Source: Alphaproteobacteria bacterium (GTDB lineage: Bacteria; Pseudomonadota; Alphaproteobacteria; UBA828). Taken from it: a DNA stretch of 64,000 bases. Position numbers and translations under genes: made by a program. Location: positions 55,262 through 119,261 of the forward strand of contig JAJDUK010000005.1 of assembly GCA_022826665.1 (NCBI GenBank), written 5' to 3'. The notes below the pieces were generated by a model. The model made no database searches and had not been told where the DNA came from. It saw only the letters and a list, made by a program, of their open reading frames with translations. The first letter of the stretch is position 1, and the number at the start of each line of letters is the position of its first letter. Shown here piece by piece: positions 1 through 64,000 of the stretch.

Positions 1-114
1 AGCGCCTCCCCTGTTCTTCCACCTGTACACTCGTCACAAATCCGATCCACTCACTCCGGACAGCCGAAGCGGCTGTAGCCGGTCGTGTCTCGAGACCATG
101 ATTACCGGGCCGAC

Positions 115-543
115 CTAGCCCGATAGCTCCACCTCCGCTCCTTCAATTGCGGGGTAGTTCAATTCGATGCGAACGCCGTTCGGGTCGTGGACGAAGACCT
201 GGTGCAGGTCGAGGTCCGGCACCTTGCGGTGGTGTGCGGTGATGCCGCGTTTCTCCAGCCTCGCGATCATGGCCTTGAGCCCGGTGGCCTCGAAGGCGAT
301 GTGATCGATCGAGCCGGTGGCGTTGTCCGCCGAGCCGCCCTGCACGCGATCGCGCTTTTCGAGATAGTCCCTGTTCTCGGCCACATGGACCACCGCACGG
401 TCGCCCAGGTAGATCCAATGCCCGTCGAACGGGAAGGGTGGCCGGTAGCCATCCTCGAGGCCCAGGACCTCGACATAGAAGTCCCGCGTCGCCTCAAGGT
501 CCCCGGTCAGCACGAGCACGTGGTTGAGGTTCTCCAGGGGCAT
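115..543 (-). CDS. VOC (glyoxalase/bleomycin-resistance/dioxygenase) family protein
   Basis: ORF 115..621 on minus strand. Motifs HVLVLTGDLEATRDFYVEVLGL and IDHIAFEATG are typical of the VOC fold. Start placed at the internal ATG (MPLENLNHV) by frame arithmetic; a 5' extension to 621 is possible. Confidence 0.65.
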   Translation of the reverse strand: MPLENLNHVLVLTGDLEATRDFYVEVLGLEDGYRPPFPFDGHWIYLGDRAVVHVAENRDYLEKRDRVQGGSADNATGSIDHIAFEATGLKAMIARLEKRGITAHHRKVPDLDLHQVFVHDPNGVRIELNYPAIEGAEVELSG

Positions 544-663
544 CGCCGTGTTCTCCAAGCCGAGTTGACAGCACGCTGGAGGGCACGATCTCATCATCCC
601 CTGCAATCGGGCGCTCAACAAGGGAAATCCCCGGTCGCAAGATCACAGAGGGAAGGCAACCGA

Positions 664-1392
664 ATGCCACCGACATCAAACAAGCCGCTGGCCGACGACA
701 CCCTTGAGCGATTGCGCGCCGTGAGCGTCGCCACGGTCACTATGCAGCTGCTCAAACGCGGCCTGCGTCACACCTTCATCCAGGCTGCCCGCCCGCTCAA
801 TCCGCAGCACGCCCGCTTCGCGGCGGAGGCCTACACACTGCGCACCATTCCCATGCGCGAGGACCTCAGCACGCCGGAGGTTCTGGCCGATCCGGAATAT
901 CCCCAACGCAAGGCCATCGAGGCCTGCCCGCCCGGCCAGGTGCTGGTTTGCGACGGCCGGGGAGAGCAGCGTGCGGGGATGCTCGGAGACATCCTGATCA
1001 CCCGGCTCATGGTGCGCGGGGTTGCGGCATTCGTGACCGACGGCCCGATGCGCGATGCGGCGGCGATCGCCGCCATCGCGTTTCCGACCTTTTGCACCGG
1101 CAGTGCCGCGCCCGCCAGCCTGGCCGCCCATTTCGCCGCCGCCGTGCAGGATCCGATCGCCTGCGGCGGCGTCGCGGTGTTCCCCGGCGACGTGCTGATC
1201 GGCGACCCAGACGGTGTGTGCGTCATTCCGCGCGGCATCGCCGACGACGTGGCCCGCGCCGCCGGCGAGCAGGAACAGATCGAGGAGTTTATCCTGGAAC
1301 GCATCCGGGACGGCGCGCCCGTGCCCGGCACCTACCCGCCGAACGAGGCGACTCTTGCCGCCTTCGAGGCTTGGCGGCGCGATCGCGAGTGA
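664..1392 (+). CDS. RraA family protein (4-hydroxy-4-methyl-2-oxoglutarate aldolase / RNase E regulator-like)
   Basis: In-frame ATG at 664 inside ORF 187..1392 (MPPTSNKPLADDTLERLRAVSVATVTMQL...). The 5' half of that ORF is antisense to the VOC gene. Conserved RraA-like blocks DGRGEQRAGMLGDIL and FVTDGPMRD. Confidence 0.65.
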   Translation: MPPTSNKPLADDTLERLRAVSVATVTMQLLKRGLRHTFIQAARPLNPQHARFAAEAYTLRTIPMREDLSTPEVLADPEYPQRKAIEACPPGQVLVCDGRGEQRAGMLGDILITRLMVRGVAAFVTDGPMRDAAAIAAIAFPTFCTGSAAPASLAAHFAAAVQDPIACGGVAVFPGDVLIGDPDGVCVIPRGIADDVARAAGEQEQIEEFILERIRDGAPVPGTYPPNEATLAAFEAWRRDRE

Positions 1393-1408
1393 CGTCCGGA
1401 TCAGGGCA

Positions 1409-2332
1409 TCAGCGGGTTTTCAAGACGAGCTTGCCTCTAAGGTGGCGGGCCGCGCTGGTGGCGAGCGCGGAGGCGGCATCTGCGAGCGGGAAGGTGCGAA
1501 TCTCGGGCACGCCAACGGCGCCTATCTCGACCAGCTCGAGGATGCGCAGCAGATGCGTCCGGTCGCGCCCAACTCTGGGGCGGAGCGCGGTCACGTCGCC
1601 ACGCGCGGGCTGCGGCGCGGTCGGGCCCGAGGCGATGAACGCCGCGCGGCCCCCTGGCTTGAGCACAGCAAAGGAACGCTCAGCCACGTCGCCGCCCACG
1701 GTCTCGAACATGGCATCGCAGTCGGAGACCGCTTCCGCAAAGTCCCGCGCGTTGTAGTCGATCACCTCGTCCGCACCGAGGCCCTGCACATAGTCGATGT
1801 TGCGGGCGCTGCACGTGGCGATGACATGGGCGCCGATGTGCTTGGCAAGCTGGATGCCGAAACCGGCGACCCCGCCGGCCCCACCCTGAATCAGGATTCT
1901 TTCGCCCGGCTGCAAGGCGAGCGTGTCCTCGATCGAGATCACCGCCGTCAGGCCGACCAGCGCGAGCGCTGCGGCATCCACATGGGACAGACTGTCCGGC
2001 TTCGGTGCGACCAGCGCCGCCTTAATCGCGATCTTCTCGGCGTAGGTGCCTTCCTGGCCCACCTCGCAGACGCCGAATACCGGAGCGCCCGGCGCGCACT
2101 CGTTCACGCCGTCTCCGAGCGATGCGACCACGCCCGAGAAATCGCGCCCGAGCACATAGGGGAAGTCGGTGATCCGGCTGTAGCGACCTGACAGCACCTT
2201 GCAGTCCGCGCCGTTGACGCTGGCGGCGTGGACGTCGACGACGATCTCGCCCGGCCCGGCTAGCGGGTCCGGCAGGTCGCCGCAGCGGATGACCTCGGGT
2301 CCGCCATGCTGCTCGAAATAGGCCGCCTTCAT
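1409..2332 (-). CDS. NADPH:quinone oxidoreductase / zinc-type alcohol dehydrogenase (MDR superfamily)
   Basis: 307-aa ORF. N-terminal GroES-like segment (EVIRCGDLPDPLAGPGEIVVDVHAASVNGAD) and Rossmann GGAGGVAGFGIQLAK motif. Confidence 0.75.
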   Translation of the reverse strand: MKAAYFEQHGGPEVIRCGDLPDPLAGPGEIVVDVHAASVNGADCKVLSGRYSRITDFPYVLGRDFSGVVASLGDGVNECAPGAPVFGVCEVGQEGTYAEKIAIKAALVAPKPDSLSHVDAAALALVGLTAVISIEDTLALQPGERILIQGGAGGVAGFGIQLAKHIGAHVIATCSARNIDYVQGLGADEVIDYNARDFAEAVSDCDAMFETVGGDVAERSFAVLKPGGRAAFIASGPTAPQPARGDVTALRPRVGRDRTHLLRILELVEIGAVGVPEIRTFPLADAASALATSAARHLRGKLVLKTR

Positions 2333-2489
2333 CGCCGTCCCTCCTGCTGCGCCGTTGCGCGGCGAAGTCTATATGGAACGCCTAGCATGTCACGCTGGCG
2401 GCCATGGCGGGCGCCGCCAAGGGGACTGGACTGGCCGTCGCTTGACGGGAAAGTCTCCGCGCTCCCCATGCAGGCTCCCGCAGGTCCGG

Positions 2490-4037
2490 TCAACGAGCCG
2501 AAAGTAGATCGCTGGCCCGTTCCGCGACCGCGACGATGGCCGCGTTGACCGGTCCTGTCGTCAGGCTCGGGAGGACAGAACCATCAACGATATAGAGCCC
2601 CGGCACGCCTGCGGCTGAAAGGTCGGGGCGGACAACGGCATCAGGGTCCGTTCCCATCCTGCAGGTTCCGACCGGATGGTGATGCGTGAAGGCGGCGCGC
2701 TCGATGAATGCCGATCGCGCATCCTGGCTCGCGAGATCGCCGGGCTGCGGCAATAGTTCTTCGCCGCACCACGGCGCGTAGGCGTCAGCTCCGCCCAGCC
2801 GCCGCGCCCAGTCGAGCGCTTCGAGGAATAGCGAGCGGTCCTCCGCTGCGCTGAGATAGGCGGGATCGATGACCGGCTTCGCGTGCGGGTCTGCGGAGGC
2901 GATGGTCAGGTGACCCCGGCTGCGCGGGTGCGTGATGCCGAACATCAAGGTGTATCCCTCACCGGGGGTGGGCACGCGAATCCTGCCCGCAAGCGCCTCG
3001 GAGACCACGGGAAGCGTGACGCACGCCACCACAAGCTCCGGCGCGTCTTCGGGCTTCTGCCCGCGTGCGTGGATGTAGGTGAGCGCCTCCGAATGTTGCG
3101 TTGTGGTCGGCGGAATCGGCCTGCGGGCGCGATAAACATTGCCCGCGGCAAGCAGGTGGTCCTGCAGGTTCTGCCCTACGTCGGGCATGTCGCGCCGAAG
3201 GTCAATGCCGAGTGCCGCCAGCCGGGCGCCCGGACCCAGACCGGATCGCATCAGTATTGCAGGCGTTCCGATGACCCCCGCGGCCAGAACAACGGAGCGC
3301 CGGGCATCGAGGCGGTGGCGCGTGCCGCCCTCCAGTACATGAACCCCGATTGCGCGTCCGCTGCCGTCGAAGGCCAGCCGGTCGACGAGGAGGCCTGAGC
3401 GCAGATCGAGGTTCGCTCTCGCGCGAACGGCCTGGGTCAAGTAGGCATCGGCCACGCTCTGCCGCTGACCATCTACAATCGTGAGCGTATTGAGCGTCGG
3501 CCCCGCCAAGTCCCGCCCGTTGTGGTCGCGGACGGGATGGAGCCCGAGCTCCCTTCCGGCCGAGCAGTGAGCACGGGTGAGCGGGTGCGGCTTGGCGGGC
3601 TGGCAAAGTCGCACGGGACCCCCTCCGCCATAACCCTCTTCGGGGGCGAAGGGCGAGGTTTCCGAACGAGTGAAGTAGGGCCGGAGCGCGGCCCAGTTCC
3701 ATCCCGTAGCGCCGGCCTCGGCCCACCTGTCGAAGTCTCTCGGATGGCCGCGCACATGACCCATGGCATTCATCGCGCTCGTCCCGCCCACCACGCGCCC
3801 GCGCGGCCAGGGATGTGCGCGTCCTGCCATGGAGCGCTGCGGCACGGTCTCGAAATTCCAGTCGATCTCGGAGCCTTGTAGAATTGGCCAGGCGGCGGGA
3901 TCGAAGATGTCGGGGTTCTCAGGTTCCCCACCCGCCTCCAGCAAGAGAACGCGGAGGTCTGGCCGCTCGGTAAGCCTCGCGGCAAGCACGCAGCCTGCCG
4001 ATCCGGCGCCCACGACAATGATGTCTGCCTCAGTCAC
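2490..4037 (-). CDS. GMC family oxidoreductase (choline dehydrogenase-like flavoprotein)
   Basis: 515-aa ORF. FAD-binding N-terminus IIVVGAGSAGCVLAARL...LLLEAGG. GMC signature region and C-terminal HHPVGTCRMG active-site block. Confidence 0.8.
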   Translation of the reverse strand: MTEADIIVVGAGSAGCVLAARLTERPDLRVLLLEAGGEPENPDIFDPAAWPILQGSEIDWNFETVPQRSMAGRAHPWPRGRVVGGTSAMNAMGHVRGHPRDFDRWAEAGATGWNWAALRPYFTRSETSPFAPEEGYGGGGPVRLCQPAKPHPLTRAHCSAGRELGLHPVRDHNGRDLAGPTLNTLTIVDGQRQSVADAYLTQAVRARANLDLRSGLLVDRLAFDGSGRAIGVHVLEGGTRHRLDARRSVVLAAGVIGTPAILMRSGLGPGARLAALGIDLRRDMPDVGQNLQDHLLAAGNVYRARRPIPPTTTQHSEALTYIHARGQKPEDAPELVVACVTLPVVSEALAGRIRVPTPGEGYTLMFGITHPRSRGHLTIASADPHAKPVIDPAYLSAAEDRSLFLEALDWARRLGGADAYAPWCGEELLPQPGDLASQDARSAFIERAAFTHHHPVGTCRMGTDPDAVVRPDLSAAGVPGLYIVDGSVLPSLTTGPVNAAIVAVAERASDLLSAR

Positions 4038-4117
4038 GCCGGCGCCAAGGCGTTTGGGCCCGGCTGTCTATGGCCGGGCCGCGGCACCAAAATTAGGGAC
4101 CGACTACGGTCCGAAGA

Positions 4118-4741
4118 CTAGGACGGACGCCAGTCGAACGGGGCGTAGTGGCCGTTGTGGCCGCCCTCCGCGTCGTTCCACTCGATGCCGAAGGCGTTCA
4201 GGTGGCTGTGGGTGCCGATGGCGAGGTGCAGGCGCTTATTGGCGGGGTGGCCGGTGTTGTCGATCATGATGGTCTCGGAGGGGTCGGGCAGGCTGGGAAC
4301 GCCCTCGGCCCCGTGGCTGAGCAGGTCGCCGGCGGTGACCGAGAAGCCCATCTTCCGCCGTTCGATCTTGATCGGCGCCCGCGCCACGCCGGCGAAGGTG
4401 CCGATGAGTGGTGCCATCAGCGCCATCGGGCCGCCCTCGTCGCCGGAGCAGATGCGGCCGATGGCGTCCACCTGCGCGTCGCTCGCGGCTTCGTCGATGA
4501 TCAGGCCCACGGTCCAGTTGCCGTCGCCCATGGGCCCTGCCACCATCGCGGCGGTGACGAAGGCCACGCCGTCGAGGCGGGTGTCGCCGTAGTGCCCCTC
4601 TGCAATGTCCAGCACGATCGCGACCTCGCAGACGCCGTCGGTCGGCATCGCGGTCATGTTGGTGAAGATGCAGGGACAGAGGTAGTCGCAGCTGCAGGTC
4701 TCGAAGTAGTCGCCCCTGATGTGCCAGTCCGCCCCGCTCAT
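4118..4741 (-). CDS. DUF1326 domain protein
   Basis: ORF 4118..4780. Start placed at MSGADWHIRGDYFETCSCDYLCPC (Cys-rich DUF1326 N-terminal signature). Confidence 0.55.
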   Translation of the reverse strand: MSGADWHIRGDYFETCSCDYLCPCIFTNMTAMPTDGVCEVAIVLDIAEGHYGDTRLDGVAFVTAAMVAGPMGDGNWTVGLIIDEAASDAQVDAIGRICSGDEGGPMALMAPLIGTFAGVARAPIKIERRKMGFSVTAGDLLSHGAEGVPSLPDPSETIMIDNTGHPANKRLHLAIGTHSHLNAFGIEWNDAEGGHNGHYAPFDWRPS

Positions 4742-4798
4742 GGCTGCATCCTCCGTCTCTCTTCCGCGCCAGCTTAGCACGCCCCGTGCCGGACGCGC

Positions 4799-5230
4799 TC
4801 AGAGAAGTCCGAGGGCGCGGAGCTCGGCCGCCATGTCCGGCGGGAAGGCGTCCTCGGGTATCTCGACCGTTCCCACAGGGCCGAGGTCGCGTGGTGCGGC
4901 GGAACCCTCCAGATAGCGCCAGCCCTGGTGCGGGCGGCGATGCACCGGATCGGTCGCGATCAGCTCGGGATCGAGCACGATGGCGCACTTGGGCTTGCCG
5001 CCGGCCTTCGTCTCGTGCCGGTCGAACGCCAGGATGCGCTGGCGCACCCGGATGCGGTGCCGGATGACCCAATACATGGAGCCGCCGGCCAGGATCTCCT
5101 CGGCCCGGCGCGGCGTGAAGCGGGTGACGTGAATCAGCCGGCCGAGCCGCTCGAGCCGCGCCGCCTGGACCGCACGCAGATGGTCCACCCCGTCGATACC
5201 GACGGCGAGCTTCAGCAGGTGCAGTGCCAC
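4799..5230 (-). CDS. DUF1489 family protein
   Basis: C-terminal 144 aa of ORF 4799..5392 (VALHLLKLAVGIDGVDHLRAVQ...IRHRIRVRQRILAFDRHE). GTG start placed at 5230 by frame arithmetic; the upstream Arg/Pro-rich extension looks non-coding. Confidence 0.5.
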   Translation of the reverse strand: MALHLLKLAVGIDGVDHLRAVQAARLERLGRLIHVTRFTPRRAEEILAGGSMYWVIRHRIRVRQRILAFDRHETKAGGKPKCAIVLDPELIATDPVHRRPHQGWRYLEGSAAPRDLGPVGTVEIPEDAFPPDMAAELRALGLL

Positions 5231-5279
5231 GTCGCGCGTCCGCGAAGCCTGACGCGCGCGGAATCTAGCTCTTGCAGGT

Positions 5280-6065
5280 TCAGTCCCACCACCTGGGCGG
5301 CCGCTTCTCGAGGAAGGCGGCGATCCCCTCCTTCCCGTCCTCCGAGGCGCGGGCGGCGGCGATGCGGCGCGCGACGTCGTCGGCCAGCGCATCGTCGATC
5401 GGCCGGCCCGAGACCGCGTCGATCAGCGACTTCGCCCGGCGTTGCGCGTCCGGCGAGCACTTCAGCAGGGTCTGCACGATCTCCGCACCGCGCGCTTCCA
5501 GAGCCTTGGCAGGCACCACCTCGTGCACCAGCCCGATCCGAAGTGCGGTCTCCGCATCGAAGCGCTCGCCCGTGAGCATGTAGCGCCGGCTGTGGGAGTC
5601 GCCGATGGCGCGGACCACGAACGGGCTGATCACGGCGGGGATCAGCCCGAGGCGCACCTCGGTCAATGCGAAGGCCGCGCCCTCCGCCGCGATGGCGATA
5701 TCACAGGCGCTGACCAGCCCGACGCCGCCGCCGTAGGCCGGCCCCTGCACCAGCGCCACGGTGGGCTTGGGCAGGCCGCCCAGCACCATGAGGAGGCGCG
5801 CGACCGCGCGGGCGTCGACGATGTTCTCCGCCTCCGAGAAGCCCGCGGCCCTTTTCATGTAGGCCAGGTCGGCACCGGCACTGAAGGACTTGCCGCGCCC
5901 GGTGAGGACCACCACGCGCACGTCGTAGCGCGCGCCCAGCCCCTCCAGCGTGCTGGTGAGCAGGGCGACCAGCGCGTCGTCGAAGGCGTTGTGCGCCTTG
6001 GGTCGGTTGAGCGTGACCGTGGCGACGGCGCCCTCGAATCCGACCAGCACGGTATCGTCGGCCAT
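5280..6065 (-). CDS. enoyl-CoA hydratase/isomerase (crotonase family; methylglutaconyl-CoA hydratase-like)
   Basis: 261-aa ORF with LNRPKAHNAFD and FSAGADL oxyanion-hole motifs. Lies downstream of a carboxyltransferase gene in the same orientation. Confidence 0.8.
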   Translation of the reverse strand: MADDTVLVGFEGAVATVTLNRPKAHNAFDDALVALLTSTLEGLGARYDVRVVVLTGRGKSFSAGADLAYMKRAAGFSEAENIVDARAVARLLMVLGGLPKPTVALVQGPAYGGGVGLVSACDIAIAAEGAAFALTEVRLGLIPAVISPFVVRAIGDSHSRRYMLTGERFDAETALRIGLVHEVVPAKALEARGAEIVQTLLKCSPDAQRRAKSLIDAVSGRPIDDALADDVARRIAAARASEDGKEGIAAFLEKRPPRWWD

Positions 6066-6080
6066 GGCCCTGCGCCCCCG

Positions 6081-7685
6081 CTACATCCTGAAGACGCCGA
6101 AGCGCGTGGCCTCGGCCGGCCCGCCCGCGACGATACCCAGAGCCCGCGCCAGCACCTGCCGCGTCTCCGCCGGGTCGATCACCCCGTCGTGCCAGAGCCG
6201 GGCTGCGGCGTAGTAGGGATTCCCTTGCTCCTCGTACTGCGAGAGGATCGGCGCCTTGAACGCCGCCTCCTCGTCCTCGCTCCATGCGCCGCCGCCGGCC
6301 TCGATCCGGTCGCGCCGGATGCGGGCCAGCACGCTCGCCGCCTGCTCGCCCCCCATCACCGAGATGCGCGCGTTGGGCCACATCCAGAGGAAGCGCGGCC
6401 CGTAGGCGCGCCCGCACATGCCGTAGTTCCCGGCGCCGTAGCTGCCGCCGATGATGACCGTGAGCTTGGGCACGGCCGCGCACGAGACTGCGGTCACCAG
6501 CTTCGCGCCATCCTTGGCGATGCCGCCCTGCTCGTAGCGCTTGCCCACCATGAAGCCCACGATGTTCTGCAGGAAGAGCAGCGGAATGCCGCGCTGGCAG
6601 CAGAGCTCGATGAAGTGCGCCCCCTTGAGCGAGGACTCCGAGAAGAGGATGCCGTTGTTGGCGAGGATGCCGACCAGGTGCCCGCCGATGTGCGCGAAGC
6701 CGGTCACCAGAGTAGCGCCGTAGCGGGCCTTGAACTCGTCGAAGGCGCTGCCGTCCGCGATGCGCGCGATGACCTCGCGCACGTTGAACATGGTGCGCAG
6801 CGATTGCGGCACGACGCCGTAGATCTCTGCCGGGTCGTAGGCGGGCTCGGGCGCCGGCTGCGGCGCGGCCTCCGGCGGCGCGGCATCGAGGCGCGCAACG
6901 ATGGCCCGCGCCCGGCGGATCGCGTCGGCATCGTCCGCCGCCATGTGGTCGGCGACGCCCGAGAGCCGCGTGTGCACGTCGGCGCCGCCCAGCTCCTCGG
7001 CGCTCACCTCCTCCCCGGTCGCGGCCTTCACCAGGGGCGGGCCGCCTAGGAAGATCGTGCCCTGCTCCTTGACGATGACGGTCTCGTCGGACATCGCCGG
7101 CACGTAGGCCCCGCCCGCCGTGCACGAGCCCATCACCACGGCGACCTGCGCGATGCCCTTCGCCGACATGCGCGCCTGGTTGTAGAAGATGCGCCCGAAG
7201 TGCTCGCGGTCGGGGAACACCTCGTCCTGGTGCGGCAGGTTGGCCCCGCCGGAATCCACCAGGTAGACGCAGGGCAGCCGGTTCTCCTCGGCGATCTCCT
7301 GGGCGCGGATGTGCTTCTTCACGGTCATCGGGTAGTAGGTGCCGCCCTTGACCGTCGCATCGTTGGCGATCACGACGCACTCGCGCCCCTGGATGCGCCC
7401 GATACCGGTGATGATGCCGGCGGCCGGAACGTCCGCGCCGTAGAGGCCGTCCGCCGCCAGCGCCGAAAGCTCCAGGAACGGCGAGCCTTGGTCGATCAGC
7501 GCCGTGACCCGCTCGCGCGGCAGCATCTTGCCCCGCTCCCGGTGCCGCTCGCGCGCCTGGGGAGGCCCGCCTTCCAGCACCCGCGCGTGGCGGCTGGCGA
7601 GGTCGTCCACAAGCGCCCGCATGGCCGCCTCGTTGCTCCTGAATTTGTCCGAGGCCGGATCGACCGTCGAGCGCAGAACCTCCAT
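6081..7685 (-). CDS. acyl-CoA carboxylase carboxyltransferase beta subunit (methylcrotonyl-CoA carboxylase beta-like)
   Basis: ORF 6081..7712 with the two carboxyltransferase halves ([24 protein letters not shown]). Start placed at MEVLRSTV (7685); ATG at 7712 is an alternative. Confidence 0.8.
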
Positions 7686-7832
7686 CGCCTCCCCTCCAGT
7701 CGGCCGCGTCAAGGTACATCCGGTCGCCTGTGATGCAACCGGTCGCCCGCGCCCGAAGGGTCGCGGGTACGGCAGATTGAGGCGCGGCGGTGCCTCCCTC
7801 GGAGCCGCGTGAGACGGGGCCGGGCTGCTGCT

Positions 7833-8177
7833 TCAGCCTTCGAGGGATGCCAGTGCCTCGGCCCTGGTCGAATGGATTGCCATAATTTTGGCGAACCCTA
7901 CTCTCTCGAAAACCAGATGGACGGAATCCGACAGTGCGCATAGGGCGAACGCCGCATCGCGTTGCCACAAGCTCTTTGCGACCCTGAGGACGGCGTAGAG
8001 ACCGGCACTGCTGATGTAGACCAGGTTCTCAAGGTCGATAATCACCGCCCGGTCGCCATCCTCGATAGCGTCTGCGACCGTCTCCTCGAACTGCGCGGCA
8101 TTGAGGATAGTGATGCGCCCGCTCACGGAGAACCACAGGACACCGTCCCGCCTTTCGCTGGTCACCTCCATCGCCAT
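7833..8177 (-). CDS. STAS domain protein (anti-sigma factor antagonist family)
   Basis: 114-aa ORF. LWFSVSGRITILNAAQFEE...IIDLENLVYISSAGL matches the STAS/SpoIIAA pattern. Confidence 0.65.
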   Translation of the reverse strand: MAMEVTSERRDGVLWFSVSGRITILNAAQFEETVADAIEDGDRAVIIDLENLVYISSAGLYAVLRVAKSLWQRDAAFALCALSDSVHLVFERVGFAKIMAIHSTRAEALASLEG

Positions 8178-8430
8178 ACCTTCCCTGTCTCACGTAAGAA
8201 CAATAGCCTGCGAACACGAGGCCGGCCACAGAACCCGGCCGCGGCAGCTCTCCGCCCCGGCGATCGGAGAGGGCCAGGGTGAGGCGGGCGAACGCGATGC
8301 AGGGCGGCGGCCGGGGCCTGCCATCCCGTCAGGATCGCGCACCTGCTGTTGCACACCTGCCGTCGCGCACGCCTGAAAGGTCGTGCGCGCCTGCTATAGT
8401 GCGCCGCCACCGACCCAGGGGAGCATCGCC

Positions 8431-9423
8431 ATGCGCCTGCCCACGCTGGCCGAATTCCAAGAGGCCGCCGCCTTCGTTCACGAGACCCTCGACCCCACGC
8501 CGCAGATCCCCTGGCCGCTGCTGGCGCAGCGCACCGGGGCCGAGGTCTGGGTCAAGCACGAGAACCACACCCCAATCTGCGCCTTCAAGGTTAGGGGCGG
8601 CCTTGTCTACATGGACAATCTGCGCCGGCACGGTTCGGTCGCGGGCGTGATCGCCGCCACCAGGGGCAATCACGGCCAGAGCATCGCTTACGCCGCGACC
8701 CGCCTCGGCCTTGCCGCGACGCTGGTGGTGCCGGAGGGCAACGCGGCAGGCAAGAACGCGGCGATGCGCGCCTTCGGCGGCGAGCTGGTGGTGCACGGCA
8801 CGGACTTCGAAGCCGCCTACGAGCACGCCCAGGCGCTCGCGGCCGAGCGGGACCTGGTCATGGTTCCCTCCTTCGACGAGCGCCTCATCCGGGGCGTCGG
8901 CACCTACGCGCTGGAGCTCTTCACCGCGGTGCCCGATCTCGACGCGGTCTATGTGCCGGTCGGGCTCGGCTCCGGCATCTGCGGGCTGATGGGCGTGCGC
9001 GATGCGCTCGGACTCAAGACCGAGATCATCGGCGTGGTTGCGGAAGGCGCCAACTGCTACGCGCTCAGCTTCGAGGCGCGGCGGCCGGTCTCGATCAACC
9101 GGTCCACGACCGTGGTGGGCGACGGCATCGCGACCCGCGAGCCTTCGCCCGAGGGCCTCGACCTGATCCTTGCGGGCTGCGCGCGCATCGTCAGCGTCTC
9201 CGACGACGAGATGCTCGACGCCATTGCCGCCTACCACGCCGACACGCACAACCTCGCCGAGGGCGCGGGGGCGTCCCCGCTCGCGGCGCTGATGCAGGAG
9301 CGTGACATGATGGCGGGCAAGAAGGTCGGGCTGATCCTCTCGGGCGGCAACGTGGACCCTGGCGTCTATGCCCGCGCCATCGCCCGGCTGGAGGCCGGCC
9401 CCGCCACGCAGGCGGCGGAATAG
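8431..9423 (+). CDS. PLP-dependent threonine/serine dehydratase family enzyme
   Basis: Start at MRLPTLAEF inside ORF 8383..9423. PLP lysine block HENHTPICAFKVRGG and glycine loop GLGSGICG. Confidence 0.75.
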   Translation: MRLPTLAEFQEAAAFVHETLDPTPQIPWPLLAQRTGAEVWVKHENHTPICAFKVRGGLVYMDNLRRHGSVAGVIAATRGNHGQSIAYAATRLGLAATLVVPEGNAAGKNAAMRAFGGELVVHGTDFEAAYEHAQALAAERDLVMVPSFDERLIRGVGTYALELFTAVPDLDAVYVPVGLGSGICGLMGVRDALGLKTEIIGVVAEGANCYALSFEARRPVSINRSTTVVGDGIATREPSPEGLDLILAGCARIVSVSDDEMLDAIAAYHADTHNLAEGAGASPLAALMQERDMMAGKKVGLILSGGNVDPGVYARAIARLEAGPATQAAE

Positions 9424-9429
9424 AGCTAC

Positions 9430-10479
9430 TCAGGCCCTTGCCTGGACCCGGTCCATCAGGCGGGCGTAGAGGGCGCGGGCCTGGGCGGTAACGCCCTCCG
9501 GCACCGCAAGCACGAAGACCACAAGAATGACGCCGAGGATCAGGTTGACGTCCACGGTCTGCTGCGTGCCGAGCTCGATGGTGACGAAACCGAGCGCCAT
9601 GGCGCCGATCAGCGGCCCCACCAGGGTGCCGAGCCCGCCGACCACCACCCAGATGATGATCTGCGCGCTGAAGCCGAGGTCGAACACGGTGGGGCTTACG
9701 TAGGAGTTCCAGTTGGCGTAGAGCACGCCCGCGAGGCCGGCCACGGCGCCGCCGATCCCGAAGACGGCCATCTTGTAGAGCCGCGTGTCGTAGCCCAACA
9801 GTTCGGCCCGGAGCTCGTTCTCCCGCATCGCGGCGACCGCGCGCCCAAAGCTGGAGTGCATCGCGAATCGCAGGCCGACATAGACCAGCAACAGGCAGAT
9901 CCCGGTGATGACGAACATGTCCTCGGGCCAGATGATGCTCATGGGATTGCCCGGCGTGTTGATCGGGGGAAGCGCGGGCATGCCGTTAAAGCCGCCGAGA
10001 TGGGCGGTGCCGATGGTGTATTCGTAACCCGCCGTGTGGCCCAGGAACTTGTAGAAGATCAGCGACACGACGAGGGTGATGACCGCCACGTAGACCGTGC
10101 TGATGCGGCCGTAGAACATGAAGTAGCCGAGGAAGAGCGCGAAGGCCGCGGGCACGGCGACGCCCGCAAAGAGCGCGGTGGTGCTGCCCCCCATGTTGAT
10201 CGAGACCACGGCATAGGTGTAGCCGCCGAGGCCATAGAACGCGGCCTGGCCGAAGCTGAAGATGCCGCCGTAGCCCCAGACCCAGCCGAGGCTCATGGCA
10301 AGGATGCCGTAGGCCATGAAGAGCGTGAGCTGGAGCAGGATGAAGATGTCGGAGACCACCAGCGGCAGGATGCCGATGACCAGCGCGATAATGACCACGG
10401 CCGCGATCGGTCCCGTGAGCGTCGGCGAAAGCCGCCCCACCGTGAGCCCTTCGGCGTTGAGATTGACGTTCAGAGCCAT
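9430..10479 (-). CDS. branched-chain amino acid-type ABC transporter permease (LivM-like)
   Basis: 349-aa polytopic hydrophobic ORF immediately downstream of, and overlapping, a LivH-like permease. Confidence 0.75.
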   Translation of the reverse strand: MALNVNLNAEGLTVGRLSPTLTGPIAAVVIIALVIGILPLVVSDIFILLQLTLFMAYGILAMSLGWVWGYGGIFSFGQAAFYGLGGYTYAVVSINMGGSTTALFAGVAVPAAFALFLGYFMFYGRISTVYVAVITLVVSLIFYKFLGHTAGYEYTIGTAHLGGFNGMPALPPINTPGNPMSIIWPEDMFVITGICLLLVYVGLRFAMHSSFGRAVAAMRENELRAELLGYDTRLYKMAVFGIGGAVAGLAGVLYANWNSYVSPTVFDLGFSAQIIIWVVVGGLGTLVGPLIGAMALGFVTIELGTQQTVDVNLILGVILVVFVLAVPEGVTAQARALYARLMDRVQARA

Positions 10480-11336
10480 CGGCGGAAGAACCGGCCGGTG
10501 ATGCCCTGCGGCAGCAGCCTGAGCAGAATGACCGCGGCGATCAGCAGCGCGACGTCGCCCATGACCGGCGTCCAGAGGAAGGTGGTGACCTGGTTCACGG
10601 TGCCGAAGAACGCCGACGCGGACGAGGTGCCGGTGACGATGGCCTCGCCGCCGCCGATCACGGTGATGAAGGCCTTGGCGATGAAGGCCGCGCCCATTGT
10701 GGGCAGCAGGCCGGTCACCGGGGCGAGCGCGGCGCCCGCAAGCCCGGTCAACGCGGCGCCCACACCGAAGGTGATGGTGTAGACGTGCTGGGGGCTGATG
10801 CCGAGCGCGGCTGCCATGTCGGCGTTCTGCATGGTGCCGCGCGCGATCAGCCCTGCGCGCGAATAGCGCAGCACGACGAAGATCACCGCGATTACCAGCA
10901 CACCGAGGAAGATGATGAAGAGCCGGTACTGGCTCTCGACGAACTCGCCGATCTCGAAGCTGCCGAGCGGCGAGACCACGCTCTCGGTCGCATTGCCGAA
11001 GATGGTGGTGATGACGCCGATGAAGAGCAGCGAGAGCCCCCAGGTCGCGATCAGGGTGTCCATCATGCGGCCGTAGAGGAAGCGGACGATGAAGCGCTCG
11101 ACGATCACGCCGACGATGCCGACGAAGAGGGGCGCGATCACCAGCATCGAGACCCAGAAGTTGATGCCGGCCTTGGTCGAGACGACCACAGCGTAGGCGC
11201 CGAGCATCAGGAATTCGCCGTGGGCCAGGTTGATGACCCGCATCATGCCGAAAATGACGGCCAGCCCCGCGCTGATGAGCGCGAGGCTGGCCACGGTATA
11301 GCCGATCTGGACGGCGATGATGCCGGCGAGGTCCAT
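10470..11336 (-). CDS. branched-chain amino acid-type ABC transporter permease (LivH-like)
   Basis: 288-aa hydrophobic ORF. Sits in an operon between the solute-binding protein and the LivM-like gene, with a 10-nt overlap. Confidence 0.75.
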   Translation of the reverse strand: MDLAGIIAVQIGYTVASLALISAGLAVIFGMMRVINLAHGEFLMLGAYAVVVSTKAGINFWVSMLVIAPLFVGIVGVIVERFIVRFLYGRMMDTLIATWGLSLLFIGVITTIFGNATESVVSPLGSFEIGEFVESQYRLFIIFLGVLVIAVIFVVLRYSRAGLIARGTMQNADMAAALGISPQHVYTITFGVGAALTGLAGAALAPVTGLLPTMGAAFIAKAFITVIGGGEAIVTGTSSASAFFGTVNQVTTFLWTPVMGDVALLIAAVILLRLLPQGITGRFFRRWL

Positions 11337-11362
11337 GATCGGTAACGACGACTAGAAAGAGG

Positions 11363-12604
11363 TCAGTCGACCTCGATCCGGTACTGGGTCGCCTGATTCG
11401 GATTGGCGATCAGGTCGCAGACCGTGGCGGTGTCGTCCGGCGTCCGGTTCTCGGCCACCTCGACGATGTTGAAGTTGCCGCCGTTCAGCTCGGCAATCGC
11501 CGCGCTCATGATCGTGTGGTGGGTGGGCGGATCCATCGTCACTGTGCCGCCCGGCCCCTCGACCGAGATCCCAGTCTCCAGCGCCTCGATCACCGCCATG
11601 CGGTCGATGGTTTCGGCTTGCTCCACCGCCTTCTTCCACATGTTGACCGAGTTGTAGGTGCAGATCGCGAGGGTGCCGATTTCCTGGGCATCTTCGCCGT
11701 AACGGCCGCGCCACTTCTCCAGGAACGCCGCGTTGGCCGGCGAGTCGATGCTCTGGAAGTAGTGGTAGGAGCACATGATACCCTCGGACTCAGCGGCCGA
11801 GACGAAGGCGTTCTCCCACGGCCCGAACACGGTGGACGCCACCGGGATCTTGTCCTGCATCCCCGCCGCCGGCCACTGCCGGTAGAAGCCGATGTGGTTG
11901 CCGCCCACCAGCGCCGAGACCACCAGGTCGGGGTCGGCCTGCTGGATCTTGGTGATGGTCGACGCGAAGTCGCCGACATCGAGAGGGAAAAACTCTTCGG
12001 CAATCACCTCGCCCCCAAAATCCTTGGCGTACTTCTTGATCCAGTCGGCGGTGATCTGCCCGTAGATATAGTCGGCGGCGATGGTGTAGACGGTCTTCGC
12101 GCCGAACTTGTCCATCGCGTACTTGAGCAGCGGGCCGTTGATCTGCGCCGGCGTCTCGGCGTTGCAGAAGACCGTTCGGTCGCAGACGCCGCCCTCGTAG
12201 AAGGTGCTGTAGAAGTAAAGCTTGCGGAAGCGGTCGAAGACCGGGCGGATGGATTCGCGCGACGCGCTGGTGATGCCGCCGAAGACGACGTCGACCTGGT
12301 CGCTGGTCGCCAGCCGCTGCGCGTACTGCGAGTAGTTGGCCATGGTCGACTGGGCGTCGTACTCGATGAGTTCGAGCTGCTGGCCCAGCACGCCGCCGCC
12401 CGCGTTGATCTCTTCCACCGCGAACACGAGCGCGTCGGCCATCTCGTTACCGTAAATGCCGATCACGCCGGTGCGGTCGTGCAGCCCGCCGACCCTGATG
12501 GTGTCGGCGCGTGCGGGTTTCACGATCACGGTCGGCGCTGCAGCTATTGCCGCGCCACCGATTCCGGCCGCCTTCAGGAACGTGCGACGATTCACTTTGC
12601 TCAT
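11363..12604 (-). CDS. ABC transporter substrate-binding protein (LivK/amide-urea binding family)
   Basis: 413-aa ORF with Tat/Sec-like leader (RRTFLKAAGIGGAAIAAAP) and a periplasmic binding protein type-I fold. Confidence 0.75.
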   Translation of the reverse strand: MSKVNRRTFLKAAGIGGAAIAAAPTVIVKPARADTIRVGGLHDRTGVIGIYGNEMADALVFAVEEINAGGGVLGQQLELIEYDAQSTMANYSQYAQRLATSDQVDVVFGGITSASRESIRPVFDRFRKLYFYSTFYEGGVCDRTVFCNAETPAQINGPLLKYAMDKFGAKTVYTIAADYIYGQITADWIKKYAKDFGGEVIAEEFFPLDVGDFASTITKIQQADPDLVVSALVGGNHIGFYRQWPAAGMQDKIPVASTVFGPWENAFVSAAESEGIMCSYHYFQSIDSPANAAFLEKWRGRYGEDAQEIGTLAICTYNSVNMWKKAVEQAETIDRMAVIEALETGISVEGPGGTVTMDPPTHHTIMSAAIAELNGGNFNIVEVAENRTPDDTATVCDLIANPNQATQYRIEVD

Positions 12605-12800
12605 CGATAGCCTCCCTGTGTCGGTGCATCCTGCCGTCCGTGCCGGACGCGGCGCGGCCGGGCGCCGGCCTCCTTGCCCAGCGCATCGCCGACGATGGTA
12701 GCCACCTTCAACCGTGGCGACAATCGGCGGGCGCGCTCAAGGCCCGACACGCCCCAATCGAACAAACGCTTGCCCAAACCGGCATAGTCCGGAATGATCC
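12605..12800. promoter_or_regulatory. divergent intergenic region between transporter operon and tetR (inferred promoter/operator region)
   Basis: 196-bp gap between divergently oriented genes. No motif resolved by eye. Confidence 0.3.
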
Positions 12801-13391
12801 TTGGCGGTGGCGGAAACCGACGGGAAGCGCAGGGACAACCGGCGGGGCCGCATTCTGGACGCGGCCGCGGTCGAATTCGCACGCTCCGGTTACAGCGCCA
12901 CCTCGGTGCGGGACATCGCCGCCGCCGCCGGCATCCTGCCCGGCTCGATGTACTACCACTTCGCCTCCAAGGAAGACCTGCTGGCCGCGGTCCATGCCGC
13001 CGGCATCCAGCGGATCAAGGAGCGCGTGCGCGCGGCCATCGAGACCGCGGACGACCCCTGGGACAGGCTGGAGGCCGCCTGCGCCGCCCACGTCGAGACC
13101 CTGCACGCGAGCAAGGACTACGGCTCGGTCATCGCCACCGAGTTCCCGCGCCGGCACTCGCCCAAGCTTCGCGCGCGCATGATCGAGGAGCGCGACGACT
13201 ACGAGAACATCTTCCGCTCGTTGATCGACGACCTGCCGCTGCCCGAGAGCACCAGCCGCAAGTATTTCCGGCTCGCGCTGATCGGCGCCATGGCCTGGTC
13301 CATCGCCTGGTACAGGCCGGGCGAGGACACGGCCGAGGAGATCGCCCGCCACATCGTCAACCTGTTCCGGCCGGCGGCGGAGGCGAAATGA
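12801..13391 (+). CDS. TetR family transcriptional regulator
   Basis: N-terminal HTH ILDAAAVEFARSGYSATSVRDIAAAAG. Its stop overlaps the start of the downstream SDR gene (ATGA). Confidence 0.8.
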   Translation: MAVAETDGKRRDNRRGRILDAAAVEFARSGYSATSVRDIAAAAGILPGSMYYHFASKEDLLAAVHAAGIQRIKERVRAAIETADDPWDRLEAACAAHVETLHASKDYGSVIATEFPRRHSPKLRARMIEERDDYENIFRSLIDDLPLPESTSRKYFRLALIGAMAWSIAWYRPGEDTAEEIARHIVNLFRPAAEAK

Positions 13392-14167
13392 GGCTCGAAG
13401 GCAAGATCGCGGTGGTGACCGGGGCTGCCCGCGGCATCGGCGCGGCCTGCGCCCGGCGCTTCGCCGCCGAGGGCGCGGCGGTCGTCATCGCCGACATCCT
13501 CGAAGAGAAGGGCGAGGCGACGGCTCAGTCGATCCGCGACACAGGCGCCAGCGCCGCCTTCGTCGCCTGCGACACGGGCGACGGCCCGCAGGCGCGCGCC
13601 CTAATCGAGGAGACGCTCACGCGCCACGGCCGCATCGACGTGCTGGTGAACAACGCCGGCATCTTCACCATCGCGGACTTCCTCGACGTGACCGAGGAGG
13701 ACTTCGACCGCGTGCTCCGCGTCAACCTGCGGGGCTATTTCCTGGTGGGCCAGGCGGCGGCGCGGGCGATGGCAGACGCAGGCTCCGGCAGCATCATCAA
13801 CATGTCGTCGGTCAACGCGGAGATGGCGATCGATTCCATCGCGGCCTACGTGGTCAGCAAGGGCGGGGTGAACCAGCTCACCTCGGTCATGTCGCTGGCG
13901 CTCGCGCCCAGGGGCATCCGCGTGAACGCGATCGGCCCGGGCACGATCCTCACCGAGCTCTCGGGCTCGCTGCTCACCGACGAGGCGGCGCGGCGGCGGG
14001 TCCTCTCCCGCACCCCCATGGGCCGTGTCGGCCAGCCGGAGGAGATCGCGGGCATCGCGGTCTTCCTCGCAAGCGACGATTCCTCATACGTCACAGGACA
14101 GGTAATCTACGCCGATGGGGGGCGCATGCGGCTCAACTACACCATGCCGGTGGAGGGCCACGAATAG
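13388..14167 (+). CDS. SDR family oxidoreductase
   Basis: ATG at 13388 inside ORF 12794..14167. TGAARGIG cofactor motif and YVVSK catalytic Y-x3-K. Confidence 0.8.
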   Translation: MRLEGKIAVVTGAARGIGAACARRFAAEGAAVVIADILEEKGEATAQSIRDTGASAAFVACDTGDGPQARALIEETLTRHGRIDVLVNNAGIFTIADFLDVTEEDFDRVLRVNLRGYFLVGQAAARAMADAGSGSIINMSSVNAEMAIDSIAAYVVSKGGVNQLTSVMSLALAPRGIRVNAIGPGTILTELSGSLLTDEAARRRVLSRTPMGRVGQPEEIAGIAVFLASDDSSYVTGQVIYADGGRMRLNYTMPVEGHE

Positions 14168-14178
14168 GGAGCGCGGCC

Positions 14179-14916
14179 ATGACTGACGAACGGAGGACCC
14201 TGATCCTCACCGGCGCGAGTCAGGGGATCGGGCACGCGACGGTCAAGCGCTTCAGCGCGGCGGGCTGGCGGGTCATCACCGCCTCGCGGCGGGCCTTCTC
14301 GGAGGATTGCCCGTGGGAGGCCGGCCCCGAAGACCACATCAGGATCGACCTAGCCGACCCGGAGGACGTCGCGCGCGGCATCGAGGAGATGCGCGGGCGC
14401 TTGGGCGGTGCGCCGCTCGCCGCACTGGTCAACAACGCGGGCATCTCGCCCAAGGGCGAGGACGGCATCCGGCTCGACAGCCTGAGCACCGACCTCGACC
14501 TTTGGCGCGAGGTCTTCCAGGTCAACTTCTACGCGCCGCTGGCGCTGGCGCGGGGCCTCTTCGATGAGCTAAAGCGCGGCCAGGGCAGCGTCGTCAACGT
14601 GACCTCGATCGCGGGCGGGCGGGTTCACCGCTTCGCTGGCAGCGCCTACTCGACCTCTAAGGCGGCGCTGGCGGCGCTCACTCGCGAGATGGCGGCGGAT
14701 TTCGGCCCGCTCGGCATCCGCGTCAACGCCATCGCGCCGGGCGAGATCGACACGCCCATCCTCTCGCCCCAGGCCAACGACCTGCTGCCGGCCATTCCAA
14801 TGGCGCGCCTCGGCAAGCCCTCGGAGGTGGCATCCGCAATCTATTTCCTCTGCTCGGACACGGCCGCCTACATCACCGGCGGCGAGCTGCACGTCAACGG
14901 CGGCGAGCACGTATAG
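14179..14916 (+). CDS. SDR family oxidoreductase
   Basis: 245-aa ORF with TGASQGIG and YSTSK motifs. Confidence 0.8.
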   Translation: MTDERRTLILTGASQGIGHATVKRFSAAGWRVITASRRAFSEDCPWEAGPEDHIRIDLADPEDVARGIEEMRGRLGGAPLAALVNNAGISPKGEDGIRLDSLSTDLDLWREVFQVNFYAPLALARGLFDELKRGQGSVVNVTSIAGGRVHRFAGSAYSTSKAALAALTREMAADFGPLGIRVNAIAPGEIDTPILSPQANDLLPAIPMARLGKPSEVASAIYFLCSDTAAYITGGELHVNGGEHV

Positions 14917-14928
14917 CGATCTAAACAA

Positions 14929-14955
14929 CTGCGGCGCCCAAGGCGGGCGCCGCAG
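14929..14955. terminator. GC-rich hairpin between convergent genes (possible bidirectional terminator, no U-tract)
   Basis: ctgcggcgcc-caaggcg-ggcgccgcag forms a perfect 10-bp stem. No T-run follows on either strand. Confidence 0.3.
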
Positions 14956-14973
14956 CAACCATGACAGCGTAGT

Positions 14974-16266
14974 CTAGGCGGTCTGGAACTCGTTCCAGCG
15001 TTTCACGACGAGGATGTTCTCGTCCATGATCGAGTTCCACACGGCGACCCGGCCCATGCGGTTCGCGAACGAGCCGCCGTCGCGGACGTGGCCGGGCTGT
15101 TCCATGACGTTGCCGAACGGGTCCTTGACCTCGCCTTCCGCCGGCTTGCCCTCGTACCAGTAATCCCACTCCCAGGGCTCCATGAAGCCGCGCGAGTTCT
15201 CGGGCGTGCACATGTAGTAACCCTGCTTGGAGAAGTAGGCGCCGGCCGGGCCCGAGTGGTACCAGTTGAAGTAGTCGTAGAGGGCGCCGAGCTTCTTGCC
15301 CTCGACGTGGCGCGGGATCATCGCGCCGAGCGCCCAGGCCCGGTAGCCTTCCTTGAGGTCGAGGTAGATGCAGGGCACGCCGCGTGCGCGCACCGCCGCC
15401 ACCGCCGGCGACCACATGGACTGCAGCACCACCTCGCCCGAGGTCATCAGATTGACCGAATCGTTGAAGGTGCTCCAGAAGGCGCGGAAGTGCCCGTCCT
15501 TCTTGAGCTGGATCAGCCGGTCGAAGGTGTAGTTGATCTCGTCGACCGTCATGTTGCCCTTGTCGCCGTACTCGATCTCCCCATTGGCCTGGAGCGCCAT
15601 GGCGATATCCATGATGCCGATGCCGGGGAAGTTCTGCAGCGCCGTCCTGCCGCTGAACTCGGGGTTGACGAACTCGGCCCAGGTCTCGATCGGGCGGCCG
15701 ATCTTTTCCGGCTGCGCGCCGAGGGTATCGGCGTTGAAGGTGCCGGGCACGATGGTCATCCATTGGCTGGATTCCGGCTCGACGAAGTCTCTACCGTCGA
15801 TGGCGGAGGTCCAGCAGTAGCGCGACGGGTTCATGCCGTCCCCGTACCAGGCGTCGGCATGGATCGTGCCGCTCTTCTTGTAGATTCCGAGCAGCTGGTC
15901 GAAATGCTCGAGCTTGGTGATGTCGATCGCCTGCATGTTGCCGGACGGGAAGATCTGCGGGAACTGCTCGAGATCCGGCTCGAAGAGGTCGGCCGATCTC
16001 GGCTGCGTGAGGGCACGCTGGCCGATTGTGTTGAGATCGACCGCCGACATGTTGAACTGGAAGCCCAGCGCCTCTTCGGCCATCGCCTCGTAGGTGCTGG
16101 AGATCGTCACCGCCGTGCCGATCATACTGATCTCGATGTCCTTGATGTCCTGCGACCAGACCGTCGGGAAACCGCCGAGGCTTGCGCCGGCCGCCACGCC
16201 GGCGGCCGCTGCCGAGCCCTTGAGTACGGACCGCCTGGAAATTCCTGTCTTCTTGAGATCCGCCAT
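14974..16266 (-). CDS. ABC transporter substrate-binding protein (extracellular solute-binding family)
   Basis: Start placed at MADLKKTGISRRSVLKGSAAAAG (Tat-type leader) inside ORF 14974..16377. Confidence 0.7.
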   Translation of the reverse strand: MADLKKTGISRRSVLKGSAAAAGVAAGASLGGFPTVWSQDIKDIEISMIGTAVTISSTYEAMAEEALGFQFNMSAVDLNTIGQRALTQPRSADLFEPDLEQFPQIFPSGNMQAIDITKLEHFDQLLGIYKKSGTIHADAWYGDGMNPSRYCWTSAIDGRDFVEPESSQWMTIVPGTFNADTLGAQPEKIGRPIETWAEFVNPEFSGRTALQNFPGIGIMDIAMALQANGEIEYGDKGNMTVDEINYTFDRLIQLKKDGHFRAFWSTFNDSVNLMTSGEVVLQSMWSPAVAAVRARGVPCIYLDLKEGYRAWALGAMIPRHVEGKKLGALYDYFNWYHSGPAGAYFSKQGYYMCTPENSRGFMEPWEWDYWYEGKPAEGEVKDPFGNVMEQPGHVRDGGSFANRMGRVAVWNSIMDENILVVKRWNEFQTA

Positions 16267-16511
16267 AAGCTTGCTCCTCCCCGTTATGACGTTCGTGCCG
16301 CACCACGCGCGATGCGATCGGGGGGGAGCCGACGAGCAGGGCGCCCGTCGGCGCCGCCCGTCGCGTTGGAGCAGCACCTCTCCACGCCTTATGGCTCAGC
16401 GGGAAGTATGCGGCCCTGTGGCTCGCAGTACAAGCGCGGCACGGGGCGGCGGGTGCCGACAGTCGGGACGAAGCGTCAGCCGCGTCTCATTCTTGAGCGG
16501 GGATCATTCGC

Positions 16512-16817
16512 TCAGCCGGCCCGTGTTTCGAGTGTCGGAATTCCGGACACGTCGACCATGCGCTCCGCGATTGCCAGGTCGTGGGCCCGCTGCAGGTTGA
16601 GCCAAAAGGCCGCGCCGTTGCCGAACAGCTTGCCGAAACGAACCGCCATCTCGGCCGTGACCGGCTGCTTCTCGTTGAGGATGTCGTAGAGGGTCTGCCG
16701 GGAGATTCCGAGGGCGCCGGCAACGGCCGTCTTGGTCATGCCGAGCGCCGGCAGAACGTCCTCCCGCAGAATCTCTCCCGGATGCACCGGCACTAGGGAC
16801 GGGTGTCTCTTGGCCAT
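16512..16817 (-). CDS. higA: HigA family addiction-module antitoxin (XRE-type HTH)
   Basis: 101-aa ORF. TAVAGALGISRQTLYDILNEKQPVTAEMAVRF is an XRE helix-turn-helix, and the overall pattern matches HigA/VapI. No cognate toxin ORF is adjacent. Confidence 0.65.
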   Translation of the reverse strand: MAKRHPSLVPVHPGEILREDVLPALGMTKTAVAGALGISRQTLYDILNEKQPVTAEMAVRFGKLFGNGAAFWLNLQRAHDLAIAERMVDVSGIPTLETRAG

Positions 16818-16857
16818 CGGTGGCTGCCCTTGATCTCTAGCGCGTTCGGTGGAGGCA

Positions 16858-16934
16858 TGGCGCGCCCGGCAGGACTCGAACCTGCGACCCCAAGCTTAGA
16901 AGGCTCGTGCTCTATCCGGCTGAGCTACGGGCGC
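16858..16934 (-). tRNA. tRNA-Arg (anticodon UCU)
   Basis: The reverse complement folds as a canonical cloverleaf. Acceptor GCGCCCG/CGGGCGC, D-arm GCTC/GAGC, anticodon stem CGAGC/GCTTG with loop CTTCTAA (anticodon TCT), T-arm GCAGG-TTCGAGT-CCTGC, encoded CCA. Confidence 0.85.
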
Positions 16935-17321
16935 CGACCCCGTTCCTACCACGACCGGCCGCAAATGTGATCGACCTTCCCAGCACACGGTAAGTGCCGT
17001 CCCTCGCCTAGTCAGGCCGCGCTCGCACTAGCCCACAACTCGACCTCCGCGTATCGTAACTACGCGATGGTGACGAAGGCCCCGGGCAGAGGTGAGACTG
17101 ACCGTCGCTCCCTACGTGGGCATGACTATGGAGCGCTGGGACGGGGTGGCGAGGGTGGGAATCGTAGTGAGGCGCCCTTGTGCGCCGGCGCCGAGAAGCT
17201 TACATTATTTTCTTGACAAACGGGAGAACACTCAATTGCGTGCTTGTCAGGTGTTGGATACGAGCCGAGGGTGCCCACCTGCGCGACGCAACACCGAGTG
17301 CCAGCTCAAGGGAGGCCGACC

Positions 17322-17576
17322 ATGTCGGAGCTGACCAAGGAGATCGCCGCTTACGAGCGTATGCGTAACGAGCTTGAGACCGATCATCTAGGCAAATGGG
17401 CACTCGTGCACGACGAGGTTCTGGTGGAGGTCTATGCGACGTTCGAGGAGGCAGCAGCTGAGGCTGTGCAACGATTTGGCCGTGGCCCCTACTTGATCCG
17501 CGAAATTGGCGCTGCGCCGATGACGCTTCCGGCATCTGTCCTTTATCATCCTGTGCAGGATCATGCCGTCGGTTGA
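17322..17576 (+). CDS. hypothetical small protein (84 aa)
   Basis: ATG at 17322 preceded by a GGAGG RBS. Overlaps the downstream gene by 14 nt. No recognisable motif. Confidence 0.4.
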   Translation: MSELTKEIAAYERMRNELETDHLGKWALVHDEVLVEVYATFEEAAAEAVQRFGRGPYLIREIGAAPMTLPASVLYHPVQDHAVG

Positions 17577-18015
17577 GTGTGGATTCGTCGATCCCGCAGG
17601 ATCTAGCGGTCCAAACAGCCTCATTCGATTTGGCCCCACCCTCACAGTCCAAATTGGCTTTGACACAGGATATTCTCCTGGGAGTCCTCCCAATTTGCCG
17701 TCAACAGAATTTCACGCGCTCGTTGATACAGGGGCGCTGAGTAGCTGCATTGATTCTACTGTGGCGGCGGCATTGCAATTGCCTATTGTTGACAAGCAAA
17801 AGGTAGCAGGCGTTCATGGTAGTGCAGACGTTAATGTTCACTTGGCGCAAATCTATGTACCTGCACTAGATTTGACGACGCATGGGAGATTCTCGGGAGT
17901 GCACCTTCACGCAGGTGGCCAACCTCACAGCGCTCTTATTGGACGGACTTTTCTTCGATATTTCACCATGATTTACGATGGGGGTACCGGCTCAGTTACA
18001 CTGTCCCGCTCTTAG
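17563..18015 (+). CDS. retropepsin-like aspartic protease domain protein (clan AA)
   Basis: 150-aa ORF with HALVDTGALSSCID (D-T/S-G-A aspartyl protease signature) followed by a hydrophobic flap region. Confidence 0.55.
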   Translation: MPSVECGFVDPAGSSGPNSLIRFGPTLTVQIGFDTGYSPGSPPNLPSTEFHALVDTGALSSCIDSTVAAALQLPIVDKQKVAGVHGSADVNVHLAQIYVPALDLTTHGRFSGVHLHAGGQPHSALIGRTFLRYFTMIYDGGTGSVTLSRS

Positions 18016-18147
18016 TCTCACTGCCAGATCGGCGCCTTCAATAAGTCCCCTTTTGACAAAATATCTTAAGTTTCGTTTCTGCCGACTGTTACCATCCGAA
18101 GCTTGCAGTTCCCACTGGAATCATCAAATTCTCTTGATGGTCCCTCT

Positions 18148-19374
18148 TCACGCCGCGGCTGCGCGCTCCGTGAGCCAGGCCTCGATGCGGGCGATGGATT
18201 CCTCGATCTCCTCGGTGCTCGCGGCGTAGGAGAGGCGGAGGTAGCCCTCGCCGTAGGCGCCGAAGCTGGTGCCGGCGATGGTGGCGACGCCGGCCTCCTC
18301 CAGCAGCCCGTCCTGCAGCGTGCGCGCGTCGAGACCGGTGCCGGTGATGTTGGGCATGGCGTAGAAGGCGCCGGCGGAATCGACGCAGGTGATGCCCTCG
18401 ATCCGGTTGAGCGCGGGGACGATGAGCTTCCGCCGCTCGTCGAAGGTGCGGCGCATGACGTCGACCGACTCCTGCGGGCCGGTGAGCGCCGCGAGCGCCG
18501 CGTGCTGGGTCGGCGCGTTGACGCAAGAGTTGCAGTTGATCGCGAGCCGCGTGGCGTGCGCCGCGAGCGGTGCGGGCCACACCCCGTAGCCGATGCGCCA
18601 GCCGGTCATCGCATAGGTCTTGCTCCAGCCGTCGAGCACGATCACGCGGTCGCGCAGTACCGGATAGTCCAGCATCGTGACATGCTCCCGGCCCTCATAG
18701 AGCAGGCGGCTGTATATTTCGTCGCTCATGATCGCGACGTGGGGATGGGCCTCGAGCCCTTCGGCCAGCCGGTCGAAGGTTTCGCGCGGAACCACGCCGC
18801 CGGTCGGGTTGGCGGGGCTGTTGAGCATGACGAGCCGGGTGCGGGGCGTGATCTTGGCCAGCACCTCCTCGGCATCGAAGGAGAAGCCGGTCTCCTCGTA
18901 GAGCGGGATCGGCACCGGCGTCGCGCCGGAGAACTTGATCGCGGACTCGTAGATGGGGAAGCCCGGATTGGGATAGAGGATCTCGGCCCCCGGCTCGCCG
19001 AACATCAGCGCGGCGAAGAACATTGTGACCTTGCCGCCCGGCACCACCACGACGTTGTCGGGATCGACCTCGCAGCGGCGGTACGTGGCGATGTCGGCGA
19101 CCACCGCCTCGCGCAGGGCCGGGATGCCGTTCGCCGGGGTGTAACCGTGGTGGCCGTCCGCCAGCGCTTTGCGGCCCGCCTCGACGATATGGTCGGGGGT
19201 GCGGAAATCAGGCTGGCCGATCCCGAGATTGATGATGCTGCGCCCGGCCGCCTGCAAGGCGCCCGCGCGGGCCAATACGTCGAAGGCGGTCTCGGTCCCG
19301 AGCCGCCCCATGCGCTCGGCGATCTGCACGTGCGCCTCCCTGTCCCACTCAAAGGCCGCGCATGATGCCACCAA
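18148..19374 (-). CDS. pyridoxal phosphate-dependent aminotransferase (class I/II, aspartate aminotransferase-like)
   Basis: 408-aa ORF. INLGIGQPDF, NPANPTGGV and PLP lysine block LDGWSKTYAMTGWRIGY. Precise start is uncertain. Confidence 0.8.
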   Translation of the reverse strand: MVASCAAFEWDREAHVQIAERMGRLGTETAFDVLARAGALQAAGRSIINLGIGQPDFRTPDHIVEAGRKALADGHHGYTPANGIPALREAVVADIATYRRCEVDPDNVVVVPGGKVTMFFAALMFGEPGAEILYPNPGFPIYESAIKFSGATPVPIPLYEETGFSFDAEEVLAKITPRTRLVMLNSPANPTGGVVPRETFDRLAEGLEAHPHVAIMSDEIYSRLLYEGREHVTMLDYPVLRDRVIVLDGWSKTYAMTGWRIGYGVWPAPLAAHATRLAINCNSCVNAPTQHAALAALTGPQESVDVMRRTFDERRKLIVPALNRIEGITCVDSAGAFYAMPNITGTGLDARTLQDGLLEEAGVATIAGTSFGAYGEGYLRLSYAASTEEIEESIARIEAWLTERAAAA

Positions 19375-19580
19375 AGGAGGCTGCGCGGAACCGGACCTGC
19401 GCTATCATGCGGCGCCGACAGGGAGAGAACTCCGGGCTAGCGCACATCAAGTCCTTCTGTGGCGTTTGCTGTCCTCTCCTGCCGCAGATAATATCCAACG
19501 TAATCAGTAGGATATCTCCAAACGACGATTCTTGCAGTCACCCGAAAGCTCCGCTAGTCTCATTCATAACGTGGGACAGA

Positions 19581-20753
19581 ATGTGGAACAGACACTTGGC
19601 CAAGCAGCTCACCGCCGCCTTCGTGCGCACCGTCAACACCCCGGGCAAGTACCACGACGAGCATGGGTTGATCCTGCGTGTCGTCCTCTCCCAGCGCAAG
19701 CAATGGATCTCGAAATCCTGGGTCCAGCGCCTCGTCATCCACGGCCGGCGCCGCGACCTCGGTCTCGGGGCCTATCCGCTCGTCGGGTTGGCCGATGCGC
19801 GCGAACGCGCCCTGGACAACCGCCGCATTGCCCGTTCCGGCGGAGACCCGCGCGCACGGCCCGCCGCCGCCGCGCCAACCTTCGAGGAGGCCTTCGAGGC
19901 CGTCCTCTCCGTGAAGGCCCCGGCATGGAAGAGCCCGACTTCGCAGGTTTCATGGCGCCAGACGATGCGCCTCTACGTCTTCCCGCACATCGGAAGCCGG
20001 GGCGTCGACACCCTCACCACCAGCGACATGCTCCTGGTGCTCACGCCGCTGTGGAACGATAAGCCGCCCACCGCCAAGCGGGTGCTGCAACGCATGAGTT
20101 CGGTGTGCCGGTGGGCGATCGCCGAGGGGTACCGCAACGACGACCCGACGGCGAACGTGACGAGCGTCCTGCCCAGGCACAAGGGTGAGGAGAGACACCA
20201 TGAGGCGATGCCGTACGTGCAGGTCGGCGCGTTTCTTGTACGCCTGCGAGACGCGGCGGTTCCGCTACCGCGACGGCTGGCACTGGAGTTTCTCACCCTG
20301 ACCGCGGCGCGCACGAGCGAAGTGCGGCTGATGACCTGGGACGAGGTGGACACGGACGCCCGGACATGGACGGTGCCCGCGGCGCGGATGAAGATGATGC
20401 GGGAGCATCGGGTGCCGCTCGCCGAGCGCGCGGTGGCAATTCTCGATGAAGCGCGCGGGCTTCCCCGCCACGGCTCCCGGTGGGTGTTTCCGGGCACCGG
20501 CGGCGCGGAGTTGAGTCAGATGGCGCTGCTGCGCACCATGCGCAGGCTGGACGAGGAAGCGGCCACGCCGCACGGGATGCGCTCGGCGTTTCGTGATTGG
20601 TGTGGCGAGCAGTCCGACGCACCGCACGCGGTGATCGAGGCCGCCCTTGCGCATGTGGTGCGCAACAAGGCCGAGGCCGCCTACGCGCGGTCGGACCTGT
20701 TCGAGCGGCGCCGAGTGTTGATGGAGCAATGGGCGGCGTACCTCTGTCCATGA
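19581..20753 (+). CDS. int: tyrosine-type site-specific integrase (P4/CP4-57 family)
   Basis: ATG at 19581 inside ORF 19362..20753. Catalytic region TAARTSEVRLMTWDE, HGMRSAFRDW (H-x-x-R) and C-terminal Tyr region. Confidence 0.85.
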   Translation: MWNRHLAKQLTAAFVRTVNTPGKYHDEHGLILRVVLSQRKQWISKSWVQRLVIHGRRRDLGLGAYPLVGLADARERALDNRRIARSGGDPRARPAAAAPTFEEAFEAVLSVKAPAWKSPTSQVSWRQTMRLYVFPHIGSRGVDTLTTSDMLLVLTPLWNDKPPTAKRVLQRMSSVCRWAIAEGYRNDDPTANVTSVLPRHKGEERHHEAMPYVQVGAFLVRLRDAAVPLPRRLALEFLTLTAARTSEVRLMTWDEVDTDARTWTVPAARMKMMREHRVPLAERAVAILDEARGLPRHGSRWVFPGTGGAELSQMALLRTMRRLDEEAATPHGMRSAFRDWCGEQSDAPHAVIEAALAHVVRNKAEAAYARSDLFERRRVLMEQWAAYLCP

Positions 20754-20981
20754 GATTTGCGGTGGTGATCGTCGTGGGTCGAAAATCCCGGTCCGCTGCT
20801 GGCACAGGCACGATGGGCTCGATCGGACCGCGAACGCCCTCGCATCACACCCCGCAACCGGCGCCGCTGGTCGCGCCCCGCTTGCGGGAAGCTCATGGAG
20901 GGACGCTCCAACGGACGAAGTGACCACGCGGATGTCCTCGACGAACTCGGCATCGGTACGGGCGCTCTGCACGCGCCCCGT

Positions 20982-21248
20982 TCACCTGGGTTGAATTCGC
21001 CGGCGTCCCGCTCCGTGACGCGCGGAATCGCCGCACACGCTGTCGCGCGAAGCGATCCACTCGTCGATCCCTCGTGCAAGCCACCCGACCGCGCGCGAGG
21101 TCAGCCGGATGGCGGCCGGAAAATCGCCGGCCTTGATGAGGCGGTAGATCGACGCCTTGGAAAGCCCGGTGCGTTCCATCACCGCGGGCAGGCGCAGTAC
21201 TCGCCCGTCAACGTCCACGGCGCCGTTCTCCCTGTCAGATCCGTTCAT
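20982..21248 (-). CDS. alpA: AlpA family phage/island regulatory protein (excisionase-like HTH)
   Basis: RLPAVMERTGLSKASIYRLIKAGDFPAAIRLTSRAVGWLARGIDEWIA matches the AlpA/MerR-like HTH pattern. Convergent with the integrase. Confidence 0.7.
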   Translation of the reverse strand: MNGSDRENGAVDVDGRVLRLPAVMERTGLSKASIYRLIKAGDFPAAIRLTSRAVGWLARGIDEWIASRDSVCGDSARHGAGRRRIQPR

Positions 21249-21604
21249 GCGATCTCACCGATGTCTCGATCGGGAACAAACGTTGTCGTTCGTCATGGCC
21301 GATACCTCCCGGTTACGAGGTCCCGGCAAGGCGATTCATGGCGGCTAGGGTAAGCTCGTACCGATGTGGCGGCCACAACTTCAGTTAGGGAAAATCCTGC
21401 GCTTGGCACATCGGTGCCAAGCGTGCTCTCACGTGCTCAAATTCGAACACGTGCGACCGAACTTCCCACTGATCCCCGAACTGATCGCCGCCCTCAACCG
21501 CGCCCGCGACAAGGGTACCCACGAGCGTCTGATTCGACGCCTCGCCAGGGCCATGACGCGGCAACTACGTAAACGCATCAAGACCCGGCGGACAATCCGG
21601 CCCT

Positions 21605-21877
21605 CTACGGCTTAGCCGGTTCCACGATGATGCGGCCTCGCCCTCGCCTGATCCGGTAGCCGCCGCGCGGGATCGCCAGAGTACCGTCCTGCACCATCGG
21701 CCAGAGCGTGTCGACGATCATGGCCGCGTTGCCGTCCTGCTTCCCCTTTGCCGTGTCCTGCGACGCCAGCCATTCCGCGAACGCGCGTGTCCCTACCTCG
21801 TCCCCCACCGATTTCCTGAGCGCGTTGAGTTTGCGGAGCTGCCCCTTCGTCAACGTCGACTCATCGAATTCTGTCAT
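21605..21877 (-). CDS. hypothetical protein
   Basis: Start at MTEFDESTLTKGQLRKLNALRK inside ORF 21605..21937. No motif. Confidence 0.3.
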   Translation of the reverse strand: MTEFDESTLTKGQLRKLNALRKSVGDEVGTRAFAEWLASQDTAKGKQDGNAAMIVDTLWPMVQDGTLAIPRGGYRIRRGRGRIIVEPAKP

Positions 21878-22271
21878 CGCGGTTCCTCTTCCGGCTTCTT
21901 CTGCTGAACGAATCGATGCCCCTGTAGCCGATACCAATAGCAGCGCCGCTTCCGCCGGCCCATGTCTCGTTGCCGGTATCGGCCCGGCCTTCCGCGATCC
22001 GCATCTTCAGAACATGAGACGGCCGAAACGTCACGACGCGGCGCGCCGGGATCGGCGCCGGCTCCCCGGTCTTCGGGTTGCGGCCCTCCCGTGCCCGTTT
22101 GTGGCGAACCCTGAAACTGCCGAACCCGGAGATCGTCACCGCCCCCCCCGCCGACAGCCGTTCGGCGCACCCCACGACCGCCATGTCCACGCGCGCCGCC
22201 GCAGCGCGGCGCGGCAGGCCGGTCTCGCGGTGGACGGCGTTCGCCAGATCGGCGCGCGTCACTGTCGCCAT
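21861..22271 (-). CDS. HU/IHF family DNA-binding protein (unusually long C-terminal tail)
   Basis: TRADLANAVHRETGL...GGAVTISGFGSFRVRHKRAREGRNPKTGEPAPIPARRVVTFRPS is the HU/IHF arm signature. About 40 extra C-terminal residues. Confidence 0.65.
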   Translation of the reverse strand: MATVTRADLANAVHRETGLPRRAAAARVDMAVVGCAERLSAGGAVTISGFGSFRVRHKRAREGRNPKTGEPAPIPARRVVTFRPSHVLKMRIAEGRADTGNETWAGGSGAAIGIGYRGIDSFSRRSRKRNRDDRIR

Positions 22272-22447
22272 GGCAGAACAGCACTCCGGATTTCGGTCAG
22301 CGTAGCCCCGCCACAGCTTCGGTCAAATCTCAAGACTGCTCACTTGCGAACCAGGCAACTGCGTGCAGCCCATGTCATTCGCCGGCCGGCGCGCTTCAAG
22401 GCGGAATGCGCCAGTGCGCCGTTGCGGAGCGCAGCTGACGCCTGCGG

Positions 22448-24052
22448 CTAAATCCCGATTCTCTTGCTCAGGCTCAGGTAGTTTCGACCGTCTTTGCGCC
22501 GGTATCGCAAGTCGTCGACATACGTGCGCACCAGATGCAGGCCGAGGCCGTCCACCACCGTTTCTTCCTGTATCGTGTCCGGACCCGGCTGGAACATGAG
22601 GGTATCGGGATCCAGCTCCCGGCCGTCATCCTCGAAGCGGATTGCGAGGCTGCGGGATTCCTCGTTCATCTGAAGGTGGACGTCGATCCGCTGCGTGTCG
22701 GCATCGTCATGGCCATGCTCCACCATGTACATCAGTGTCTCCTCCAAACAGAGTTGTATCTGGAACCGGTCCTGTTGCGGCAGCCCGTGCCGGTCGGCGA
22801 AACCGTCCATCGCCTTCGCGACCCGTTCCAGTTCCCCGCGGCCGTTGCGCACGACCAGGCTCAAGCCTGGGGCCGCTTCCGGGGATCCGTCCCGGCCACT
22901 CGCGGCTGTCGACGGCCCCTCGCGGTCCCCTTCCGTTCGGACACCTGGCCGCTGGGCATCGGACGGCCCGTCGGCTCGCACCAACGCGCTCAACGCCGCG
23001 ACATCGATCGCCGGTGTAGTCGACTTGGGTGGCCAGCTCCGGTCCCCGGCCTTTACGACGAGGCTTCTGACCGCTTTCCTCAAGTCGGCCACAAGAGCCA
23101 ACTGCTGCAGCGTGTCCAATGTCTGCGCATGCTCCGGCAGGCACAGGTGCCGCCAGAGCATCTGATAGGACAGGACGTCATCGCCGGCGAAGTCGAAGAT
23201 ATCCATCGGCGAGGCCGGATCTTCCGGCGAGAGCCCCGCGGCCCGGAGCAGGCAGGCGAGCGCCCCGCGGGTTATCCGGTCTTCCTCGAACCCGTCTTCC
23301 GTTCTGTGCAAGGCGCCCAACACGGCGAAGTAGCCCGAGTTCAGTGGCTGGCTGAAGCTCCACAGCGGTCGCGTGGGGTTGGTCAGGTAGCGCCGCTCGC
23401 CGCCCCGGTGAGGGCGCAGCAGGGCGGCGTTGCGGTGGGGAAAGCGGTCGAACAGAAGCAGGGTCTCGGCGTGCTCTATCGCGGCCTTGACGAACGACCA
23501 GCCGACGACCTGGTTGACCCTTCGCTGGTCGGGCGGCGCAGCGGCGATGAGGTCGGCACTCATGCGCGCCGTTTTCTCGACGCAGAGCTCTTGCAGCTTC
23601 AAGTCCTCCGCGTGACCCAGAGGAAAATACATCCATATGCGCTCGATAACGTTGTAGTGCGCAAACTCCCGATCGGTCTCGCAGGCTTGCCGGGAAATCG
23701 AAGCGGTCACGGGATCGTTCGCGTAGGCCAGAGCCGTGCCGCGATAGACGCTTCGCGGGAATTGGTCGAGGACGATCAACTTCGCCAGAATGCCCTTCGG
23801 AGTGTCCCAGACCGGGTCGCCGAAAAAACGGTCCACCCCCTCTCGGTGCATCTGCTCGCACCATTCGCGCTGAACCCGAAGATCGTTCGGATCCAGGGTG
23901 CTTCTGGTGAACGGTCCGACCCGCCACCGTCGCATCGCCTGCTGCCAGTTCTCGCGGGAAGCATCGGCCGGCGTGCGCAGGCGACCGAGCCAGAAATCCA
24001 GCACCGCCTCCGGAGAGCGCTCCGCAATACGGACATGGTCGTCAGCGCCCAT
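22448..24052 (-). CDS. DUF924 domain fused to RsbW/SpoIIAB-like anti-sigma serine kinase (HATPase_c_2-like) domain
   Basis: Start at MGADDHVRIAERSPEAVLDFWLG (frame arithmetic). N-terminal half has the DUF924 block LIVLDQFPRSVYRGTALAYANDP. C-terminal 140 aa has CLEETLMYMVEHGH, RFEDDGRELD and GLGLHLVRTYVDDL resembling N, G1 and G2 boxes. Confidence 0.55.
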   Translation of the reverse strand: MGADDHVRIAERSPEAVLDFWLGRLRTPADASRENWQQAMRRWRVGPFTRSTLDPNDLRVQREWCEQMHREGVDRFFGDPVWDTPKGILAKLIVLDQFPRSVYRGTALAYANDPVTASISRQACETDREFAHYNVIERIWMYFPLGHAEDLKLQELCVEKTARMSADLIAAAPPDQRRVNQVVGWSFVKAAIEHAETLLLFDRFPHRNAALLRPHRGGERRYLTNPTRPLWSFSQPLNSGYFAVLGALHRTEDGFEEDRITRGALACLLRAAGLSPEDPASPMDIFDFAGDDVLSYQMLWRHLCLPEHAQTLDTLQQLALVADLRKAVRSLVVKAGDRSWPPKSTTPAIDVAALSALVRADGPSDAQRPGVRTEGDREGPSTAASGRDGSPEAAPGLSLVVRNGRGELERVAKAMDGFADRHGLPQQDRFQIQLCLEETLMYMVEHGHDDADTQRIDVHLQMNEESRSLAIRFEDDGRELDPDTLMFQPGPDTIQEETVVDGLGLHLVRTYVDDLRYRRKDGRNYLSLSKRIGI

Positions 24053-24509
24053 GTCTCGATTGTCCCATCTCGCCCGACAGGCCCATCGACCGGCGCAACC
24101 TAGGGGGAAACCCGGTCGCGCCGCTATCCTCCCAAGTGGGAGGTTTCGTTCGAAAGGGGGGTCAAAAAAACTCGGCCCGAACGATGTTCCTGCGAGATTT
24201 TTCGGTGTGGCGGGGCGGCGACGGCGCGCCGGCATGGCCCAGTGCCAGCGCGGCCAGGGTCAGGTTCTCCAGCACATCGGCCGCCGCCATCGCGAGCGGC
24301 AGAAGATAGAGCGGCGCGGCGCGCCGCCACAGTCGGACCAGCAGGATCGTCAGCAGCCGGTCGTAGGCGGTCCGCCTGCTGTTCCCGACCGGCTGCTGCA
24401 AGAGCGAGATGCTGACCCTGCGCTGGTGGGGGTCGATCTCGAATTCGGCGAGCTCCATCTCGCTGCAGCCTAGACCGGCCCTCGCGCGGACCTGCTGCCA
24501 CCGACGGCG

Positions 24510-24866
24510 GTGGCGCTGTTGGAAGCGCTGCCGCGACGGATGGACAGCCCCTGGGTGTTTCCGGGCAACGACCGCTACGGGCGCTACAGCAGCGGCGGAC
24601 TCGACCATGCCTGGCGGACCGTGCGGGCAGCGGCCGGGCTGGAGCACGTGCGGATGCACGACCTCAGACACAGCTTCGCGTCCACGGCGCTCGCCCTCGG
24701 AGAAAGCCTGCCGATGATCGCCAGGCTCCTAGGCCACAGCCAGATCAAGACGACCGCCCGCTACGCCCACCTTGTGCGGCAATCGGTGAAGACCGCCGCC
24801 GACACAGTCGCGGACAGCCTCGCGGAAGACCTGGGCCCGCCCCCGGTCGCTCCGTCCACCGCCTGA
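24510..24866 (+). pseudogene. 5'-truncated tyrosine recombinase (C-terminal catalytic fragment only)
   Basis: 118-aa ORF with MHDLRHSFAS and GHSQIKTTARYAHL (R-H-R-Y catalytic region). No N-terminal core-binding domain upstream in any frame. Confidence 0.6.
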
Positions 24867-25436
24867 CCGGCGGCGCGCATTGACCGGATTGGTCTCGGGC
24901 CGCGGCATCGGCTGCTTGTCCCGGACGGCCCCGCGTCGGACACGGCTCTACATGTACGCAATACCGTCGCGCGTCAGATTGATGACCTTCTCGATGTTTC
25001 CCTCGTCAAGTTTGGAAAGGCGCGATTCCGGCATCCCCAGGGCGGCCGCCAATTCGCTCCTTCGCACGATTGTTGTTCGGCGCGCATGTTGGGCGCCGAT
25101 CGCCGTAGTAAAGCGTTGATTTGCTTCGATTCCGAGGGGTCAAACTTCGACGCCGAACAACAGTCGGCGGCCATCATTGATGCCAAATTTCCTTCGGCCT
25201 CGCCGCCGGCCGGCAAGGTCAAGGAGGCAGGGCGGCCCAATTCTTCGTCACGCCCGGAAGATGCGCCATGTCCGGTCCCAACGCGTTTGCAAGGCTCCAC
25301 GAAGCCTGAATCAGTGGAATCGAAATCACGCTGACCCCCGACGACATGGACCTGCTATTCGGCGCAAGTCCTTTTGTTCTGGGGTATTTCCTTCTATACA
25401 AACCCTCAGGCGATCTAGTCGCGAAGAGGACGTGTC

Positions 25437-25988
25437 ATGAAGCCAGCAGTGGCCGTTGTCGATTGGTATGGGCCATACACTCTTGAAGAGGCACGAACCG
25501 CCACCCCAGACTTTGGGGATGGCATCTACATGGCCACCGGAGCATGCAAGTATCAGCGCGCCGTACGGCCTCAGTATTTGGGAATAACATCAAGTCTTTC
25601 GTCAAGACTAAACGGAGACCATCATAAGTTGTCACTGGTCACTCGAGAGCAGGAACTATGGCTAGGGGAAATCGCCAGTTATAGACGGCCTGGTAGGAAG
25701 ACAAAAGCTACCGATAGAATGCTTGACTTGGCTGAATGGGCGCACATCTACTTTCTACAGCTACCCCTCAACGAGAAAAAAAGAGCACAACCTCCAGATT
25801 ATCCGATTACGGTATACAATCGGTGGTGGCGCAACGATTATGCAACTCCACATCGCCGACGTCCACATCAACGATGGCCCGACCTCATCGATTTTGTTGA
25901 CTGCGATTACCCGGCGAAAGTTGTCTGGTTTGGACGGCGTCAGGTCATAAGGCCCGTGCTTGACTTCAAGAACTCACATGTAGTTTGA
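25437..25988 (+). CDS. hypothetical protein (183 aa), first gene of low-GC island
   Basis: Clean ORF in the low-GC segment. No recognisable motif. Confidence 0.4.
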   Translation: MKPAVAVVDWYGPYTLEEARTATPDFGDGIYMATGACKYQRAVRPQYLGITSSLSSRLNGDHHKLSLVTREQELWLGEIASYRRPGRKTKATDRMLDLAEWAHIYFLQLPLNEKKRAQPPDYPITVYNRWWRNDYATPHRRRPHQRWPDLIDFVDCDYPAKVVWFGRRQVIRPVLDFKNSHVV

Positions 25989-26073
25989 AGTCCGTGCTAG
26001 GCGCACTCCACCGCCTTCAGCCGCTCTACATGCGTAGAGGAGATGATCACACATCCAGTCCAAGAACTGAGCT

Positions 26074-26583
26074 CTATGTATTCAGTACGTTCATGCCACT
26101 GGCTGTTTCCATGACCAAGGCCACATGCTCGAGAAATTTGCGTTGCGCATTGTCGGCTAAGTCCACGTGAGTTGTGTCATCACCTACCGTCATATCCACC
26201 GATCCAGTTGCGATGTCGACCTCCACCGTGCCGCCGATCGTCGGGTGTTCTTGAAGGGCCTTGCGTATTCGAATGTTAGTATCTTGCGATCGCCCGGATT
26301 TGCGAAATTGACTAAACCTGGGCCGCAACTCGACCGTTTCTCCTACATAACACTTCGTACGCCCTTCACCGTAAAGGTGGAACCTGTATAGACCGGTCTC
26401 ACGCGTAGTCTCTGGAAACGCTGGGTCGCCCTTGTCGTCCCATGTGATGCGACCGATGCGTCGCCATCGTACCTCGACCGAAAATCGTATCGACTCAATT
26501 CCCGTTACCACCATCTCAGTCGCTGTTGTTCCGATCATCGCAGTTGCTCCGTGACCTCCCATCTGTTGATGATGGCACACCAT
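26074..26583 (-). CDS. GIY-YIG-like nuclease candidate
   Basis: GLYRFHLYGEGRTKCYVGETVELRPRFSQF resembles GIY-(x10)-YVG followed by the conserved Arg-x3-F helix of GIY-YIG domains. Last gene of the dcm operon; start may be MIGTT at 26538. Confidence 0.4.
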   Translation of the reverse strand: MVCHHQQMGGHGATAMIGTTATEMVVTGIESIRFSVEVRWRRIGRITWDDKGDPAFPETTRETGLYRFHLYGEGRTKCYVGETVELRPRFSQFRKSGRSQDTNIRIRKALQEHPTIGGTVEVDIATGSVDMTVGDDTTHVDLADNAQRKFLEHVALVMETASGMNVLNT

Positions 26584-26616
26584 ACTTACGCGCCCAGCGC
26601 CAGCTCCAATACGTTC

Positions 26617-27669
26617 TCACCGCTCATCACCTTGGTCATCAAGATAGCGATGAATTGCCCGTGCATGATGCTCTGCGAACTTCGGCGGGAACGCATTTCC
26701 AATCATTTGTGCTGCTGGATATCTCCCCCGGGAAAGGTCGAATCTATAGCTTTTAGGGAAACCCTGAAGCAGAGCTGCTTCTCGCAATGTAATAGCTCTA
26801 TCTTTTTCCGGGTGTAAGAATCGCCCTTTCGAAGGATTAATGCATCCTCCAGTTATAGTCGGTGCTTCCTTCCTCCATTCCATACGACCATACACATCCC
26901 AAAATCCCTCTAACCTCTTGTGACATTCCAGCTGGTCATCAACGGGCAAGTCCGCTCTACTGCCCCCATCCTTGGGTATGCGGCAAATCAATTCGTAAAC
27001 CTTATGCGCTCGCCTCACTTTGTAATTGTGCGCTGGATCATTCGATTTCTCTGGCGCTGGCAACTTTCGTATAGCTTCAGACACTGTTCTGCGCCGTGAG
27101 GGGCAAGCAAATGGAGGCAATCCCTTAAGGCCTCCCAACAAAAGCAAGCGACGTCGCCGCTGCGGTACACCGTACCGTGCGGCATCAAAGACATCCACAC
27201 CAGTACGGTAATCTAGACAATGAAGTTCGCTCCTTAGCCGCTCCAATCTCTCGTCACTCATGAGAGCAGGTACGTTCTCCATCATAATGGCTTTCGGCCG
27301 AAATACCCTAACGAACCGAACAAACTGGAACACCAGCTCGTTTTGTGGATCGTTTGCGTCCCTCGCTCCATTCAGAGTGCGCAAGGTCGAATATCCTTGG
27401 CAAGGAGGGCAACCCGCTATGAGATCCATCTCCCCGGCTCTTATGCCAAGTACTTTCATCAGTTTTCGCGGCTTGATTGTCGTAATGTCACACTGGAACA
27501 TTCGGGTGTTTCGGTGGTTCTTACGATAGGTTGACGCAGCCAAGGGATCGTTATCGATCGCTGCCACCACGTCGAAGCCAGCTCGACGAAGACCGAGCGA
27601 CAGCCCGCCACAACCTGCAAATAGATCTACCGCTCGCCGTTCCGCCTTCTCGTATTGGAACGATCGCAT
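26617..27669 (-). CDS. DNA (cytosine-5)-methyltransferase
   Basis: All C5-MTase motifs in order: FAGCGG (I), GCPPCQGYS (IV), MENV (VI), QRRRR (VIII), IGNAFPP (X). Start codon overlaps the upstream gene stop. Confidence 0.9.
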   Translation of the reverse strand: MRSFQYEKAERRAVDLFAGCGGLSLGLRRAGFDVVAAIDNDPLAASTYRKNHRNTRMFQCDITTIKPRKLMKVLGIRAGEMDLIAGCPPCQGYSTLRTLNGARDANDPQNELVFQFVRFVRVFRPKAIMMENVPALMSDERLERLRSELHCLDYRTGVDVFDAARYGVPQRRRRLLLLGGLKGLPPFACPSRRRTVSEAIRKLPAPEKSNDPAHNYKVRRAHKVYELICRIPKDGGSRADLPVDDQLECHKRLEGFWDVYGRMEWRKEAPTITGGCINPSKGRFLHPEKDRAITLREAALLQGFPKSYRFDLSRGRYPAAQMIGNAFPPKFAEHHARAIHRYLDDQGDER

Positions 27670-29438
27670 TAATCGACCCTTCCCACAAAGTCCAAACCCA
27701 CCCGAGACAGTGAAGCCCCCAGTTTGTGCAGCAGATTCAATGCATACTCGTAGCGCAGCTGACCGACAACTCGCACTTCTTGTTCCACAAAGCTAAGATT
27801 ACCGTTCGCTGATCTCGTCGACCCTATGGTCAACATTCTTGTGCTAGCAGGGTCGAGAGAAAATAGTCCCTTATTCTTGGCGTAAACAAAGCTCAAAACG
27901 GGCTGGGCATTTCTTTGACTGGTAAACAGATATGACCTATTCTCGCGCCCGTCCAGGTTCAAGAACACACAGCGTCCTTCATTTATTTCATCTGGCCTTG
28001 GCACCGCGCGTGTATCTCTGTGCAGCTTTACCGCGATGAACGGCAGCCACTCCCCGAAGCGGTCACGACGTTCAGCTCCGCCTTGACCAGGTACCAAGTC
28101 GCAGGCCGGGCTCAAACACACCCAGTAATCATCGCCACTCTGAAAGACATGTCCAGTAGTTAAGTGACGTCCTCCGGGGGGTCTGCTGCATGCGAGTACG
28201 TTGTGCTCGATCAATGCTGTCGTTTTTTCCGATTGTTCAGTGAGATCAACCTGAAAGCGTCTATTGCACACTTGTTTGCTGTTCTCACCGTTTGAGTTTT
28301 CAAATTGCACCAGTTCATCGGCGAAGTCACTGACACTTGGGATCACCTCATCAATAAGCAGCTCTGCGTGCCATTTCACGCTTTCTGAAATGTATTGAAG
28401 GCGCACGTCACTGCTCGCGTCCAAGAGCCTGCTGTACCAATAGGCAAGTGCACGGCGTCGAGCAAGAACGTGCTCCTGAACAGGAACACCTTGTTCGTCT
28501 ACCTCCGCCCGCAACCGCGACAAAAGCAGCCGAGAAGGCGTTGGATTCCATCCCGAAAGCGCTTGACTCAGTCGTTGCAAGAGATCGTCGTGCTCTCCCT
28601 TACGAGCAAACGCTATGAAAATGGAACCACTCTGAATCCAATAAGGGTCGGATAGAGCCCACGCAAACTCTCCAACATAGTTGCTGTGCAGGCTCTCCGC
28701 CAATGCCCTTTCCCGCATGACAAGCGCGTAGATTAGCAACGTGCGACGATCATCCTCATCCAAGCCGACGTCGACGCAAAGTGCGTGAAATTCCGCAAAG
28801 GGCTGCTCCGCCGCCTCCATCGTGCCAAACACTTGACCAGGCTCTCGACGGTATTCGAGATATGCCTCCGTCCCAATGCTAGCCAAGAGCGCGTCTTCGA
28901 ACCCCTCCCGTTCGAGCTCCGCTTCATCCAACAGACGCTGGGCTGCTTCGGCGCCAGCACCGCCGCGGGTTAGGTCCTGAGATGCCGAGAGAAGACCGAT
29001 GCGTACCTGCTGAAACACTTCATCCAGCTCTAGGGATGTGTAAATGATTACCAAGTTGAAGTGCTGATTGCCGGCGACATTGCGCAAAATTTCGATTGCT
29101 CTTGAGCCGTCTTCTCGCCGAGTCCGGTCTAACTCATAGTCCAGGACTAACAAGTCCGATTGATGCAAATGCCGTGCAACCTCCCTCGCGCCCTCCTCAG
29201 GTACGTTCTGTCCGTCGTGAATATCCAGTAGGAGCGGCGTATCTCTATCCCGAAACTGCCTTATCAGCTCTCGTACCCGATCTGGCGATTCGCGCCATCT
29301 CTTTTCAACACCTTGGTCCGATTCTGGAGCAGCCAATATGTCGCTATACGTCGGATAGTCATCATCTACGATGAGAACCGAACGAATGGGATCAACATAG
29401 GCTTTTCCTATGAACGCATCGTAGGACTCACACATCAC
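27669..29438 (-). CDS. receiver-like (CheY-fold candidate) N-terminal domain protein with large uncharacterised C-terminal domain
   Basis: N-terminus IRSVLIVDDDYP...TPLLLDIHDGQ...DLLVLDYEL...NLVIIYTS resembles beta1 acidic pair, phospho-acceptor Asp and beta4/beta5 of REC domains, but is degenerate. C-terminal 430 aa has no recognisable motif. 11-nt overlap with the upstream GHKL gene. Confidence 0.5.
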   Translation of the reverse strand: MMCESYDAFIGKAYVDPIRSVLIVDDDYPTYSDILAAPESDQGVEKRWRESPDRVRELIRQFRDRDTPLLLDIHDGQNVPEEGAREVARHLHQSDLLVLDYELDRTRREDGSRAIEILRNVAGNQHFNLVIIYTSLELDEVFQQVRIGLLSASQDLTRGGAGAEAAQRLLDEAELEREGFEDALLASIGTEAYLEYRREPGQVFGTMEAAEQPFAEFHALCVDVGLDEDDRRTLLIYALVMRERALAESLHSNYVGEFAWALSDPYWIQSGSIFIAFARKGEHDDLLQRLSQALSGWNPTPSRLLLSRLRAEVDEQGVPVQEHVLARRRALAYWYSRLLDASSDVRLQYISESVKWHAELLIDEVIPSVSDFADELVQFENSNGENSKQVCNRRFQVDLTEQSEKTTALIEHNVLACSRPPGGRHLTTGHVFQSGDDYWVCLSPACDLVPGQGGAERRDRFGEWLPFIAVKLHRDTRAVPRPDEINEGRCVFLNLDGRENRSYLFTSQRNAQPVLSFVYAKNKGLFSLDPASTRMLTIGSTRSANGNLSFVEQEVRVVGQLRYEYALNLLHKLGASLSRVGLDFVGRVD

Positions 29439-32391
29439 CGAACTTTGCTCCCCGAAACGTGATCAGAAAGTTTGCTCCGTCCAAAGGCATCCTCGCCTTG
29501 TTGGCCTCGTACTTTATTCGGTGACCTCCTGCCGACAAATTCGCCCGGCATAGATACAGTCCCACTCCGCGTCCCCCTCGTGCCTTTCGTGTGAAAAACA
29601 AGGTGAAGAGGTTGCTCACATCTTCTTCATCCACTCCGGGACCATTGTCAGAAACAACCACATCATCTTCGATAACGCCAAAAATGATCCGGCGCTTTTT
29701 TACCTCAGTGCTGGCCAGCCAATAGATGCTGTTGTTCACTAAGTTGATGAACACAGGATAAAGCCGGGACTGCTGATCAAATACCTGCAAACGAAGAAAC
29801 TCATCGGTGGCCTCCAACGCAATTTGGTTTCGCGCCAAAATCGGCTTAAAGAAGTCCGAGGTATATCGAAATACGTCTTCACCTGTGATCCATTTCTGAA
29901 TCTTTTGGCCCGCTAATCGGAGAGGTGACAGGAACCGCAGCTGGTCGGTAAGCCCTTCGTATGCAAATTCGATATCCTTCGCGGCTTTGCTTTCCCGGAT
30001 ATCTCCCGGCAAACGACGCAACCCATCAGCGAGAATGTCGTCGAAGGCTTGAAGATCATGTGCGACGATTTCCACCGCTATGCCAAGCTGCGCCAAGCTA
30101 TTCAGCCTGTCCAGCTCCGCGCGCAATTCGCCCACTTCGTCCGCGTCGAACGTCGCCAAATGCAGCAGGTCTACACTTTCCCCCAAGCTCTCGAGCGTTG
30201 TTATATATGGCAGCAATATATCCCGGTTCTCTTTGTCAAACCTCTCCTTCAATTTATCCATCGCGGCGGAAGCTTCCAAATACGGCATCGCTTGCGCGCG
30301 CACTCGATCCAGCAGCGGTTCGGCTTCTCGAGTGAAAGCGTCCATCCTCTCCTTGACCAGTTCTCTGACGCGTTCGTACTCTGCGCGCTGTAATCTCTCC
30401 GCTTCCTTACCCCAATTATCCAATCGCCGTTTGAGTTCTCGGCCTTGTCGGGTCAATTGTTCAAGGAGTAAATCCTCTGGCCTTGCCGGGTCGACACGTT
30501 CGATCTGCTCTTCCAACTTTTCTCGCAACGCGGCGACCGCGGTTCGGAAAGCACGATAGTTCCGTCGATACTCGACATATTGGCTCTCCAAGCGCGCGCT
30601 CAACTTCTTCGGCTTCACCGGTAGTGTGAAGTCAGAGAGGCGCCCTACAAACGCATCGAGGTCTTCCTTTGCTGGTCCAATTTGCCTTTCTCTCGTTATA
30701 TCAAGTGATTCCACATAGCTCTCAATCTCGTGAAGGACCGCCGGTAGCTCTTCCGCAAAGTCTTTCAAATTCGCGCGAAACGCGCGCGCCTGCCTCTTGT
30801 GAAGCTTCTCGCGTTCTTTATTTGCCTTTTGACGACGATTGTCCTCCCTGATGTCCGGTAAGAAGTCTCCGCGAAAACTGGACTCGGAACCAAAGTACAA
30901 CCTAGCGGATCTCTGCAAAACATTCGCAACGATTTCCCGAAACGTTTTTGCGGCATGGTTGTCTAGAAGCCCTTCTCTCCCCGCCTTGTCCTTGAGGTTC
31001 GGATTAGTCTCGCGTCCGATTGAGAGACGCCCGAACATTTGTCTGTGATTCCAGAATTCACGACCGGCACTCTTGCTGCGGCGTGACTCGATTTCGAAAA
31101 AATCGTTATCTGTACGGCCATAGGGAAGAACACGAAGACCGTCTCGAAAAACCATGAAGCCAGAGTACTTGTTCGCGAGATCGCGATAGCGGTTGAAGTC
31201 CGCTTCGGTGTGCGTGCTGTTTATGGCGGTGAATTCCATTGACGCGATATAGAGGCCGAATGGGCCCACCCGGGTGTCCGCGCGGGTCGGAATTGTTAGA
31301 TCGCGCGGTGGCGGAATGACGCATTCGTCCGTCAGGTCTTTTCCGAAAGCTCTAATGGAGCCTGTGAATACGCCGTCTTCTCCCACCCGCCCCACAATGC
31401 GATGCTCCATGTCATCAATTTGCCGTCTGTCGAACTGTCTCTCGGAACCGACAACTAAATCCGCTGTTCCATTTGTCCAGGCGCGTACGGCATACGAAAA
31501 CTGCGGATCGCTGTTCGACAATGCCTTATCCGAGGGATCTACGAAAGGGTCCACAAAACTCGAAAGCGTCTCGAAGAAACGATCACGCGTCGCCTGTTGC
31601 GCAACCTCACTGTAGTTCCGCTCGATCTGTGCCCGTAAATCATAGTTGAGGCCGGATATCAGTAGCGCCGTACCCCTATCCGACGCATCTGTCCACACAG
31701 GCCAAGGCTCAATGTGTTCCGGTTGGAAAGGCAGCTCAAGAATGTTGGCGATAATGTCTTCGGAGCGAGCGACCTGTATTCCACTTTCCTTCAGTCCGTC
31801 AATCTCCGACCAAGCCTCGGATATTCGAGCAGATCGCCCGGGTTCTCTCCCGCCCTTAACATTTTCCGACAGAGTCTTGGCCAGTAGCGGCAATTCTACG
31901 AATAAATCAGCTCTGTCTTTGAAATCCACAAGAGGAATTTGAATGTCAGAAAGATTGAGAAAGGGATTCTCAAACAATCGCCAATCGATCAGCGCCGCGA
32001 TGAAAGGCGAATCTTTTCTCTTGGACACCAGCAGCAACAAGGGACCCAAGTTCGCACACGAAAGGCGCCCGATTCCCTTTTGGCCTTGGCGTGGCCGAGG
32101 CTTCAGGCCGTTGCGATCCGCTCGACTTCTCGGATCTGCAGTGGCCTTCGCCTCAGTGCCCACCACCAGCCAGTGTCGCTGGAATTCCTCCCCGCTCATT
32201 CCATGCCCGTCGTCCACGATCGCCGCGACAGGCTCCGGGTCCTTGAAGAGGTGGAGTTCGACCATTCTCGCGTAGGCGTCATACGCATTCTTCCAGAGCT
32301 CGGATATCGCCGTCGGGCAATCCGCGATCTGCTCCCGACCCAGGTGGTCTACGGTCCGTGCCCGAGTCTGAAATGCGATTCCTTGAACCAT
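29428..32391 (-). CDS. dual Bergerat-fold ATPase: N-terminal MORC/MutL-like GHKL domain plus C-terminal histidine-kinase transmitter (HisKA-like H-box + HATPase_c)
   Basis: N-terminal ELWKNAYDA (ExxxNxxDA), DDGHGM, GQKGIGRLS. C-terminal IVAHDLQAFDD (H-box-like), INLVNNSIYW (N box), SDNGPGV (G1), LFTLFF (F), GGRGVGLYLCR (G2). Confidence 0.65.
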   Translation of the reverse strand: MVQGIAFQTRARTVDHLGREQIADCPTAISELWKNAYDAYARMVELHLFKDPEPVAAIVDDGHGMSGEEFQRHWLVVGTEAKATADPRSRADRNGLKPRPRQGQKGIGRLSCANLGPLLLLVSKRKDSPFIAALIDWRLFENPFLNLSDIQIPLVDFKDRADLFVELPLLAKTLSENVKGGREPGRSARISEAWSEIDGLKESGIQVARSEDIIANILELPFQPEHIEPWPVWTDASDRGTALLISGLNYDLRAQIERNYSEVAQQATRDRFFETLSSFVDPFVDPSDKALSNSDPQFSYAVRAWTNGTADLVVGSERQFDRRQIDDMEHRIVGRVGEDGVFTGSIRAFGKDLTDECVIPPPRDLTIPTRADTRVGPFGLYIASMEFTAINSTHTEADFNRYRDLANKYSGFMVFRDGLRVLPYGRTDNDFFEIESRRSKSAGREFWNHRQMFGRLSIGRETNPNLKDKAGREGLLDNHAAKTFREIVANVLQRSARLYFGSESSFRGDFLPDIREDNRRQKANKEREKLHKRQARAFRANLKDFAEELPAVLHEIESYVESLDITRERQIGPAKEDLDAFVGRLSDFTLPVKPKKLSARLESQYVEYRRNYRAFRTAVAALREKLEEQIERVDPARPEDLLLEQLTRQGRELKRRLDNWGKEAERLQRAEYERVRELVKERMDAFTREAEPLLDRVRAQAMPYLEASAAMDKLKERFDKENRDILLPYITTLESLGESVDLLHLATFDADEVGELRAELDRLNSLAQLGIAVEIVAHDLQAFDDILADGLRRLPGDIRESKAAKDIEFAYEGLTDQLRFLSPLRLAGQKIQKWITGEDVFRYTSDFFKPILARNQIALEATDEFLRLQVFDQQSRLYPVFINLVNNSIYWLASTEVKKRRIIFGVIEDDVVVSDNGPGVDEEDVSNLFTLFFTRKARGGRGVGLYLCRANLSAGGHRIKYEANKARMPLDGANFLITFRGAKFGDV

Positions 32392-32738
32392 GCCCTCGTT
32401 CCGCGCCCGTCGCCGACCCGATCAGACGGCCCGCTCAATGCCGAACAGACTCCGCACCAACAGCCGAATGAGGCCGACGCCACCACATATAGCATATACT
32501 ACTAAGGATGCCCCAATATGGAGGCGAAGACCGCTCACGGTTCGACGAGCCTTGGGTTCGGCTCCCTCGACATCTCCACTGAATTCGCCCCATCCCGCCT
32601 ACGCTCCAGCCTTCCAGCCACAATTTCAGCAGCCTTGATGCCGGCCTTTTGCTTCCTAGCCTGATTCTTGCCCGTAGTGATCCTCCCCGCTCAAATCCTG
32701 CACTCCCGTGTCCGGTTAGTGCAATATGGCTTCCGCCG
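32392..32738. promoter_or_regulatory. divergent intergenic region between GHKL operon and vsr (inferred promoters)
   Basis: 347-bp non-coding gap between divergently transcribed genes. No motif resolved. Confidence 0.3.
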
Positions 32739-33203
32739 ATGACCGACACAGTCGATCGCAACACCCGTTCTCGCATGATGGCGAGTGTCTCCAGCAAGGA
32801 CACGGCGCCGGAACTCGCTCTGCGTCGGGCACTTCATGCGCTGGGCCTGAGATACCGACTCCATTGTCGGAATCTCCCCGGCACTCCCGATCTGACCTTT
32901 CCTCGCTTCCGAGCCGTCTGTTTCGTACACGGCTGCTTTTGGCACCGCCACCCCCGCTGTCACCGTACGACAGACCCCACCACACGCCCGGAATTCTGGC
33001 ACGCCAAGTTTCAGGCCAACGTGGAGCGTGACCAACGCGCACGACAGCAGCTTCTGGCCGCTGGATGGCGAGTGGCAATCATTTGGGAATGTGCGCTGCG
33101 CAAGGATCGAGCGGAACGTACATCCCACGTGGTGGCCCAATGGCTACACGGCGACGACCGCGAATTCGAAACGCCTCTCTTCGAAACCCGACACCAACAA
33201 TGA
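32739..33203 (+). CDS. vsr: very short patch repair endonuclease
   Basis: ATG at 32739 by frame arithmetic. TPELALRRALHALGLRYRL, FVHGCFWHRH and WRVAIIWECAL are canonical Vsr blocks. Confidence 0.85.
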   Translation: MTDTVDRNTRSRMMASVSSKDTAPELALRRALHALGLRYRLHCRNLPGTPDLTFPRFRAVCFVHGCFWHRHPRCHRTTDPTTRPEFWHAKFQANVERDQRARQQLLAAGWRVAIIWECALRKDRAERTSHVVAQWLHGDDREFETPLFETRHQQ

Positions 33204-33372
33204 TCTCCCTACCGTATTTTGAACCCGACACCGAGGGCATTTTTCCTCCGATTCTGCTGGCCCTCCACGCATCGCGCTGATCGCCTCGCATGCCCACTTG
33301 TTGCCGACGTCGACACCAACCGGGTGATTCGAATTGCCTTACTGCACTTGGAAGTTGTCCTGATACTTGAGT

Positions 33373-33560
33373 TCATCGCGCGACGAAACCGGACCATTCT
33401 TCCATCAGCACCCGCCGCCGCTCGAACAGATCCGTCCGGCGATAAGCGGCCTCCACCCGATCGGAATTCACGTGAGCCAAGGCGAGCTCGCAGACTTCGC
33501 GGGGTACGTCGGAGCACTCCGCCGCCCAGTCCCGAAACTGGGACTGGAACCCGTGCAGCC
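33373..33560 (-). pseudogene. P4-type integrase C-terminal fragment (about 60 aa)
   Basis: LHGFQSQFRDWAAECSDVPREVCELALAHVNSDRVEAAYRRTDLFERRRVLMEEWSGF is near-collinear with the C-terminus of the intact integrase at 20590-20750. No upstream part is present. Confidence 0.6.
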
Positions 33561-33566
33561 CGCACG

Positions 33567-34181
33567 TTAGCTCTGCCGACCGAGGTGGCCGAAGTCGATT
33601 TCGTACGGCACACCGGTGAGGTTGGTGAGTGTGACGATGACGCGGAACGGGCTGTCGACGTAGGGACGGGTCAGCCAGCCGGCCGGCAGCGGACCGCCCT
33701 GGAAGGCTGCGGCCGCTTTCGTCGCCTGGCCGATCGCCCTGTCGTTGAACAGCGACTTCAGCGGTTGGCCAGCGGCGATGTCGTTGGTCTCGACGAAGCC
33801 GGCGATGTCCAGTTCCTGCACCCAGGTCTTGTAGAACGGATTGCGGTCCCACTCGACCTCAGACGAGGCGGGCGAGATGTGCGGGAAACCGAAGGCAAGC
33901 GCGCGGGCAAGGATGGCGGCGCACACGCCGCCGCCGGATGCGCCGGCCGCGACACGGATCTTCACGTCGTGGTCGGGCACGTCATCGTCGTTCGTCTTCG
34001 CCACGTACCAAGCGTCCAGCGCCTCGATGAGCTTGTCCAGGAATCCCGCCGTGTAGGCGCCGGCCGAGACCGTGCCGCCCAACACCAGAGCGACCTCGAA
34101 GGTGCCGTCGGGCAGGCTCCGCGTGACGTTGCTTTCCAGGACCCGCAGGATCTCTTTGTTTGTCGGCGCTGGCATCGTCAT
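33567..34181 (-). pseudogene. patatin-like phospholipase, 3'-truncated (lacks catalytic Asp block)
   Basis: Start MTMPAPTNK. Has VLGGTVSAGAY (oxyanion loop), GASGGG (GxSxG) and TNLTGVPYEIDF (TDLxTG block). The ORF ends about 10 aa later, before any DGG/DGA motif, right at the integrase fragment. Confidence 0.55.
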
Positions 34182-34370
34182 TCCCCTTTCGCTGCGTACC
34201 ACCAACTCTACATGGGTACAGGGCTTAACATCAGAGATCACTATCGGATGGAGGCGACTGCCTAGCTTCGCACCCTCGGGCTCGTCACGCTTGGCTGCGA
34301 ATGAGCGATCCACTAACATTCCAACTGAACCAGCCCCCGAGAACAGACGATAAGGCTGAGGTAACCAGTT

Positions 34371-35132
34371 ATGTTGAAGTCTGTCGGTAAGCCACGCCTC
34401 AGGAACGCCCTCAAGAAACTGAGGCGAATTCCATTTAATCGCGAGGATCCCTACAATCTGGCAACGGCACCTGTGGAGATGTTGGAGTTCCTCGCAATGA
34501 TTTCTGGGTTAAAACCAGTTGTACTTATTGGACGGGGATTTGATGATCAGAATTGGATTAGGGGGGTTCAAGATCTCGCTGAGGATATGCACTTGCATGT
34601 GATCGAAGGTCCCAAGTGGGAAGCGATTCCGGAATACAGCGGCTTGCCAAATTGGTTCGCTTTGATAGACCAGAAGAAGCTCTCAGAGAATTCGGTTGTG
34701 TATATTAGCAAATCAAAGTCAATCTCTAAATGTGTTAGGAGAATTGTGGATGCTAGAAGTATTACTATCGAGGAAGAGTCAGCTATCCTTGGTTATCCAA
34801 CATGTTGTGTAAAAGACCATTATTACAAAGCTGAAAGGATGAACAGAGGCTTTAACCTTATGCTGGAGCGGCTCTCTAGTGGTGACAAGTCAGAAATGAT
34901 GCGACTTGTTAGGGAGGACGTACCCATGTCGCCTGAGACTGATGAGGAGATAGAATGCATGAGAGAGGCGACACGCACAGTCGTTGCTCCCTACACGAGC
35001 ATTGTGATGTGTCCTTCCTGCGAAGATGATCAGGATAGTCCAGCTCGTATAGTCTCAAAGAATTACAAGATTCTTGCTGATAGTATCGATCCCCGTCTAG
35101 CGTTAGATATAAACCTTCATCAAAAAGTGTAA
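34371..35132 (+). CDS. hypothetical Cys-rich protein, very AT-rich (foreign)
   Basis: 253-aa ORF with GC about 45% in a 65-70% GC genome. Contains GYPTCCVKDHY and CPSCEDD Cys clusters. No family recognised. Confidence 0.45.
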   Translation: MLKSVGKPRLRNALKKLRRIPFNREDPYNLATAPVEMLEFLAMISGLKPVVLIGRGFDDQNWIRGVQDLAEDMHLHVIEGPKWEAIPEYSGLPNWFALIDQKKLSENSVVYISKSKSISKCVRRIVDARSITIEEESAILGYPTCCVKDHYYKAERMNRGFNLMLERLSSGDKSEMMRLVREDVPMSPETDEEIECMREATRTVVAPYTSIVMCPSCEDDQDSPARIVSKNYKILADSIDPRLALDINLHQKV

Positions 35133-35340
35133 GCTGCGCGTAATCGCGACCTACCCTTCTAGATTGTGGGACATAGTACCGGCAATTTCAAACGCCAGCT
35201 TTTCACGAAACAGTTTCAATCGCGTGGATTTCTTCCAGTCTCGCCATGCTTTCCCAGGGCCCGGTCCGCCCCATATACCCCTAGCCCAGCCGGGCCCCCA
35301 CAGTTAGCACGATGCGCCGACCATCACGGACCTCGCCTGC

Positions 35341-35772
35341 TCAGCAGGCTCGTCCAACCGAACCCCGAAGACGCTCGATGTCCTCGCGAAAGGGATCGCG
35401 GCTTTCCGCATCGAAGTCCTCGGGATGCGAATCCATCCAGGCGATCGTGCGCTCGTAATATTCGATCGCCCGTTCGGTTTCGCCGCGCGCTTCGCAGACC
35501 ATCGCCTTACGCATGAGCCAATCGTGCACCTCGGGATAGCGGGTCCTCAGCTGCTCGCACACGGCGTCCGCTTCGTCGAGGCGGCCTTCATCGATCAGGT
35601 TGACGACGCTGTTCGAGAGCCGGTCCAGGTCGGTCTCGGCCCAGTGGTATCCATGTTGCGATGCCGCCGGCGCGGTAGGCACATAGGCGGCGCGGTCGCG
35701 GTCCCAGCAGCAGCGCTTGTACTTCCTGCCGCTGCCACAAGGGCAAGGTTGGTTCCTGCCGATCTTCACCAT
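35341..35772 (-). CDS. SEC-C metal-binding motif protein (YchJ-like)
   Basis: Start [22 protein letters not shown] (SEC-C motif) placed by frame arithmetic inside ORF 35341..36303. Confidence 0.6.
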
Positions 35773-35953
35773 TAACGCCTCGTCGCCGGCATTTCCGGCT
35801 CTCGGACCCCCGATCACATGTAGCCCGCTCGCCGGTCGCCAGCAACATTCCCGACCTTCCGCGGCGCGCCGGCAGGAGGCAGCGGCCGGCCTCTTCCGGG
35901 CGAATTCGGGGACCGGAAAGTGGCCCTCGCGCCACCGCCGGGGAGGCCGACCC

Positions 35954-36769
35954 ATGTCCAGCCGCATCGCCGACATTCTCGTGCCGCCGCGATGCCGGGA
36001 GATGATCCGCGCCGGCGCGCTCATCGCCATCAACACCAGCGGTGGCAAGGATTCACAGGCGATGACCATCCTGCTGTCGCGGATCGTTCCCCGCGACCAG
36101 ATCGTGGCGGTCCACGCCCCGCTCGGCGAGGTCGAGTGGCCGGGTACGATCGAGCATATCGAGGCAACGCTACCCGCCGGCGTGCCGCTCGTCATGGCGC
36201 CGGTTTCGTCCGGCAAGTCGCTGCTCGACCACGTCGAGGAGCGTGGCATGTTTCCAGGAGCCCGCCAAAGATGGTGTACGGCGGCCCTTAAACGGGGACC
36301 CATCGAGCGCGAACTGCGCCGCTATCTGAAGGCTCATCCCCGCTTCGGCGGGCGCCTCGTCAACGCCATGGGCATGCGCGCGGAGGAAAGCCCGGCACGT
36401 GCCAGGAAGGCGCCGTGGAGGCGCAACGACCGGATGAGCGTCGCGGGCCGCGAGGTCTTCGACTGGCTGCCGGTCTTCGACCTCTCCACGGACGACGTCT
36501 TCCGCGTCATCCACGACGCCGGCCAGTCGCCGCACTGGGCCTACGCCGCCGGCATGTCGCGGCTGAGTTGCAGCTTCTGCATCCTGGCGTCCCGCGCCGA
36601 CCTTCGCCGCGCGGCCGAGCTCCGCCCGGCGCTCTACCGCACCTATGTGGAGCTTGAGCGGCGCATCGATCACACGCTCTCGCCGTCGGGCATCCCCCTG
36701 CCGGAACTGACCGGCGTCTCCCCGGCAACCGCCCGCCACGACGACCCGACCGGCCTGAACAGCATCTGA
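35954..36769 (+). CDS. phosphoadenosine phosphosulfate reductase family protein (PP-loop ATPase)
   Basis: ATG at 35954. Has INTSGGKDS (SGGxDS PP-loop). Confidence 0.7.
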
Positions 36770-36915
36770 TTCCGGCGCCCCGGGCCGCACCGCCGCCCGG
36801 CAGCAGGCTTCCGCCCCATGCCTCCGGACACGACGAGCGGAGCGGCGCTGCCGGCCGGGCGAAGGCCGGGCGCCCGGAGGGCGTGGCCCGCGCCGCTTTC
36901 CCGCAATTCCGGAGC

Positions 36916-37947
36916 ATGCCCATGACGCTTCCCGAGACCATCTCCGCCGACTACACGCTGCGCCCGAGCGAGCTCGCCGAGGTGCTCGCCACCCTGGTCA
37001 AGGCCCGCCAGCCCACCCTGGTCTGGGGACCGCCCGGCGCGGCCAAGTCGATGATCGCCCGGCAGGTCGCCAGCGACCATGGCTACAACTACGTCGACAT
37101 CCGCGCGCTGCTGCTCGATCCCGTCGACCTGAGGGGCATCCCCTGGCGCGACGAGGACGGCCGCACGCGATGGGCGCCGCCGGTGTTCCTGCCGCCCACC
37201 GCCAGCACTGCATTGTGGATGCTCAATCTGGAAGAGCTGGCCTCCTGCGTGCCGATGGTCCAGGCCGCGCTCTACCAGCTCAGCCTGGAGCGCAAGTGCG
37301 GCGAGTACGAGCTGCCCGAGGGCGCCTCGATCATCGCCTGCAGCAACCGCGAGAACGACCGCGGCATCGTCCACCGGATGCCGACCCCGCTCGCTAACCG
37401 CTTCGTCCATCTGGAAATCCGGGTCGACGCGAAAGACTGGTGCGCCTGGGGCGCGGCGAACGGGATCGCCCCGGAAGTGCTGTTCTTCATCGAGCTCGAA
37501 CCGGAGCTGCTTCACCAGTTTCATCCGGAATCGAAGGAGCACGCCTTCCCGAGTCCCCGCAGCTGGGAGTTTGCCAGCAACATCGTCAAGAACCGCAACG
37601 GGCTCGATGCCGAGGTCGAGCGGGCGCTGTTCCGGGGCACGGTGGGCGAGGCCGCGGCGGTCGAGTTTACGTCGTTCCTGAAGGTATGGCGCGAGCTGCC
37701 CCATCCGAGGGCCGTCCTCGACGATCCCGGCAACGCCGACATCCCGGAGAACGCCAGCACGCTGATGGCTCTCTGCGGCTCGCTCTACCGCATGGCCTCC
37801 GACGTCAACCTGGACGCCATCGTGACCTACGCCACCCGGCTCCGGCGCGAGGTGGGCGAGTCGCTCGTCGGCGCCTGCGTGCGCCGCGAGCCCGCGCTCC
37901 AGCGCTCGCCCGCCTTCATCCGCTGGGCGGCGGCGAAAACCCAGTGA
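36916..37947 (+). CDS. MoxR-like AAA+ ATPase (AAA_5)
   Basis: Walker A GPPGAAKS and Walker B/sensor region IIACSNREND. Confidence 0.75.
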   Translation: MPMTLPETISADYTLRPSELAEVLATLVKARQPTLVWGPPGAAKSMIARQVASDHGYNYVDIRALLLDPVDLRGIPWRDEDGRTRWAPPVFLPPTASTALWMLNLEELASCVPMVQAALYQLSLERKCGEYELPEGASIIACSNRENDRGIVHRMPTPLANRFVHLEIRVDAKDWCAWGAANGIAPEVLFFIELEPELLHQFHPESKEHAFPSPRSWEFASNIVKNRNGLDAEVERALFRGTVGEAAAVEFTSFLKVWRELPHPRAVLDDPGNADIPENASTLMALCGSLYRMASDVNLDAIVTYATRLRREVGESLVGACVRREPALQRSPAFIRWAAAKTQ

Positions 37948-37958
37948 AGGAGAACGCC

Positions 37959-38093
37959 ATGCACTGGTCGGTCACGCACCGCCCGGCGGGGGATGCCCCG
38001 TCGCGCAAGTACGCCGTGCGGGCGCCCAGCCTCGACGCGGCCAGGCGGAAGCTCGCCGCCTTCCTCGACGTCCCCGTGTGGACGCTCCGCTAA
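37959..38093 (+). CDS. small hypothetical protein (44 aa)
   Basis: Short ORF MHWSVTHRPAGDAPSRKYAVRAPSLDAARRKLAAFLDVPVWTLR with a GAAGGAG-like RBS upstream. Sits between MoxR and DUF3150 genes. Coding status unproven. Confidence 0.3.
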   Translation: MHWSVTHRPAGDAPSRKYAVRAPSLDAARRKLAAFLDVPVWTLR

Positions 38094-38110
38094 CCCGAGA
38101 GGAGAACCCG

Positions 38111-39025
38111 ATGGACCTCAACCGCGACGCCATGCTGGTCGGGCTGCACATCGCCGCCTGGTCCGGCCGGCTCTACGACCGCCAGGCGAGCGACCACGTC
38201 GCCGTCGCACACGAAGCGAACACCAGCGCCGGGCGCTACAACAAGCGCCTGCTGCCCAAGGCCGCCTTCGCCGCGCTGACCGCCACCATGAGCGAGGCGA
38301 GGACCAAGCACTATGCCAACTCATTGCCCTGGGACGACAAGGGCGCGCGGCTGCTCACCGTCGCCAACTACGAGCACTACACCGAGCTCATGGACGGCCT
38401 GCGCGAGCGCGTGGTCCGCCAGCGCGCCCGCTTCGTCGAGGATTACGACGACTATATCGACCAGGCCCGGCTCGATTTGGGCAAGCTGTTCCGCATCGCG
38501 GACTACCCCTCGAAGGAAGCGCTCCAGGGCAAGTTCGCGATCCGCTACCGCATTACGCCGGTGCCGGACGCCGAGCACTTCATCGCCCAGCTCGCCCCCG
38601 ACGACACCGAGCGGGTGAAGCGCGACATCGAGCGCCACGTCGAGGAACAGCTCCACGGCGCGGTGGGCGATCTCTACCGTCGCTTCGGCGAAGCCGTCGA
38701 GCGGGTCTCCGAGCGCCTGCGCGAGGACGACGACGGCAAGCCGCTGGTGTTCCGGGACACGATGATCTCGAACATCCGGGATCTGGTGGACGTGGTCCCG
38801 CGGCTCAACATCTTCGGCGACGACGAGCTGGCGAAGCTCTGCGAGCAGGTGAAGGAGAAGATCGCGAGCGTCGAGCCGGACGCGCTCAGACCGTCGAAGA
38901 CCTTCGATCCCGCAGCCCGCGCGCAGGTCAAGCGCGACGCGGACGCGCTCGCGGAGAAGTTCGCGGGGTATTTCGGAGGGCGTGCCGAAGAGCCCGCCGC
39001 CGAGCCGGTGCGGGAGGCCGCCTGA
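38111..39025 (+). CDS. DUF3150 domain protein
   Basis: Start MDLNRDAMLVGLHIAAWSGRLYD. Fits the length and context of DUF3150 proteins found with MoxR/VWA pairs. Confidence 0.5.
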   Translation: MDLNRDAMLVGLHIAAWSGRLYDRQASDHVAVAHEANTSAGRYNKRLLPKAAFAALTATMSEARTKHYANSLPWDDKGARLLTVANYEHYTELMDGLRERVVRQRARFVEDYDDYIDQARLDLGKLFRIADYPSKEALQGKFAIRYRITPVPDAEHFIAQLAPDDTERVKRDIERHVEEQLHGAVGDLYRRFGEAVERVSERLREDDDGKPLVFRDTMISNIRDLVDVVPRLNIFGDDELAKLCEQVKEKIASVEPDALRPSKTFDPAARAQVKRDADALAEKFAGYFGGRAEEPAAEPVREAA

Positions 39026-40431
39026 TGGCCGCCCGCGTGCTCGACGAGTCCGCGATCCGGGTCAGCGACTGCGTGACGGAGCTGCTGCGCAAGCAGCCCT
39101 TCTTCGGGAGCCTCGTTCTGCGGCTCCCGCTCCGGCCCGATCCCACCCGCGAGACGCTGGCGACGGACGGCCACGAGATCCGCTATTCGCCCCGCTGGGT
39201 GGCGGAGACCGAGGCGCACCTGATCGAGACCGCGATGGCGCGGGTGGTGATGGCGTGCGCCCTGAAGCATCACACGCGGCGGGGCGAGCGCGACCCCGAA
39301 CGCTGGCAGATGGCCTCGCAGCTCGTCACCCATGCGCTCATCCGCGACGCCGGGTTCACGCTGCCGCCCGACGCCGAAGCCTGGGACGACCTGAGCGTCG
39401 AGCAAGCCTACGACCGGCTGCCGCAACCCGGGGACGACGATTCCGGGGACCATAACGCTCCCTCGAATGCTGCCGGTGCTGGCTCTTCCGCCGCTGCCCA
39501 ATCCTCGTCGGATGGCGGTGACAATGACGCGGACCAGCCGTCCGATCCCGCCGATGACAGGGACCCGCAGGACCCAAGCAGCGGTCAAGACGGCGACGCC
39601 GAAGATGACGGCGGGGATGACCGGAAGCCGCACGACGATGGTGGCCACGAGAACGGCCAGGGCGGGGATGCCGGATCCGATGCACCTCCCAGCCACGATC
39701 CCTCCGGCACCGGCGAGGTCATGGACGCCGGCACGCGGGCGAGCGAGGACGGCAATGAGTCCGGCAAGACGCCGGTGGACGTCGCCGCCGAGGAGCAGGC
39801 CTGGGACGAGGCGATGCACCAGGCCCTCAACATCGCCCGCGCCGAAGGCAAGGTGCCGGGCCGGGTCGAGGAAACGGTGAAGGGCGCTCATGCGAGCAGG
39901 CTCGACTGGCGCACCCTGCTGCGGCGCTACATGACCGATGCCGCGAAGAGCGACTATTCCTGGAGCCTGCCCAACCGGCGCTTCATCGACTCGGGGCTCT
40001 ACCTGCCCTCGATCCGCTCGGAGGGGATGGAGACGATCGCCGTCATCATCGACACGTCGGGCTCGCTGCCGGCGGACACACTGGCCGAGTTCTGGGCCGA
40101 GCTGCGCGAGGTCGCGGCGGAGATCCGGCCCGAGAGCGTCGTCGTGCTCCAGGTCGACGCCGCGCTGCAGGACGCGGCGGAGTACGCGCCCGACGACCTC
40201 CCCGACGAGATCGCGCTGAAGGGACGGGGCGGCACAGACTTCCGCCCGGGCTTCCAGTGGCTCGACGAACAGGGAATCCGGCCCAGCGTGTGCCTCTATT
40301 TCACGGACATGGAGTGCTCCGACTACCCCGAGGCCGAGCCCGGATTCGACACGATCTGGGTGAACTGGGGTCCGCCTCCGTCCGACTGGAACCGCGAGCC
40401 CTGGGGCGAGCGCATCGACATCGCCGCATGA
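39025..40431 (+). CDS. von Willebrand factor type A (VWA) domain protein with acidic low-complexity linker
   Basis: ATG overlaps the stop of the DUF3150 gene. C-terminal IAVIIDTSGS (MIDAS DxSxS-like) and GGTDF. Central D/G/S/E-rich segment of about 120 aa. Confidence 0.65.
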   Translation: MAARVLDESAIRVSDCVTELLRKQPFFGSLVLRLPLRPDPTRETLATDGHEIRYSPRWVAETEAHLIETAMARVVMACALKHHTRRGERDPERWQMASQLVTHALIRDAGFTLPPDAEAWDDLSVEQAYDRLPQPGDDDSGDHNAPSNAAGAGSSAAAQSSSDGGDNDADQPSDPADDRDPQDPSSGQDGDAEDDGGDDRKPHDDGGHENGQGGDAGSDAPPSHDPSGTGEVMDAGTRASEDGNESGKTPVDVAAEEQAWDEAMHQALNIARAEGKVPGRVEETVKGAHASRLDWRTLLRRYMTDAAKSDYSWSLPNRRFIDSGLYLPSIRSEGMETIAVIIDTSGSLPADTLAEFWAELREVAAEIRPESVVVLQVDAALQDAAEYAPDDLPDEIALKGRGGTDFRPGFQWLDEQGIRPSVCLYFTDMECSDYPEAEPGFDTIWVNWGPPPSDWNREPWGERIDIAA

Positions 40432-40472
40432 CGTCCCAACGACACCGCCGCACCGTTCGAGGAGCAACCGCC

Positions 40473-41129
40473 ATGCAGACCGTTCACCCGTCTCCCGAAG
40501 CCATCCGCCTCGCCATGGCGCGGATCGAGCGCGCCATGGAAGTCCACGGCGGCGACCGGGAGGCTCCTATGGACTGGGGGATCGTCCACCGTCACGAGTG
40601 CCGCACCACCGCCTGCCACGGCGGCTGGTACGCGCTCGGCCGCCTGATGGACCACCCCGCAATCCGCTGGCGCCACGACGAAACCTTCTACAAGGACCCC
40701 GGCGAGATCATGATGGCATTGAGGCGGGATGGGACCGTCACCCATCTCATGTACCACGAGGGCGCGCATATGCTCGCGCGCGACCTCGGCTTCATGAATG
40801 TCCCCGCGTGCAAGGGCTGGGCGGAGCGCCACCCGCAGATCTGGGGCAACCGCCACGGCGAGCGGATGTGCGCCGGCGACGGGGCGCTCGCCTTCGGCAA
40901 GCCGCCCTTTGCGCCGGTCCTGGTAAGCGAGATCATCGCGTGGTGGCGCGCGGTCGCGGACCGGCTCGAAGCGGCGATCCCGGTTCACCACAACCGGCCG
41001 GCCGGTATCGCGGCTCTTGAGCGCCACGATGCGCACACCCGTGAGACCGTCGCGGTCGAGCCTTGCGCGGGCGGCTACCGGATCGTCCGGCGGCCCCGCC
41101 CGATAGACCTGCTCTCACTCCAGTCCTGA
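40473..41129 (+). CDS. hypothetical protein (218 aa)
   Basis: In-frame ATG at 40473 inside ORF 40257..41129. No motif recognised. Confidence 0.35.
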   Translation: MQTVHPSPEAIRLAMARIERAMEVHGGDREAPMDWGIVHRHECRTTACHGGWYALGRLMDHPAIRWRHDETFYKDPGEIMMALRRDGTVTHLMYHEGAHMLARDLGFMNVPACKGWAERHPQIWGNRHGERMCAGDGALAFGKPPFAPVLVSEIIAWWRAVADRLEAAIPVHHNRPAGIAALERHDAHTRETVAVEPCAGGYRIVRRPRPIDLLSLQS

Positions 41130-41295
41130 TCGCGTCCGTTCGGGGCGCGCGCCTCACCGCCGTCCCGCCGCCGCACCCCGGCCCCCGACCGCAACGCCGC
41201 CGGGAGACGGAGCGGGGCGGCCGTTCGGGCGGGCGCGGGGGTGGCCGGAGAGAGCCGCCCGCGCCGCATGTTCGCAACCCTCCAGGGAGATTCGC

Positions 41296-43752
41296 ATGAA
41301 CCACATCGCCCCCAGGGCCGAGCCGCTCATCCGGGAGATCCCGCTGAGCCGGCTCGCGCTCGCCCCCGAGAACGTCCGCAAGACCCCGCCCGATCCCCGG
41401 GCCGATGCGGAGCTCAAGGCCTCCATCACCGCCCTCGGGCTGCTGGAGAATCTGATCGTCCGCATTGACGAGCCCGCCGAGAATCCCGGATCGGGTCCGG
41501 GACAGGCGGCTGACGAGCGCTTTGCAGTGGTGGCCGGCGGGCGCCGACTCAAGGCCATGCAGGCGCTGGTCGAGGACAAGGTGCTGGATGCCGACCATCC
41601 GGTGCCCTGCTTGGTCAGGTCCGGCGACGTCGAGCCCGGCGAGGTCTCGCTCGCCGAGAACGTCGTGCGCATCGCCATGCATCCCGCCGACCAGGTGGTC
41701 GCGTTCACGAAGCTCGCCGACGCCGGCCAGTCGGTTTCCGCCATCGCGGTGCGTTTCGGCGCCTCCGAGCGCATCGTCGAGCAGCGGCTGCGCCTCGGCA
41801 ACGCCGCCCCGGAGCTGCTGGACGCCTACCGGGCGAACGAGATCGACCTCGAAGTCCTGAAGGCTTTCGCCGTCACCGCCGACCGCGAGAGCCAGATGGC
41901 GGTCTGGGAACAGGTCGCGGCCCAGCCCTACCGGCCCTCGGCCGCGCAGGTGAAACGCCTGCTCACCGAGGAGCGGGTGCCCGGCGGCACGGCGATCGCC
42001 CGCTTCGTCGGCGTGGACGCCTACGAGGCCGCCGGCGGCCAGATCATGCGCGACCTGTTCGCCGACGAATACGAGCACGGCGTCTGGTTCGAGGACCCGG
42101 TGCTGCTGGAGAAGCTGGCGGCCGACAAGCTTCAGGCGGCCGCCGACGAGCTGACGACGCGCTGGAAGTGGGCCGCCCCCATGATCGAGGTCGCCTGGGA
42201 CGACACCGCCCGCTGCGGCCGCATCGAGCCGCAGCCGGCGGAGCGCACTCCCGAGGAGGAGGCCGAAATCGGCAAGCTGGAAGCCCGGCAGGCCGAACTC
42301 GCCGAGCTCGACGACGACGAGTGGACCGCGGAGCTGGTCTCGGAAGCCGAGGCCATCGAGACCCGCCTCGACGAGATCGAGGGCGGGATCGAGGCCCGCG
42401 CGGTCTTCCGGCGCGAGGATCTCGCGATGGCGGGCTGCGTAGTCACCGTCGCCCAGGACGGCTCGCTCCAGGTCATTCAGGGCCTGGTGAAGCCCGAGGA
42501 CATGCCGAAGCGGACGGAGGCGGGCGAGACCGGATCGGAACCCGGCGACGGTCACGCCCCGGATGCCTCGACCCACGGCGTTCACACCGCCGGTCATGCC
42601 GTTCACTCCGCCGCCCCGTCCGTCTCCACGCCGATAGCGCCGCCGAAGGACCCCGAGGCCGAGGCGCGCAAGGAGGCCGGCGTCGGGATCGGCCTCGCCG
42701 ACGATCTGCGCTCGATCCGTACCGCACTGGTCAAGGCGAAGCTGGCCGGCGACTTCGAGGCGGCCTTCGACCTCGCGCTGTTCCAGATGGGCCGCGCGGT
42801 GTTCACGCCGGGCCATCACGACCACGCCCTCGACATCGCGGTCAAGGAAACCCCGGACCGGCCCAATACCCGGATGAACGACGCCGACTTCGCGGACTGG
42901 TCGCAGGGCGAGGCGATGCTGGCGGACCGCTCGCACCTGTCGTTCGACTGGCTGGAGATCGAGGACGACGGCGAATCCTTCGCGGCGCTGCGGGCCTTGC
43001 CCCAAGCCGAGAAGGAGGCGCTCTTCGCGGCCTGCGTCGCGAGGACGGTGAAGGGCCAGCTCGCCTTCGAGCCCCAGGCCCGGCCCGAGCTCGAAGCCAC
43101 GGTGGCCCGGCTCGACATCGACTTCGCGGCCCATGTCCGGCCCACTGCCGATATGCTGTGGTCGCGGATCAACAAGAGCCGCGTCCTCGACATCGCCCGC
43201 ACGGTGTTCGGCCTGGCCTGGGCGTCGGCGCGGTCCAAGTACAAGAAGCCCGCACTGGCCGAAGCGATGGAGGCCGCCTTCGCCGCCGGGGACCCACCGG
43301 TCGGCGTGACCAGGGCGATGCACGCCGCCGCGCTCGCCTGGGTCCCGCCCGGCTTCGCGGCATTCGACACGGGCCGGACGGTCGGTGATCCCGGGGATGC
43401 GGCGACTCCCACCGCCGCGACCGCACGGGCCGGGGACACCGCGCCCCCGGAACTCGCGCATCCGTCCGCCGACTCCGGGACCGATCCGGCGGAGGCGGCG
43501 CCGGCCGGCAACGGCCATGCGACGGAGGCCGCTCCGGAACCGTCGAACGGTGTGACGGCAAATGCCGGAAACGGCGCCGCCGACACGATCGACCCTGGCC
43601 CGGACGCCGATCGCGGCGATACCCGGGAGGCCGATCCCGACCCGACCGTCGCAGGCGGGCCGGACGGCATCGCGGCGACCGGCCCGGTCAACGGCCACGA
43701 CGCGCCGCCGGACCCGATGGACATCCCCGAGTTCCTCCGCCGCGTCCAGTAG
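41296..43752 (+). CDS. large ParB/Srx-fold nuclease-like protein (ICE/plasmid type)
   Basis: 818-aa ORF. N-terminal ParB-N block LAPENVRK...FAVVAGGRRLKAMQAL (GxRRxxA). Long C-terminal low-complexity tail. Confidence 0.7.
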   Translation: MNHIAPRAEPLIREIPLSRLALAPENVRKTPPDPRADAELKASITALGLLENLIVRIDEPAENPGSGPGQAADERFAVVAGGRRLKAMQALVEDKVLDADHPVPCLVRSGDVEPGEVSLAENVVRIAMHPADQVVAFTKLADAGQSVSAIAVRFGASERIVEQRLRLGNAAPELLDAYRANEIDLEVLKAFAVTADRESQMAVWEQVAAQPYRPSAAQVKRLLTEERVPGGTAIARFVGVDAYEAAGGQIMRDLFADEYEHGVWFEDPVLLEKLAADKLQAAADELTTRWKWAAPMIEVAWDDTARCGRIEPQPAERTPEEEAEIGKLEARQAELAELDDDEWTAELVSEAEAIETRLDEIEGGIEARAVFRREDLAMAGCVVTVAQDGSLQVIQGLVKPEDMPKRTEAGETGSEPGDGHAPDASTHGVHTAGHAVHSAAPSVSTPIAPPKDPEAEARKEAGVGIGLADDLRSIRTALVKAKLAGDFEAAFDLALFQMGRAVFTPGHHDHALDIAVKETPDRPNTRMNDADFADWSQGEAMLADRSHLSFDWLEIEDDGESFAALRALPQAEKEALFAACVARTVKGQLAFEPQARPELEATVARLDIDFAAHVRPTADMLWSRINKSRVLDIARTVFGLAWASARSKYKKPALAEAMEAAFAAGDPPVGVTRAMHAAALAWVPPGFAAFDTGRTVGDPGDAATPTAATARAGDTAPPELAHPSADSGTDPAEAAPAGNGHATEAAPEPSNGVTANAGNGAADTIDPGPDADRGDTREADPDPTVAGGPDGIAATGPVNGHDAPPDPMDIPEFLRRVQ

Positions 43753-43769
43753 ACGGCATCGCACAGGCG

Positions 43770-43810
43770 CCCCGCCCGGCACCCTCCCGCCGGGCGGGGC
43801 GTTTTTTCTT
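43770..43810 (+). terminator. rho-independent terminator downstream of parB-like gene
   Basis: Perfect 11-bp stem ccccgcccggc/gccgggcgggg with an 8-nt loop, followed by cGTTTTTTCTT. Confidence 0.6.
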
Positions 43811-43834
43811 CCGCAATTCCATGGAGGTCCGTCC

Positions 43835-45595
43835 ATGAACCGCACGATCCGTGCCCGCATCCACGAAACCGCCGTGAAGCGGGTCACCCGCATCTATGCC
43901 GCAACCCTCGCCGACATCTTTGCCGAGACCCTGCAGAACAGCCGCCGCGCCGGCGCCGCGCGAGTGCGAATTTCGGTTTCCGCTCCCACCGCGCGGCCGG
44001 AGGGGACCGCTCCCGAAATCGGCGAGACGCCGCTCACCGTCACAATCGCCGACGACGGCGTCGGGATCGCCGATCCTGCCGTGCTGCTCAGCTTCGGCGA
44101 GAACGGCTGGGACGACGCGCTTGTGCGCCGCGAAGACGCCGCCGGCTTCGGCTTCGCCAGCCTGGCGCGGCGCAACTGCGCCGTCTCCTCGCGGCCGCGT
44201 TCATGGGGCGGCGAGACGTTGCCCGGCTGGTGGGTCCAACTCGAGCCCGAGCATTTTCTCGGGGAGGCCGACGCCGAGGTGCATGCCGACGACGAGGCGC
44301 CCTATCCCTATGGGACGTCGATTTCGTTCGAGGCGACCGAATCAATTGCGTCTATCCGTAACGCCGCGGAGAACGCCGCCCACCACTATCCGCTGCCGGT
44401 CGTGTTCGAGGACCGCTCGGAGGGTGGATATGTCGCCGGGGAGGAGCTGCCGCGCCGCGCCTTCCTCGACGGCGCGGTCCATGCCGAGCCCTGGCGTGGT
44501 CTCGTCTTCGGCGTCTTCAAGGACCGCCGCAGCGGCTACAACGACCCCGACCTCAATTTCTTCGGGCTGCCCCTGGCACTCCGCCTGCCCACGGTCGAGA
44601 CCGTCCACGGCGCGACCTGGACCGTGCTCGCCGAAGTGGACGACTGCCCCGACCTCGAACTGGTCCTGCCGGCCCGCAAGGAAGCGGTCGAGAACGCCTT
44701 CCTCAAGGAGATGCGCGCAGCCGCCCGTCTCGCGATCTACCGGGCCATGGCCGCCGATCCCTCTCCGCGCCCTGCCTTCGAGGACCGCGAGAGGGCGCGC
44801 GAGGCCGGCATCGACGTCGCGCCGCCGCCGGCCGTGCTGCGACCCTGGCGGCCCTCGGTCGCCGACTGCAACGACTGGCGGGAGCCGGGCAAGCTGGCGG
44901 ACGCCGGCCATGACGCCCTGGTCATGGATTGCGACCCGGAGCCGCCCGAGGCGCAGGCGCTCTGGCGCGCCGCAGAACGCGCCGGCTTCGCAACGCGCCT
45001 GTTCGAGGCCGACCGGAGATTGCAAGGCTACGGCTGGTACGACGCGCTCGACCGGGTGGCGGAAATAACCGTCCGCGTCGCCGCCGGGGACGATTGGATG
45101 GCGCTCGACCAGTACCCGCTGCCCGAGACGTCCCGTGCCCCGGCCGCGCCGTTGCCCGCCCGGCCCGCCGCGATCCGCATCGGCCTCGCCGTCCGTCCGG
45201 CGTCGGGTCCCATGCGGACGCTCGACGTGCCCGCCGATCTGGTCTTCGCCGGCGAGGCCTGGTCCTGGATCGACGAGGCCATGCCGCTGGTGACGGAAGA
45301 CAGCACCCTCCAGCCGCACCAGCTCGCCTCGTTGCTCATGGCCGCGTTCTTCTCGCCCTCCGACGATGCCGACTCGGACAGCTGGGAGACCCAGCGCAAC
45401 CGCTTCGAGGACGACGCGCTGCACCTCGCGACGCGGCTGCTGCTGTCCGACGACGAGGCCTGCCGGGCGTCCATCGCCGAGGCGGTGCGGCGTGAGCTGG
45501 TCTGGCTCGCGCCCTGCGACCGCGCCGTCGACATCCACATCCGCCGGCCGGACGTGACCGTGACCCTCGGCGGCGCCGCGGAGGCCGCGTCGTGA
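43835..45595 (+). CDS. HATPase-like (Bergerat fold) domain protein, ICE-associated
   Basis: ATG at 43835 (the upstream ATG gives a 5-codon ORF). N-terminus ADIFAETLQNSRRAGA and TIADDGVGIADP resemble N and G1 boxes. Remainder has no motif. Confidence 0.45.
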   Translation: MNRTIRARIHETAVKRVTRIYAATLADIFAETLQNSRRAGAARVRISVSAPTARPEGTAPEIGETPLTVTIADDGVGIADPAVLLSFGENGWDDALVRREDAAGFGFASLARRNCAVSSRPRSWGGETLPGWWVQLEPEHFLGEADAEVHADDEAPYPYGTSISFEATESIASIRNAAENAAHHYPLPVVFEDRSEGGYVAGEELPRRAFLDGAVHAEPWRGLVFGVFKDRRSGYNDPDLNFFGLPLALRLPTVETVHGATWTVLAEVDDCPDLELVLPARKEAVENAFLKEMRAAARLAIYRAMAADPSPRPAFEDRERAREAGIDVAPPPAVLRPWRPSVADCNDWREPGKLADAGHDALVMDCDPEPPEAQALWRAAERAGFATRLFEADRRLQGYGWYDALDRVAEITVRVAAGDDWMALDQYPLPETSRAPAAPLPARPAAIRIGLAVRPASGPMRTLDVPADLVFAGEAWSWIDEAMPLVTEDSTLQPHQLASLLMAAFFSPSDDADSDSWETQRNRFEDDALHLATRLLLSDDEACRASIAEAVRRELVWLAPCDRAVDIHIRRPDVTVTLGGAAEAAS

Positions 45596-46074
45596 GCCGG
45601 CCCTGGACCGTTCAGGTCGGCTACAGCGCGCACTACTGCAACACCGTCACGGTGGGGGCCGACACGCTCGAGGAAGCCCTCGAGAAGGCCATCGCAACCG
45701 CCAACGAGGACGCTGCGGGCTGGCGCTCGACTGACCATTGCTCGGATTCGTTCGTCGACGCCGTCTGCGAAGGCTCCGATGCCGATCCGTGGGACCGCGA
45801 CGCCACGCTGCCGGTCCCGGCGCGCTTCTCCGAGCATGGCGAGCCGCCGGTGGTGACCCTTGCCGGACCCCTCCCGCCGGGCGCCGTCCGGGTCTCCGGC
45901 GGCAGGGCGACGCTCCGCTTCGAGACCGAAGCCGGCACGATCACGGCGGAAGTGCGCGACCCGCCCCTTCCGCCCACAAACAAGCCGCTGGTCACGGTCT
46001 CCGTCGGACCCGACGGCAAGCCCCGGGTCGAGGTCGAGGGCGGCAGCGCCAGGGTGCACATTCTCGACGGCTGA
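45592..46074 (+). CDS. hypothetical protein (160 aa)
   Basis: ATGA overlap with the upstream gene. No motif. Confidence 0.35.
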   Translation: MSRPWTVQVGYSAHYCNTVTVGADTLEEALEKAIATANEDAAGWRSTDHCSDSFVDAVCEGSDADPWDRDATLPVPARFSEHGEPPVVTLAGPLPPGAVRVSGGRATLRFETEAGTITAEVRDPPLPPTNKPLVTVSVGPDGKPRVEVEGGSARVHILDG

Positions 46075-46234
46075 TCCGGCCGCCTGCCGGTCGCCGCCGC
46101 CGATCCTTCCTCACCGATGCCCGTCCCCGCTCCGCCCGGAGCGGGGGCCGGCATGCGTCCGGACGAGGCGGGGCCGGGGCGCGGAAGCGTCCCGGTCCCG
46201 CATGTCCTGCATCCGGAAACAGGAGGTCCAGCTC

Positions 46235-46450
46235 ATGAAGCCTGCCGCAGTCCCCGAGATCGCCGAGGTCGCAGCCCCGCCGCCCCGGCCCGGCGACGAG
46301 GCCCAGAAGCGCGCCATCGCCAATGCCGTCTGGACCGACCTTCTCTGGCTCATGCCGCCCGACCGCACGGTCACGATCGCCGTCACCGGCGGCAACGTCG
46401 CGGTCGAGCTCGGCCCGCCCACCCCGGCGCCGGAGCTCCCGGCCCACTGA
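46235..46450 (+). CDS. hypothetical small protein (71 aa)
   Basis: ATG at 46235 with an AGGAGG RBS 8 nt upstream. Confidence 0.35.
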   Translation: MKPAAVPEIAEVAAPPPRPGDEAQKRAIANAVWTDLLWLMPPDRTVTIAVTGGNVAVELGPPTPAPELPAH

Positions 46451-46493
46451 TCCGGCGGGGCGCTTCGGATCCACTCCCTTGGAGGACGTCGCC

Positions 46494-47234
46494 ATGCCCG
46501 AATCTGCAACTGGTTTCGACGAGATGCCGCTCTACGACGTACCCGCCGGCCCCGCGTCGATCCGGCAGGCCGCGGACCGCCGCCGGCTCCAGCGCCGCTT
46601 CCTGCGCGCCGGGCGCGAAGCCGTCGACGACCGCGATCTGCTGGAACTGCTGCTCTCCGGACGCCCCGCGGTGGACGATGCAAGCGCACTTGCCGCAAGC
46701 CTGCTCGACCTGTTCGCCACGGCGCCGCGCGTGCTGGCGGCCCGGCCGGACCGGCTGCGCACCGTGCCCGGCCTGCCGGACGATGCCCTCGCCGCCCTCA
46801 AGGCCGCCGAGGCGCTCGGCATCCGCATGGCAAGGTCGGACGTGCCCGACACGGTGCGCCCGTCCCTCGGCAGCTACGACAAGGTGATCGAGTACTGCCG
46901 CGCGCTCGCGGGCCACCGCGAGGTCGAAGAGTTCCGGGTTTTGTATCTCGATCGGAAGAACGTGCTTGTCGCCGACGAGTGCCATCAGCGCGGCACTGTC
47001 TGCCACACGCCGGTCTATCCCCGGGAGATCTGCGTGCGCGCGCTGGAGCTTCAGGCCAGCGCGGTCATCGCCGTTCACAACCATCCCAGCTCGGACCCGA
47101 ATCCGTCCAGAGCGGACATCGACATGACGAACCGCCTCCGCGACGCGCTGAAGACGATCGGGGTCACGCTGCTCGATCATCTGATTGTCGCCCCGACCGC
47201 CTCGGTGAGCTTCCAATCGCGCGGGCTGCTCTGA
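46494..47234 (+). CDS. radC: RadC family JAB/MPN domain protein
   Basis: AVHNHPSSDPNPSRADI (JAMM-like HxHPxxxxxPS) and the N-terminal HhH-like region typical of RadC. Confidence 0.8.
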   Translation: MPESATGFDEMPLYDVPAGPASIRQAADRRRLQRRFLRAGREAVDDRDLLELLLSGRPAVDDASALAASLLDLFATAPRVLAARPDRLRTVPGLPDDALAALKAAEALGIRMARSDVPDTVRPSLGSYDKVIEYCRALAGHREVEEFRVLYLDRKNVLVADECHQRGTVCHTPVYPREICVRALELQASAVIAVHNHPSSDPNPSRADIDMTNRLRDALKTIGVTLLDHLIVAPTASVSFQSRGLL

Positions 47235-47281
47235 CAGGCCGCAGCGATCCCCTCCCTCTCTTTCCCGCGAGGAACCCCACC

Positions 47282-47692
47282 ATGCCCGGCAACGCCACCG
47301 TATTCGATCCCGTCATCTCCACCTACACCCGCGCCCAGGCGATCGAGGACGGCATCCTCGTCGACGTCTCCGAAACCGCGTGCGAGGCGGGATTCAAGAT
47401 CCCCGTCGCGGTCACGCGCACCGTCTGGGAACGCCTGGTCGCCCTGCCCGAGGGCTACCAGGGCTTCCAGGACGAGCGCGGGCGTCTCTGGGACGTTCTC
47501 TGGATGGCGCACTACTACGCGCTCCGCGCCTCCAACAGCAACCGGGTCACCATGTGCGTGCTGGTGCGCGACATCCGCAAGGACCTCCGCGACAGCAACC
47601 GGCCGCCCCGCAAGCACTGCCCCATCGTGGCGATCGGCGGCGGGGACGCCGGAGAGCCGGTCGTGACCGTGATGTTCCCCGAAGACGACTGA
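47282..47692 (+). CDS. hypothetical protein (136 aa), ICE-associated
   Basis: ATG at 47282 by frame arithmetic. No motif. Confidence 0.35.
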   Translation: MPGNATVFDPVISTYTRAQAIEDGILVDVSETACEAGFKIPVAVTRTVWERLVALPEGYQGFQDERGRLWDVLWMAHYYALRASNSNRVTMCVLVRDIRKDLRDSNRPPRKHCPIVAIGGGDAGEPVVTVMFPEDD

Positions 47693-47723
47693 GCGCGCCT
47701 GCTCCGACAGCCACGGCCGGGCT

Positions 47724-47999
47724 TCAGCTGTCCGTGCCGTCCGACCCCTCGCCTTGCCGCTGCCCGCCCCAGGGGTCGGGCGTGCTGTGGCCGCGGGCAA
47801 GGGGCCGTCGGAAGCACTTGATGCCGCTCAGTTCGAGATGGTCCACGATCTTCTCGGCGAACGGCCTGAGCCGGTCATGGTCGCCCGGCCCGCGCTTCTT
47901 CGGCCAGAAGCGCTCCACCTTGCGCAGCGCCATGTCGACCGAGAACACCAGGTCCTCCCGCGACACCGGGATGGTGTGTTTTCTCTCCATGCCTCGCAT
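47724..47999 (-). CDS. small conserved hypothetical protein, paralog A (91 aa)
   Basis: VSREDLVFSVDMALRKVERFWPKKRGPGDHDRLRPFAEKIVDHLELSGIKCFRRP is collinear with the protein at 50912..51166. Confidence 0.45.
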   Translation of the reverse strand: MRGMERKHTIPVSREDLVFSVDMALRKVERFWPKKRGPGDHDRLRPFAEKIVDHLELSGIKCFRRPLARGHSTPDPWGGQRQGEGSDGTDS

Positions 48000-48065
48000 G
48001 GTCGCATGAGAACATTAGCAGAACAAGAGTGGTAATCTGCCGCCGGTGCGGCTAAGGTCGCTGGC

Positions 48066-48758
48066 ATGTGTGGCCGGTTTACCCAGAGGCTCTCGTGGAG
48101 AGAGCTGCACGAGCGGATGGATCTCATCGGCACCCCGCTCAACCTGCGGCCCCGCTACAACGTGGCGCCGAGCCAGGACGTGGCGGTCGCGCGCGCCGCC
48201 CAGGAAGGCCGCACCCTTTCCATGCTGCGTTGGGGGTTGATACCCGCCTGGGCGAAGGACCCGGCGATCGGCTACAAGCTCATCAACGCCCGGTCCGAGA
48301 CGGTCGCAGAGAAGCCGTCCTTCCGATCGGCCTTCCGCCATCGGCGCTGCCTGATCCCCGCGGACGGCTTCTACGAGTGGCAGCGCCGGGGCGGGACCCG
48401 GCAGCCCTGGCGGTTCGGCCTCCGGGACGGCGCCCCCATGATCTTCGCAGGCTTGTGGGAACGCTGGACTGTTCCCGAGGGTGCCGCCCTCACCGGATCG
48501 CTCGCCGAGCGCAGCCCCGGCGATGCGGTCGAGACCTGCACGATCCTCACCACCGCCGCCAACGAGACGGTCGCGCCAGTGCACGGCCGCATGCCGGTCA
48601 TCCTGCCGCCGGACGCCTGGGATGCCTGGCTCGCGGGTGAGGAGGTTTCGCTCGCCCCGTACTTGGCGGACGACACTACGGCTCATCCGGTCTCGACGCA
48701 CGTCAACCGGCCGGCCAACGACGACCCGCGCTGCATCGAGCCGATTTCGCTGAACTGA
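48066..48758 (+). CDS. SOS response-associated peptidase (SRAP/YedK/HMCES family; abasic-site processing protein)
   Basis: N-terminal MCGRF with catalytic Cys2. YNVAPSQDV and GFYEWQ blocks. Confidence 0.85.
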   Translation: MCGRFTQRLSWRELHERMDLIGTPLNLRPRYNVAPSQDVAVARAAQEGRTLSMLRWGLIPAWAKDPAIGYKLINARSETVAEKPSFRSAFRHRRCLIPADGFYEWQRRGGTRQPWRFGLRDGAPMIFAGLWERWTVPEGAALTGSLAERSPGDAVETCTILTTAANETVAPVHGRMPVILPPDAWDAWLAGEEVSLAPYLADDTTAHPVSTHVNRPANDDPRCIEPISLN

Positions 48759-49068
48759 TCCCCGGCCGCCCGGCGGCCTGAGCGTCCCGCTGCCGACGGC
48801 AGCGGCAGGGATCGGCGTCGGTGTTCCATCCCCCTTCTTCACGCGTGTCTCCGTCCGGAGTCCGGTCAGCCGGAGCCGGTCAGGCCGGCGGGTCGGCGCG
48901 GGAGGACGCGCGACTCGCCGGAATCCCGACTACGCCATTCCAGCCTGGAGACCGCCCATGCTCCACCGGATCCCCGACCACGACCGCGTCGTCCTGCGCC
49001 GCATCCAGGAGGCGGTTCGCTTCGTGCGGGTTTCGCTGCCCGACACCACCCCGGAAGGGAGCTGAGCC

Positions 49069-49713
49069 ATGCCGAGGATCATCAAGACCACCGTATTCAC
49101 CATCGACGAGCTCTCAGATGCCGCGAAGGAGAAAGCCCGCGCCTGGTATCGCGAGTCCTGTTTCGACTACGAGTGGTACGACTGCGTCTACGAGGATTTC
49201 CAGACCATCTGCGGGATCCTCGGCGTGACGCTCGCCACCAGCCCGGTACGCCTCTATGGCGGCGGCACGCGGGACAAGCAGCAAATTTTCTGGACCGGTT
49301 TCAGCTCACAGGGCGACGGCGCCTCGTTTGCCGGTCACTACAGCCACGCCAAAGGCGCCGCCAGGGCCATTCGCGCCTACGCGCCCAAGGATGACGAGCT
49401 GCACCGTATCGCAGACGCATTGCAGGCCGTTCAACGTCGGAATATCTGGCAGCTACACGCGTCCATTTGCCAGCGCGGCCGTTACTGCCACGAATACACC
49501 ATGACGATCGAGGTCGAGCGCGAAAGCCCAACCTGGCAGCCGCCGACGGACGATGCCGAGGACGCGGTGACCGAAGCGTTGCGCGATCTGGCACGCTGGC
49601 TCTACCGGCAGCTCCGGGACACCTACGAGGCCGAAACCTCCGACTGCGCCGTCGACGAGGCCATGGAGATCAACGGCTGGACCTTCACCGCCGAGGGAAA
49701 CAGGTTCGGCTGA
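49069..49713 (+). CDS. hypothetical protein (214 aa), ICE-associated
   Basis: Clean ORF with good codon usage. No motif recognised. Confidence 0.35.
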   Translation: MPRIIKTTVFTIDELSDAAKEKARAWYRESCFDYEWYDCVYEDFQTICGILGVTLATSPVRLYGGGTRDKQQIFWTGFSSQGDGASFAGHYSHAKGAARAIRAYAPKDDELHRIADALQAVQRRNIWQLHASICQRGRYCHEYTMTIEVERESPTWQPPTDDAEDAVTEALRDLARWLYRQLRDTYEAETSDCAVDEAMEINGWTFTAEGNRFG

Positions 49714-49855
49714 CGAGGCGCATCGATCGAAGTTCACCCCGCCAATTCCGGACTTTCATCTTGCCGTTGGCGGTCTTCGCTCCCCACAAATCCGCCGCCG
49801 ACCGATCATTGACAGCGCCGTACTCCGTCGGGCAATCCATCGCCGCTCTCGCCCA

Positions 49856-50902
49856 ATGAATCCAACGATCCCCATGACCGACCTTTACGCCATCAACGTT
49901 CACCTTCAGGAACGGCTCGAACGGGACTGGCGCGAGGAAGTTCGCGCCGCCGAGGCCGCGCGCTGGCTGGACGAAGCCGGCCTTCTGCGAAACTACAAGA
50001 ACGGCCTGCCGCTGCGCAGATTGCTGCGCGCCGGACGCATCGCAGGCCAGCAACAGCGCCCAGACCGGAAGAACGGCGCATGGTTCATTCGTCGGCTCGC
50101 GGCGTCCCGCGACCCCGACGCGATCCGTGACGCCCGCTATCGGCTCCGGCGCTGTCTCCCCATCGACCGTGGCGTGCTGCCGCCCGACTGGCCGGTGAAC
50201 CAGGGTCCCGCCGTCTTCTGGCAGGAACTGGGCAAGACGGTCGCGACCTTCGGATACTTGGAGCACATTCTGGCCTCCACCTGCTACGCGCTCCTCGCGA
50301 CGGGCGAGAGGGCCGTCACGCTTCTCGAGGCGAACGACCATGCAGCCATGCGCCGGTGGACCAAGCGACTCCTGCGCTCCCAGACCGACAGCATGCGCCC
50401 TCTCACCCGCGAGCTCGACCGGGTCCTGACCGAGACCGGCCTGGTTCCCCGCGCCGTTCGCGAGGATCTCGTAGCGCGTCTCGATGAACTCCGGCCCTGG
50501 CGCAACGCCCTCTGCCACGGCGCGTGGCTCAGCGTCGCCGAAGACGGTTCCGCCCGCCTTGAGCACCTCTATAGGGACGACGAGGACCTTCCCGTCGCGT
50601 TCGAGCGGAACGTTGGAGTCAAGGACCTGTCCGACGTCCGCGCACGCACGGTCGATATCACCATACGCATCGCCGAAGCAGCCTCCGTCGCCGGCCCCGC
50701 CTACACCCATATGGGCGGCGTCGGCTACGCCCTCGCCACCGTCATGCCGCGCATGTACGAGCCGCGGAACGCCCCTCCCGAACCGGAGCTGCTGCACGCG
50801 GCCCGGCGCGCGGTCGAGCGCGACAGCACGCTTAGCAAAGAGAGACTTACCCGGCGCCTGGGGGCGCTCGATAGCGGGATCGCGCCGACCGAACCGGAAT
50901 AG
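49856..50902 (+). CDS. hypothetical protein with C-terminal HEPN-like R-x4-H motif
   Basis: LDELRPWRNALCHGAWL contains RNALCH (Rx4H) within a predicted helical segment. Otherwise no motif recognised. Confidence 0.4.
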   Translation: MNPTIPMTDLYAINVHLQERLERDWREEVRAAEAARWLDEAGLLRNYKNGLPLRRLLRAGRIAGQQQRPDRKNGAWFIRRLAASRDPDAIRDARYRLRRCLPIDRGVLPPDWPVNQGPAVFWQELGKTVATFGYLEHILASTCYALLATGERAVTLLEANDHAAMRRWTKRLLRSQTDSMRPLTRELDRVLTETGLVPRAVREDLVARLDELRPWRNALCHGAWLSVAEDGSARLEHLYRDDEDLPVAFERNVGVKDLSDVRARTVDITIRIAEAASVAGPAYTHMGGVGYALATVMPRMYEPRNAPPEPELLHAARRAVERDSTLSKERLTRRLGALDSGIAPTEPE

Positions 50903-50911
50903 CGAAATCTC

Positions 50912-51166
50912 TCAACCTCCTCGGCCGGCCGCTCCGTTGGATGCCACCATCGGGCTGCGCCCCGGCGAACTGCCGAAGCAGCGCATCCCGCAGAGTTCGA
51001 CAAGTGCGACCTCGGCCGGTGCGACGAGTTTCAGCCGGCCGCGGTCGCCGGTTACCCGCTTCTCCGGCCGGCGCTTACTCGCCTCGCGCGGCGCTATTTC
51101 GACGGTGAACAGCAGGTCCTCCCGCGAGACCGGGCGGACGGATATCTCGTGCATCGGCTGAGCCAT
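50912..51166 (-). CDS. small conserved hypothetical protein, paralog B (85 aa)
   Basis: MAQPMHEISVRPVSREDLLFTVEIAPREASKRRPEKRVTGDRGRLKLVAPAEVALVELCGMRCFGS is collinear with paralog A at 47724..47999. Start placed by frame arithmetic inside ORF 50912..51655. Confidence 0.45.
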   Translation of the reverse strand: MAQPMHEISVRPVSREDLLFTVEIAPREASKRRPEKRVTGDRGRLKLVAPAEVALVELCGMRCFGSSPGRSPMVASNGAAGRGG

Positions 51167-51461
51167 CGCCTGAAAACGATTCGAGAATTCTAGCTGCCAC
51201 AGGCAACGCTGCGGCCGATTACCCCGCAGCTGTACTTTTCCGCCTTCAGGCCTGAACGCTCTCCGGGATCCCGCTGGCACCGCCTGGGCGGACCGTCCGC
51301 CGTTCCAGCGGCTCATTCCCTTCATCTTCACGTCTCCGTGCGTCTCGCCGGCGTCAGGACGGCCAGCCGGCCGTGGGCGGTCCGGTGGAGCTGGGCGGGA
51401 GGAATTCCTCCCCTCGGCGCATCCCGCCGGTCTTCCGCCCCAGCCGTACGGAGACCGCCCC

Positions 51462-54400
51462 ATGCTCGACGCCCCGCAGGCGCCGGACGCTCTCGCGCGT
51501 CCGCTTCCTCCCGCCATCGCCTCCGACACGTCCGCAACGCCGGCCCGCCCCGTCGTGGGCGATGCCCTGTTCGCCGCGGCCCAAACCCTGCTGCCGGTGC
51601 TGGAGGCCGGCCGGTCCCTCGACGCCGCGACGCTGCGGGACGCCATGACGGACACTTTCGGCGCGTCCGACTCCGAGGGCGCCTGGGTCTGGAAGGACGC
51701 CTACGAGGCCGCCGAAGCAGCCGTCGTGAACTTCATGCAGCGTTACGGCCGGGGCATGCGCCGGGCCGCCGGCGACGGCGGGCCGCGCCGCATGCTGGCG
51801 ATGCTGGAGGCCCTCGCGGCGCTGGAGCCCTCCCACACCAGGCGCTCCGAGGAGCAGGTGCGGCTCCAGCAGTTCTCGACGCCGCTGCCGCTCGCCTATG
51901 CCGCGCTCCAGGCCGCCGCGATTCGGCCGGGCGACATCGTGCTGGAGCCCTCGGCCGGCACCGGCATGCTGGCTGTGATGGCGCAGTGCGCGCTTGGCAA
52001 TTCCGCCGCCGGCAATCTCCATCTCAACGAATACGCTCGCGTCAGGGCACGGTTGCTGACACGGCTGTTCCCCGAGGCGGTGGTCACCGCGTTCAACGCC
52101 GAGACCATCGCGGATTGGCTGCGCGATGTCCGGCCCACCGTGGTGCTGATGAACCCGCCGTTTTCGGCGACGCCGGGGGTGCATCGCATCACCCGCGACG
52201 CCGACCTCCGGCATGTCCGCTCGGCCGCCTCCATGCTGCCGCCCGGCGGGCGCCTGGTGACCATCACATCCGCCCATTGCGCGCCCGGCGACACCGTCGG
52301 CCGTCTCGATCCCCCGGCCCGCTGCGTCTTCACCATGGCCATCGACGGCAGCGCCTATGCCCGCCGGGGCACCGCCTTTGACACCCGTCTCACCGTGCTG
52401 GAGCGCGGCGACGGACCCGACGTGGAGCTGGACGGGACAGCCCGCGCGGCCAACGCCGGCGAGCTGCTCGACGCGGTTATTTCGCGGGTGCCGCCTCGGT
52501 CACCCATCACTGTGCCGTCGGTCCCGGCCGGTCCTGCGCGCGACCTGTTCGGCAAACCGGTCGCCCCCGCGAAGCGGCGGGGTCCCAAGTCCGCCTCGAC
52601 CCCCGAGACCCGGCAGGCCCATGACTGGGGGGCGGTTTCGGAGCTGGTCGTCGAGACCGGGCCGGTCGATGCCGCGGCAGATGCCACTGCCAACGACGCC
52701 GGCCCCTACGCACCCTGGCGGCCGGGCGTCGTTCGTGTGCCGGGCGCGGTCGAGCATCCGACGCCGCTGGTGCAGTCCGCCGCCATGGCCGCCGTCCCGC
52801 ATCCCGCGCCGGCCTGGCGCCCGATGCTGCCGGAACGCGTGGTGACGGACGGCATGCTGTCCGACGCCCAGCTCGAGAGCGTCGTGCTGGCGGGGGAAGC
52901 CCATTCCCGCCATCTCGCCGCGGAGTACCGGATCGGATCCCAGTGGGAAACAGTCCACCGCTGCTCGAAGGACGGCGAGGACGGCAACGACGAGGAGGTC
53001 GATACCTCCCTCGTCACCCAGGAGAACGAGACCCTGTCGGAGCCGGTGCGCTTCCGCCGGGGCTGGATGCTGGGCGACGGCACCGGATGCGGCAAGGGCA
53101 GGCAGGTCGCCGCCATCATCCTCGACAACCGGCTGCGCGGCAGGAAGCGCGCCCTCTGGCTGTCGCAGTCGGACAAGCTGCTGGAGGACGCGCGTCGCGA
53201 CTGGACGGCGCTCGGTGGGCTGGACAGCGACATCATCCCGCTGGGCAATTTCCGCCAGGGGATGGAGATCCCGCTCGATGCGGGCATCCTGTTCGCGACA
53301 TACGCCACGCTGCGCTCGCCGTCCCGCCAGGGCAAGCCCTCGCGGCTGGAGCAGATCGTGGAATGGCTGGCCGGCTCGCTCGACGAGGAGGACCGCCACG
53401 CCTTCGACGGAGTGATCGTCTTCGACGAGGCGCACGCCATGGCGAACGCCGCCGGCTCCAAGTCCGAGCGCGGCGAGACCAAGCCGTCCCAGCAAGGTCG
53501 CGCCGGCCTGCGGCTCCAGAACGCCCTGCCGGACGCCCGCATCGCCTATGTCTCGGCCACCGGCGCGACGACGGTGCCGGGATTGGCGTATGCGGGTCGT
53601 CTGGGCTTGTGGGGCGCTGGCGAGACGCCATTCGAGAAGCGCGTCGAGTTCGTCTCCGCCATGGAGGCCGGCGGCGTCGCCGCGATGGAAGTCGTTGCAA
53701 GGGACCTGAAGGCGCTCGGTCTCTACCAGGCGAGAGCCTTGGCCTATGACGGGATCGAGGTCGACATCCTCGAACACCCGCTCACCCCTGAGCAGCGGCG
53801 CATCTACGACTCCTATGCCGGCGCCTTCAAGGTGATCCACGCCAACATCGAGGAGGCCCTGAAGGCCACCGGCATCGTCCAGGGCGAGGACACGCTGAAC
53901 AAGAACGCCAAGGCGGCCGCGCTCTCCGCCTTCGAGGGCACCAAGCAGCGCTTCTTCGGCCATCTTCTGACCGGCATGAAGTGCCCCTCGACGATCCGCG
54001 CGATCGAGGCCGACCTCGCCGCCGGCCGGTCGGCGGTCGTCCAGCTCGTGTCCACGGGCGAGGCATTGATGGAACGCCGCATCGCCGAGGTCCCGGCTTC
54101 CGAGTGGGACGACCTCAACATCGACCTCACGCCCCGGGACGCGATCCTGTCCTACCTGATGCACGCCTTCCCGGTGCAGTTGCAGGAGCCGTTCACCGAC
54201 GACGGCGGCAATCTCCTCAGCCGGCCCGCCAGGGACGCCGACGGCAACCCGGTGATCTGCAAGGAGGCCGAGGACCGGCGCGACGCGCTGATCGAGAAGC
54301 TGGCGGCGCTGCCGCCGGTGCCGACGGCGCTCGACCAGATCGTGCAGAAGTTCGGGCACGAGGCGGTCGCGGAGGTCACTGGCCGGTCGCGGCGCGTGCT

Positions 54401-55946
54401 CAGGATCACGGACGCCAAGGGCGAACGCCTCTCGCTGCGCAGCCGGCCCGCTTCTGCCAACCTCGCCGAGACCGCCGCATTCATGGACGGCGAGAAGCGC
54501 ATCCTCGTGTTCTCCATGGCGGGCGGCACGGGCCGCAGCTACCACGCCGACCTGTCCTGCGGGAACACCGAGCGCCGCATCCATTACTTGCTGGAGCCGG
54601 GCTGGCGCGCGGACCAGGCCATCCAGGGGCTCGGTCGCACCCACCGCACGCACCAGGCCAGCGCGCCGCTGTTCCGGCCCGTCACCACGGACGTGAAGGG
54701 CGAGCGCAGGTTCATCGCCACCATCGCACGGCGGCTCGACTCGCTCGGGGCCATCACGCGCGGCCAGCGCGACAGCCAGACCGCCATGGGCGGCAGCGAC
54801 GCCGCTCTGTTCCGCGAGAGCGACAATCTCGAGAGCGTCTATGCCAAGGCCGCATTGCGGCAGTTCTACGGCGCGCTCTGGCGCGGTTCCATCCAGGGCT
54901 GGAACGTTGAACGCTTCCAGGTTTCGACGGGTCTCAAGATCGTGCACGAGGGCGGGCTCAAGGACGACCTGCCGCCCATGCCGAAGTTCCTAAACCGGCT
55001 GCTGGCGCTGCCCATCGCCGAGCAGAACCAGCTTTTCGCCGAGCTGGAGGCGCGCATCGCGTCCAACATCGAGCAGGCCATCGAGGCCGGCAGCTACGAG
55101 GTCGGGGTCGAGACCGTGACCGCCGACTCGCTGGTAATCGCCGGCCGGGAAACCCTCTACGAGCATCCCGGCACTGGGGCGGCGACCGAGCTGGTCGAGA
55201 TCGTCCGCCGCAACAAGCTGGTGCCGCTGACCGCCGAGGACGCGCTGGAGATCGGCGAACGGGAGCCGGGACCGGACGGCAAGCCGCGCCTCGCCGTCAA
55301 CGCCCGCTCGAAGCGTGCCGCGGTCATCCTTCCGGCCGCGTCGCGGATGCTGGACGACGGCGGGGTGAAGGAGCGGGTGCGGCTTCTCCGTCCCGCGACC
55401 GGCGAGAGCATGGCGAAGGCCGAGCTCGACGCCTCCAACTGGCGCCGGGCCGACCAGGCACAGTGGCGGCGCATCTGGGACGCCGAGATCGCCGGCCTGC
55501 CGTCCCACCGGGACTCGCGCTTCTGGCTCGCCTCCGGCCTGCTGCTGCCCGTCTGGGACCGGCTGCCGGCCGAGAACATGCGGGTCCGCCGGCTCACCAG
55601 CGATGACGGCATCTCCCTCATCGGGCGCGTGCTGGACGCCGAGCAGGTGCGTGCCGTGCGCGCCGGGTTCGGCCTCGACGGCGGTCCCGCCATGACCGGC
55701 GCGGAGGCCTTCGCGGCAGTCATGGAGCGCGGCAACGCGCTCGCGCTCGCCAACGGCTGGCGGCTTGCCCGCCGGCGCCTGATGGGCCGCAACCGGATCG
55801 AGCTTGAGGGGCCGGCGGACACCGACCTGCCGGCGCTCCGGCGCATGGGATGCACGGTCGAGATTGTCTCGTTCCGGGCCCGGATATTCGCGCCCAACGC
55901 CGGCGCGATGGAACGCATCCTCGACCGCTGGCCGCTCGCCGCGTGA
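51462..55946 (+). CDS. N6-adenine/N4-cytosine-type DNA methyltransferase fused to SNF2/DEAH-box superfamily-2 helicase (ICE orphan MTase-helicase)
   Basis: 1494-aa ORF. VLEPSAGTGML (motif I) and VVLMNPPF (motif IV, NPPF) in the N-terminal 300 aa. GDGTGCGKGRQ (Walker A) and VIVFDEAHAM (DEAH) in the central helicase domain. Confidence 0.75.
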   Translation: MLDAPQAPDALARPLPPAIASDTSATPARPVVGDALFAAAQTLLPVLEAGRSLDAATLRDAMTDTFGASDSEGAWVWKDAYEAAEAAVVNFMQRYGRGMRRAAGDGGPRRMLAMLEALAALEPSHTRRSEEQVRLQQFSTPLPLAYAALQAAAIRPGDIVLEPSAGTGMLAVMAQCALGNSAAGNLHLNEYARVRARLLTRLFPEAVVTAFNAETIADWLRDVRPTVVLMNPPFSATPGVHRITRDADLRHVRSAASMLPPGGRLVTITSAHCAPGDTVGRLDPPARCVFTMAIDGSAYARRGTAFDTRLTVLERGDGPDVELDGTARAANAGELLDAVISRVPPRSPITVPSVPAGPARDLFGKPVAPAKRRGPKSASTPETRQAHDWGAVSELVVETGPVDAAADATANDAGPYAPWRPGVVRVPGAVEHPTPLVQSAAMAAVPHPAPAWRPMLPERVVTDGMLSDAQLESVVLAGEAHSRHLAAEYRIGSQWETVHRCSKDGEDGNDEEVDTSLVTQENETLSEPVRFRRGWMLGDGTGCGKGRQVAAIILDNRLRGRKRALWLSQSDKLLEDARRDWTALGGLDSDIIPLGNFRQGMEIPLDAGILFATYATLRSPSRQGKPSRLEQIVEWLAGSLDEEDRHAFDGVIVFDEAHAMANAAGSKSERGETKPSQQGRAGLRLQNALPDARIAYVSATGATTVPGLAYAGRLGLWGAGETPFEKRVEFVSAMEAGGVAAMEVVARDLKALGLYQARALAYDGIEVDILEHPLTPEQRRIYDSYAGAFKVIHANIEEALKATGIVQGEDTLNKNAKAAALSAFEGTKQRFFGHLLTGMKCPSTIRAIEADLAAGRSAVVQLVSTGEALMERRIAEVPASEWDDLNIDLTPRDAILSYLMHAFPVQLQEPFTDDGGNLLSRPARDADGNPVICKEAEDRRDALIEKLAALPPVPTALDQIVQKFGHEAVAEVTGRSRRVLRITDAKGERLSLRSRPASANLAETAAFMDGEKRILVFSMAGGTGRSYHADLSCGNTERRIHYLLEPGWRADQAIQGLGRTHRTHQASAPLFRPVTTDVKGERRFIATIARRLDSLGAITRGQRDSQTAMGGSDAALFRESDNLESVYAKAALRQFYGALWRGSIQGWNVERFQVSTGLKIVHEGGLKDDLPPMPKFLNRLLALPIAEQNQLFAELEARIASNIEQAIEAGSYEVGVETVTADSLVIAGRETLYEHPGTGAATELVEIVRRNKLVPLTAEDALEIGEREPGPDGKPRLAVNARSKRAAVILPAASRMLDDGGVKERVRLLRPATGESMAKAELDASNWRRADQAQWRRIWDAEIAGLPSHRDSRFWLASGLLLPVWDRLPAENMRVRRLTSDDGISLIGRVLDAEQVRAVRAGFGLDGGPAMTGAEAFAAVMERGNALALANGWRLARRRLMGRNRIELEGPADTDLPALRRMGCTVEIVSFRARIFAPNAGAMERILDRWPLAA

Positions 55947-56037
55947 CTCGCGGAGAATTCACCCGTTCAATGCCCGGCCGGGATACCTATTGCCGGCCGG
56001 GCGGCGGCCGGAGCCGCCGCAATCGAAGGAGAACCCC

Positions 56038-56307
56038 ATGACCGCGCAGACCCTGCCGGACAATCCGAATTTCTGTTTCTGCCCGGCCTACGACGTCGAG
56101 ACCGAGGTGCAGCAGATCAGAATCGTCATCGAAGGCCTCGCCGGGCACGTCCCGACCGCGCTCATCTCCCTCGACCTCGACGACGCCCTCAGCATCTGCG
56201 ACAAGCTGAACCGCCGGCTTGGCCTCGACCGGGAAGCTTGGACCGCCATGGTCGCCGCCTCCATGCGCGCCGAGGACGAGGACCCCGAGAGCGACCCCTG
56301 GCATTGA
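56038..56307 (+). CDS. hypothetical small protein (89 aa)
   Basis: ATG at 56038 by frame arithmetic, with an AAGGAG RBS. Confidence 0.35.
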   Translation: MTAQTLPDNPNFCFCPAYDVETEVQQIRIVIEGLAGHVPTALISLDLDDALSICDKLNRRLGLDREAWTAMVAASMRAEDEDPESDPWH

Positions 56308-56317
56308 GTCCGGCCCC

Positions 56318-56334
56318 CTGCTGCGCAGCCGGCC
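56318..56334 (+). repeat. 17-bp direct repeat copy 1 (CTGCTGCGCAGCCGGCC, contains 10-bp palindrome GCTGCGCAGC)
   Basis: Exact 17-mer seen three times in the same orientation. This copy lies 11 bp after the stop of the upstream small gene. Confidence 0.6.
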
Positions 56335-56565
56335 CGGCATCATCCAGGACCCCGGTTGGACGGGCGGCCGCTATCCGCAGACCATCCCGTCGCCGTCGCG
56401 GTCGTAGGTATCTGTATGGGCCGAGTGGTTGCGCGACAACGGCGTGATGCCGTCACGCATGGCTCCATCGAGGGGCAATCGAGGACGCCTGGATAACATT
56501 GGCCGGGTATGTGCAGATTCCACCGTCGTGGATGTGCCATGGAGCACTGAACGGGAGGAAGCGGC

Positions 56566-57747
56566 ATGCGGCGCCATCTTGTGGTTTGCACCGACGGAAC
56601 TTGGAACACGCCTGATCGGCGTGACCGCGGACGGATTGTCCCGAGCAACGTGGTCAAGGTGGCACGGGCGGTTGCCGGCTTCAATACCTCCGCTATCGAG
56701 CAAAAGGTCTATTACGATGCCGGCGTTGGCACGGGGGATTGGTGGGATCGAATCAAGGGCGGCGCCTTCGGATTCGGGCTATCGCAAAACGTGAAACAGG
56801 CCTACGTGGCCCTCGGGGAGATCTTCGCACGGGGTGACAAAATATTCCTGTTCGGCTTTTCGCGCGGTGCCTATACGGCGCGCAGTCTCGCTGGCCTGAT
56901 CGGACTGTGCGGAATTCCGGATAGTCAGAAAGGCAATGTCACGAGGATCGCCGAGGAGGCATTCAGGATTTACCGCTTAAGCCTTCGATCGCTCGACAGA
57001 GCAAATCAAGCGGAACAACACATCGAGACGTACTCCCACACGAAGAACGGCCGTGTTCTCAACAAAATCCACTTCATCGGCGTCTGGGATACCGTGGGCG
57101 CCCTCGGAATCCCGCTCGGGTTGTTCAGGGCATACAACCGGTACCGATTCCAGTTCCACGACACAGATCTGGGTGGCCATATCGAGAGAGCGTACCACGC
57201 GCTGGCGATCGACGAACGCCGCCGACCGTTCAAACCGACGCTATGGTTAGCCGCCAATGCACCGACGAAACAGGTCGTGGAACAGTTCTGGTTTCCGGGG
57301 GTTCATACCAACATCGGGGGCGGCTATATCGACCATGGGCTGTCGGATCGGGCGTTTCTGTGGATGTGCATCAAGGCGCGGGACGCAGGTCTCGGGTTCA
57401 AGGCCGACTACATGAACCTTCGCGTGATCCCCGACTATCACGGCGAGCTGAGAAATTCCCGGGTGGGGTTTTACAGACTGCTGCCTGCGAAAACGCGTTT
57501 GATCGGGACGACCAAAGCCGTGGGAGAGGCGATACATTACTCGGCGGAGGAGCGGTTCGAACATGCGACGGAACGCAACTACCAGGAGGGGCACGCGAGC
57601 AAGAACCTGGGCCCGCTCTTAAAGGATGCCGGGAAGATTGGAGGGCCGAGTGTGGCGCCTGCACTGAGAGCGGAGAAAGCGTTTCACAGCCGCCTGTCTG
57701 GGTACTTTTGGAAGGATGGCGGAGGATCGCCCAAGTCGTTCCCGTAA
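56566..57747 (+). CDS. DUF2235 domain alpha/beta hydrolase (Tle1-like phospholipase fold)
   Basis: LVVCTDGTWN N-terminus, GFSRGAYTAR (GxSxG nucleophile elbow), GVWDTVGALG. Lower GC than neighbours. Confidence 0.7.
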   Translation: MRRHLVVCTDGTWNTPDRRDRGRIVPSNVVKVARAVAGFNTSAIEQKVYYDAGVGTGDWWDRIKGGAFGFGLSQNVKQAYVALGEIFARGDKIFLFGFSRGAYTARSLAGLIGLCGIPDSQKGNVTRIAEEAFRIYRLSLRSLDRANQAEQHIETYSHTKNGRVLNKIHFIGVWDTVGALGIPLGLFRAYNRYRFQFHDTDLGGHIERAYHALAIDERRRPFKPTLWLAANAPTKQVVEQFWFPGVHTNIGGGYIDHGLSDRAFLWMCIKARDAGLGFKADYMNLRVIPDYHGELRNSRVGFYRLLPAKTRLIGTTKAVGEAIHYSAEERFEHATERNYQEGHASKNLGPLLKDAGKIGGPSVAPALRAEKAFHSRLSGYFWKDGGGSPKSFP

Positions 57748-57838
57748 CAGGCTATGCGCGCCAGCGCACGAAGCCCGCTGAAGAGATATTGAGAATTTGG
57801 GGTGTTGCCGTTCTGGCCGAACGGACGGACGGTGTCGT

Positions 57839-57855
57839 CTGCTGCGCAGCCGGCC
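57839..57855 (+). repeat. 17-bp direct repeat copy 2 (CTGCTGCGCAGCCGGCC)
   Basis: Exact copy about 90 bp after the stop of the DUF2235 gene. Confidence 0.6.
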
Positions 57856-58048
57856 CGAATCCCCCGAGCCTATCCCGCCGTACGCCGCGCACAGGCAGGC
57901 CCGGCGCACGCACGGCGACCGTCGGAGGGGCGGGCAGTTCCCGAAGGCCAACCCAGTACCGCTAGTCTCCGCCGGCGGTGGGAAACCGTGGATCGCCGCC
58001 TCCGAGACCGTCTGACTCAAAGCCCGCCGCGCGACTGCGCCGTCTTCC

Positions 58049-58065
58049 CTGCTGCGCAGCCGGCC
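58049..58065 (+). repeat. 17-bp direct repeat copy 3 (CTGCTGCGCAGCCGGCC)
   Basis: Exact copy about 210 bp after copy 2. Confidence 0.6.
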
Positions 58066-58582
58066 AAGCGCCGTCTCCGGTCAGTCCCTCCAGCCAAGCC
58101 ACCACCACACGATCCAGACCGGTAGGCGACCGCAACGGCGCGACCCGCGATCGAGAGCGGACTGAGCAGCCCGGCCGGTAGCGTCACCGCCACCGTCGCC
58201 GCGCCGGTAGCCGAGCCGCCACAGCCTCCAGCTTCCAAGCGCGAGCGGCAGGCCGCAGGGGACGAACGGCGCCAGCGTCAGCCCCTCCATCGCCATCGTC
58301 GCCGGCCACGGCCCCAGCCGCCCTGCCGCCACCGCGTCCGTCCACCCGAACCGCACGGCCACCTGCGCCACGATCCCGGCCGGCAGCCAGAGCAGCGCCA
58401 GCGGCCAGAACCCGTGACGGCCGATCCATCCGCGCCCTTCCATGCCGTATCCCTGCACCGGACGGGGGCGACGTTCAAGCCAGCTCGGACCAAATATCGC
58501 CGGAGAGGCGGAGAAGAGCGTGCTGGGAGCGAAGCCGCTGACGGAGAGGGAGTGGCGGCAGTCGCAACCGGGGAGATCGACC

Positions 58583-59119
58583 ATGCCGACATTGCGATAT
58601 GCGGGGATTGGGGCGCGTGCGACGCCGGTGGCCGTGCTGGCGGACATGACTGTGCTGGCGGGATGGCTGGCCCGGACCGGCTGGCATCTTTCGAGCGGTG
58701 GGGCGAATGGAGCCGACACTGCGTTCGCCGAGGGTACGCCCGCCGGGCAGAGGACGATCTGGCTGCCGTGGCGGGACTGTAACGGGAATCGGGGGACGGA
58801 CTGCCGGGTGTTGTCGGCTGAGGCGATGGCGGAGTGCATCGAGATCGCGGCGCCCCTGCATCCGGCGTGGGAGCGGTGTTCGCCGGCCGTCCGCATGCTG
58901 CATGCCAGGAACGCGGCGGTGTTGCTTGGCGACACGCTGGGCCGGCCCGTCGATGCAGTCGTGTGCTGGAGCGAACGCGGCGCGGTTACCGGAGGCACTG
59001 GCATGGCTATCCGTATCGCCGAGGCCCGCGGCATCCCGGTGCTGAACCTGGGATCGATGACCCCGCGTGCCGTCTGCGAGCGCCTGGCCGCAATCCGCCG
59101 CGCCGTCCATCGGTCATAG
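58583..59119 (+). CDS. SLOG superfamily (DprA/Smf/LOG-like Rossmann fold) protein
   Basis: YAGIGARATP...LSSGGANGADTAFAEG (GGAxGxD) with IWLPW. ATG at 58583 by frame arithmetic. The 414-aa antisense ORF 58081..59325 is judged spurious. Confidence 0.55.
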   Translation: MPTLRYAGIGARATPVAVLADMTVLAGWLARTGWHLSSGGANGADTAFAEGTPAGQRTIWLPWRDCNGNRGTDCRVLSAEAMAECIEIAAPLHPAWERCSPAVRMLHARNAAVLLGDTLGRPVDAVVCWSERGAVTGGTGMAIRIAEARGIPVLNLGSMTPRAVCERLAAIRRAVHRS

Positions 59120-59220
59120 AGGAAGAGTGAAGCGCCTGCCGGGCGAGTGTCCGGCAGGGCGGAGGGAGTGGGTCCCCCGCGCCGATGCCGGGCAGGGCAA
59201 CGGCAGAGGAGGTCCCGCCC

Positions 59221-59454
59221 ATGTTTCATCCCGACACATCCCTCGATCACCTGGCCGAGCTCGGCATCGACCCGGCGGCTGTCCGCGAGGTCATCGACGA
59301 CGAGCGCGCGATCCGCTGTCCGCACCGCGCCGTCGTCTATCCCGCATACGGCTTCGCAAGCCTTTCCCCGGAACCGGCGTTGGAGATGGTCCTTCAGGAC
59401 GCGGCGCCGGCGGAGCCCTGGGACCCGGCGTCGTCGCTTCCCCCGGCCGATTAG
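59221..59454 (+). CDS. hypothetical small protein (77 aa)
   Basis: In-frame ATG (MFHPDTSLDHLAELGIDPAAVREV). No motif. Confidence 0.3.
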   Translation: MFHPDTSLDHLAELGIDPAAVREVIDDERAIRCPHRAVVYPAYGFASLSPEPALEMVLQDAAPAEPWDPASSLPPAD

Positions 59455-59564
59455 AGGTGGAGGAGGGCTTGGAGAGATTGAACGGAAGGGGGGTCGGGGG
59501 AGTGAACCCGGCCTCCGGCCGTTCGGAACCCATCGTCATCAACCAGGAACCACAGGAGAGCGTC

Positions 59565-60026
59565 ATGCCCTTCGGAAAGAATCACGCGGAACTGGTCGGC
59601 CGCCTCGGCGACGACGTCACCGTCAACCACCTCAGGAACGGCGGCCGCGTCGCCAACATGAGCATCGCGACCGACGAGTCGTACATCGACAAGAACTCGG
59701 GCGAGAAGGTCGACAAGACCGAGTGGCACCGGGTCGTCACCTTCCAGGACGGGCTGATCGACATGCTCCAGAGGCACGCGACGAAGGGCCGCTTGATCCA
59801 CGTCGAGGGCAAGCTCCAGACTCGGCGCTGGAAGAAGGACGGCGAGGACTCCTGGCGCTTCTCGACCGAGATCCTCGTCGTGCCGGGCCACAGGGTGCAG
59901 TTCTACGACAAGCCCAACGGCAGCAGCGCGCCGGCCGCGGACGCCCAGGCACCCGCGAACGGCACGGACATGCCGGACGGCGGCGCCCCGGCGCAGACCG
60001 GCGACATCGAGGACCCGCCCTTCTAG
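59565..60026 (+). CDS. ssb: single-stranded DNA-binding protein
   Basis: OB-fold blocks GRLGDDVTVNHLRNGGRVANMSIATDESY, KTEWHRVVTF and VEGKLQTRRWKKDGEDSWRFSTEIL. Gly/Pro/Asp-rich tail ending DIEDPPF (acidic tip). Confidence 0.85.
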   Translation: MPFGKNHAELVGRLGDDVTVNHLRNGGRVANMSIATDESYIDKNSGEKVDKTEWHRVVTFQDGLIDMLQRHATKGRLIHVEGKLQTRRWKKDGEDSWRFSTEILVVPGHRVQFYDKPNGSSAPAADAQAPANGTDMPDGGAPAQTGDIEDPPF

Positions 60027-60191
60027 GCGCTTCCCGCCCATTCCTCCTCCCTCCCGCCTCGGGGGCCGGCGCTTCGGCGCCGGTCCCCCCTTTTGCAGCC
60101 GAACCGGAGTCCCCCAATGTCCGTTGGGCGCGCGGCGACGGAGGCGGAGAGGAGCGCCGGAGGGGCGTTCCATTGCCCAGGGAGAGAGAGC

Positions 60192-60776
60192 ATGCGCGAC
60201 AACACCGAGAGCGTCTTCGCCCGGGGGGCCGTCATCGTCCCCGACTTCGTCACCCCGGCCGAGGAGGAGCGCATCCTGCTCCGCATCGGCGCCGCGCCCT
60301 GGCTCACCGAGCTGCGACGGCGCGTCCAGCATTACGGCTACCGCTACGACTACCGCGGCGCCAGCCGCCCGGTCCCCGCCGCGCCGTTTCCGCGCTGGGC
60401 CGGGGTCATGGCGGACCGGCTGCGGGACCGCTTCGGGAGCGCGCTGCCGGTGCAGTGCATCGTCAACGAGTACCGCCCCGGCCAGGGGATCGGCATGCAC
60501 GCCGACCATCGCGACTTCGGCGACGTCGTCGCCTCGCTGTCGCTCGCCGCCGACTGGCCGATGCGCTTCCGGCCGCGCTCCGTCCGCCCCTACGCCCGCG
60601 ACGGCCTGCCGGGCGACGAGGTCGCCGTGCTGCCCCGCCGCTCGGTCCTGGTCCTCGCGGGCGAGGCGCGCCGGGACTGGATGCACGGCATCGACCGCGC
60701 CGACACCGCCGGCGCGGCCGCCACCCGCGTCTCCGCCACCTTCCGGACGCTCGCGTCCGGCGCCGGCCGGCCGTGA
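60192..60776 (+). CDS. 2OG-Fe(II) oxygenase, AlkB-like
   Basis: IVNEYRPGQGIGMHADHRD (H-x-D) with a downstream His in WMHGIDR and RxS-type 2OG anchoring (RVSATF). Confidence 0.6.
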   Translation: MRDNTESVFARGAVIVPDFVTPAEEERILLRIGAAPWLTELRRRVQHYGYRYDYRGASRPVPAAPFPRWAGVMADRLRDRFGSALPVQCIVNEYRPGQGIGMHADHRDFGDVVASLSLAADWPMRFRPRSVRPYARDGLPGDEVAVLPRRSVLVLAGEARRDWMHGIDRADTAGAAATRVSATFRTLASGAGRP

Positions 60777-60826
60777 GCCGGCCCGACCCGTCCTCTTCCA
60801 TCTTCCCCCAACCAGGAGCACCGCCC

Positions 60827-61909
60827 ATGATCCGCTTCACCCAGGGCGACCTCTTCGCCTCCGGCTGCGAGGCTCTCGTCAATCCCGTCAACTGCGTCGG
60901 CGTGATGGGCAGGGGGCTCGCCCTCCAGTTCCGGCACCGCTTCCCGGCCAACTACGAGGCCTATCGGCACGCCTGCGCGCGCCGCGAGGTCCGGCCCGGG
61001 CTCTGCTTCGTCTTCGACGCCGGCGCCGGGCCGGCGCGCTTCGTCGTCAACTTCCCAACCAAGCGCCACTGGCGCGACCGCAGCCGCATTGAGGACATCG
61101 CCGCCGGGCTCGACGACCTCGCCGGCATCCTCCGCCGCCGCGCCATCGGCTCCGTCGCGATCCCGCCGCTCGGCTGCGGCCTGGGCGGACTGCCCTGGCC
61201 CGCCGTCCGCTCGCTGCTGGTCGACCGCCTCGCATCCTGCTCCGGCGTCTCGATCATCATCTTCGAGCCTGGCGGACCGGAGCCGAGGCGCGCTTGCGGC
61301 GGGGCGAAGCGCGGCAGGGCCGGAGGGAGTCCGCCGCCGGCAACGGAGGATGACGGAATGCGTATCTACCACCGCGACGAGGTTTGCCCGTTCCGGTTTA
61401 CCCGGGCGGCCTGGGGCGAATTCAGCAATTTCGCGCCGCTGACGGCGCCGATCGCCGCCGGCCCGTGGACGTTTGCGACGTCCGAGCACCTGTACCAGGC
61501 GGCGAAGTTCGGCGCCGCCCCGGCGGTGCAGCGCCGGATCGCCGGCGCGCCGACGGCGCGCGAGGCGGCCGCCATCGGGCGCGGCGAGCGCACCGGCGTC
61601 GATCCCCGCTGGAACGAGCAGCGGGTGAACGTCATGCGCTGGGTGCTGCGCATGAAGCGCGAGACCAACGCCGCCGCGATCGATGCCGCCCTCGCCGCGA
61701 CCGGCGAGCGCGCCATCGTCGAGGTCTCGACCCGCGACCCCTGGTGGGGCGCCAGGCCGGACGGCGACCGCTATCGCGGCGCGAACGTGCTCGGCCGGCT
61801 CTGGATGGAGCTCCGCCAGCAGCTGTGCGACGGCGATCCCGCCGCGCGCGCCGCCGCGTGGGCCGGGCGCATCCGCGTCGGCCGGCTGGCCGATGCGCCG
61901 CGCGCCTGA
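60827..61909 (+). CDS. macro domain fused to NADAR (YbiA-like) domain protein
   Basis: N-terminal LFASGCEALVNPVNCVGVMGRGLALQF (macro glycine loop). C-terminal EFSNFAP...SEHLYQAAKF (NADAR ExxYQxxK block). AGGAG RBS 9 nt upstream of ATG 60827. Confidence 0.7.
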   Translation: MIRFTQGDLFASGCEALVNPVNCVGVMGRGLALQFRHRFPANYEAYRHACARREVRPGLCFVFDAGAGPARFVVNFPTKRHWRDRSRIEDIAAGLDDLAGILRRRAIGSVAIPPLGCGLGGLPWPAVRSLLVDRLASCSGVSIIIFEPGGPEPRRACGGAKRGRAGGSPPPATEDDGMRIYHRDEVCPFRFTRAAWGEFSNFAPLTAPIAAGPWTFATSEHLYQAAKFGAAPAVQRRIAGAPTAREAAAIGRGERTGVDPRWNEQRVNVMRWVLRMKRETNAAAIDAALAATGERAIVEVSTRDPWWGARPDGDRYRGANVLGRLWMELRQQLCDGDPAARAAAWAGRIRVGRLADAPRA

Positions 61910-62051
61910 CCGGCGCGCTCGCCGGCCTTCTTCTTTCTGACCGTCCTGGCCTCGCGACCCCGCTTCGCGCGGCCCGCTCGCCCTCCTGCGCCGGCCGGAG
62001 GGGAGGCCGGCCGGTATCGGGCATCTCGCTCGCCTTGGAAGGAAGTCCCGC

Positions 62052-63053
62052 ATGCAGCACCAACCGTCTCCCGCCGCCGGCATCGCCGCGGCGCTCGCAG
62101 CGCGCGCCGAGGAGGTGTGCAGGCAATATCTACCGCATGGCCGTCGCCAGGGCCGCTACTGGATCTGCGGCGACCTCGACGGCGCTCGCGGACGCTCGCT
62201 CTTCGTCCGCCTCTCCGGCTCCGGCAAGCCCGGTGGGTGGACGGATGCAGCAACGGGGCAGCACGGCGATCTGCTCGACCTGATCCGCTACCGCTCAGGA
62301 GCGCCGACGCTGCGCGCGGCGCTCGACGAGGCGCGGCGCTTCCTCGCCCTGCCGACTTCGCCGGCGACGGCCTCGGATGCGCCCTACGACGCGACCGAGG
62401 CGGCGCGCCGCCTGTGGCGGCGCTGCCGCGCCATCGACGGCAGCCACGCCGAGCGGTATCTCCACGCCCGGGGGCTGTCGCGCTGCCGCTTCGCGACGCT
62501 GCGCTTCCATCCCGAGCTTCGCTATCGCGAAGGCTCGTCCGTGCGCCGGTTACCGGCGCTGGTCGCCGCCGTCACCGGCGGCGACGGCGCCATCCTCGGC
62601 GTGCAGCGCACCTGGCTCGACCCGCGCTCCCCCGCCAAGGCGGGCGTCGCTACGCCGCGCAAGGCGCTCGGCCGCATCCACGGCCTCGCGGTGCGCTTCG
62701 GCGCGCCCTCCGACATCGCTCCGCTCGTCGTCGGCGAGGGCATCGAGACGGTGCTCTCGCTGGTCACCGCCGTGCCGGAGATCACGGCTGCAGCAGCGCT
62801 CTCGGCCGGGAGCCTCGGCGCGTTCGCGCCTCCCTCCGGCCTCGCGCGGCTGGTGATCGCCCGCGACAACGACGAGGACGGCGCGCTCGCGGCCGAGCGC
62901 CTCGCCCGGCGCTGCGCGCGGGCGGGCATCGCCGCCACCGTCATCGTGCCCGCCGGCAACGACTTCAACGACGACCTCGTCGCGCTCGGCTCAGCGGCGC
63001 TCTGCGCCCGCTTCGCGCCGCTGTTCCGCTCCGCCTGCGCCTCCGGCTCATAG
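62052..63053 (+). CDS. toprim domain protein (DUF7146/primase-like, ICE type)
   Basis: VVGEGIETVLS (toprim Glu) and IARDNDEDG (DxD). Confidence 0.65.
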   Translation: MQHQPSPAAGIAAALAARAEEVCRQYLPHGRRQGRYWICGDLDGARGRSLFVRLSGSGKPGGWTDAATGQHGDLLDLIRYRSGAPTLRAALDEARRFLALPTSPATASDAPYDATEAARRLWRRCRAIDGSHAERYLHARGLSRCRFATLRFHPELRYREGSSVRRLPALVAAVTGGDGAILGVQRTWLDPRSPAKAGVATPRKALGRIHGLAVRFGAPSDIAPLVVGEGIETVLSLVTAVPEITAAAALSAGSLGAFAPPSGLARLVIARDNDEDGALAAERLARRCARAGIAATVIVPAGNDFNDDLVALGSAALCARFAPLFRSACASGS

Positions 63054-63133
63054 GCCGGACCGATATCCCGCTCCGGTGGAGGAAGAGAAGAGCGGAGGGT
63101 CGGGCAAGCCGACCCGAGGAGTGGAGGGAGTCC

Positions 63134-63469
63134 ATGAGAGCCATCGTCAATCTGAAGCACGAGCCGGCGCTGCGCGACGAGTTCGAATACGCGCTTGTCG
63201 TCGATAACACCGTGCTGATCGACCGCCGCACCAGGTGGGGCAACCCGTTCAGAATCGGCGAAGACGGGTCGCGGGATGAGGTGATCGCCCGCTACCGCGC
63301 GCATCTATGGCAACACATCCAGGCAGGCGACGTTTCGCTGGAAGAGCTCGCAGAGCTCGACGGGTGCTGGCTGGCCTGTTGGTGCGAGCCGCTGCCCTGT
63401 CATGGAGATGTGCTCGCCAAGGCGGCGGCGTGGGCCTCCGGGGTGTTGGCCGATCGGAAGGGTTCGTGA
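63134..63469 (+). CDS. DUF4326 domain protein
   Basis: RWGNPF...WLACWCEPLPCHGDVL Cys/His cluster typical of DUF4326. In-frame ATG at 63134. Confidence 0.55.
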   Translation: MRAIVNLKHEPALRDEFEYALVVDNTVLIDRRTRWGNPFRIGEDGSRDEVIARYRAHLWQHIQAGDVSLEELAELDGCWLACWCEPLPCHGDVLAKAAAWASGVLADRKGS

Positions 63470-63767
63470 GATGCGTTCCTTCGTTCCTGTCGTACAGGGG
63501 GAATTGGGCGATGCCTTCGGCCCGGGCTATCCGCTGCAATCTCCACTCGCTGGCGCTCGCTCCGATTTCCGCTTCTATCCCTATCGCCTCCGCTCGCAAG
63601 CTCGCTCCGCGCTTCGCTTGGCAAAGCGGCTGGCGCCGCTTGGGGGCATGAAAAGCGCCTCCCGACGTGAAGTCCTATCGTGTCACACGTGCTCGCGACA
63701 GCAACCCTCCGGGTCCTCCGGTCGCTCCGCTCCCTGCGGCCTGGCCCAAGAACCTCTAGGGCGGGCC

Positions 63768-63982
63768 GTGAAAGTCGCCGACCGTGAAGTTGGGCTTGCC
63801 AGAACTCCCAACCACCTCGCCTGTGGCGCGCCGGTCCCTGAAGAAGGGCCCGGCGCGGAGGCCCGGCGCTCCCAGCCCTTGAGAAGGCCAACTCGAAACT
63901 CGGCCAACCACCGCGACCCCGCGCCGGGCCTCCCATAACCGGACGACGCCCAACTTCCGCACCACTCGGCGACTTTCCGCAC
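63768..63982. repeat. nested imperfect inverted repeats (outer arms about 28-35 bp, inner arms 13 bp)
   Basis: Outer left gtgaAAGTCGCCGAccgtgAAGTTGGGC pairs with outer right GCCCAACTTccgcaccacTCGGCGACTTtccgcac. Inner GGAGGCCCGGCGC pairs with GCGCCGGGCCTCC. Confidence 0.4.
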
Positions 63983-64000
63983 CAACCCCGCCCAAGAGGT

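Follow-up and report, generated by a model that had tools for sequence, protein, structure and literature searches.

T4 endonuclease II (EndoII, DenA; PDB 2WSH) has so far been treated as a phage speciality. The enzyme is tetrameric, nicks cytosine-containing DNA promiscuously and is blocked by cytosine modification, and its middle region has been implicated in DNA binding and recognition (PMC2764454). Other GIY-YIG proteins are built differently. The restriction enzymes Eco29kI, Cfr42I and Hpy188I use insertions and extensions for site recognition, I-TevI and the T4 Seg proteins carry a C-terminal DNA-binding module, the GIY-YIG domain of UvrC lies inside a multidomain excision-repair protein, and PD-T4-3, a 5hmC-specific GIY-YIG restriction endonuclease (PDB 9U75), has 248 aa and additional domains.

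The small gene described here lies downstream of dcm in a 64,000-nucleotide stretch of alphaproteobacterial DNA, referred to below as the window. Judged by the predicted structure, the nearest relative of its product is T4 EndoII rather than the GIY-YIG restriction enzymes, yet the two proteins share only 15-20% identity. Like EndoII, the protein is little more than a catalytic domain; however, EndoII is encoded by a phage, whereas the window's gene is a bacterial chromosomal or island gene. The window family is further distinguished by an extra helical turn before the predicted catalytic Glu, by a family-specific 'PGPxQxTNxR' motif and by an N-terminal DUF7662 domain in many bacterial members, which EndoII is without. 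An additional hairpin at the N-terminus and a three-stranded insertion, both also present in EndoII, set the protein apart from the UvrC domain, and it is not part of a multidomain repair protein. It is shorter than Eco29kI, Cfr42I and Hpy188I, lacks their site-recognition insertions and extensions, and its family shows no detectable sequence similarity to them (none at E<=10 in the PDB profile search). Unlike I-TevI and the Seg proteins, it neither carries a DNA-binding module at its C-terminus nor occurs in a phage or intron setting, and the extra domain of its family, where present, is N-terminal. Similarity to PD-T4-3 is at the superfamily level only.

The genes upstream belong to a second described system, the paraMORC-HK/Response_reg_2/C5-methyltransferase/Vsr arrangement (Bellieny-Rabelo et al. 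2021; PMC8011034). HNH_2, MvaI_BcnI and EcoRII-C genes have been reported near other kinase/receiver/methyltransferase systems, and a word search of the main text of the same paper did not return 'GIY-YIG' (PMC8011034). The core of the island studied here is the same as in those systems, with the GIY-YIG gene as an addition in only four of the seven closely related islands. The linkage to a methyltransferase across homologs that goes with Type II GIY-YIG restriction-modification pairs was not found either, the family being linked to dcm, among the loci surveyed, only in those four islands.

The gene and its island

The window carries a horizontally acquired paraMORC-kinase/receiver/Dcm/Vsr island of low GC content (about 52%) within a genome of 64-73% GC. 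Four genes follow one another on the same strand in the order kinase, receiver, dcm and GIY-YIG gene (Table 1), the first two overlapping by 11 nt and the receiver gene overlapping dcm by 1 nt. The sequence-only reading had placed the small ORF downstream of dcm at the end of an operon with a kinase-like pair, and this layout was borne out: the minus-strand ORF spans exactly 26074..26583, encodes 169 aa, is the last gene on its strand and begins 33 nt after the dcm stop, and the kinase-like pair consists of the paraMORC-type kinase and the Response_reg_2 receiver. Vsr, which had been put next to the GIY-YIG gene, proved to be 6 kb away, divergent and beyond the other end of the operon. The paraMORC-HK, Response_reg_2, C5-methyltransferase and Vsr genes together form a textbook system of the type described.

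The full-length ORF over-extends the gene at its 5' end. Homologs of the product are 154 or 146 aa long and start at the equivalents of M16 or M24, the extension to 26583 is not common to them, and a GGAG sits 8 nt before the M16 ATG (26538). Since the homologs begin at these two positions and M16 is preceded by GGAG, the first 15-23 codons of the 169-aa ORF are probably untranslated, giving a predicted product of 154 aa from M16 or of 146 aa from M24 (26514). No promoter or terminator near the gene scored higher than shuffled sequence would lead one to expect. The peptide on which the GIY-YIG proposal had been based, GLYRFHLYGEGRTKCYVGETVELRPRFSQF, occupies residues 64-93 of the ORF product.

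Table 1 Coordinates of the nuclease gene, its motifs and the neighbouring genes in the window (residue numbers refer to the 169-aa ORF)
Feature	Position	Strand	Basis
GIY-YIG (T4 EndoII-like) nuclease gene, most likely CDS	26074..26538	-	homolog lengths, GGAG, fold and profile
Presence/absence cassette of ~0.6 kb with the GIY-YIG gene, approximate extent	25990..26586		DNA alignment against L049
GIY motif, G64-L65-Y66	26386..26394	-	Y66 invariant in 45-member alignments
YIG motif and Arg helix, Y79-V80-G81-E82 ... R89	26317..26349	-	alignments; HMM alignment
Q100-x-T102 of the family-specific 'PGPxQxTNxR' middle region	26278..26286	-	alignments
C-terminal catalytic helix and Asn (predicted): R148, E152, N168	26080..26142	-	alignments; AF2 helix 122-138 (146-aa numbering)
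E121 (VEVDI), earlier candidate catalytic Glu	26221..26223	-	column variable
C5 cytosine DNA methyltransferase (Dcm-type)	26617..27669	-	PF00145 E=1.4e-60; PADLOC MTase_II 2.3e-83
Receiver-domain (Response_reg_2) protein	27669..29438	-	PF19192 E=4.5e-22
paraMORC-type GHKL ATPase with histidine-kinase module	29428..32391	-	HATPase_c_3, HEF_HK and HATPase_c
Vsr very-short-patch repair endonuclease	32649..33203	+	TIGR00632 E=4.9e-43
Convergent ORF183 (183 aa)	25437..25988	+	adjoins cassette in 5/7 islands

The receiver protein has a C-terminal region of about 430 aa without a recognised domain and without a sequence match in the PDB, and no nuclease domain was recognised in either the kinase or the receiver protein by Pfam, PDB sequence search or motif inspection. 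A PD-(D/E)xK reading of the receiver C-terminus ('D447...AVK471') was rejected on account of variation between K, R, Q and L at position 471. At its N-terminus the kinase is similar to restriction enzymes of the BbrUII/HgiDII family (match to NF050001 at E=1.6e-16, limited to residues 12-128), and for this reason the GHKL protein may itself belong to the restriction machinery. On the other side of the GIY-YIG gene, the convergent ORF183 may encode a second, divergent GIY-YIG protein.

Family, fold and catalytic residues

Single-sequence searches with the query alone gave no Pfam match at E<=1 and none in PADLOC or PDB; the sole hint was an NCBIfam match at E=0.11 to TIGR01453, a model for group I intron endonucleases. 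An exhaustive HMMER profile search of 1.84 billion representative proteins recovered 795 clusters at E<=1e-3, a number that falls to 435 when the threshold is set at E<=1e-10, and with clusters defined at 50% identity the family thus comprises at least 795 clusters. About half of the family are stand-alone proteins of around 140 aa, and the rest, of around 250 aa, carry the N-terminal DUF7662 domain, for which a literature search found no papers. PF01541 matched 32 of 45 members at E<=0.1, with a best value of 1.4e-5; given the lack of any match for the query itself, this link is transitive and holds at the level of the family. One family member is named 'GIY-YIG nuclease family protein' in an NCBI record.

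When the family profile was compared with the PDB, T4 EndoII (2wsh) matched at E=2.2e-6 over 96 residues, from profile positions 126-221 to chain positions 4-99 of the His-tagged construct, thereby including the N-terminal and middle regions and extending beyond the core motifs. The UvrC N-terminal domain followed at E=7e-3. An AF2 model built with a 45-sequence alignment (pLDDT 93.4, pTM 0.86) was used in place of one built with four sequences, which reached a pLDDT of only 43 and was discarded. The GIY-YIG alpha/beta fold is present in the model, and Endonuclease II ranked first in Foldseek against both the PDB and a viral library. A tblastn search against phage gave no match for the gene. 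The family profile, the conserved catalytic residues and the predicted fold all strongly support the initial identification of a GIY-YIG nuclease, and the fold assignment is secure.

The gene is therefore a member of the already known GIY-YIG superfamily, in an EndoII-like clade. The size of the bacterial EndoII-like family and its DUF7662 fusions are mildly new: at least 795 clusters of single-domain EndoII-like nucleases, mostly unannotated and often fused to DUF7662, were found in bacteria.

Conservation was scored over the 45-member family alignment. Y66, G81, R89, Q100, T102, R148 and E152 are invariant, while Y79, E82 and N168 are kept in at least 90% of members, and judged from the alignment these residues are the canonical GIY/YIG/Arg/Glu/Asn set. 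Several details of the sequence-only reading had to be corrected at this point. The spacer between GLY and YVG has 12 residues, not 10. The expected conserved Arg after YVG does exist and is invariant, but it is R89 and not R87; R89 lies ten residues after Y79 in the helix, as the corresponding Arg does in I-TevI, UvrC and EndoII (R57), and in the HMM alignment G81 and R89 fall on EndoII G49 and R57, R89 also falling on the UvrC Arg. The Glu of VEVDI (E121), proposed as the catalytic Glu, is replaced by Lys in P0003, a homolog with 69% identity, and varies across the family, so that of the Arg and Glu whose conservation had been put forward for checking the Arg stood while the Glu gave way to the invariant E152.

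The Glu predicted to bind the metal is E152 of the C-terminal helix ('RRLxE'), and N168 follows it, the two lying respectively in and after AF2 helix 122-138. The segment was matched by eye to the EndoII 'DLEEPLFIKLFNPPWN' segment, and the E118A mutant of EndoII is catalytically dead (PMC2764454). The product ends at the motif Asn (residue 168 of 169), leaving no C-terminal extra domain.

Presence and absence of the cassette in related islands

Searches with the small protein and the receiver protein yielded six close relatives of the island; with the window's own copy this makes seven islands, which are related copies, not independent samples. The kinase, Dcm and Vsr are intact in all seven, as is the receiver except in L001, where it is split by an insertion element. 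The GIY-YIG gene was found in four islands (the window, L001, L002 and L050) and is missing, with the core intact, from the other three (L049, L051 and L052). The conserved partners of dcm are the paraMORC-kinase and the receiver, which are in translational overlap with dcm, and the GIY-YIG gene is a non-conserved addition.

The cassette lies between the dcm stop and the stop of the convergent ORF183. DNA alignment showed that L049 retains about 40 nt past the dcm stop and then continues directly into the 3' end of ORF183, a clean gap without a GIY-YIG remnant by tblastn, which makes the cassette a presence/absence polymorphism between conserved flanks in the comparison of L049 with the window. 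The left junction varies between islands, and no alternative nuclease was recognised among the genes that replace the cassette in L049, L051 and L052. In all four carrying islands dcm is intact, directly upstream and on the same strand, but the gap between the two genes differs. It is widest in L001 (about 350 nt), followed by L002 (about 200 nt) and the window (78-102 nt); in L050 there is none, and the nuclease gene abuts dcm, its tblastn match overlapping the dcm stop.

All four island copies are intact over 146 codons, with dN/dS values of 0.24-0.38 pointing to purifying selection on the gene. For the same genome pairs, dS was 0.26-0.65 for the GIY-YIG gene, 0.20-1.0 for ORF183 and 0.6-5.0 for dcm. 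Because its dS resembles that of ORF183 and is several-fold below that of the adjacent dcm, the 3' module formed by the GIY-YIG gene and ORF183 seems to have a history separate from that of dcm and more recently exchanged. ORF183 was also considered as an obligate partner of the nuclease and rejected, distant members of neither family having the other nearby.

Genomic contexts and the probable role of the nuclease

To survey the contexts of the wider family, 36 genome loci that encode distant members were examined together with their 8-kb flanks. Used as phmmer queries, the window's Dcm, receiver, kinase, Vsr and ORF183 gave no match in the 36 loci, none of which has a C5-methyltransferase within 8 kb; matches to the first four came only from L001 and L002, close relatives of the window's island. 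The 131 proteins encoded nearest to the gene match 174 different Pfam families. Each of these families occurs at most four times, and DNA methyltransferases do not feature among the 25 most frequent ones listed. PADLOC returned scattered single defence matches for the neighbours, with no MTase_II among the families listed. Within 7 kb, no DNA methyltransferase is present at any of the six nearest-outgroup loci (46-47% identity). These loci adjoin YaaA-like, REase-ARP or PLD/HEPN/KAP genes, and a recurrent partner among the six was rejected by blastp. The 9-kb Paracoccus plasmid p9146 carries a DUF7662-GIY homolog together with a relaxase and BrnTA and has no methyltransferase. In total, about 43 distant loci (36 genome loci, six outgroup loci and one plasmid) show neither an adjacent C5-methyltransferase nor a recurrent partner. 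Synteny is confined to small groups, one example being the four loci L010, L023, L029 and L035, where the nuclease gene follows one for a carboxyl-transferase. A YaaA-like gene precedes the nuclease gene, overlapping or abutting it, in three others (L004, L005 and L045), and L045 and L098 share a chromosomal site with different cargo beside the gene. Overall, family members occupy many unrelated intergenic positions, and the upstream gene often ends directly at the nuclease gene or overlaps with it.

The partner-less family, the absence of the gene from three of the seven islands, the variable spacer and the dS discordance lead us to regard the gene, with moderate confidence, as probably an accessory stand-alone EndoII-like nuclease cassette and not the dedicated cognate restriction enzyme of Dcm. 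The latter role, which the sequence-only reading had favoured, would have the nuclease cut unmethylated sites under the regulation of the kinase and receiver, with Vsr repairing deamination damage. It would fit the position of the gene on the same strand directly after an intact dcm in every carrying island, which is the layout expected of an R gene, as well as the intact catalytic residues under purifying selection, the operon having no other recognisable nuclease, the diverse nuclease genes near other kinase/receiver/methyltransferase systems (PMC8011034) and the inhibition of EndoII by cytosine modification (PMC2764454). Homologs at 28-50% identity nevertheless lie in the roughly 43 loci without an adjacent methyltransferase, one of them the plasmid, and a true restriction family would not survive in such a setting. 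The closest match is moreover a promiscuous nickase, with no sequence-level match to Eco29kI, Cfr42I or Hpy188I; the protein consists of the catalytic domain only, without the parts that GIY-YIG restriction enzymes use for sequence recognition; its dS is discordant with that of dcm; and across the variable spacer there is no translational coupling to dcm. Dispensability in three islands also counts against the cognate role, but does not disprove it, since loss of an R gene is always tolerated. On this evidence the cognate role is considered unlikely. A modification-dependent activity like that of PD-T4-3 would bring the nuclease into conflict with the neighbouring Dcm if 5mC were its target.

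A related and rather improbable proposal is that of a 5-methylcytosine restriction system under phospho-relay control, in which the EndoII-like nuclease is a swappable effector attacking unmodified cytosines in the manner of T4 EndoII, with Dcm protecting self DNA and the kinase and receiver acting as a gate. Protection by 5mC is mechanistically conceivable given that EndoII is blocked by cytosine modification, and the kinase/receiver/Dcm core may depend on swappable nuclease genes because no nuclease domain was recognised in the kinase and receiver. If true, the system would parallel, in bacteria and under regulation, the way in which phages degrade DNA that is not modified. Spread of the gene as a free-standing homing-endonuclease-like selfish element (cf. 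the T4 Seg proteins), cutting cassette-free alleles and being copied during repair, would explain the clean presence/absence polymorphism, seen as a discrete indel of about 0.6 kb between conserved flanks in L049 and the window. The many unrelated intergenic contexts, the differing cargo at the site common to L045 and L098, and a dS pattern suggestive of recent exchange of the 3' module are in line with such spread. The protein, however, lacks the C-terminal domain (NUMOD or HTH) by which GIY-YIG homing enzymes bind DNA and recognise long sites, and shows no phage match by tblastn and no intron or intein context, the syntenic groups in related taxa suggest vertical inheritance, and the left junction differs among islands; homing is accordingly judged very unlikely. 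Least probable of all appears, instead of a conflict gene, a nickase for DNA repair or housekeeping, whose partner could for example be a YaaA-like protein or, in very-short-patch repair, Vsr. Vsr and Dcm in the island, the YaaA-like neighbours, the similarity to the UvrC N-terminus and the housekeeping surroundings of many distant members would suit this function. Against it stand the lack of a conserved partner across the family, the patchy presence among near-identical islands, the nearest outgroups in defence or mobile islands, and Vsr-Dcm pairs that work without the GIY-YIG protein in other islands.

The nuclease is a small single-domain protein and apparently active. As an accessory cassette, it would be an auxiliary effector against foreign DNA or a selfish passenger, lodged as an optional insert of about 0.6 kb in the variable 3' flank of the paraMORC-kinase/receiver/Dcm/Vsr island and forming, with the convergent ORF183, a module with its own history. 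The following mechanism is drawn by analogy with EndoII, I-TevI, UvrC and Hpy188I. The beta-hairpin at the N-terminus (W40, G44) would bind duplex DNA together with the 'QxTN' middle region; the Q100-x-T102 region aligns with the EndoII middle region, and R41/R42, which align near EndoII K12, and 'QxTNxR', near EndoII K76, are proposed DNA contacts. E152 would hold the single Mg2+ used to hydrolyse one strand at a time, with Y66 and Y79 serving as catalytic tyrosines, R89 stabilising the phosphate and N168 holding the fold. By the same analogy the protein probably nicks or cleaves DNA at degenerate sites, with low sequence specificity, and is possibly oligomeric.

The survival of the EndoII-like family in genomes whose adjacent loci hold no partner methyltransferase raises the question of how the host tolerates such nucleases, for which regulated low specificity and dependence on DNA structure or modification are both possibilities. 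The islands offer a natural comparison with (window, L001, L002, L050) and without (L049, L051, L052) the gene, through which the contribution of an add-on nuclease to restriction could be approached. For annotation, the locus is a warning that a position beside a methyltransferase is alone insufficient for calling a small nuclease a restriction enzyme.

Two smaller observations concern the family and the window copy. Many distant family members lie among housekeeping genes. In the window copy, S96 takes the place of a Pro that is kept in at least 90% of the family ('YRxPGP'), and this is the sole near-invariant position at which the copy deviates.

ORF183, a candidate second GIY-YIG protein

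By its motif constellation, ORF183 is a weak candidate for a second GIY-YIG-like protein beside the T4 EndoII-like nuclease of the neighbouring cassette (the main GIY family). The constellation comprises GIY at residues 29-31, YLG at 47-49, R57 (Tyr+10), H62/H63, E100 and N112, and amongst 30 homologues G29, Y31, Y47, G49, R57, E100 and N112 are invariant. Matches to Pfam families were weak, being found for GIY-YIG in eight of these homologues (best 0.011) and for GIY_YIG_2 in three. In the hhalign comparison with the main GIY family the motifs fell in register, at a probability of only 3%. ORF183 was found in five of the seven compared islands, including that of L049, where the main GIY gene is missing, and its distant homologues are solitary, as are those of the main GIY family.

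Proteins and divergence of the island

In the kinase-like (paraMORC) protein, the GHKL ATPase at the N-terminus matched a PADLOC Type II REase model (1.1e-8) and, at E=1.6e-16, NCBIfam NF050001 ('BbrUII/HgiDII family restriction enzyme'). These matches hint that the paraMORC protein may itself come from a restriction-enzyme lineage. The C-terminal region of the receiver protein is strongly conserved, with invariant H412, C441, C446, D447, P450, Q560, R562, Y565 and N568; it had no Pfam family and no PDB sequence match, and is possibly the effector of the system.

When synonymous divergence of window positions 26074..27669 was compared with the islands of L001, L002 and L050, adjacent genes were strongly discordant; against L001, dS was 0.26 for the GIY gene, 0.20 for ORF183 and 1.82 for dcm. 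The island thus compared appears to be a recombinational mosaic, the 3' module of which appears to have been swapped more recently. It was also observed that L001 carries four copies of a UPF0236-type transposase within one 20-kb stretch, one of which interrupts the receiver (Response_reg_2) gene, leaving 205-aa and 346-aa pieces; dcm and the GIY gene are intact despite this split.

Island edges and distant GIY contexts

Two ORFs flanking the low-GC island look, by eye, like tyrosine-recombinase C-terminal fragments, and the translation of the minus-strand one resembles, again by eye, the end of an integrase-like ORF in the window. This resemblance suggests nested insertions. A second low-GC patch (34000..35000, about 50-51% GC) holds a further ORF.

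In three loci of more distant GIY homologues, a YaaA-like (H2O2_YaaD) gene of ~400-415 aa overlaps or abuts the downstream GIY gene, possibly a subfamily-specific pair. The GIY homologues of L045 and L098 occupy one shared chromosomal site, adjoining DUF1491-TauD-acyltransferase-rpsF, with different upstream or downstream cargo: the YaaA-like gene in the former, an unknown 280-aa gene and Terminase_2 in the latter. The same site bearing different cargo points to an integration hot spot.

Coordinates of the features discussed
Feature	Locus	Coordinates	Strand	Description
ORF183	window	25437..25988	+	183 aa, convergent, adjoins cassette
Kinase-like (paraMORC) protein	window	29428..32391	-	N-terminal GHKL ATPase, residues 12-128
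Receiver protein	window	27669..29438	-	~430-aa C-terminal region, residues ~150-589
Flanking ORF	window	24510..24866	+	'HDLRHSFAS...GHSQIKTTARYAH'
Flanking ORF	window	33373..33852	-	'...AYRRTDLFERRRVLMEEW'
Integrase-like ORF	window	19362..20753		463 aa
ORF in second low-GC patch	window	34371..35132	+	253 aa, beyond Vsr and integrase-like fragment
UPF0236-type transposases	L001	4160..5545, 7109..8494, 12021..13406, 15359..16744		461 aa each
YaaA-like + GIY	L004	6757..8411		
YaaA-like + GIY	L005	6775..8411		
YaaA-like + GIY	L045	5809..7438		
GIY homologue	L045	7001..7438		
GIY homologue	L098	1898..2359

Follow-up and report, generated by a model that had tools for sequence, protein, structure and literature searches.

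Background and closest described systems

The closest described relative of the locus analysed here is the HEF_HK/Response_reg_2 pair, which was reported in a purely computational study (Bellieny-Rabelo, Pretorius, Moleleki, Genome Biol Evol 2021, PMC8011034). The Pfam family HEF_HK (PF19191) was built on these histidine kinases, with PF19192 as the partner family, and their predominant form ('group 1', 174 of 222) combines HATPase_c_3, HEF_HK, and HATPase_c domains. The same study inferred a paraMORC ATPase origin for HEF_HK proteins, assigned the sensor position, as a proposal, to the HATPase_c_3 head, found Type II nucleases to be enriched in HEF_HK neighbourhoods, and gave no domain to the C-terminal ~300-440 residues of the receiver (PMC8011034). 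A literature search found no experimental work on any member of the HEF_HK/Response_reg_2 family. The window, meaning the whole 64,000-nucleotide stretch of DNA that was analysed, contains a pair of this kind, a histidine kinase (HK) and its cognate receiver protein (RR), followed by a C5-cytosine DNA methyltransferase (MTase) (Table 1). This locus shares with the described pairs (PMC8011034) its architecture, its solubility, the adjacent Response_reg_2 gene, and the linkage to C5-MTase and Vsr genes, but differs in its HK-RR-MTase gene order, in an H-box that reads H-D-L, and in two extra small genes, orf154 and orf183, in its sub-clade.

The prokaryotic MORC/paraMORC GHKL ATPases of restriction-modification systems (Iyer, Abhiman, Aravind 2008, PMC2292703), among them GHKL-Shedu (paraMORC3, VcSduA; PMC12137116), share with HK an N-terminal GHKL domain whose motifs are intact and behind which HK has a probable transducer-like region, a neighbourhood containing C5-methylase and Vsr genes, a mobile and sporadic spread, and a fold matching MORC2 and MORC3. 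However, the C-terminal part of a paraMORC is a nuclease, TIR, or unknown domain, or else the protein is paired with an SF-II helicase, whereas HK ends in a complete histidine-kinase transmitter with a receiver partner; the 2008 study mentions no kinase fusion (PMC2292703). Canonical HisKA kinases (CpxA, HK853, ThkA, and FixL) resemble HK in their DHp hairpin with a His and an acidic residue and in their N, G1, F, and G2 boxes, whereas HK lacks membrane segments and PAS, HAMP, or GAF input domains, has a second Bergerat-fold ATPase in the sensor position, and shows Ala or Ser at His+4 in place of Thr or Asn. The BbrUII/HgiDII restriction enzymes, which partner with C5-methyltransferases, are like HK only over its first ~120 residues.

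Detocs (DtcA/DtcB/DtcC; Rousset et al., bioRxiv 10.1101/2023.01.24.525353) is a His-Asp two-component pair that acts as an anti-phage system, with both the His and the Asp essential. Its likeness to what is proposed for the window locus is one of logic only, in that a cytoplasmic histidine kinase would signal to a receiver bearing a C-terminal enzymatic effector instead of a DNA-binding domain. Detocs differs in sensing via TPR repeats, in its buffer receiver DtcB and its PNP ATP-nucleosidase effector, and in having no methyltransferase, and the homology between the two is limited to generic kinase and REC folds. The window locus harbors no TPR, PNP, or stand-alone receiver gene, and no PADLOC defence-system model matched HK or RR.

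Table 1. Positions of the genes and domains of the locus within the window
Feature	Position	Strand	Description
HK gene	29428..32391	minus	Uninterrupted 987-aa ORF, ATG start; MORC-like GHKL head, transducer (probable), coiled coil (predicted), DHp (HEF_HK), kinase ATPase
HK N-terminal GHKL (Bergerat) ATP-binding domain	32002..32313	minus	aa 27-130; ExxxNxxDA, DxGxG, GxxGxG motifs; HATPase_c_3 (PF13589) E=5.3e-16
HK mixed alpha/beta region, probably MORC/MutL-type transducer (S5-like)	30958..31674	minus	aa ~240-478; fold match and position
HK long helical (coiled-coil-like) linker, ATPase head to kinase core	30157..30957	minus	aa ~479-745, ~270 residues; secondary structure of model
HK DHp / H-box domain (Pfam HEF_HK)	29917..30090	minus	aa 768-825; predicted phospho-acceptor His778, codon 30058-30060
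HK kinase catalytic ATP-binding (CA) domain	29497..29772	minus	aa 874-965; N, G1, F, G2 boxes; HATPase_c (PF02518) E=1.2e-13
RR, cognate receiver protein	27669..29435	minus	588 aa from ATG 29435 (589 aa from GTG 29438)
RR REC core	28989..29387	minus	aa 17-149 (588-aa numbering); Response_reg_2 (PF19192) E=4.5e-22
RR family-specific output module	27702..28538	minus	aa ~300-578; no known domain
MTase, C5-cytosine DNA methyltransferase	26617..27669	minus	350 aa; DNA_methylase 1.4e-60; TIGR00675 dcm 1.6e-47; PADLOC MTase_II 2.3e-83
Vsr very-short-patch-repair endonuclease	32739..33203	plus	Pfam Vsr 1.6e-28; TIGR00632 4.9e-43; divergent from HK
orf154, candidate GIY-YIG-type nuclease	26074..26538	minus	79 nt downstream of MTase; motif GLYRF-x10-CYVGET..R
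orf183	25437..25988	plus	Convergent with the operon; 87% identity kept in sister island L085

Architecture of the histidine kinase

The original prediction had placed two Bergerat-fold modules in a single protein at the position of HK, leaving the strand unstated, and had read them as a non-kinase MORC/MutL-type GHKL head joined to a genuine kinase core. This reading was borne out by the Pfam domains, the invariant residues, and the fold matches described below. The three ATP-binding boxes of the head are present (ELWKNAYDA at aa 31-39, DDGHGM at aa 60-65, and GQKGIGRLS at aa 103-111), as are all of the boxes of the kinase core (AHDLQAFDD at aa 777-785, containing His778; NLVNNSIYW at aa 883-891; SDNGPGV at aa 914-920; the F-box LFTLFFT at aa 928-934; and GGRGVGLYLCR at aa 939-949). 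In the Pfam scan, the N-terminal region was assigned to GHKL (HATPase_c_3) and the C-terminal region to HEF_HK and HATPase_c. The motif set and Pfam scores are far above chance. The HEF_HK match itself scored 25.2 bits against a cut-off of 24.1, barely over the Pfam threshold. Neither HK nor RR contains a predicted transmembrane segment, the highest Kyte-Doolittle values over a 19-residue window being 1.07 and 0.82, respectively, against the usual threshold of 1.6.

Homologues of HK number in the thousands, and NCBI names members of the family 'ATP-binding protein/histidine kinase'. The alignment extends over 100% of the length for more than 100 homologues (983-995 aa), such full-length proteins occur in hundreds of independent assemblies, a protein identical to HK is encoded on two further contigs, and the three Pfam families of HK are also precomputed for most of the 120 best homologues. 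A fusion artefact is thereby refuted, and the division into two separate genes that would have undone the original prediction was not found. HK is almost certainly a member of the HEF_HK family. Among 119 homologues, E31, N35, D38, D60, G62, G64, and K105 of the head and N887, D915, G917, G919, G940, and R941 of the kinase ATPase are invariant (118-119 of 119). In the H-box, H778 is invariant and position 779 is D or E in 119/119; HK reads H-D-L where H-E-L is commoner in the HEF_HK family. Position 782 (His+4) is Ser, Ala, or Thr among the homologues, and Thr or Asn at this position has been tied to phosphatase activity (bioRxiv 10.64898/2026.02.27.708494). The most conserved block of all, the near-invariant aa 412-482 (FRDGLRVLPYG...NLKDKAGREG), lies inside the mixed alpha/beta region.

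The AlphaFold model of HK, computed as a monomer, has a pLDDT of 73 and is of low confidence around the DHp domain; pLDDT falls below 50 in the loops of highest conservation (aa 422-446 and 469-477). In Foldseek comparisons, the C-terminal ~240 residues gave E-values of about 1e-8 to 1e-9 against the DHp+CA cores of CpxA, HK853, and YF1, and a PDB profile search matched the DHp+CA region of ThkA at HK profile positions 756-958 (9e-10). The N-terminal 516-517 columns of this moderate-confidence model matched the ATPase modules of MORC2 and MORC3 (9cdh_B, 5e-8; 5ix1_A, 4e-7), with TM values of 0.43-0.51 on the target. The fold match together with its position suggests that aa ~240-478 are probably a MORC/MutL-type transducer; the Pfam scan matched no S5 or transducer model in HK and no family in the helical linker.

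HK has the GHKL domain with intact ATP-binding motifs by which MORC/paraMORC proteins are recognised. The nearest curated relatives of the head are the BbrUII/HgiDII restriction enzymes (NCBIfam NF050001; aa 12-128, 1.6e-16), although the score of 60 bits over the head only falls far short of the family cut-off of 550 and places HK outside that family. HK is likewise no MutL, as TIGR00585 reaches 21 bits (cut-off 180; E=1e-4) and covers no more than aa 27-71, and the PDB MutL match is confined to profile positions 28-87, the C-terminus being a kinase core. PADLOC returned only a weak 'REase_II' match for the head.

The receiver protein and its output module

In RR, a Response_reg_2 REC domain containing a helical insertion is followed by a helical region and then by a C-terminal module rich in beta-strands; the REC fold is supported by fold comparison. 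The acidic pair D24/D25, the predicted phospho-acceptor D99 (codon 29139-29141), and T133 (D25/D26, D100, and T134 in 589-aa numbering) are invariant across ~115 homologues. K279, which follows a beta-strand, is also invariant and may correspond to the beta5 lysine. The sequence and fold prerequisites of phosphotransfer are present on both sides, and HK and RR likely form a functional phosphorelay. The phosphorelay put forward in the original prediction has been strengthened, because a cognate Response_reg_2 gene, which that prediction did not include, overlaps the 3' end of HK and its key receiver residues are invariant. However, the architecture, which had been thought unusual, is not new, because the HEF_HK family was published in 2021 and has Pfam models, NCBI names, and thousands of homologues, with the form seen here as the predominant one (174/222, PMC8011034).

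The output module of RR is strictly conserved at N412, G428-H429, C445-D446, R561, E563, Y564, and R578 across 116 divergent representatives. It had no Pfam hit across 70 members, no PDB sequence hit, and no viral fold hit. The module matches 521 clusters (50% identity) in all, and in the best 150 representatives it occurs only at this position in ~590-aa proteins; by this sequence comparison, covering the best 150 of the 521 clusters, it appears to be exclusive to the HEF_HK/Response_reg_2 family. Caspase-like, sortase-like, L,D-transpeptidase-like, PTP (CX5R), and PD-(D/E)xK nuclease sites were each considered by eye for H429/C445 and set aside, as none was a convincing match in spacing and secondary structure. 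With no fold assigned to it, the module is at most a putative effector or nuclease.

Operon and island

HK is predicted from gene order and overlap to be translationally coupled to RR and MTase: the start of RR lies inside the 3' end of HK (8-nt overlap), and the RR stop codon and the ATG of MTase share TAATG (1-nt overlap). The Vsr ORF opens at 32649, with Met31 at 32739 as its likely start, and has a GC content of 61%, versus 52-53% for the operon. HK-RR-MTase and Vsr lie on a low-GC, integrase-bearing, horizontally acquired island (52% GC, versus 70% for the host). Between the integrase gene and the only tRNA gene, Arg-TCT at 16858-16934, lie 2.6 kb that include a host-like aminotransferase gene. 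None of the methyltransferase, Vsr, and mobile-island context figured in the original prediction. A promoter and terminator scan of 25300-33400 yielded sites no more numerous than in shuffled sequence. Matches to PHROG 8137 and 7659 were discarded as phage genes, as they trace to a 'remnant integrative element' within an E. coli prophage record.

Downstream of MTase, orf154 has an operon-like GC content and occupies the slot where other loci carry variable nucleases. Its matches are non-significant (PHROG 'endonuclease', E=0.047; T4 endonuclease II as the only PDB hit, E=1.3), and it has only three homologues, two of which are on contigs of sister islands in the same position. For orf183, no family hit and no PDB hit were obtained; a GIY-YIG-like appearance was seen by eye, backed by no tool, and was set aside.

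Related loci in other bacteria

The comparison set comprised 80 loci from alpha-, gamma-, and delta-proteobacteria, Binatia, Dadabacteria, and others. HK lies directly upstream of RR and overlaps it in all but one of these (79/80), a C5-MTase is found in 75/80, and Vsr in 43/80. The order in the window is HK-RR-MTase with a divergent Vsr gene, and that in most other loci is MTase-HK-RR. No gene family besides the trio recurs next to HK-RR-MTase, and by gene content the conserved core in this set is exactly three genes (HK, RR, and MTase). A tightly coupled fourth gene is present in 28/79 loci, and where present it is often a predicted nuclease, of at least five unrelated families: six of the ten that were scanned were nucleases, representing HNH_2, HNH, NOV_C, Mrr_cat, and HpaII. 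Most related loci are without a recognisable nuclease. The related loci sit on mobile islands that also bear integrases, ArdA, and resolvases. In L022 and L028, whose flanks are complete, no C5-MTase hit was obtained, indicating that absence of a linked C5-MTase does not always make the pair lethal; L028 carries a 5mC-dependent AspBHI-like enzyme instead.

Proposed mechanism and alternative explanations

Collectively, we consider it probable that the locus is a cytoplasmic His-Asp phosphorelay inside a methylation-based restriction/defence module, in which the phosphorelay would control the restriction arm of the three genes. The HK dimer would be held together by the DHp domain and the coiled coil, and ATP would make the paired MORC-like heads close, probably on DNA in the manner of MORC and MutL clamps; DNA as the input sensed by the head, which the original prediction had suggested alongside nucleotides, is put forward tentatively, as somewhat short of an even prospect. 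Head closure would send a signal down the coiled coil to switch autophosphorylation of His778, the phosphoryl group would pass to Asp99 of RR (Asp100 in 589-aa numbering), and phospho-RR would activate its C-terminal module with the invariant Cys445-Asp446 and His429 or, as an alternative output, license a neighbouring variable nuclease, perhaps orf154 here. The C5-MTase would mark self DNA and keep the system silent on the host chromosome, and Vsr would repair T:G mismatches arising from 5-methylcytosine deamination.

A restriction/defence reading is suggested by the fourth-gene nucleases, the AspBHI-like enzyme of L028, the BbrUII/HgiDII-like head, the mobile islands, and the low GC content, with Detocs as a precedent for two-component immunity, and we lean slightly towards such a role for HK-RR-MTase. 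Counted against the proposed explanation are the absence of a PADLOC match, the unassigned fold of the RR output module, the lack of a recognisable nuclease in most loci, L022 and L028, the marginal HEF_HK score, the H-D-L variant, and the low DHp confidence. A more far-reaching version, in which a MORC-like clamp reads DNA methylation state or foreignness and fires His-Asp transfer, RR unleashes a new His429/Cys445-Asp446 effector fold, and the C5-MTase serves as antidote, would make this a previously unrecognised defence class, and is regarded as rather doubtful. The effector in that version could be, for example, a hydrolase that depends on a thiol, or a nuclease that does not resemble the known restriction enzymes.

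Several other explanations were weighed. Phospho-RR could act as an adaptor, turning on or bringing in a separate variable nuclease next door (here orf154), with the phosphorelay itself making no attack on DNA, so that the locus would amount to a classical Type II R-M pair, consisting of the C5-MTase and a small nuclease, to which an ATP-dependent checkpoint has been added. This would suit the tightly coupled fourth-gene nucleases of at least five unrelated families elsewhere, including bona fide HpaII and NgoMIV, the Type II nuclease enrichment reported previously (PMC8011034), and orf154 itself, which sits in the nuclease slot with operon GC, is kept in both sister islands, and has weak GIY-YIG pointers. 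However, such a gene is seen in no more than about a quarter to a third of the loci, the nuclease call for orf154 lacks statistical support, and the C-terminal module that RR retains is large and under strict conservation, invariant polar residues included, which seems excessive for an adaptor; we regard this explanation as unlikely. Most response regulators are transcription factors, which would accord with an ordinary two-component pair that controls the expression or timing of the linked MTase or R-M genes, as an analogue of a C (controller) protein, with the head reporting nucleotide or DNA status; we hold this to be quite improbable.

A role of the MutL-like head as a partner of Vsr and Dcm in very-short-patch repair, with the kinase part modulating repair and not defence, is very improbable. 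E. coli MutL stimulates Vsr, and a Vsr gene adjoins HK here. A GHKL ATPase combined with Vsr and Dcm parallels the relationship of MutL to Vsr and Dcm that has been discussed previously (Iyer et al. 2008, PMC2292703), but Vsr is present in barely more than half of the loci, has a GC content unlike that of the operon, and is expected as a generic companion to any C5-MTase; moreover, the weak mutL match is restricted to part of the head, HK lacks the MutL C-terminal dimerisation/endonuclease domain, and the mobile islands on which the system resides carry restriction enzymes and anti-restriction genes. Finally, the kinase core could be a degenerate scaffold without phosphotransfer, serving as a second ATPase or a dimerisation device, or two genes could have been joined by a sequencing error. 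A degenerate core would be in keeping with the marginal HEF_HK score and with the absence, in the family, of the His+4 T/N on which phosphatase activity relies (bioRxiv 10.64898/2026.02.27.708494), but His778, all of the N/G1/F/G2 residues, and the Asp/Asp/Asp/Thr set of RR are invariant across ~115 homologues, and the independent full-length homologues and identical copies of HK speak against a joining error, which renders this explanation extremely improbable.

Significance

The window locus is itself ordinary, as Pfam models and a dedicated paper have existed for its architecture since 2021, and the HEF_HK/Response_reg_2 family is widespread, as the 521 clusters matched by the RR output module alone illustrate. 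The present comparison adds to the earlier study (PMC8011034) an apparent three-gene core, the frequent fourth-gene nucleases, and a seemingly exclusive RR output module with invariant residues suited to mutagenesis. Detocs has shown that a two-component system can serve in immunity, and a direct test of the trio is therefore straightforward and worthwhile. To our knowledge, coupling of a MORC clamp to His-Asp phosphotransfer is not otherwise known. If the rather doubtful version with a methylation-reading clamp were true, the locus would represent the first restriction-modification system in which a two-component phosphorelay acts as the gate, and would offer a bacterial handle on the reading of epigenetic marks by MORC ATPases.

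A MORC-like ATPase module and a histidine kinase core in a single protein

The kinase is encoded by one uninterrupted ORF of 987 codons on the minus strand, a detail absent from the original prediction, and all motifs quoted in the original prediction lie in its product (see the table). Pfam assigned the N-terminal module to HATPase_c_3 (GHKL) and the C-terminal module to HATPase_c. The two modules indeed belong to one protein, as predicted: the frame is unbroken, and because more than 100 homologues of 983-995 aa align over 100% of the query and an identical copy of the protein occurs on independent metagenome contigs, both halves represent one gene. In an alignment of 119 homologues, residues E31, N35, D38, D60, G62, G64 and K105 of the N-terminal module (the head), H778 of the H-box, and N887, D915, G917 and G919 of the kinase ATPase are invariant. 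One soluble protein combines an intact MORC-like ATPase module with an intact kinase transmitter, and the initial sequence observation is correct in every particular, far beyond chance.

Comparison of an AlphaFold monomer model (pLDDT 73) with the PDB matched the last ~240 residues to the phospho-acceptor (DHp) and ATP-binding (CA) cores of CpxA, HK853 and the YF1/FixL chimera, placing a DHp domain ahead of the C-terminal ATPase, where HEF_HK was also detected. For the first ~516 alignment columns, the matches were the ATPase modules of MORC2 and MORC3. Searching PDB sequences with a profile recovered ThkA DHp+CA at 9e-10. Conservation in the kinase peaks at aa 412-482, which are nearly invariant (FRDGLRVLPYGRTDNDFFEIE...NLKDKAGREGLLDN) and lie within the region that superposes on the MORC transducer domain and is probably its counterpart. 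In MutL, GyrB and MORC, a conserved transducer lysine senses the gamma-phosphate of ATP in the partner head; by analogy, we infer that aa 412-482, whose loops are poorly modelled in the monomer, may hold this lysine. In the model, ~270 residues of long helices follow, and then the DHp domain. The His+4 position in the homologue alignment is Ser, Ala or Thr rather than Thr or Asn, a hint that the kinase may lack the usual phosphatase activity; a 2026 preprint likewise remarks on the missing residue for PF19191 (bioRxiv 10.64898/2026.02.27.708494).

Conserved operon with a receiver protein and a methyltransferase

Immediately downstream is a gene that overlaps the end of the kinase gene by 8 nt (ATGTGTGA) and encodes a 588-aa receiver protein with an N-terminal Response_reg_2 domain (Pfam, E=4.5e-22) and an intact phospho-acceptor site. 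Its stop codon overlaps the ATG of a 350-aa C5-cytosine DNA methyltransferase (TAATG; DNA_methylase E=1.4e-60), and both partners are co-translated with the kinase. Over 116 divergent representatives, Lys279 of the receiver protein, which follows beta-strand 272-278, is 100% conserved and probably represents the canonical beta5 lysine, in which case a ~115-residue helical insertion (153-265) would sit on the usual signal-transmitting face of the receiver domain. The remaining ~300 residues form a helical bundle and a beta-rich domain with strictly conserved N412, G428-H429, C445-D446, R561, E563, Y564 and R578 in the same representatives. This C-terminal part had no match in Pfam, PDB sequences or viral structures. 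Searched alone against 1.84 billion representatives, it matched 521 clusters; in the best 150 of these the match lay at the same position in ~590-aa proteins, the exceptions being shorter products resembling fragments. In these searches the module is exclusive to the HEF_HK / Response_reg_2 family.

The trio is conserved across phyla. ORFs were scored against the window's proteins in 80 loci encoding relatives of the receiver protein (25-44% identity) on one-genome-per-species contigs from alpha-, gamma- and deltaproteobacteria, Binatia, Dadabacteria, Paceibacterota and others. The kinase gene lies immediately upstream of, and overlaps, the receiver gene in 79 of them, and the sole remaining locus is truncated at a contig end. 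Of the 80 loci, 75 have a C5-methylase, upstream of the kinase or downstream of the receiver gene; the majority order is methylase-kinase-receiver, whereas the window has the methylase downstream. Clustering of all other ORFs within 4 kb yielded no further recurrent family but integrases (10 loci). In a sister island (L084, 1-8648; kinase 80% identical), an IS element splits the receiver gene while the methylase and orf154 are intact, which makes this island a naturally occurring receiver knock-out with the methylase kept; this contig has four copies of a 461-aa UPF0236-type transposase in 18 kb. An E. coli prophage record (L083, AJ304858, 2738-6332) contains a truncated 614-aa kinase, named 'histidin kinase-like protein', plus the receiver protein, annotated there as a 'remnant integrative element'; its inclusion explains why these proteins, which are not phage proteins, have PHROGs families (8137 and 7659).

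Features of the kinase and its surroundings
Feature	Position	Strand	Remarks
Arg tRNA	16858-16934	-	anticodon TCT; sole tRNA gene in window
Tyrosine integrase	19581-20753	+	Arm-DNA-binding domain; L001 gene calls
AlpA-type regulator	20982-21248	-	L001 gene calls
HU-like protein	21861-22271	-	L001 gene calls
DUF924 + HATPase_c_2 protein	22448-24052	-	534 aa; L001 gene calls
Integrase fragment	24540-24866	+	L001 gene calls
orf183	25437-25988	+	convergent with operon; GC 51%, as low as operon
orf154	26074-26538	-	fourth-gene slot, 79 nt after methylase
C5-methyltransferase	26617-27669	-	
Receiver protein	27669-29435	-	
Kinase	29428-32391	-	
Vsr endonuclease	32739-33203	+	E=1.6e-28
Patatin-like fragment	33567-34319	-	right of Vsr
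253-aa ORF	34371-35132	+	right of Vsr; very low GC (45%), CxxC pairs, no homologue family
SEC-C-motif/TPR protein	35341-35772	-	right of Vsr
PAPS-reductase-like gene (DUF2201 genes follow)	35954-36769	+	right of Vsr
HATPase_c_3	kinase aa 27-130		Pfam E=5.3e-16
ELWKNAYDA	kinase aa 31-39		
DDGHGM	kinase aa 60-65		
GQKGIGRLS	kinase aa 103-111		
HEF_HK	kinase aa 768-825		Pfam 25.2 bits, cut-off 24.1; between both ATPases, directly before second
AHDLQAFDD	kinase aa 777-785		
HATPase_c	kinase aa 874-965		Pfam E=1.2e-13
NLVNNSIYW	kinase aa 883-891		
SDNGPGV	kinase aa 914-920		
LFTLFFT	kinase aa 928-934		
GGRGVGLYLCR	kinase aa 939-949		

Genomic island and neighbouring nucleases

The neighbourhood is a mobile island with restriction genes. 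GC content is 51-53% in the kinase block against a background of 66-72%, and on a longer metagenome contig (L001) this island includes a tyrosine integrase, an AlpA-type regulator and an integrase fragment; the island is therefore horizontally acquired cargo. The left part (~19580-25300), mapped from L001 gene calls, has 66% GC versus 52% in the kinase block, and the island looks composite. The DUF924 protein adds a further GHKL-type domain, this one of the kind seen in anti-sigma-factor kinases. Between the tRNA gene and the integrase gene, 2.6 kb apart, is a host-like aminotransferase gene. A Vsr gene stands divergently upstream of the kinase and may have a different history from the trio, since its GC content is 61% versus 52-53% in the adjoining operon; it is absent from the L001 gene calls. 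The genes to its right may form a second cargo module.

At every locus, the closest flanking ORFs, one per side, were scanned for nucleases (122 ORFs). Nuclease domains of many kinds occurred in ~21 (HNH_2 7, Mrr_cat 5, HNH 3, NOV_C 2, NA-iREase1 2, HpaII 1, NgoMIV 1), alongside integrases, resolvases and ArdA. An extra same-strand, tightly coupled ORF was present in 28 of 79 loci; these ORFs share no homology with one another, and six of the ten scanned were nucleases, from five families. A variable nuclease thus frequently, but not usually, accompanies the trio as a fourth gene. In the window this slot is taken by orf154, for which a search of 5.8 billion proteins gave just three homologues, two lying at the same position on sister-island contigs. 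It contains a GIY-YIG-like string, GLYRF-x10-CYVGET...R (GIY-x10-YVG-...R), and its sole database pointers, a PHROG 'endonuclease' family (E=0.047) and the GIY-YIG enzyme T4 endonuclease II (E=1.3), are suggestive but not significant; it is possibly a sub-clade-specific, GIY-YIG-like restriction nuclease. The neighbouring orf183 is 87% identical in the sister island L085, better conserved than the kinase (80%), and matched no family, PDB or PHROG entry; a GIY...YLG string seen by eye was without support and was rejected as a GIY-YIG assignment.

Proposed mechanism and alternatives

We propose that the two heads close in an ATP-dependent manner, probably on DNA, and that closing would control autophosphorylation of His778 through the coiled coil. 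Phosphate would pass to Asp99 of the receiver protein (Asp100 in the 589-aa numbering), and the phosphorylated protein would in turn switch on either the C-terminal module it carries or a nuclease encoded nearby. The operon's methylase would keep the system off by methylating host DNA, and Vsr would mend 5mC deamination damage.

The core trio contains no recognisable nuclease, and a phosphorelay that licenses a separate one would suit the loci with a coupled nuclease gene; as nucleases are not the usual fourth gene, we regard this as rather unlikely. Transcriptional control of the restriction-modification genes by the relay seems less probable still. The kinase could also be a MutL-like accessory of Vsr repair; Vsr is found in only 43 of the 80 loci, the match of the kinase head to MutL in the PDB profile search was marginal only, and we consider this role very improbable. 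A pseudo-kinase or fusion artefact is scarcely credible beside the invariant catalytic residues and full-length homologues.

Relation to the published HEF_HK family

HEF_HK (PF19191) and Response_reg_2 (PF19192) were defined on exactly these proteins (Bellieny-Rabelo, Pretorius and Moleleki, Genome Biol Evol 2021; PMC8011034). The architecture originally thought unusual, HATPase_c_3+HEF_HK+HATPase_c, is the predominant form in that study, accounting for 174 of 222 proteins. Its authors described the proteins as soluble, found the two genes linked in 91.6% of 644 regions, noted enrichment of C5-methylases, Vsr and Type II nucleases in the vicinity, and concluded that the family is probably an offshoot of the paraMORC ATPases described by Iyer et al. 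2008 (PMC8011034). The suggestion that the head acts as kinase input is reasonable but not novel, the N-terminal GHKL domain having already been described in the sensor-domain position (PMC8011034). That paper reports no experiments on the family, and our literature search found none elsewhere; NCBI names members 'ATP-binding protein', 'histidine kinase' or 'response regulator receiver domain'. The one precedent validated by experiment in which a two-component pair itself serves as an immune system is Detocs (bioRxiv 10.1101/2023.01.24.525353); it shares the proposed logic of the trio, but none of the specific domains. The locus is an additional member of a published, computationally defined family. 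Its value as a discovery in the window is small, and greater as a reminder of what appears, from sequence, to be a widespread family of methylase-linked MORC-kinase phosphorelays.

What the first reader, a model, noticed from the sequence alone, without database searches (positions are those of the whole stretch)
35954..63469. Leading-region-like gene set of a conjugative element, enriched for ssDNA protection and DNA-damage or anti-defence functions
Seen in sequence: Contiguous same-strand genes include a PAPS-reductase-like PP-loop protein, MoxR AAA+ with DUF3150 and VWA, an 818-aa ParB-like protein, a Bergerat-fold protein, RadC (JAB), an SRAP (MCGRF abasic-site shield), an orphan N6-MTase::SNF2 helicase giant, SLOG, SSB, an AlkB-like dioxygenase, macro::NADAR, a toprim protein and DUF4326.

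Established knowledge: ICE and plasmid leading regions typically encode SSB, anti-restriction methylases and ParB-like proteins that are expressed early in the recipient.

Inference: No relaxase or T4SS is in the window, so the element either continues beyond 64000 or is a remnant.
Basis: partly seen in the sequence, partly recalled or inferred. Interest (0 to 1): 0.6.

Follow-up and report, generated by a model that had tools for sequence, protein, structure and literature searches.

The report
Leading region of a chromosomal conjugative element
This block of about 27 same-direction genes is very probably the first DNA that an integrated conjugative element injects into a new host, and it carries proteins that coat, copy and chemically repair single-stranded DNA or disarm host defences; the kind is known, this family is not.

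Summary
The gene set is real: 13 of the 15 domain calls hold. DUF3150 and the Bergerat fold are only sub-threshold.

The element continues past the window. The same contig carries a TrwC/MOBF relaxase, a coupling protein and the end of an F-type TraG 6.5-12.6 kb beyond base 64000. Relatives add TraU, TrbC, TraN, TraF and TraH.

About 1.9 kb past the window end lies a 5-bp hairpin followed by GCGTCGGGTGT|G. This copies the F-plasmid nick site (hairpin + GCGTGGGGTGT|GG). It recurs in 43 of 81 related loci, always on the relaxase-coding strand.

Its orientation makes the window's minus strand the transferred strand. That strand enters from about 65.87 kb leftwards, so the finding's genes are the first ~27 ORFs to enter, and the transferred strand is their template. 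In relatives, 143 of 143 homologues sit after the nick in that orientation.

Upstream of the first leading gene are a 118-nt structured element and a roughly 400-nt hairpin. F has the same layout at Frpo2-ssb, and the 118-nt element is linked to F through IncN repeats.

This is a new member of a known kind. Its notable cargo is a set of ssDNA-lesion reversal genes, including an orphan DarG-macro::NADAR fusion.

The parts
19362..20753 (+). Tyrosine integrase (probable true start near 19581). It is the likely distal (attL-side) end of the element.
   Evidence: Arm-DNA-bind_3, Phage_int_M and Phage_integrase domains. Relatives L061 and L077 have an integrase at the far end of the module in the same orientation. 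No att repeat was found.
35954..36769 (+). PAPS-reductase-like PP-loop protein
   Evidence: PF01507 E=5.7e-9. GC3 frame switches to the + strand at ~35960.
36883..37947 (+). MoxR/CobS-like AAA+ ATPase
   Evidence: phrog_1297 ATPase 2.4e-87. Weak bpMoxR/AAA Pfam hits.
38078..39025 (+). Unknown protein; DUF3150 only sub-threshold
   Evidence: Top Pfam hit DUF3150 E=0.09, 12.5 bits against a cut-off of 24.9.
39000..40431 (+). Metallopeptidase-like + VWA-like protein (DUF2201_N, DUF2201); start approximate
   Evidence: E=8.5e-41 and 6.7e-23.
40428..41129 (+). Unknown protein; start approximate
   Evidence: Coding frame by GC3. No family hit.
41296..43752 (+). 818-aa ParB-like protein
   Evidence: PRTRC_parB 1.7e-18; phrog_7783 1.2e-66 and ParB-like PHROGs. 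F's leading region also has a 652-aa ParB-like gene.
43562..45595 (+). Large protein (up to 677 aa) with a weak GHKL/Bergerat signal
   Evidence: HATPase_c E=0.0045, below the cut-off. No NCBIfam or PHROG hit.
45592..46450 (+). Two small unknown ORFs (45592-46074 and ~46079-46450)
   Evidence: GC3 frames. No family hits.
46323..47234 (+). RadC-like JAB protein
   Evidence: PF04002 4.3e-39.
47231..47692 (+). DUF6573 protein; start approximate
   Evidence: PF20213 3.2e-27.
48066..48758 (+). SRAP (HMCES/YedK-type abasic-site shield)
   Evidence: PF02586 2.6e-73. N-terminus is MCGRF.
49069..50902 (+). Two unknown proteins (49069-49713 in phrog_5162; 49856-50902)
   Evidence: phrog_5162 5.8e-38. 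The homologue on Rhodobacterales plasmids is annotated 'antitoxin of toxin-antitoxin stability system'.
51462..55946 (+). 1494-aa orphan N6-adenine methyltransferase fused to a Strawberry-notch-type helicase
   Evidence: AAA_34 8.5e-108, Helicase_C_4 7.5e-92, weak MTS. NPPF at residue 231. Homologues sit next to toprim and DUF2493 genes on alphaproteobacterial conjugative plasmids.
56566..57747 (+). Tle1-like DUF2235 alpha/beta hydrolase, lower G+C; probably inserted cargo
   Evidence: PF09994 9.2e-78. GC3 0.71 against ~0.9 for the neighbours.
58583..59119 (+). DprA-like (SLOG/Rossmann) ssDNA recombination-mediator homologue
   Evidence: phrog_768 6.6e-48.
59565..60026 (+). Single-strand DNA-binding protein
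   Evidence: PF00436 1.5e-21. Acidic tail ...DIEDPPF.
60117..60776 (+). AlkB-like 2OG-Fe(II) dioxygenase
   Evidence: PF13532 2.7e-21. AlkB::macro fusion proteins exist among homologues of the next gene.
60827..61909 (+). Orphan DarG-type macrodomain fused to NADAR (two DNA de-ADP-ribosylases)
   Evidence: Macro 7e-21 and NADAR 1e-22. PDB 5M31/5M3E DarG macrodomain 1.1e-43 and YbiA 2B3W 4.5e-17. No DarT gene adjacent. The fusion is absent from 72,556 plasmids and, among the 120 best homologues, is seen only in close relatives and one actinobacterial protein.
62052..63053 (+). DUF7146-Toprim protein (candidate primase-like enzyme)
   Evidence: PF23639 1.6e-33, Toprim_3 1.1e-23. No solved relative.
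63134..63469 (+). DUF4326 protein
   Evidence: PF14216 1.9e-24.
63505..63621 (-). Copy e2 of a conserved 118-nt structured non-coding element (structure read on the minus, transferred strand). Copy e1 lies beyond the window at L001 13254-13370.
   Evidence: 42 copies in 28 sources (the window, L001 and 26 relative loci), all in gene orientation. Outer stem complementary in 37/37 copies with 4 pair types. C:G-closed GNA-triloop hairpin with 7 stem variants. T-strand more stable in 35/37. Homologous to repeats in IncN (1e-9) and, through them, F (7e-9) leading regions.
63650..64000 (-). Long imperfect hairpin (continues to ~64060, L001 ~11600-12010) abutting the start codon of the first leading gene (YAcAr, L001 12047-12973). 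Frpo-like by position and shape.
   Evidence: T-strand fold z=-8.0 and -6.4. Arms conserved in 15 relatives, with 7 pairs changed on both sides and conserved G-T pairs. Same layout as F Frpo2-ssb. No sequence similarity to known Frpo and no sigma-70 hexamers.

Best explanation
The block 35954-63469 is most of the leading region of an integrative conjugative element (ICE) that has a MOBF (TrwC-type) relaxase and an F-type mating apparatus.

The element runs from an integrase at ~19.4 kb to beyond 76 kb.

The relaxase is predicted to nick the window's minus strand at 5'-CTGCATCAGGGATGCGTCGGGTGT|GAATCC-3', at about window-equivalent 65,868 (L001 13818|13817). It stays attached to the 5' end and pilots that strand into the recipient.

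The DNA therefore enters in this order: YAcAr, DUF4326, toprim, DarG-macro::NADAR, AlkB, SSB, DprA-like, methylase-helicase, SRAP, RadC, ParB-like, VWA/MoxR, PAPS-reductase. Cargo and the integrase follow. The relaxase and T4SS genes enter last.

All these genes lie on the + strand, so the incoming strand is their template. They could be transcribed before or as soon as the complementary strand is made.

Inferred roles of the products:
- coat the ssDNA (SSB, DprA-like);
- prime its complement (toprim);
- pre-methylate it (orphan N6 methylase-helicase);
- reverse lesions that recipients or the environment inflict on ssDNA: alkylation (AlkB), abasic sites (SRAP), thymine- and guanine-linked ADP-ribose from DarT2- and DarT1-type toxins (macro::NADAR).

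A conserved 118-nt element plus a long hairpin upstream of the first gene is the likely single-strand promoter or priming signal.

Shown by computation: gene content, linkage to the relaxase and T4SS, the conserved nick-like motif and its strand, orientation, and structure conservation.

Inferred: actual nicking, order and timing of expression, and every biochemical role.
For: Continuation of the element. The contig KELL22-1 scaffold_1317 matches the window at all but 2 of 11,949 bases. It carries a TrwC relaxase (1012 aa), a T4CP and a TraG_N C-terminus. Relative L005 has TraU, TrbC, TraN, TraF, TraH and TraG upstream of the T4CP.

Family. 80 chromosomal relatives were recovered. The module lies downstream of and convergent to the relaxase.

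Nick site. Hairpin + GCGT[C/G]GGGTGT|G occurs in 43 of 81 loci on the relaxase-coding strand, against 1 hit on the other strand in 1.76 Mb. Three stem versions covary: GCATC/GATGC, GCACC/GGTGC and GCAG/CTGC. The F nick is GCAAAAACTTGTTTTTGC-GTGGGGTGT|GGTGC, with TraI bound to the 5' phosphate (PMC3074121).

Neighbours of the nick. An RHH-like gene (top Pfam hit NikA-like, E=0.02) and three CCACCGATCGGTGG palindromes flank the site.

Position and strand. All 143 homologues in nick-bearing loci lie after the nick with the T-strand as template, and none lies between the relaxase and the nick. YAcAr is the first recognised gene in 36 of 37 loci.

F has the same geometry: nick on the minus strand at 66167 and leading genes on the + strand, including an orphan methylase, SSB and a 652-aa ParB-like gene.

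Frpo-like unit.

Leading-region concept and the T-strand rule: PMC11541004.

DarG and NADAR functions.
Against: - No experiment: the nick site is predicted from similarity to F only.
- 38 of 81 relatives show no motif within the 10 kb available.
- The start of the tra operon, where F keeps its oriT, could not be read for this element or its relatives, so a second or different oriT is not excluded.
- The relaxase operon points towards the predicted oriT, unlike F and R388.
- No sigma-70 -35/-10 hexamers were found in the hairpin, and it has no sequence similarity to known Frpo.
- Intergenic regions inside 35954-63469 show no strong ssDNA structure, so early ssDNA transcription of the distal genes is doubtful.
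- att sites were not found, so integrity of the element is unproven.
- The far part of the block (~30 kb from the nick) stretches the usual meaning of 'leading'.
Confidence: 0.8

Rival explanations
1. The block is a late-transferred (lagging) accessory module. The true oriT lies at the start of the F-type tra operon, as in F, roughly 20 kb or more (my estimate from the usual F-type gene order) upstream of the coupling protein. The + strand is then transferred, and these genes enter just before the relaxase with the transferred strand as their sense strand.
For: The T4SS, T4CP and relaxase genes form one co-oriented block ending in the relaxase, as in F. The start of that operon was never seen, because the contig ends there and loci are limited to 10-kb flanks. 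38 of 81 loci lack the motif within range.
Against: The F-identical nick sequence with its hairpin sits between the relaxase and the module in 43 loci, strand-consistently, next to an RHH gene. No such motif occurs in the 10 kb upstream of any relaxase. Gene orientation (143/143) and the Frpo-like unit fit the leading model and have no explanation in this one.
Confidence: 0.08
2. The block is a maintenance, defence or DNA-repair island that merely sits inside or next to an ICE (or an ICE remnant). It acts in the resident host, and its position relative to oriT has no meaning.
For: The ParB-like, MoxR/VWA and PAPS-reductase genes have no known establishment role. The region also holds probable cargo (a Tle1-like hydrolase; a low-G+C Dcm/Vsr block at 25-35 kb). 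Intergenic regions within the block lack ssDNA structure. att sites were not found.
Against: Order, orientation and linkage to the nick are conserved across a family whose relaxases are only 67-89% identical. SSB, an orphan methylase and a large ParB-like gene are the same classes found in F's leading region. Several enzymes act on ssDNA lesions: DarT modifies ssDNA (PMC5179494), and AlkB and SRAP prefer ssDNA by established knowledge.
Confidence: 0.1
3. The conserved 118-nt element and the long hairpin act as RNA (a 5' leader, terminator or small RNA), or as double-stranded operator arrays like the ArdK-bound CUP repeats of IncN. They would not act as ssDNA signals.
For: IncN CUP repeats are known ArdK-binding regulatory sites (PMC6289460). 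Copy e2 lies 36 nt after a stop codon, like a terminator or insulator. Covariation alone cannot tell RNA from ssDNA.
Against: The loops are GNA triloops closed by C:G on the transferred strand, which is the extraordinarily stable DNA mini-hairpin motif (PMC13037366, PMC3201870). On mRNA-sense RNA they would read UUC/UGC. Conserved G-T pairs in the T-strand become C-A mismatches in the sense strand. The T-strand is more stable in 35 of 37 copies. No Rfam family matches.
Confidence: 0.25

Closest known systems
Leading region of the F plasmid (oriT-proximal ssb / psiB / orphan methylase / yfjB-type ParB-like genes with Frpo ssDNA promoters)
   Same: - A MOBF relaxase and an F-type T4SS.
- A nick sequence identical in 9 of 10 bases after a hairpin ending in GC. 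Many relatives are identical to F.
- Leading genes co-oriented so that the T-strand is their template.
- SSB, an orphan methylase and a large ParB-like protein.
- A long hairpin abutting the first codon of a leading gene, preceded by a homologous ~100-nt element.

   Different: - The element is integrated in a chromosome and has an integrase.
- The tra operon and relaxase converge on oriT instead of diverging from it.
- No PsiB, ArdA or Hok.
- Instead it carries AlkB, SRAP, DarG-macro::NADAR, DprA-like, RadC, toprim and MoxR/VWA.
- The hairpin has no sequence similarity to Frpo and no recognisable -35/-10.
Anti-defence islands in leading regions (Samuel et al. 2024, Nature, PMC11541004)
   Same: Anti-defence genes, methyltransferases and SSB are enriched in the first ~30 ORFs from oriT. 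All are transcribable from the T-strand, with Frpo-like elements. The IncN-type repeat related to our 118-nt element occurs inside their 'Frpo*' candidates.
   Different: Their main text does not mention AlkB, SRAP, NADAR or RadC, and 'macro' occurs only in reference titles (macrolide). They defined oriT by similarity to known oriTs within 3.5 kb of the relaxase. Here the nick lies 0.7-9.8 kb beyond the 3' end of the relaxase gene.
IncN (pKM101/R46) leading region with CUP repeats
   Same: A MOBF relaxase. A repeated ~110-nt element in leading-region intergenic gaps, in gene orientation: 4 copies in NZ_CP116915.1, E=1e-9 with the ICE model. SSB and DUF932 genes are transcribed towards oriT.
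   Different: MPF_T rather than F-type T4SS. The CUPs are described as ArdK operators. I could not check that the copies coincide with the published CUP coordinates.
ParB / Strawberry-notch methylase-helicase / toprim / DUF2493 modules of alphaproteobacterial conjugative plasmids and Tn4371/ICEMlSym-like elements
   Same: Same gene families, order and co-orientation: RadC ... Sbno methylase-helicase, toprim, DUF2493/YAcAr.
   Different: Different relaxase (MOBP/DUF3363) and MPF_T. Only ~72% DNA identity, and only in the helicase. oriT was not examined there.
DarTG toxin-antitoxin / anti-phage systems
   Same: The macrodomain is DarG-type (E=1e-43 to PDB 5M31). NADAR is the antitoxin class of DarT1.
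   Different: No DarT (DUF4433) partner. The two antidote domains are fused in one orphan protein. The location is a leading region, which suggests counter-defence rather than self-immunity.

Membership tests
Leading region of a conjugative element | Lies next to oriT on the side that enters the recipient first (3' of the nick on the transferred strand) | tested here: met
   The predicted nick at L001 13818|13817 on the minus strand places YAcAr and the whole block 3' of the nick. The nick is a sequence prediction, not an assay.
Leading region of a conjugative element | Genes oriented so that the transferred strand is the template | tested here: met
   ~25 of 27 ORFs are on the + strand while the T-strand is the minus strand. 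143 of 143 homologues in relatives follow the rule.
Leading region of a conjugative element | Carries SSB, orphan methylase, anti-defence or establishment genes | tested here: met
   SSB, an NPPF methylase-helicase, a ParB-like protein and an orphan DarG-macro::NADAR.
Leading region of a conjugative element | Single-strand promoters (Frpo/ssi) upstream of leading genes | tested here: inconclusive
   A conserved long hairpin plus a 118-nt element lie upstream of the first gene, with T-strand bias and the F-like layout. There are no -35/-10 hexamers and no similarity to known Frpo.
Leading region of a conjugative element | Early (zygotic) expression in the recipient | not testable with these tools
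   Needs mating experiments.
Integrative conjugative element, MOBF / MPF_F | Relaxase with a TrwC domain plus a helicase | tested here: met
   P0001, 1012 aa, with PF08751, AAA_30 and UvrD_C_2. At most 41% identical to plasmid MobF relaxases.
Integrative conjugative element, MOBF / MPF_F | Coupling protein and F-type mating-pair genes | tested here: met
   T4CP and TraG_N C-terminus on the same contig. TraU, TrbC, TraN, TraF, TraH and TraG in relative L005. The rest of the T4SS of this very element was not seen, because the contig ends.
Integrative conjugative element, MOBF / MPF_F | Integrase and flanking att repeats in a chromosome | tested here: inconclusive
   An integrase at 19362-20753 and housekeeping genes at 1-16.5 kb. 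Relatives lie on Mb-sized chromosomal contigs. No att repeat or tRNA target was identified.
F-type (MOBF) oriT | Hairpin immediately 5' of GTGGGGTGT|G on the transferred strand | tested here: met
   GCATC-AGG-GATGC + GTCGGGTGT|G here. 21 relatives carry exactly GCGTGGGGTGTG. The stem covaries. F reference: PMC3074121.
F-type (MOBF) oriT | Cleavage by the cognate relaxase and cis-acting mobilisation | not testable with these tools
   Biochemical and genetic assay needed.
DarTG toxin-antitoxin system | DarG-type macrodomain or NADAR antitoxin | tested here: met
   5M31/5M3E 1.1e-43 and 2B3W 4.5e-17.
DarTG toxin-antitoxin system | Adjacent DarT (DUF4433) toxin gene | tested here: not met
   The neighbours are AlkB and toprim, and no DUF4433 hit occurs in the region. 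It is therefore not filed as a DarTG system.

The most novel reading that the evidence does not exclude
This ICE family devotes the first kilobases it injects to a lesion-reversal kit for single-stranded DNA: AlkB, SRAP, DprA-like, SSB, and a unique fusion of the two known DNA de-ADP-ribosylase antidotes (DarG-macro for thymine, NADAR for guanine). The kit would be driven or primed by an ancient T-strand structured element shared with the F and IncN plasmids.

If true, chemical modification of incoming ssDNA (DarT-type ADP-ribosylation, alkylation, base excision) is a significant barrier to conjugation. Orphan NADAR and macro proteins would then be anti-defence factors. The 118-nt GNA-triloop element would be a previously unrecognised conserved component of Frpo/ssi units across MOBF elements.
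Probability: 0.3. Interest if true: 0.7.

Novelty: new member of a known kind. Interest (0 to 1): 0.5.

Why it matters
It shows that the 'anti-defence leading region' rule, established mostly on enterobacterial plasmids, also holds in an uncharacterised and abundant family of chromosomal elements. These elements occur in uncultured Alphaproteobacteria, often in several copies per genome. In them oriT sits downstream of the relaxase gene.

It gives a concrete physiological context for NADAR and macro hydrolases found outside DarT operons: protecting transferred ssDNA. PMC11125620 flags their role as an open question.

It points to a ~110-nt structured DNA element next to the Frpo hairpins that is conserved from F and IncN plasmids to these ICEs. 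That element could be tested as a priming or promoter signal.

Tried and rejected
- A megablast of 25 kb against plasmids found only ~72% matches in the helicase, so no close plasmid relative exists.
- The relaxase has no plasmid relative above 41% identity.
- Looking up the aminotransferase gene to find an empty integration site failed: the protein is not on record.
- tRNA scans of relatives for an integration target found none. att sites remain unknown.
- A sigma-70 promoter scan of the nick-proximal 10.8 kb found 0 sites.
- Rfam gave only a sub-threshold Flavo-1 hit, 29.9 bits against a gathering score of 42.
- The ICE element model did not reach significance on F directly (E=0.05-0.18). 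The link needed IncN as an intermediate.
- The ICE long hairpin has no similarity to published Frpo/ssi sequences.
- NCBIfam and Pfam gave nothing for 40257-41129, 45592-46450, 49856-50902, 56038-56307 and 59221-59454.
- I first considered that the R388-like palindromes CCACCGATCGGTGG mark the nick hairpin. I rejected this because the distance to any GTCT-like site was wrong and the F-like motif is far better conserved.
- No structure prediction or fold search was run, because none was needed for the verdict.

Full report
**1. What is in the window**

The window is ~70% G+C.

- Bases 1-16.5 kb hold ordinary metabolic and transport genes: enoyl-CoA hydratase, carboxyl transferase, ABC-type binding proteins and permeases.
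- A tRNA-Arg(TCT) lies at 16858-16934.
- A P4-type tyrosine integrase lies at 19362-20753.
- Between 20.9 and 35.9 kb there is mixed cargo. It includes an integrase fragment and a 52% G+C block with Dcm, Vsr and GHKL/HEF_HK/receiver proteins.
- From 35954 to 63469, GC3 frame analysis shows an almost unbroken series of + strand genes.

**2. The observation**

- PAPS-reductase-like protein.
- MoxR/CobS-like AAA+ ATPase (PHROG 2e-87).
- Metallopeptidase + VWA-like protein (DUF2201_N/DUF2201).
- 818-aa ParB-like protein.
- RadC.
- SRAP (N-terminus MCGRF).
- 1494-aa NPPF methylase fused to a Strawberry-notch-type helicase.
- SSB with a DIEDPPF tail.
- AlkB-like dioxygenase.
- Macro::NADAR.
- DUF7146-Toprim.
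- DUF4326.

Two calls are only sub-threshold: DUF3150 (E=0.09) and the Bergerat fold (HATPase_c E=0.0045).

**3. The element continues beyond the window**

The toprim protein is encoded on an ENA metagenome contig (KELL22-1 scaffold_1317, 47.9 kb). Over the 11,949 shared bases it differs from the window at 2 positions.

In window orientation that contig continues as follows:

- YAcAr (+);
- 0.85 kb of non-coding DNA;
- a further 0.4 kb of non-coding DNA;
- a 102-aa RHH-like gene (+);
- three unknown genes;
- on the minus strand, a 1012-aa TrwC/MOBF relaxase, a 702-aa coupling protein and the C-terminus of a TraG_N protein, where the contig ends.

A relative with 86% relaxase identity, on a 3.5-Mb contig, shows TraU, TrbC, TraN, TraF, TraH and TraG directly upstream of the coupling protein. 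The mating apparatus is therefore F-type.

A scan of species-representative genomes returned 80 loci with relaxases 67-89% identical. All are from MAG chromosomes, mostly Alphaproteobacteria, and often several come from one genome.

In these loci, homologues of YAcAr, DUF4326, toprim, macro/NADAR, AlkB, SSB, DprA-like and the methylase-helicase lie downstream of and convergent to the relaxase.

**4. Where transfer starts**

Aligning the non-coding DNA upstream of the RHH gene in 19 relatives exposed a conserved block.

Read on the relaxase-coding strand, it is a 5-bp hairpin followed at once by GCGT[C/G]GGGTGT G.

- The motif occurs in 43 of 81 loci on that strand, against one hit on the other strand in 1.76 Mb.
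- It lies 0.7-9.8 kb past the relaxase stop.
- The hairpin stem exists in three mutually compensating versions: GCATC/GATGC (30 loci), GCACC/GGTGC (5) and GCAG/CTGC (8).

The F-plasmid nick region is GCAAAAACTTGTTTTTGC-GTGGGGTGT|GGTGC. TraI becomes linked to the 5' phosphate (PMC3074121; also PMC5422253).

Many relatives carry exactly GCGTGGGGTGTG. Our element has GCGTCGGGTGTG, at L001 13828-13817 on the minus strand.

The neighbouring small protein has NikA-like (an RHH relaxosome accessory protein) as its best, sub-threshold, Pfam match. Three CCACCGATCGGTGG palindromes lie between it and the nick.

I take this as the oriT. It remains a prediction.

**5. Consequence for the finding**

With the nick on the window's minus strand at about 65,868, the 5' end leads and the strand enters towards lower coordinates.

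The ~27 ORFs of the finding, preceded by YAcAr, are then the first to enter. They lie on the + strand, so the transferred strand is their template.

This is the rule reported for leading-region anti-defence, methylase and SSB genes (PMC11541004).

In the 43 nick-bearing relatives:

- all 143 homologues lie after the nick in that orientation;
- none lies between the relaxase and the nick;
- YAcAr is the first recognised gene in 36 of 37 loci.

F itself shows the same geometry. Its nick is on the minus strand at 66167 and its leading genes are on the + strand. They include an orphan methylase, an antirestriction gene, SSB, a 652-aa ParB-like protein and PsiB.

**6. Single-strand signals**

Among the 16 intergenic regions tested from 36.8 kb to the nick, only the two nearest the nick are strongly structured:

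- 63470-64097: z = -6.4, or -8.0 with the tool's own shuffles;
- 65025-65878: z = -3.2, or -4.1 for a slightly longer stretch.

In both, the transferred strand is 20-27 kcal/mol more stable than its complement.

They contain two features.

(a) A 118-nt element.

- It is present twice: e2 at window 63505-63621 and e1 at L001 13254-13370.
- 42 copies occur in 28 sources (the window, L001 and 26 relative loci), always in gene orientation.
- Its outer stem GGCG-NN...NN-CGCC is complementary in 37 of 37 copies, with four different pair combinations.
- An inner hairpin has seven stem variants. All are complementary, and all close a GAA or GCA loop with C:G on the transferred strand.
- That is the d(C-GNA-G) mini-hairpin known to be exceptionally stable in DNA (PMC13037366, PMC3201870).
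- The transferred strand folds better in 35 of 37 copies.

(b) A long imperfect hairpin.

- It spans L001 ~11600-12010 and ends about 37 nt before the YAcAr start codon.
- Its arms are conserved in 15 relatives while the tip varies.
- 7 pairs keep pairing after changes on both sides, and several conserved G-T pairs would be C-A mismatches in the sense strand.

**7. Link to known Frpo units**

The 118-nt element matches 152 PLSDB plasmids, 139 of them conjugative.

An IncN plasmid has four copies in the intergenic gaps of its leading region, all in gene orientation (ICE model E=1e-9). These probably fall within the CUP repeats described for pKM101 (PMC6289460). I could not check the coordinates.

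A model built from the IncN copies hits F at 58094-58175 (7e-9) and 63493-63563 (6e-7). Each site lies about 100 nt upstream of a ~320-nt inverted repeat.

At ssb, that inverted repeat is the Frpo2 fragment used by Samuel et al. Their construct equals F 58355-58642 apart from one base in a T run, and ends at the ssb ATG.

The IncN model also hits two of their low-certainty 'Frpo*' candidates.

The layout 'conserved element, then long hairpin, then first codon of a leading gene' is thus shared by F and this ICE.

Three cautions apply. The ICE hairpin has no sequence similarity to known Frpo. It has no sigma-70 hexamers. No Rfam family matches. I therefore call the unit Frpo-like in position and shape only.

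**8. What the genes probably do (inference)**

- SSB and the DprA-like protein bind ssDNA.
- The toprim protein may prime the complementary strand.
- The orphan NPPF methylase-helicase may pre-empt restriction.
- AlkB and SRAP act on alkylated and abasic ssDNA (established knowledge of those families).

The macrodomain is DarG-type: E=1e-43 to PDB 5M31/5M3E, identified as the T. aquaticus DarG macrodomain in PMC5179494.

- DarT ADP-ribosylates thymidine in ssDNA, and DarG removes the modification.
- NADAR is the antitoxin that removes guanine-linked ADP-ribose made by DarT1 (PMC11543638).

No DarT gene is nearby, so this is an orphan double antidote.

The fusion is absent from 72,556 plasmids, where only the macro half matches, usually beside DUF4433. 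Among the 120 best hits in a 5.8-billion-protein collection, it appears only in about nine close relatives and one actinobacterial protein. AlkB::macro fusions also occur there.

The role of NADARs outside DarT operons is stated to be unclear (PMC11125620).

**9. Rivals**

The main rival is that the true oriT sits at the unseen start of the tra operon, which would make this block late-transferred. It cannot be excluded without the missing sequence. It leaves the F-identical motif, the orientation rule and the Frpo-like unit unexplained.

A resident-host repair or defence island, and an RNA or operator role for the structured elements, remain partly open.

**10. Verdict**

It is a new member of a known kind: a leading region of a MOBF/F-type ICE. 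Three features stand out:

- oriT lies beyond the 3' end of the relaxase gene;
- the cargo is biased towards reversal of ssDNA lesions;
- a structured DNA element is shared with the F and IncN leading regions.

Noticed in passing
window 25000-35300: A low-G+C block (52% against 70%) inside the element. It holds Dcm methylase (26617-27669, -), a Response_reg_2 protein (27669-29438, -), a 987-aa HATPase_c_3 + HEF_HK + HATPase_c protein (29428-32391, -), Vsr (32649-33203, +) and a weak patatin-like ORF. It looks like a recently acquired defence or modification island.
   Followed up: partly
window 24510-24866 and 22448-24235: A C-terminal fragment of a second tyrosine integrase (118 aa) sits next to a 595-aa DUF924 + HATPase_c_2 fusion protein. 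This hints at a nested or decayed island between the integrase and the leading block.
   Followed up: no
window 56566-57747: A Tle1-like (DUF2235) alpha/beta hydrolase with a clearly lower GC3 (0.71) than its neighbours lies in the middle of the leading block. It is probably inserted cargo.
   Followed up: no
L001 13932, 14006, 14060 (window-equivalent ~65,983-66,123): Three copies of the palindrome CCACCGATCGGTGG lie between the predicted nick and the RHH-like gene. One exact copy is found at the same place in eight relatives (L009-L015 and L020). They are likely binding sites of the RHH protein.
   Followed up: partly
L007-L086: Several MAG genomes carry many copies of this ICE family. For example, contig CBDDOM010000002.1 yields five loci, OZ243972.1 three, and CBDHDG01 contigs six. 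A few hits come from MAGs labelled Gammaproteobacteria, Longimicrobiales or Thermodesulfobacteriota.
   Followed up: no
proteins P0166, P0174, P0198, P0200, P0202, P0226, P0159: Among homologues of the macro::NADAR protein there are AlkB(2OG-FeII_Oxy_2)::macro fusions, and a protein combining the Strawberry-notch C-terminal domain with NADAR. These domains are separate neighbouring genes in the window.
   Followed up: no
PLSDB plasmids; L087 26525-31534; L088 8094-8175 and 13493-13563: The 118-nt non-coding element matches 152 plasmids, 139 of them conjugative, from Escherichia, Klebsiella, Salmonella, Burkholderia, Acidovorax, Massilia and others. Up to 5 copies occur per plasmid. In IncN and F the copies sit in leading-region intergenic gaps.
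   Followed up: partly
L001 11472-11530 (minus strand; window 63523-63581): A sub-threshold Rfam match to Flavo-1 RNA (29.9 bits, gathering score 42, E=0.009) falls inside element copy e2 on the transferred-strand orientation. It is probably chance.
   Followed up: no
window 16512-18015: Next to tRNA-Arg(TCT) lie a small HTH (Xre-type) gene (16512-16817, -) and a 150-aa retroviral-type aspartyl protease ORF (17563-18015, +), in a stretch of lower G+C (61%). This may be a remnant of another island on the other side of the tRNA.
   Followed up: no
L001 17554-18327 (minus strand): The gene immediately downstream of the relaxase has a near-threshold NYN-domain match (E=1.9e-4, 22.4 bits against a cut-off of 24.2). 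It recurs at 88-94% identity after the relaxase in two relatives (L005, L015).
   Followed up: no
window 35341-35900 (minus strand): An ORF with a SEC-C motif and TPR repeats overlaps the long upstream extension of the PAPS-reductase ORF.
   Followed up: partly
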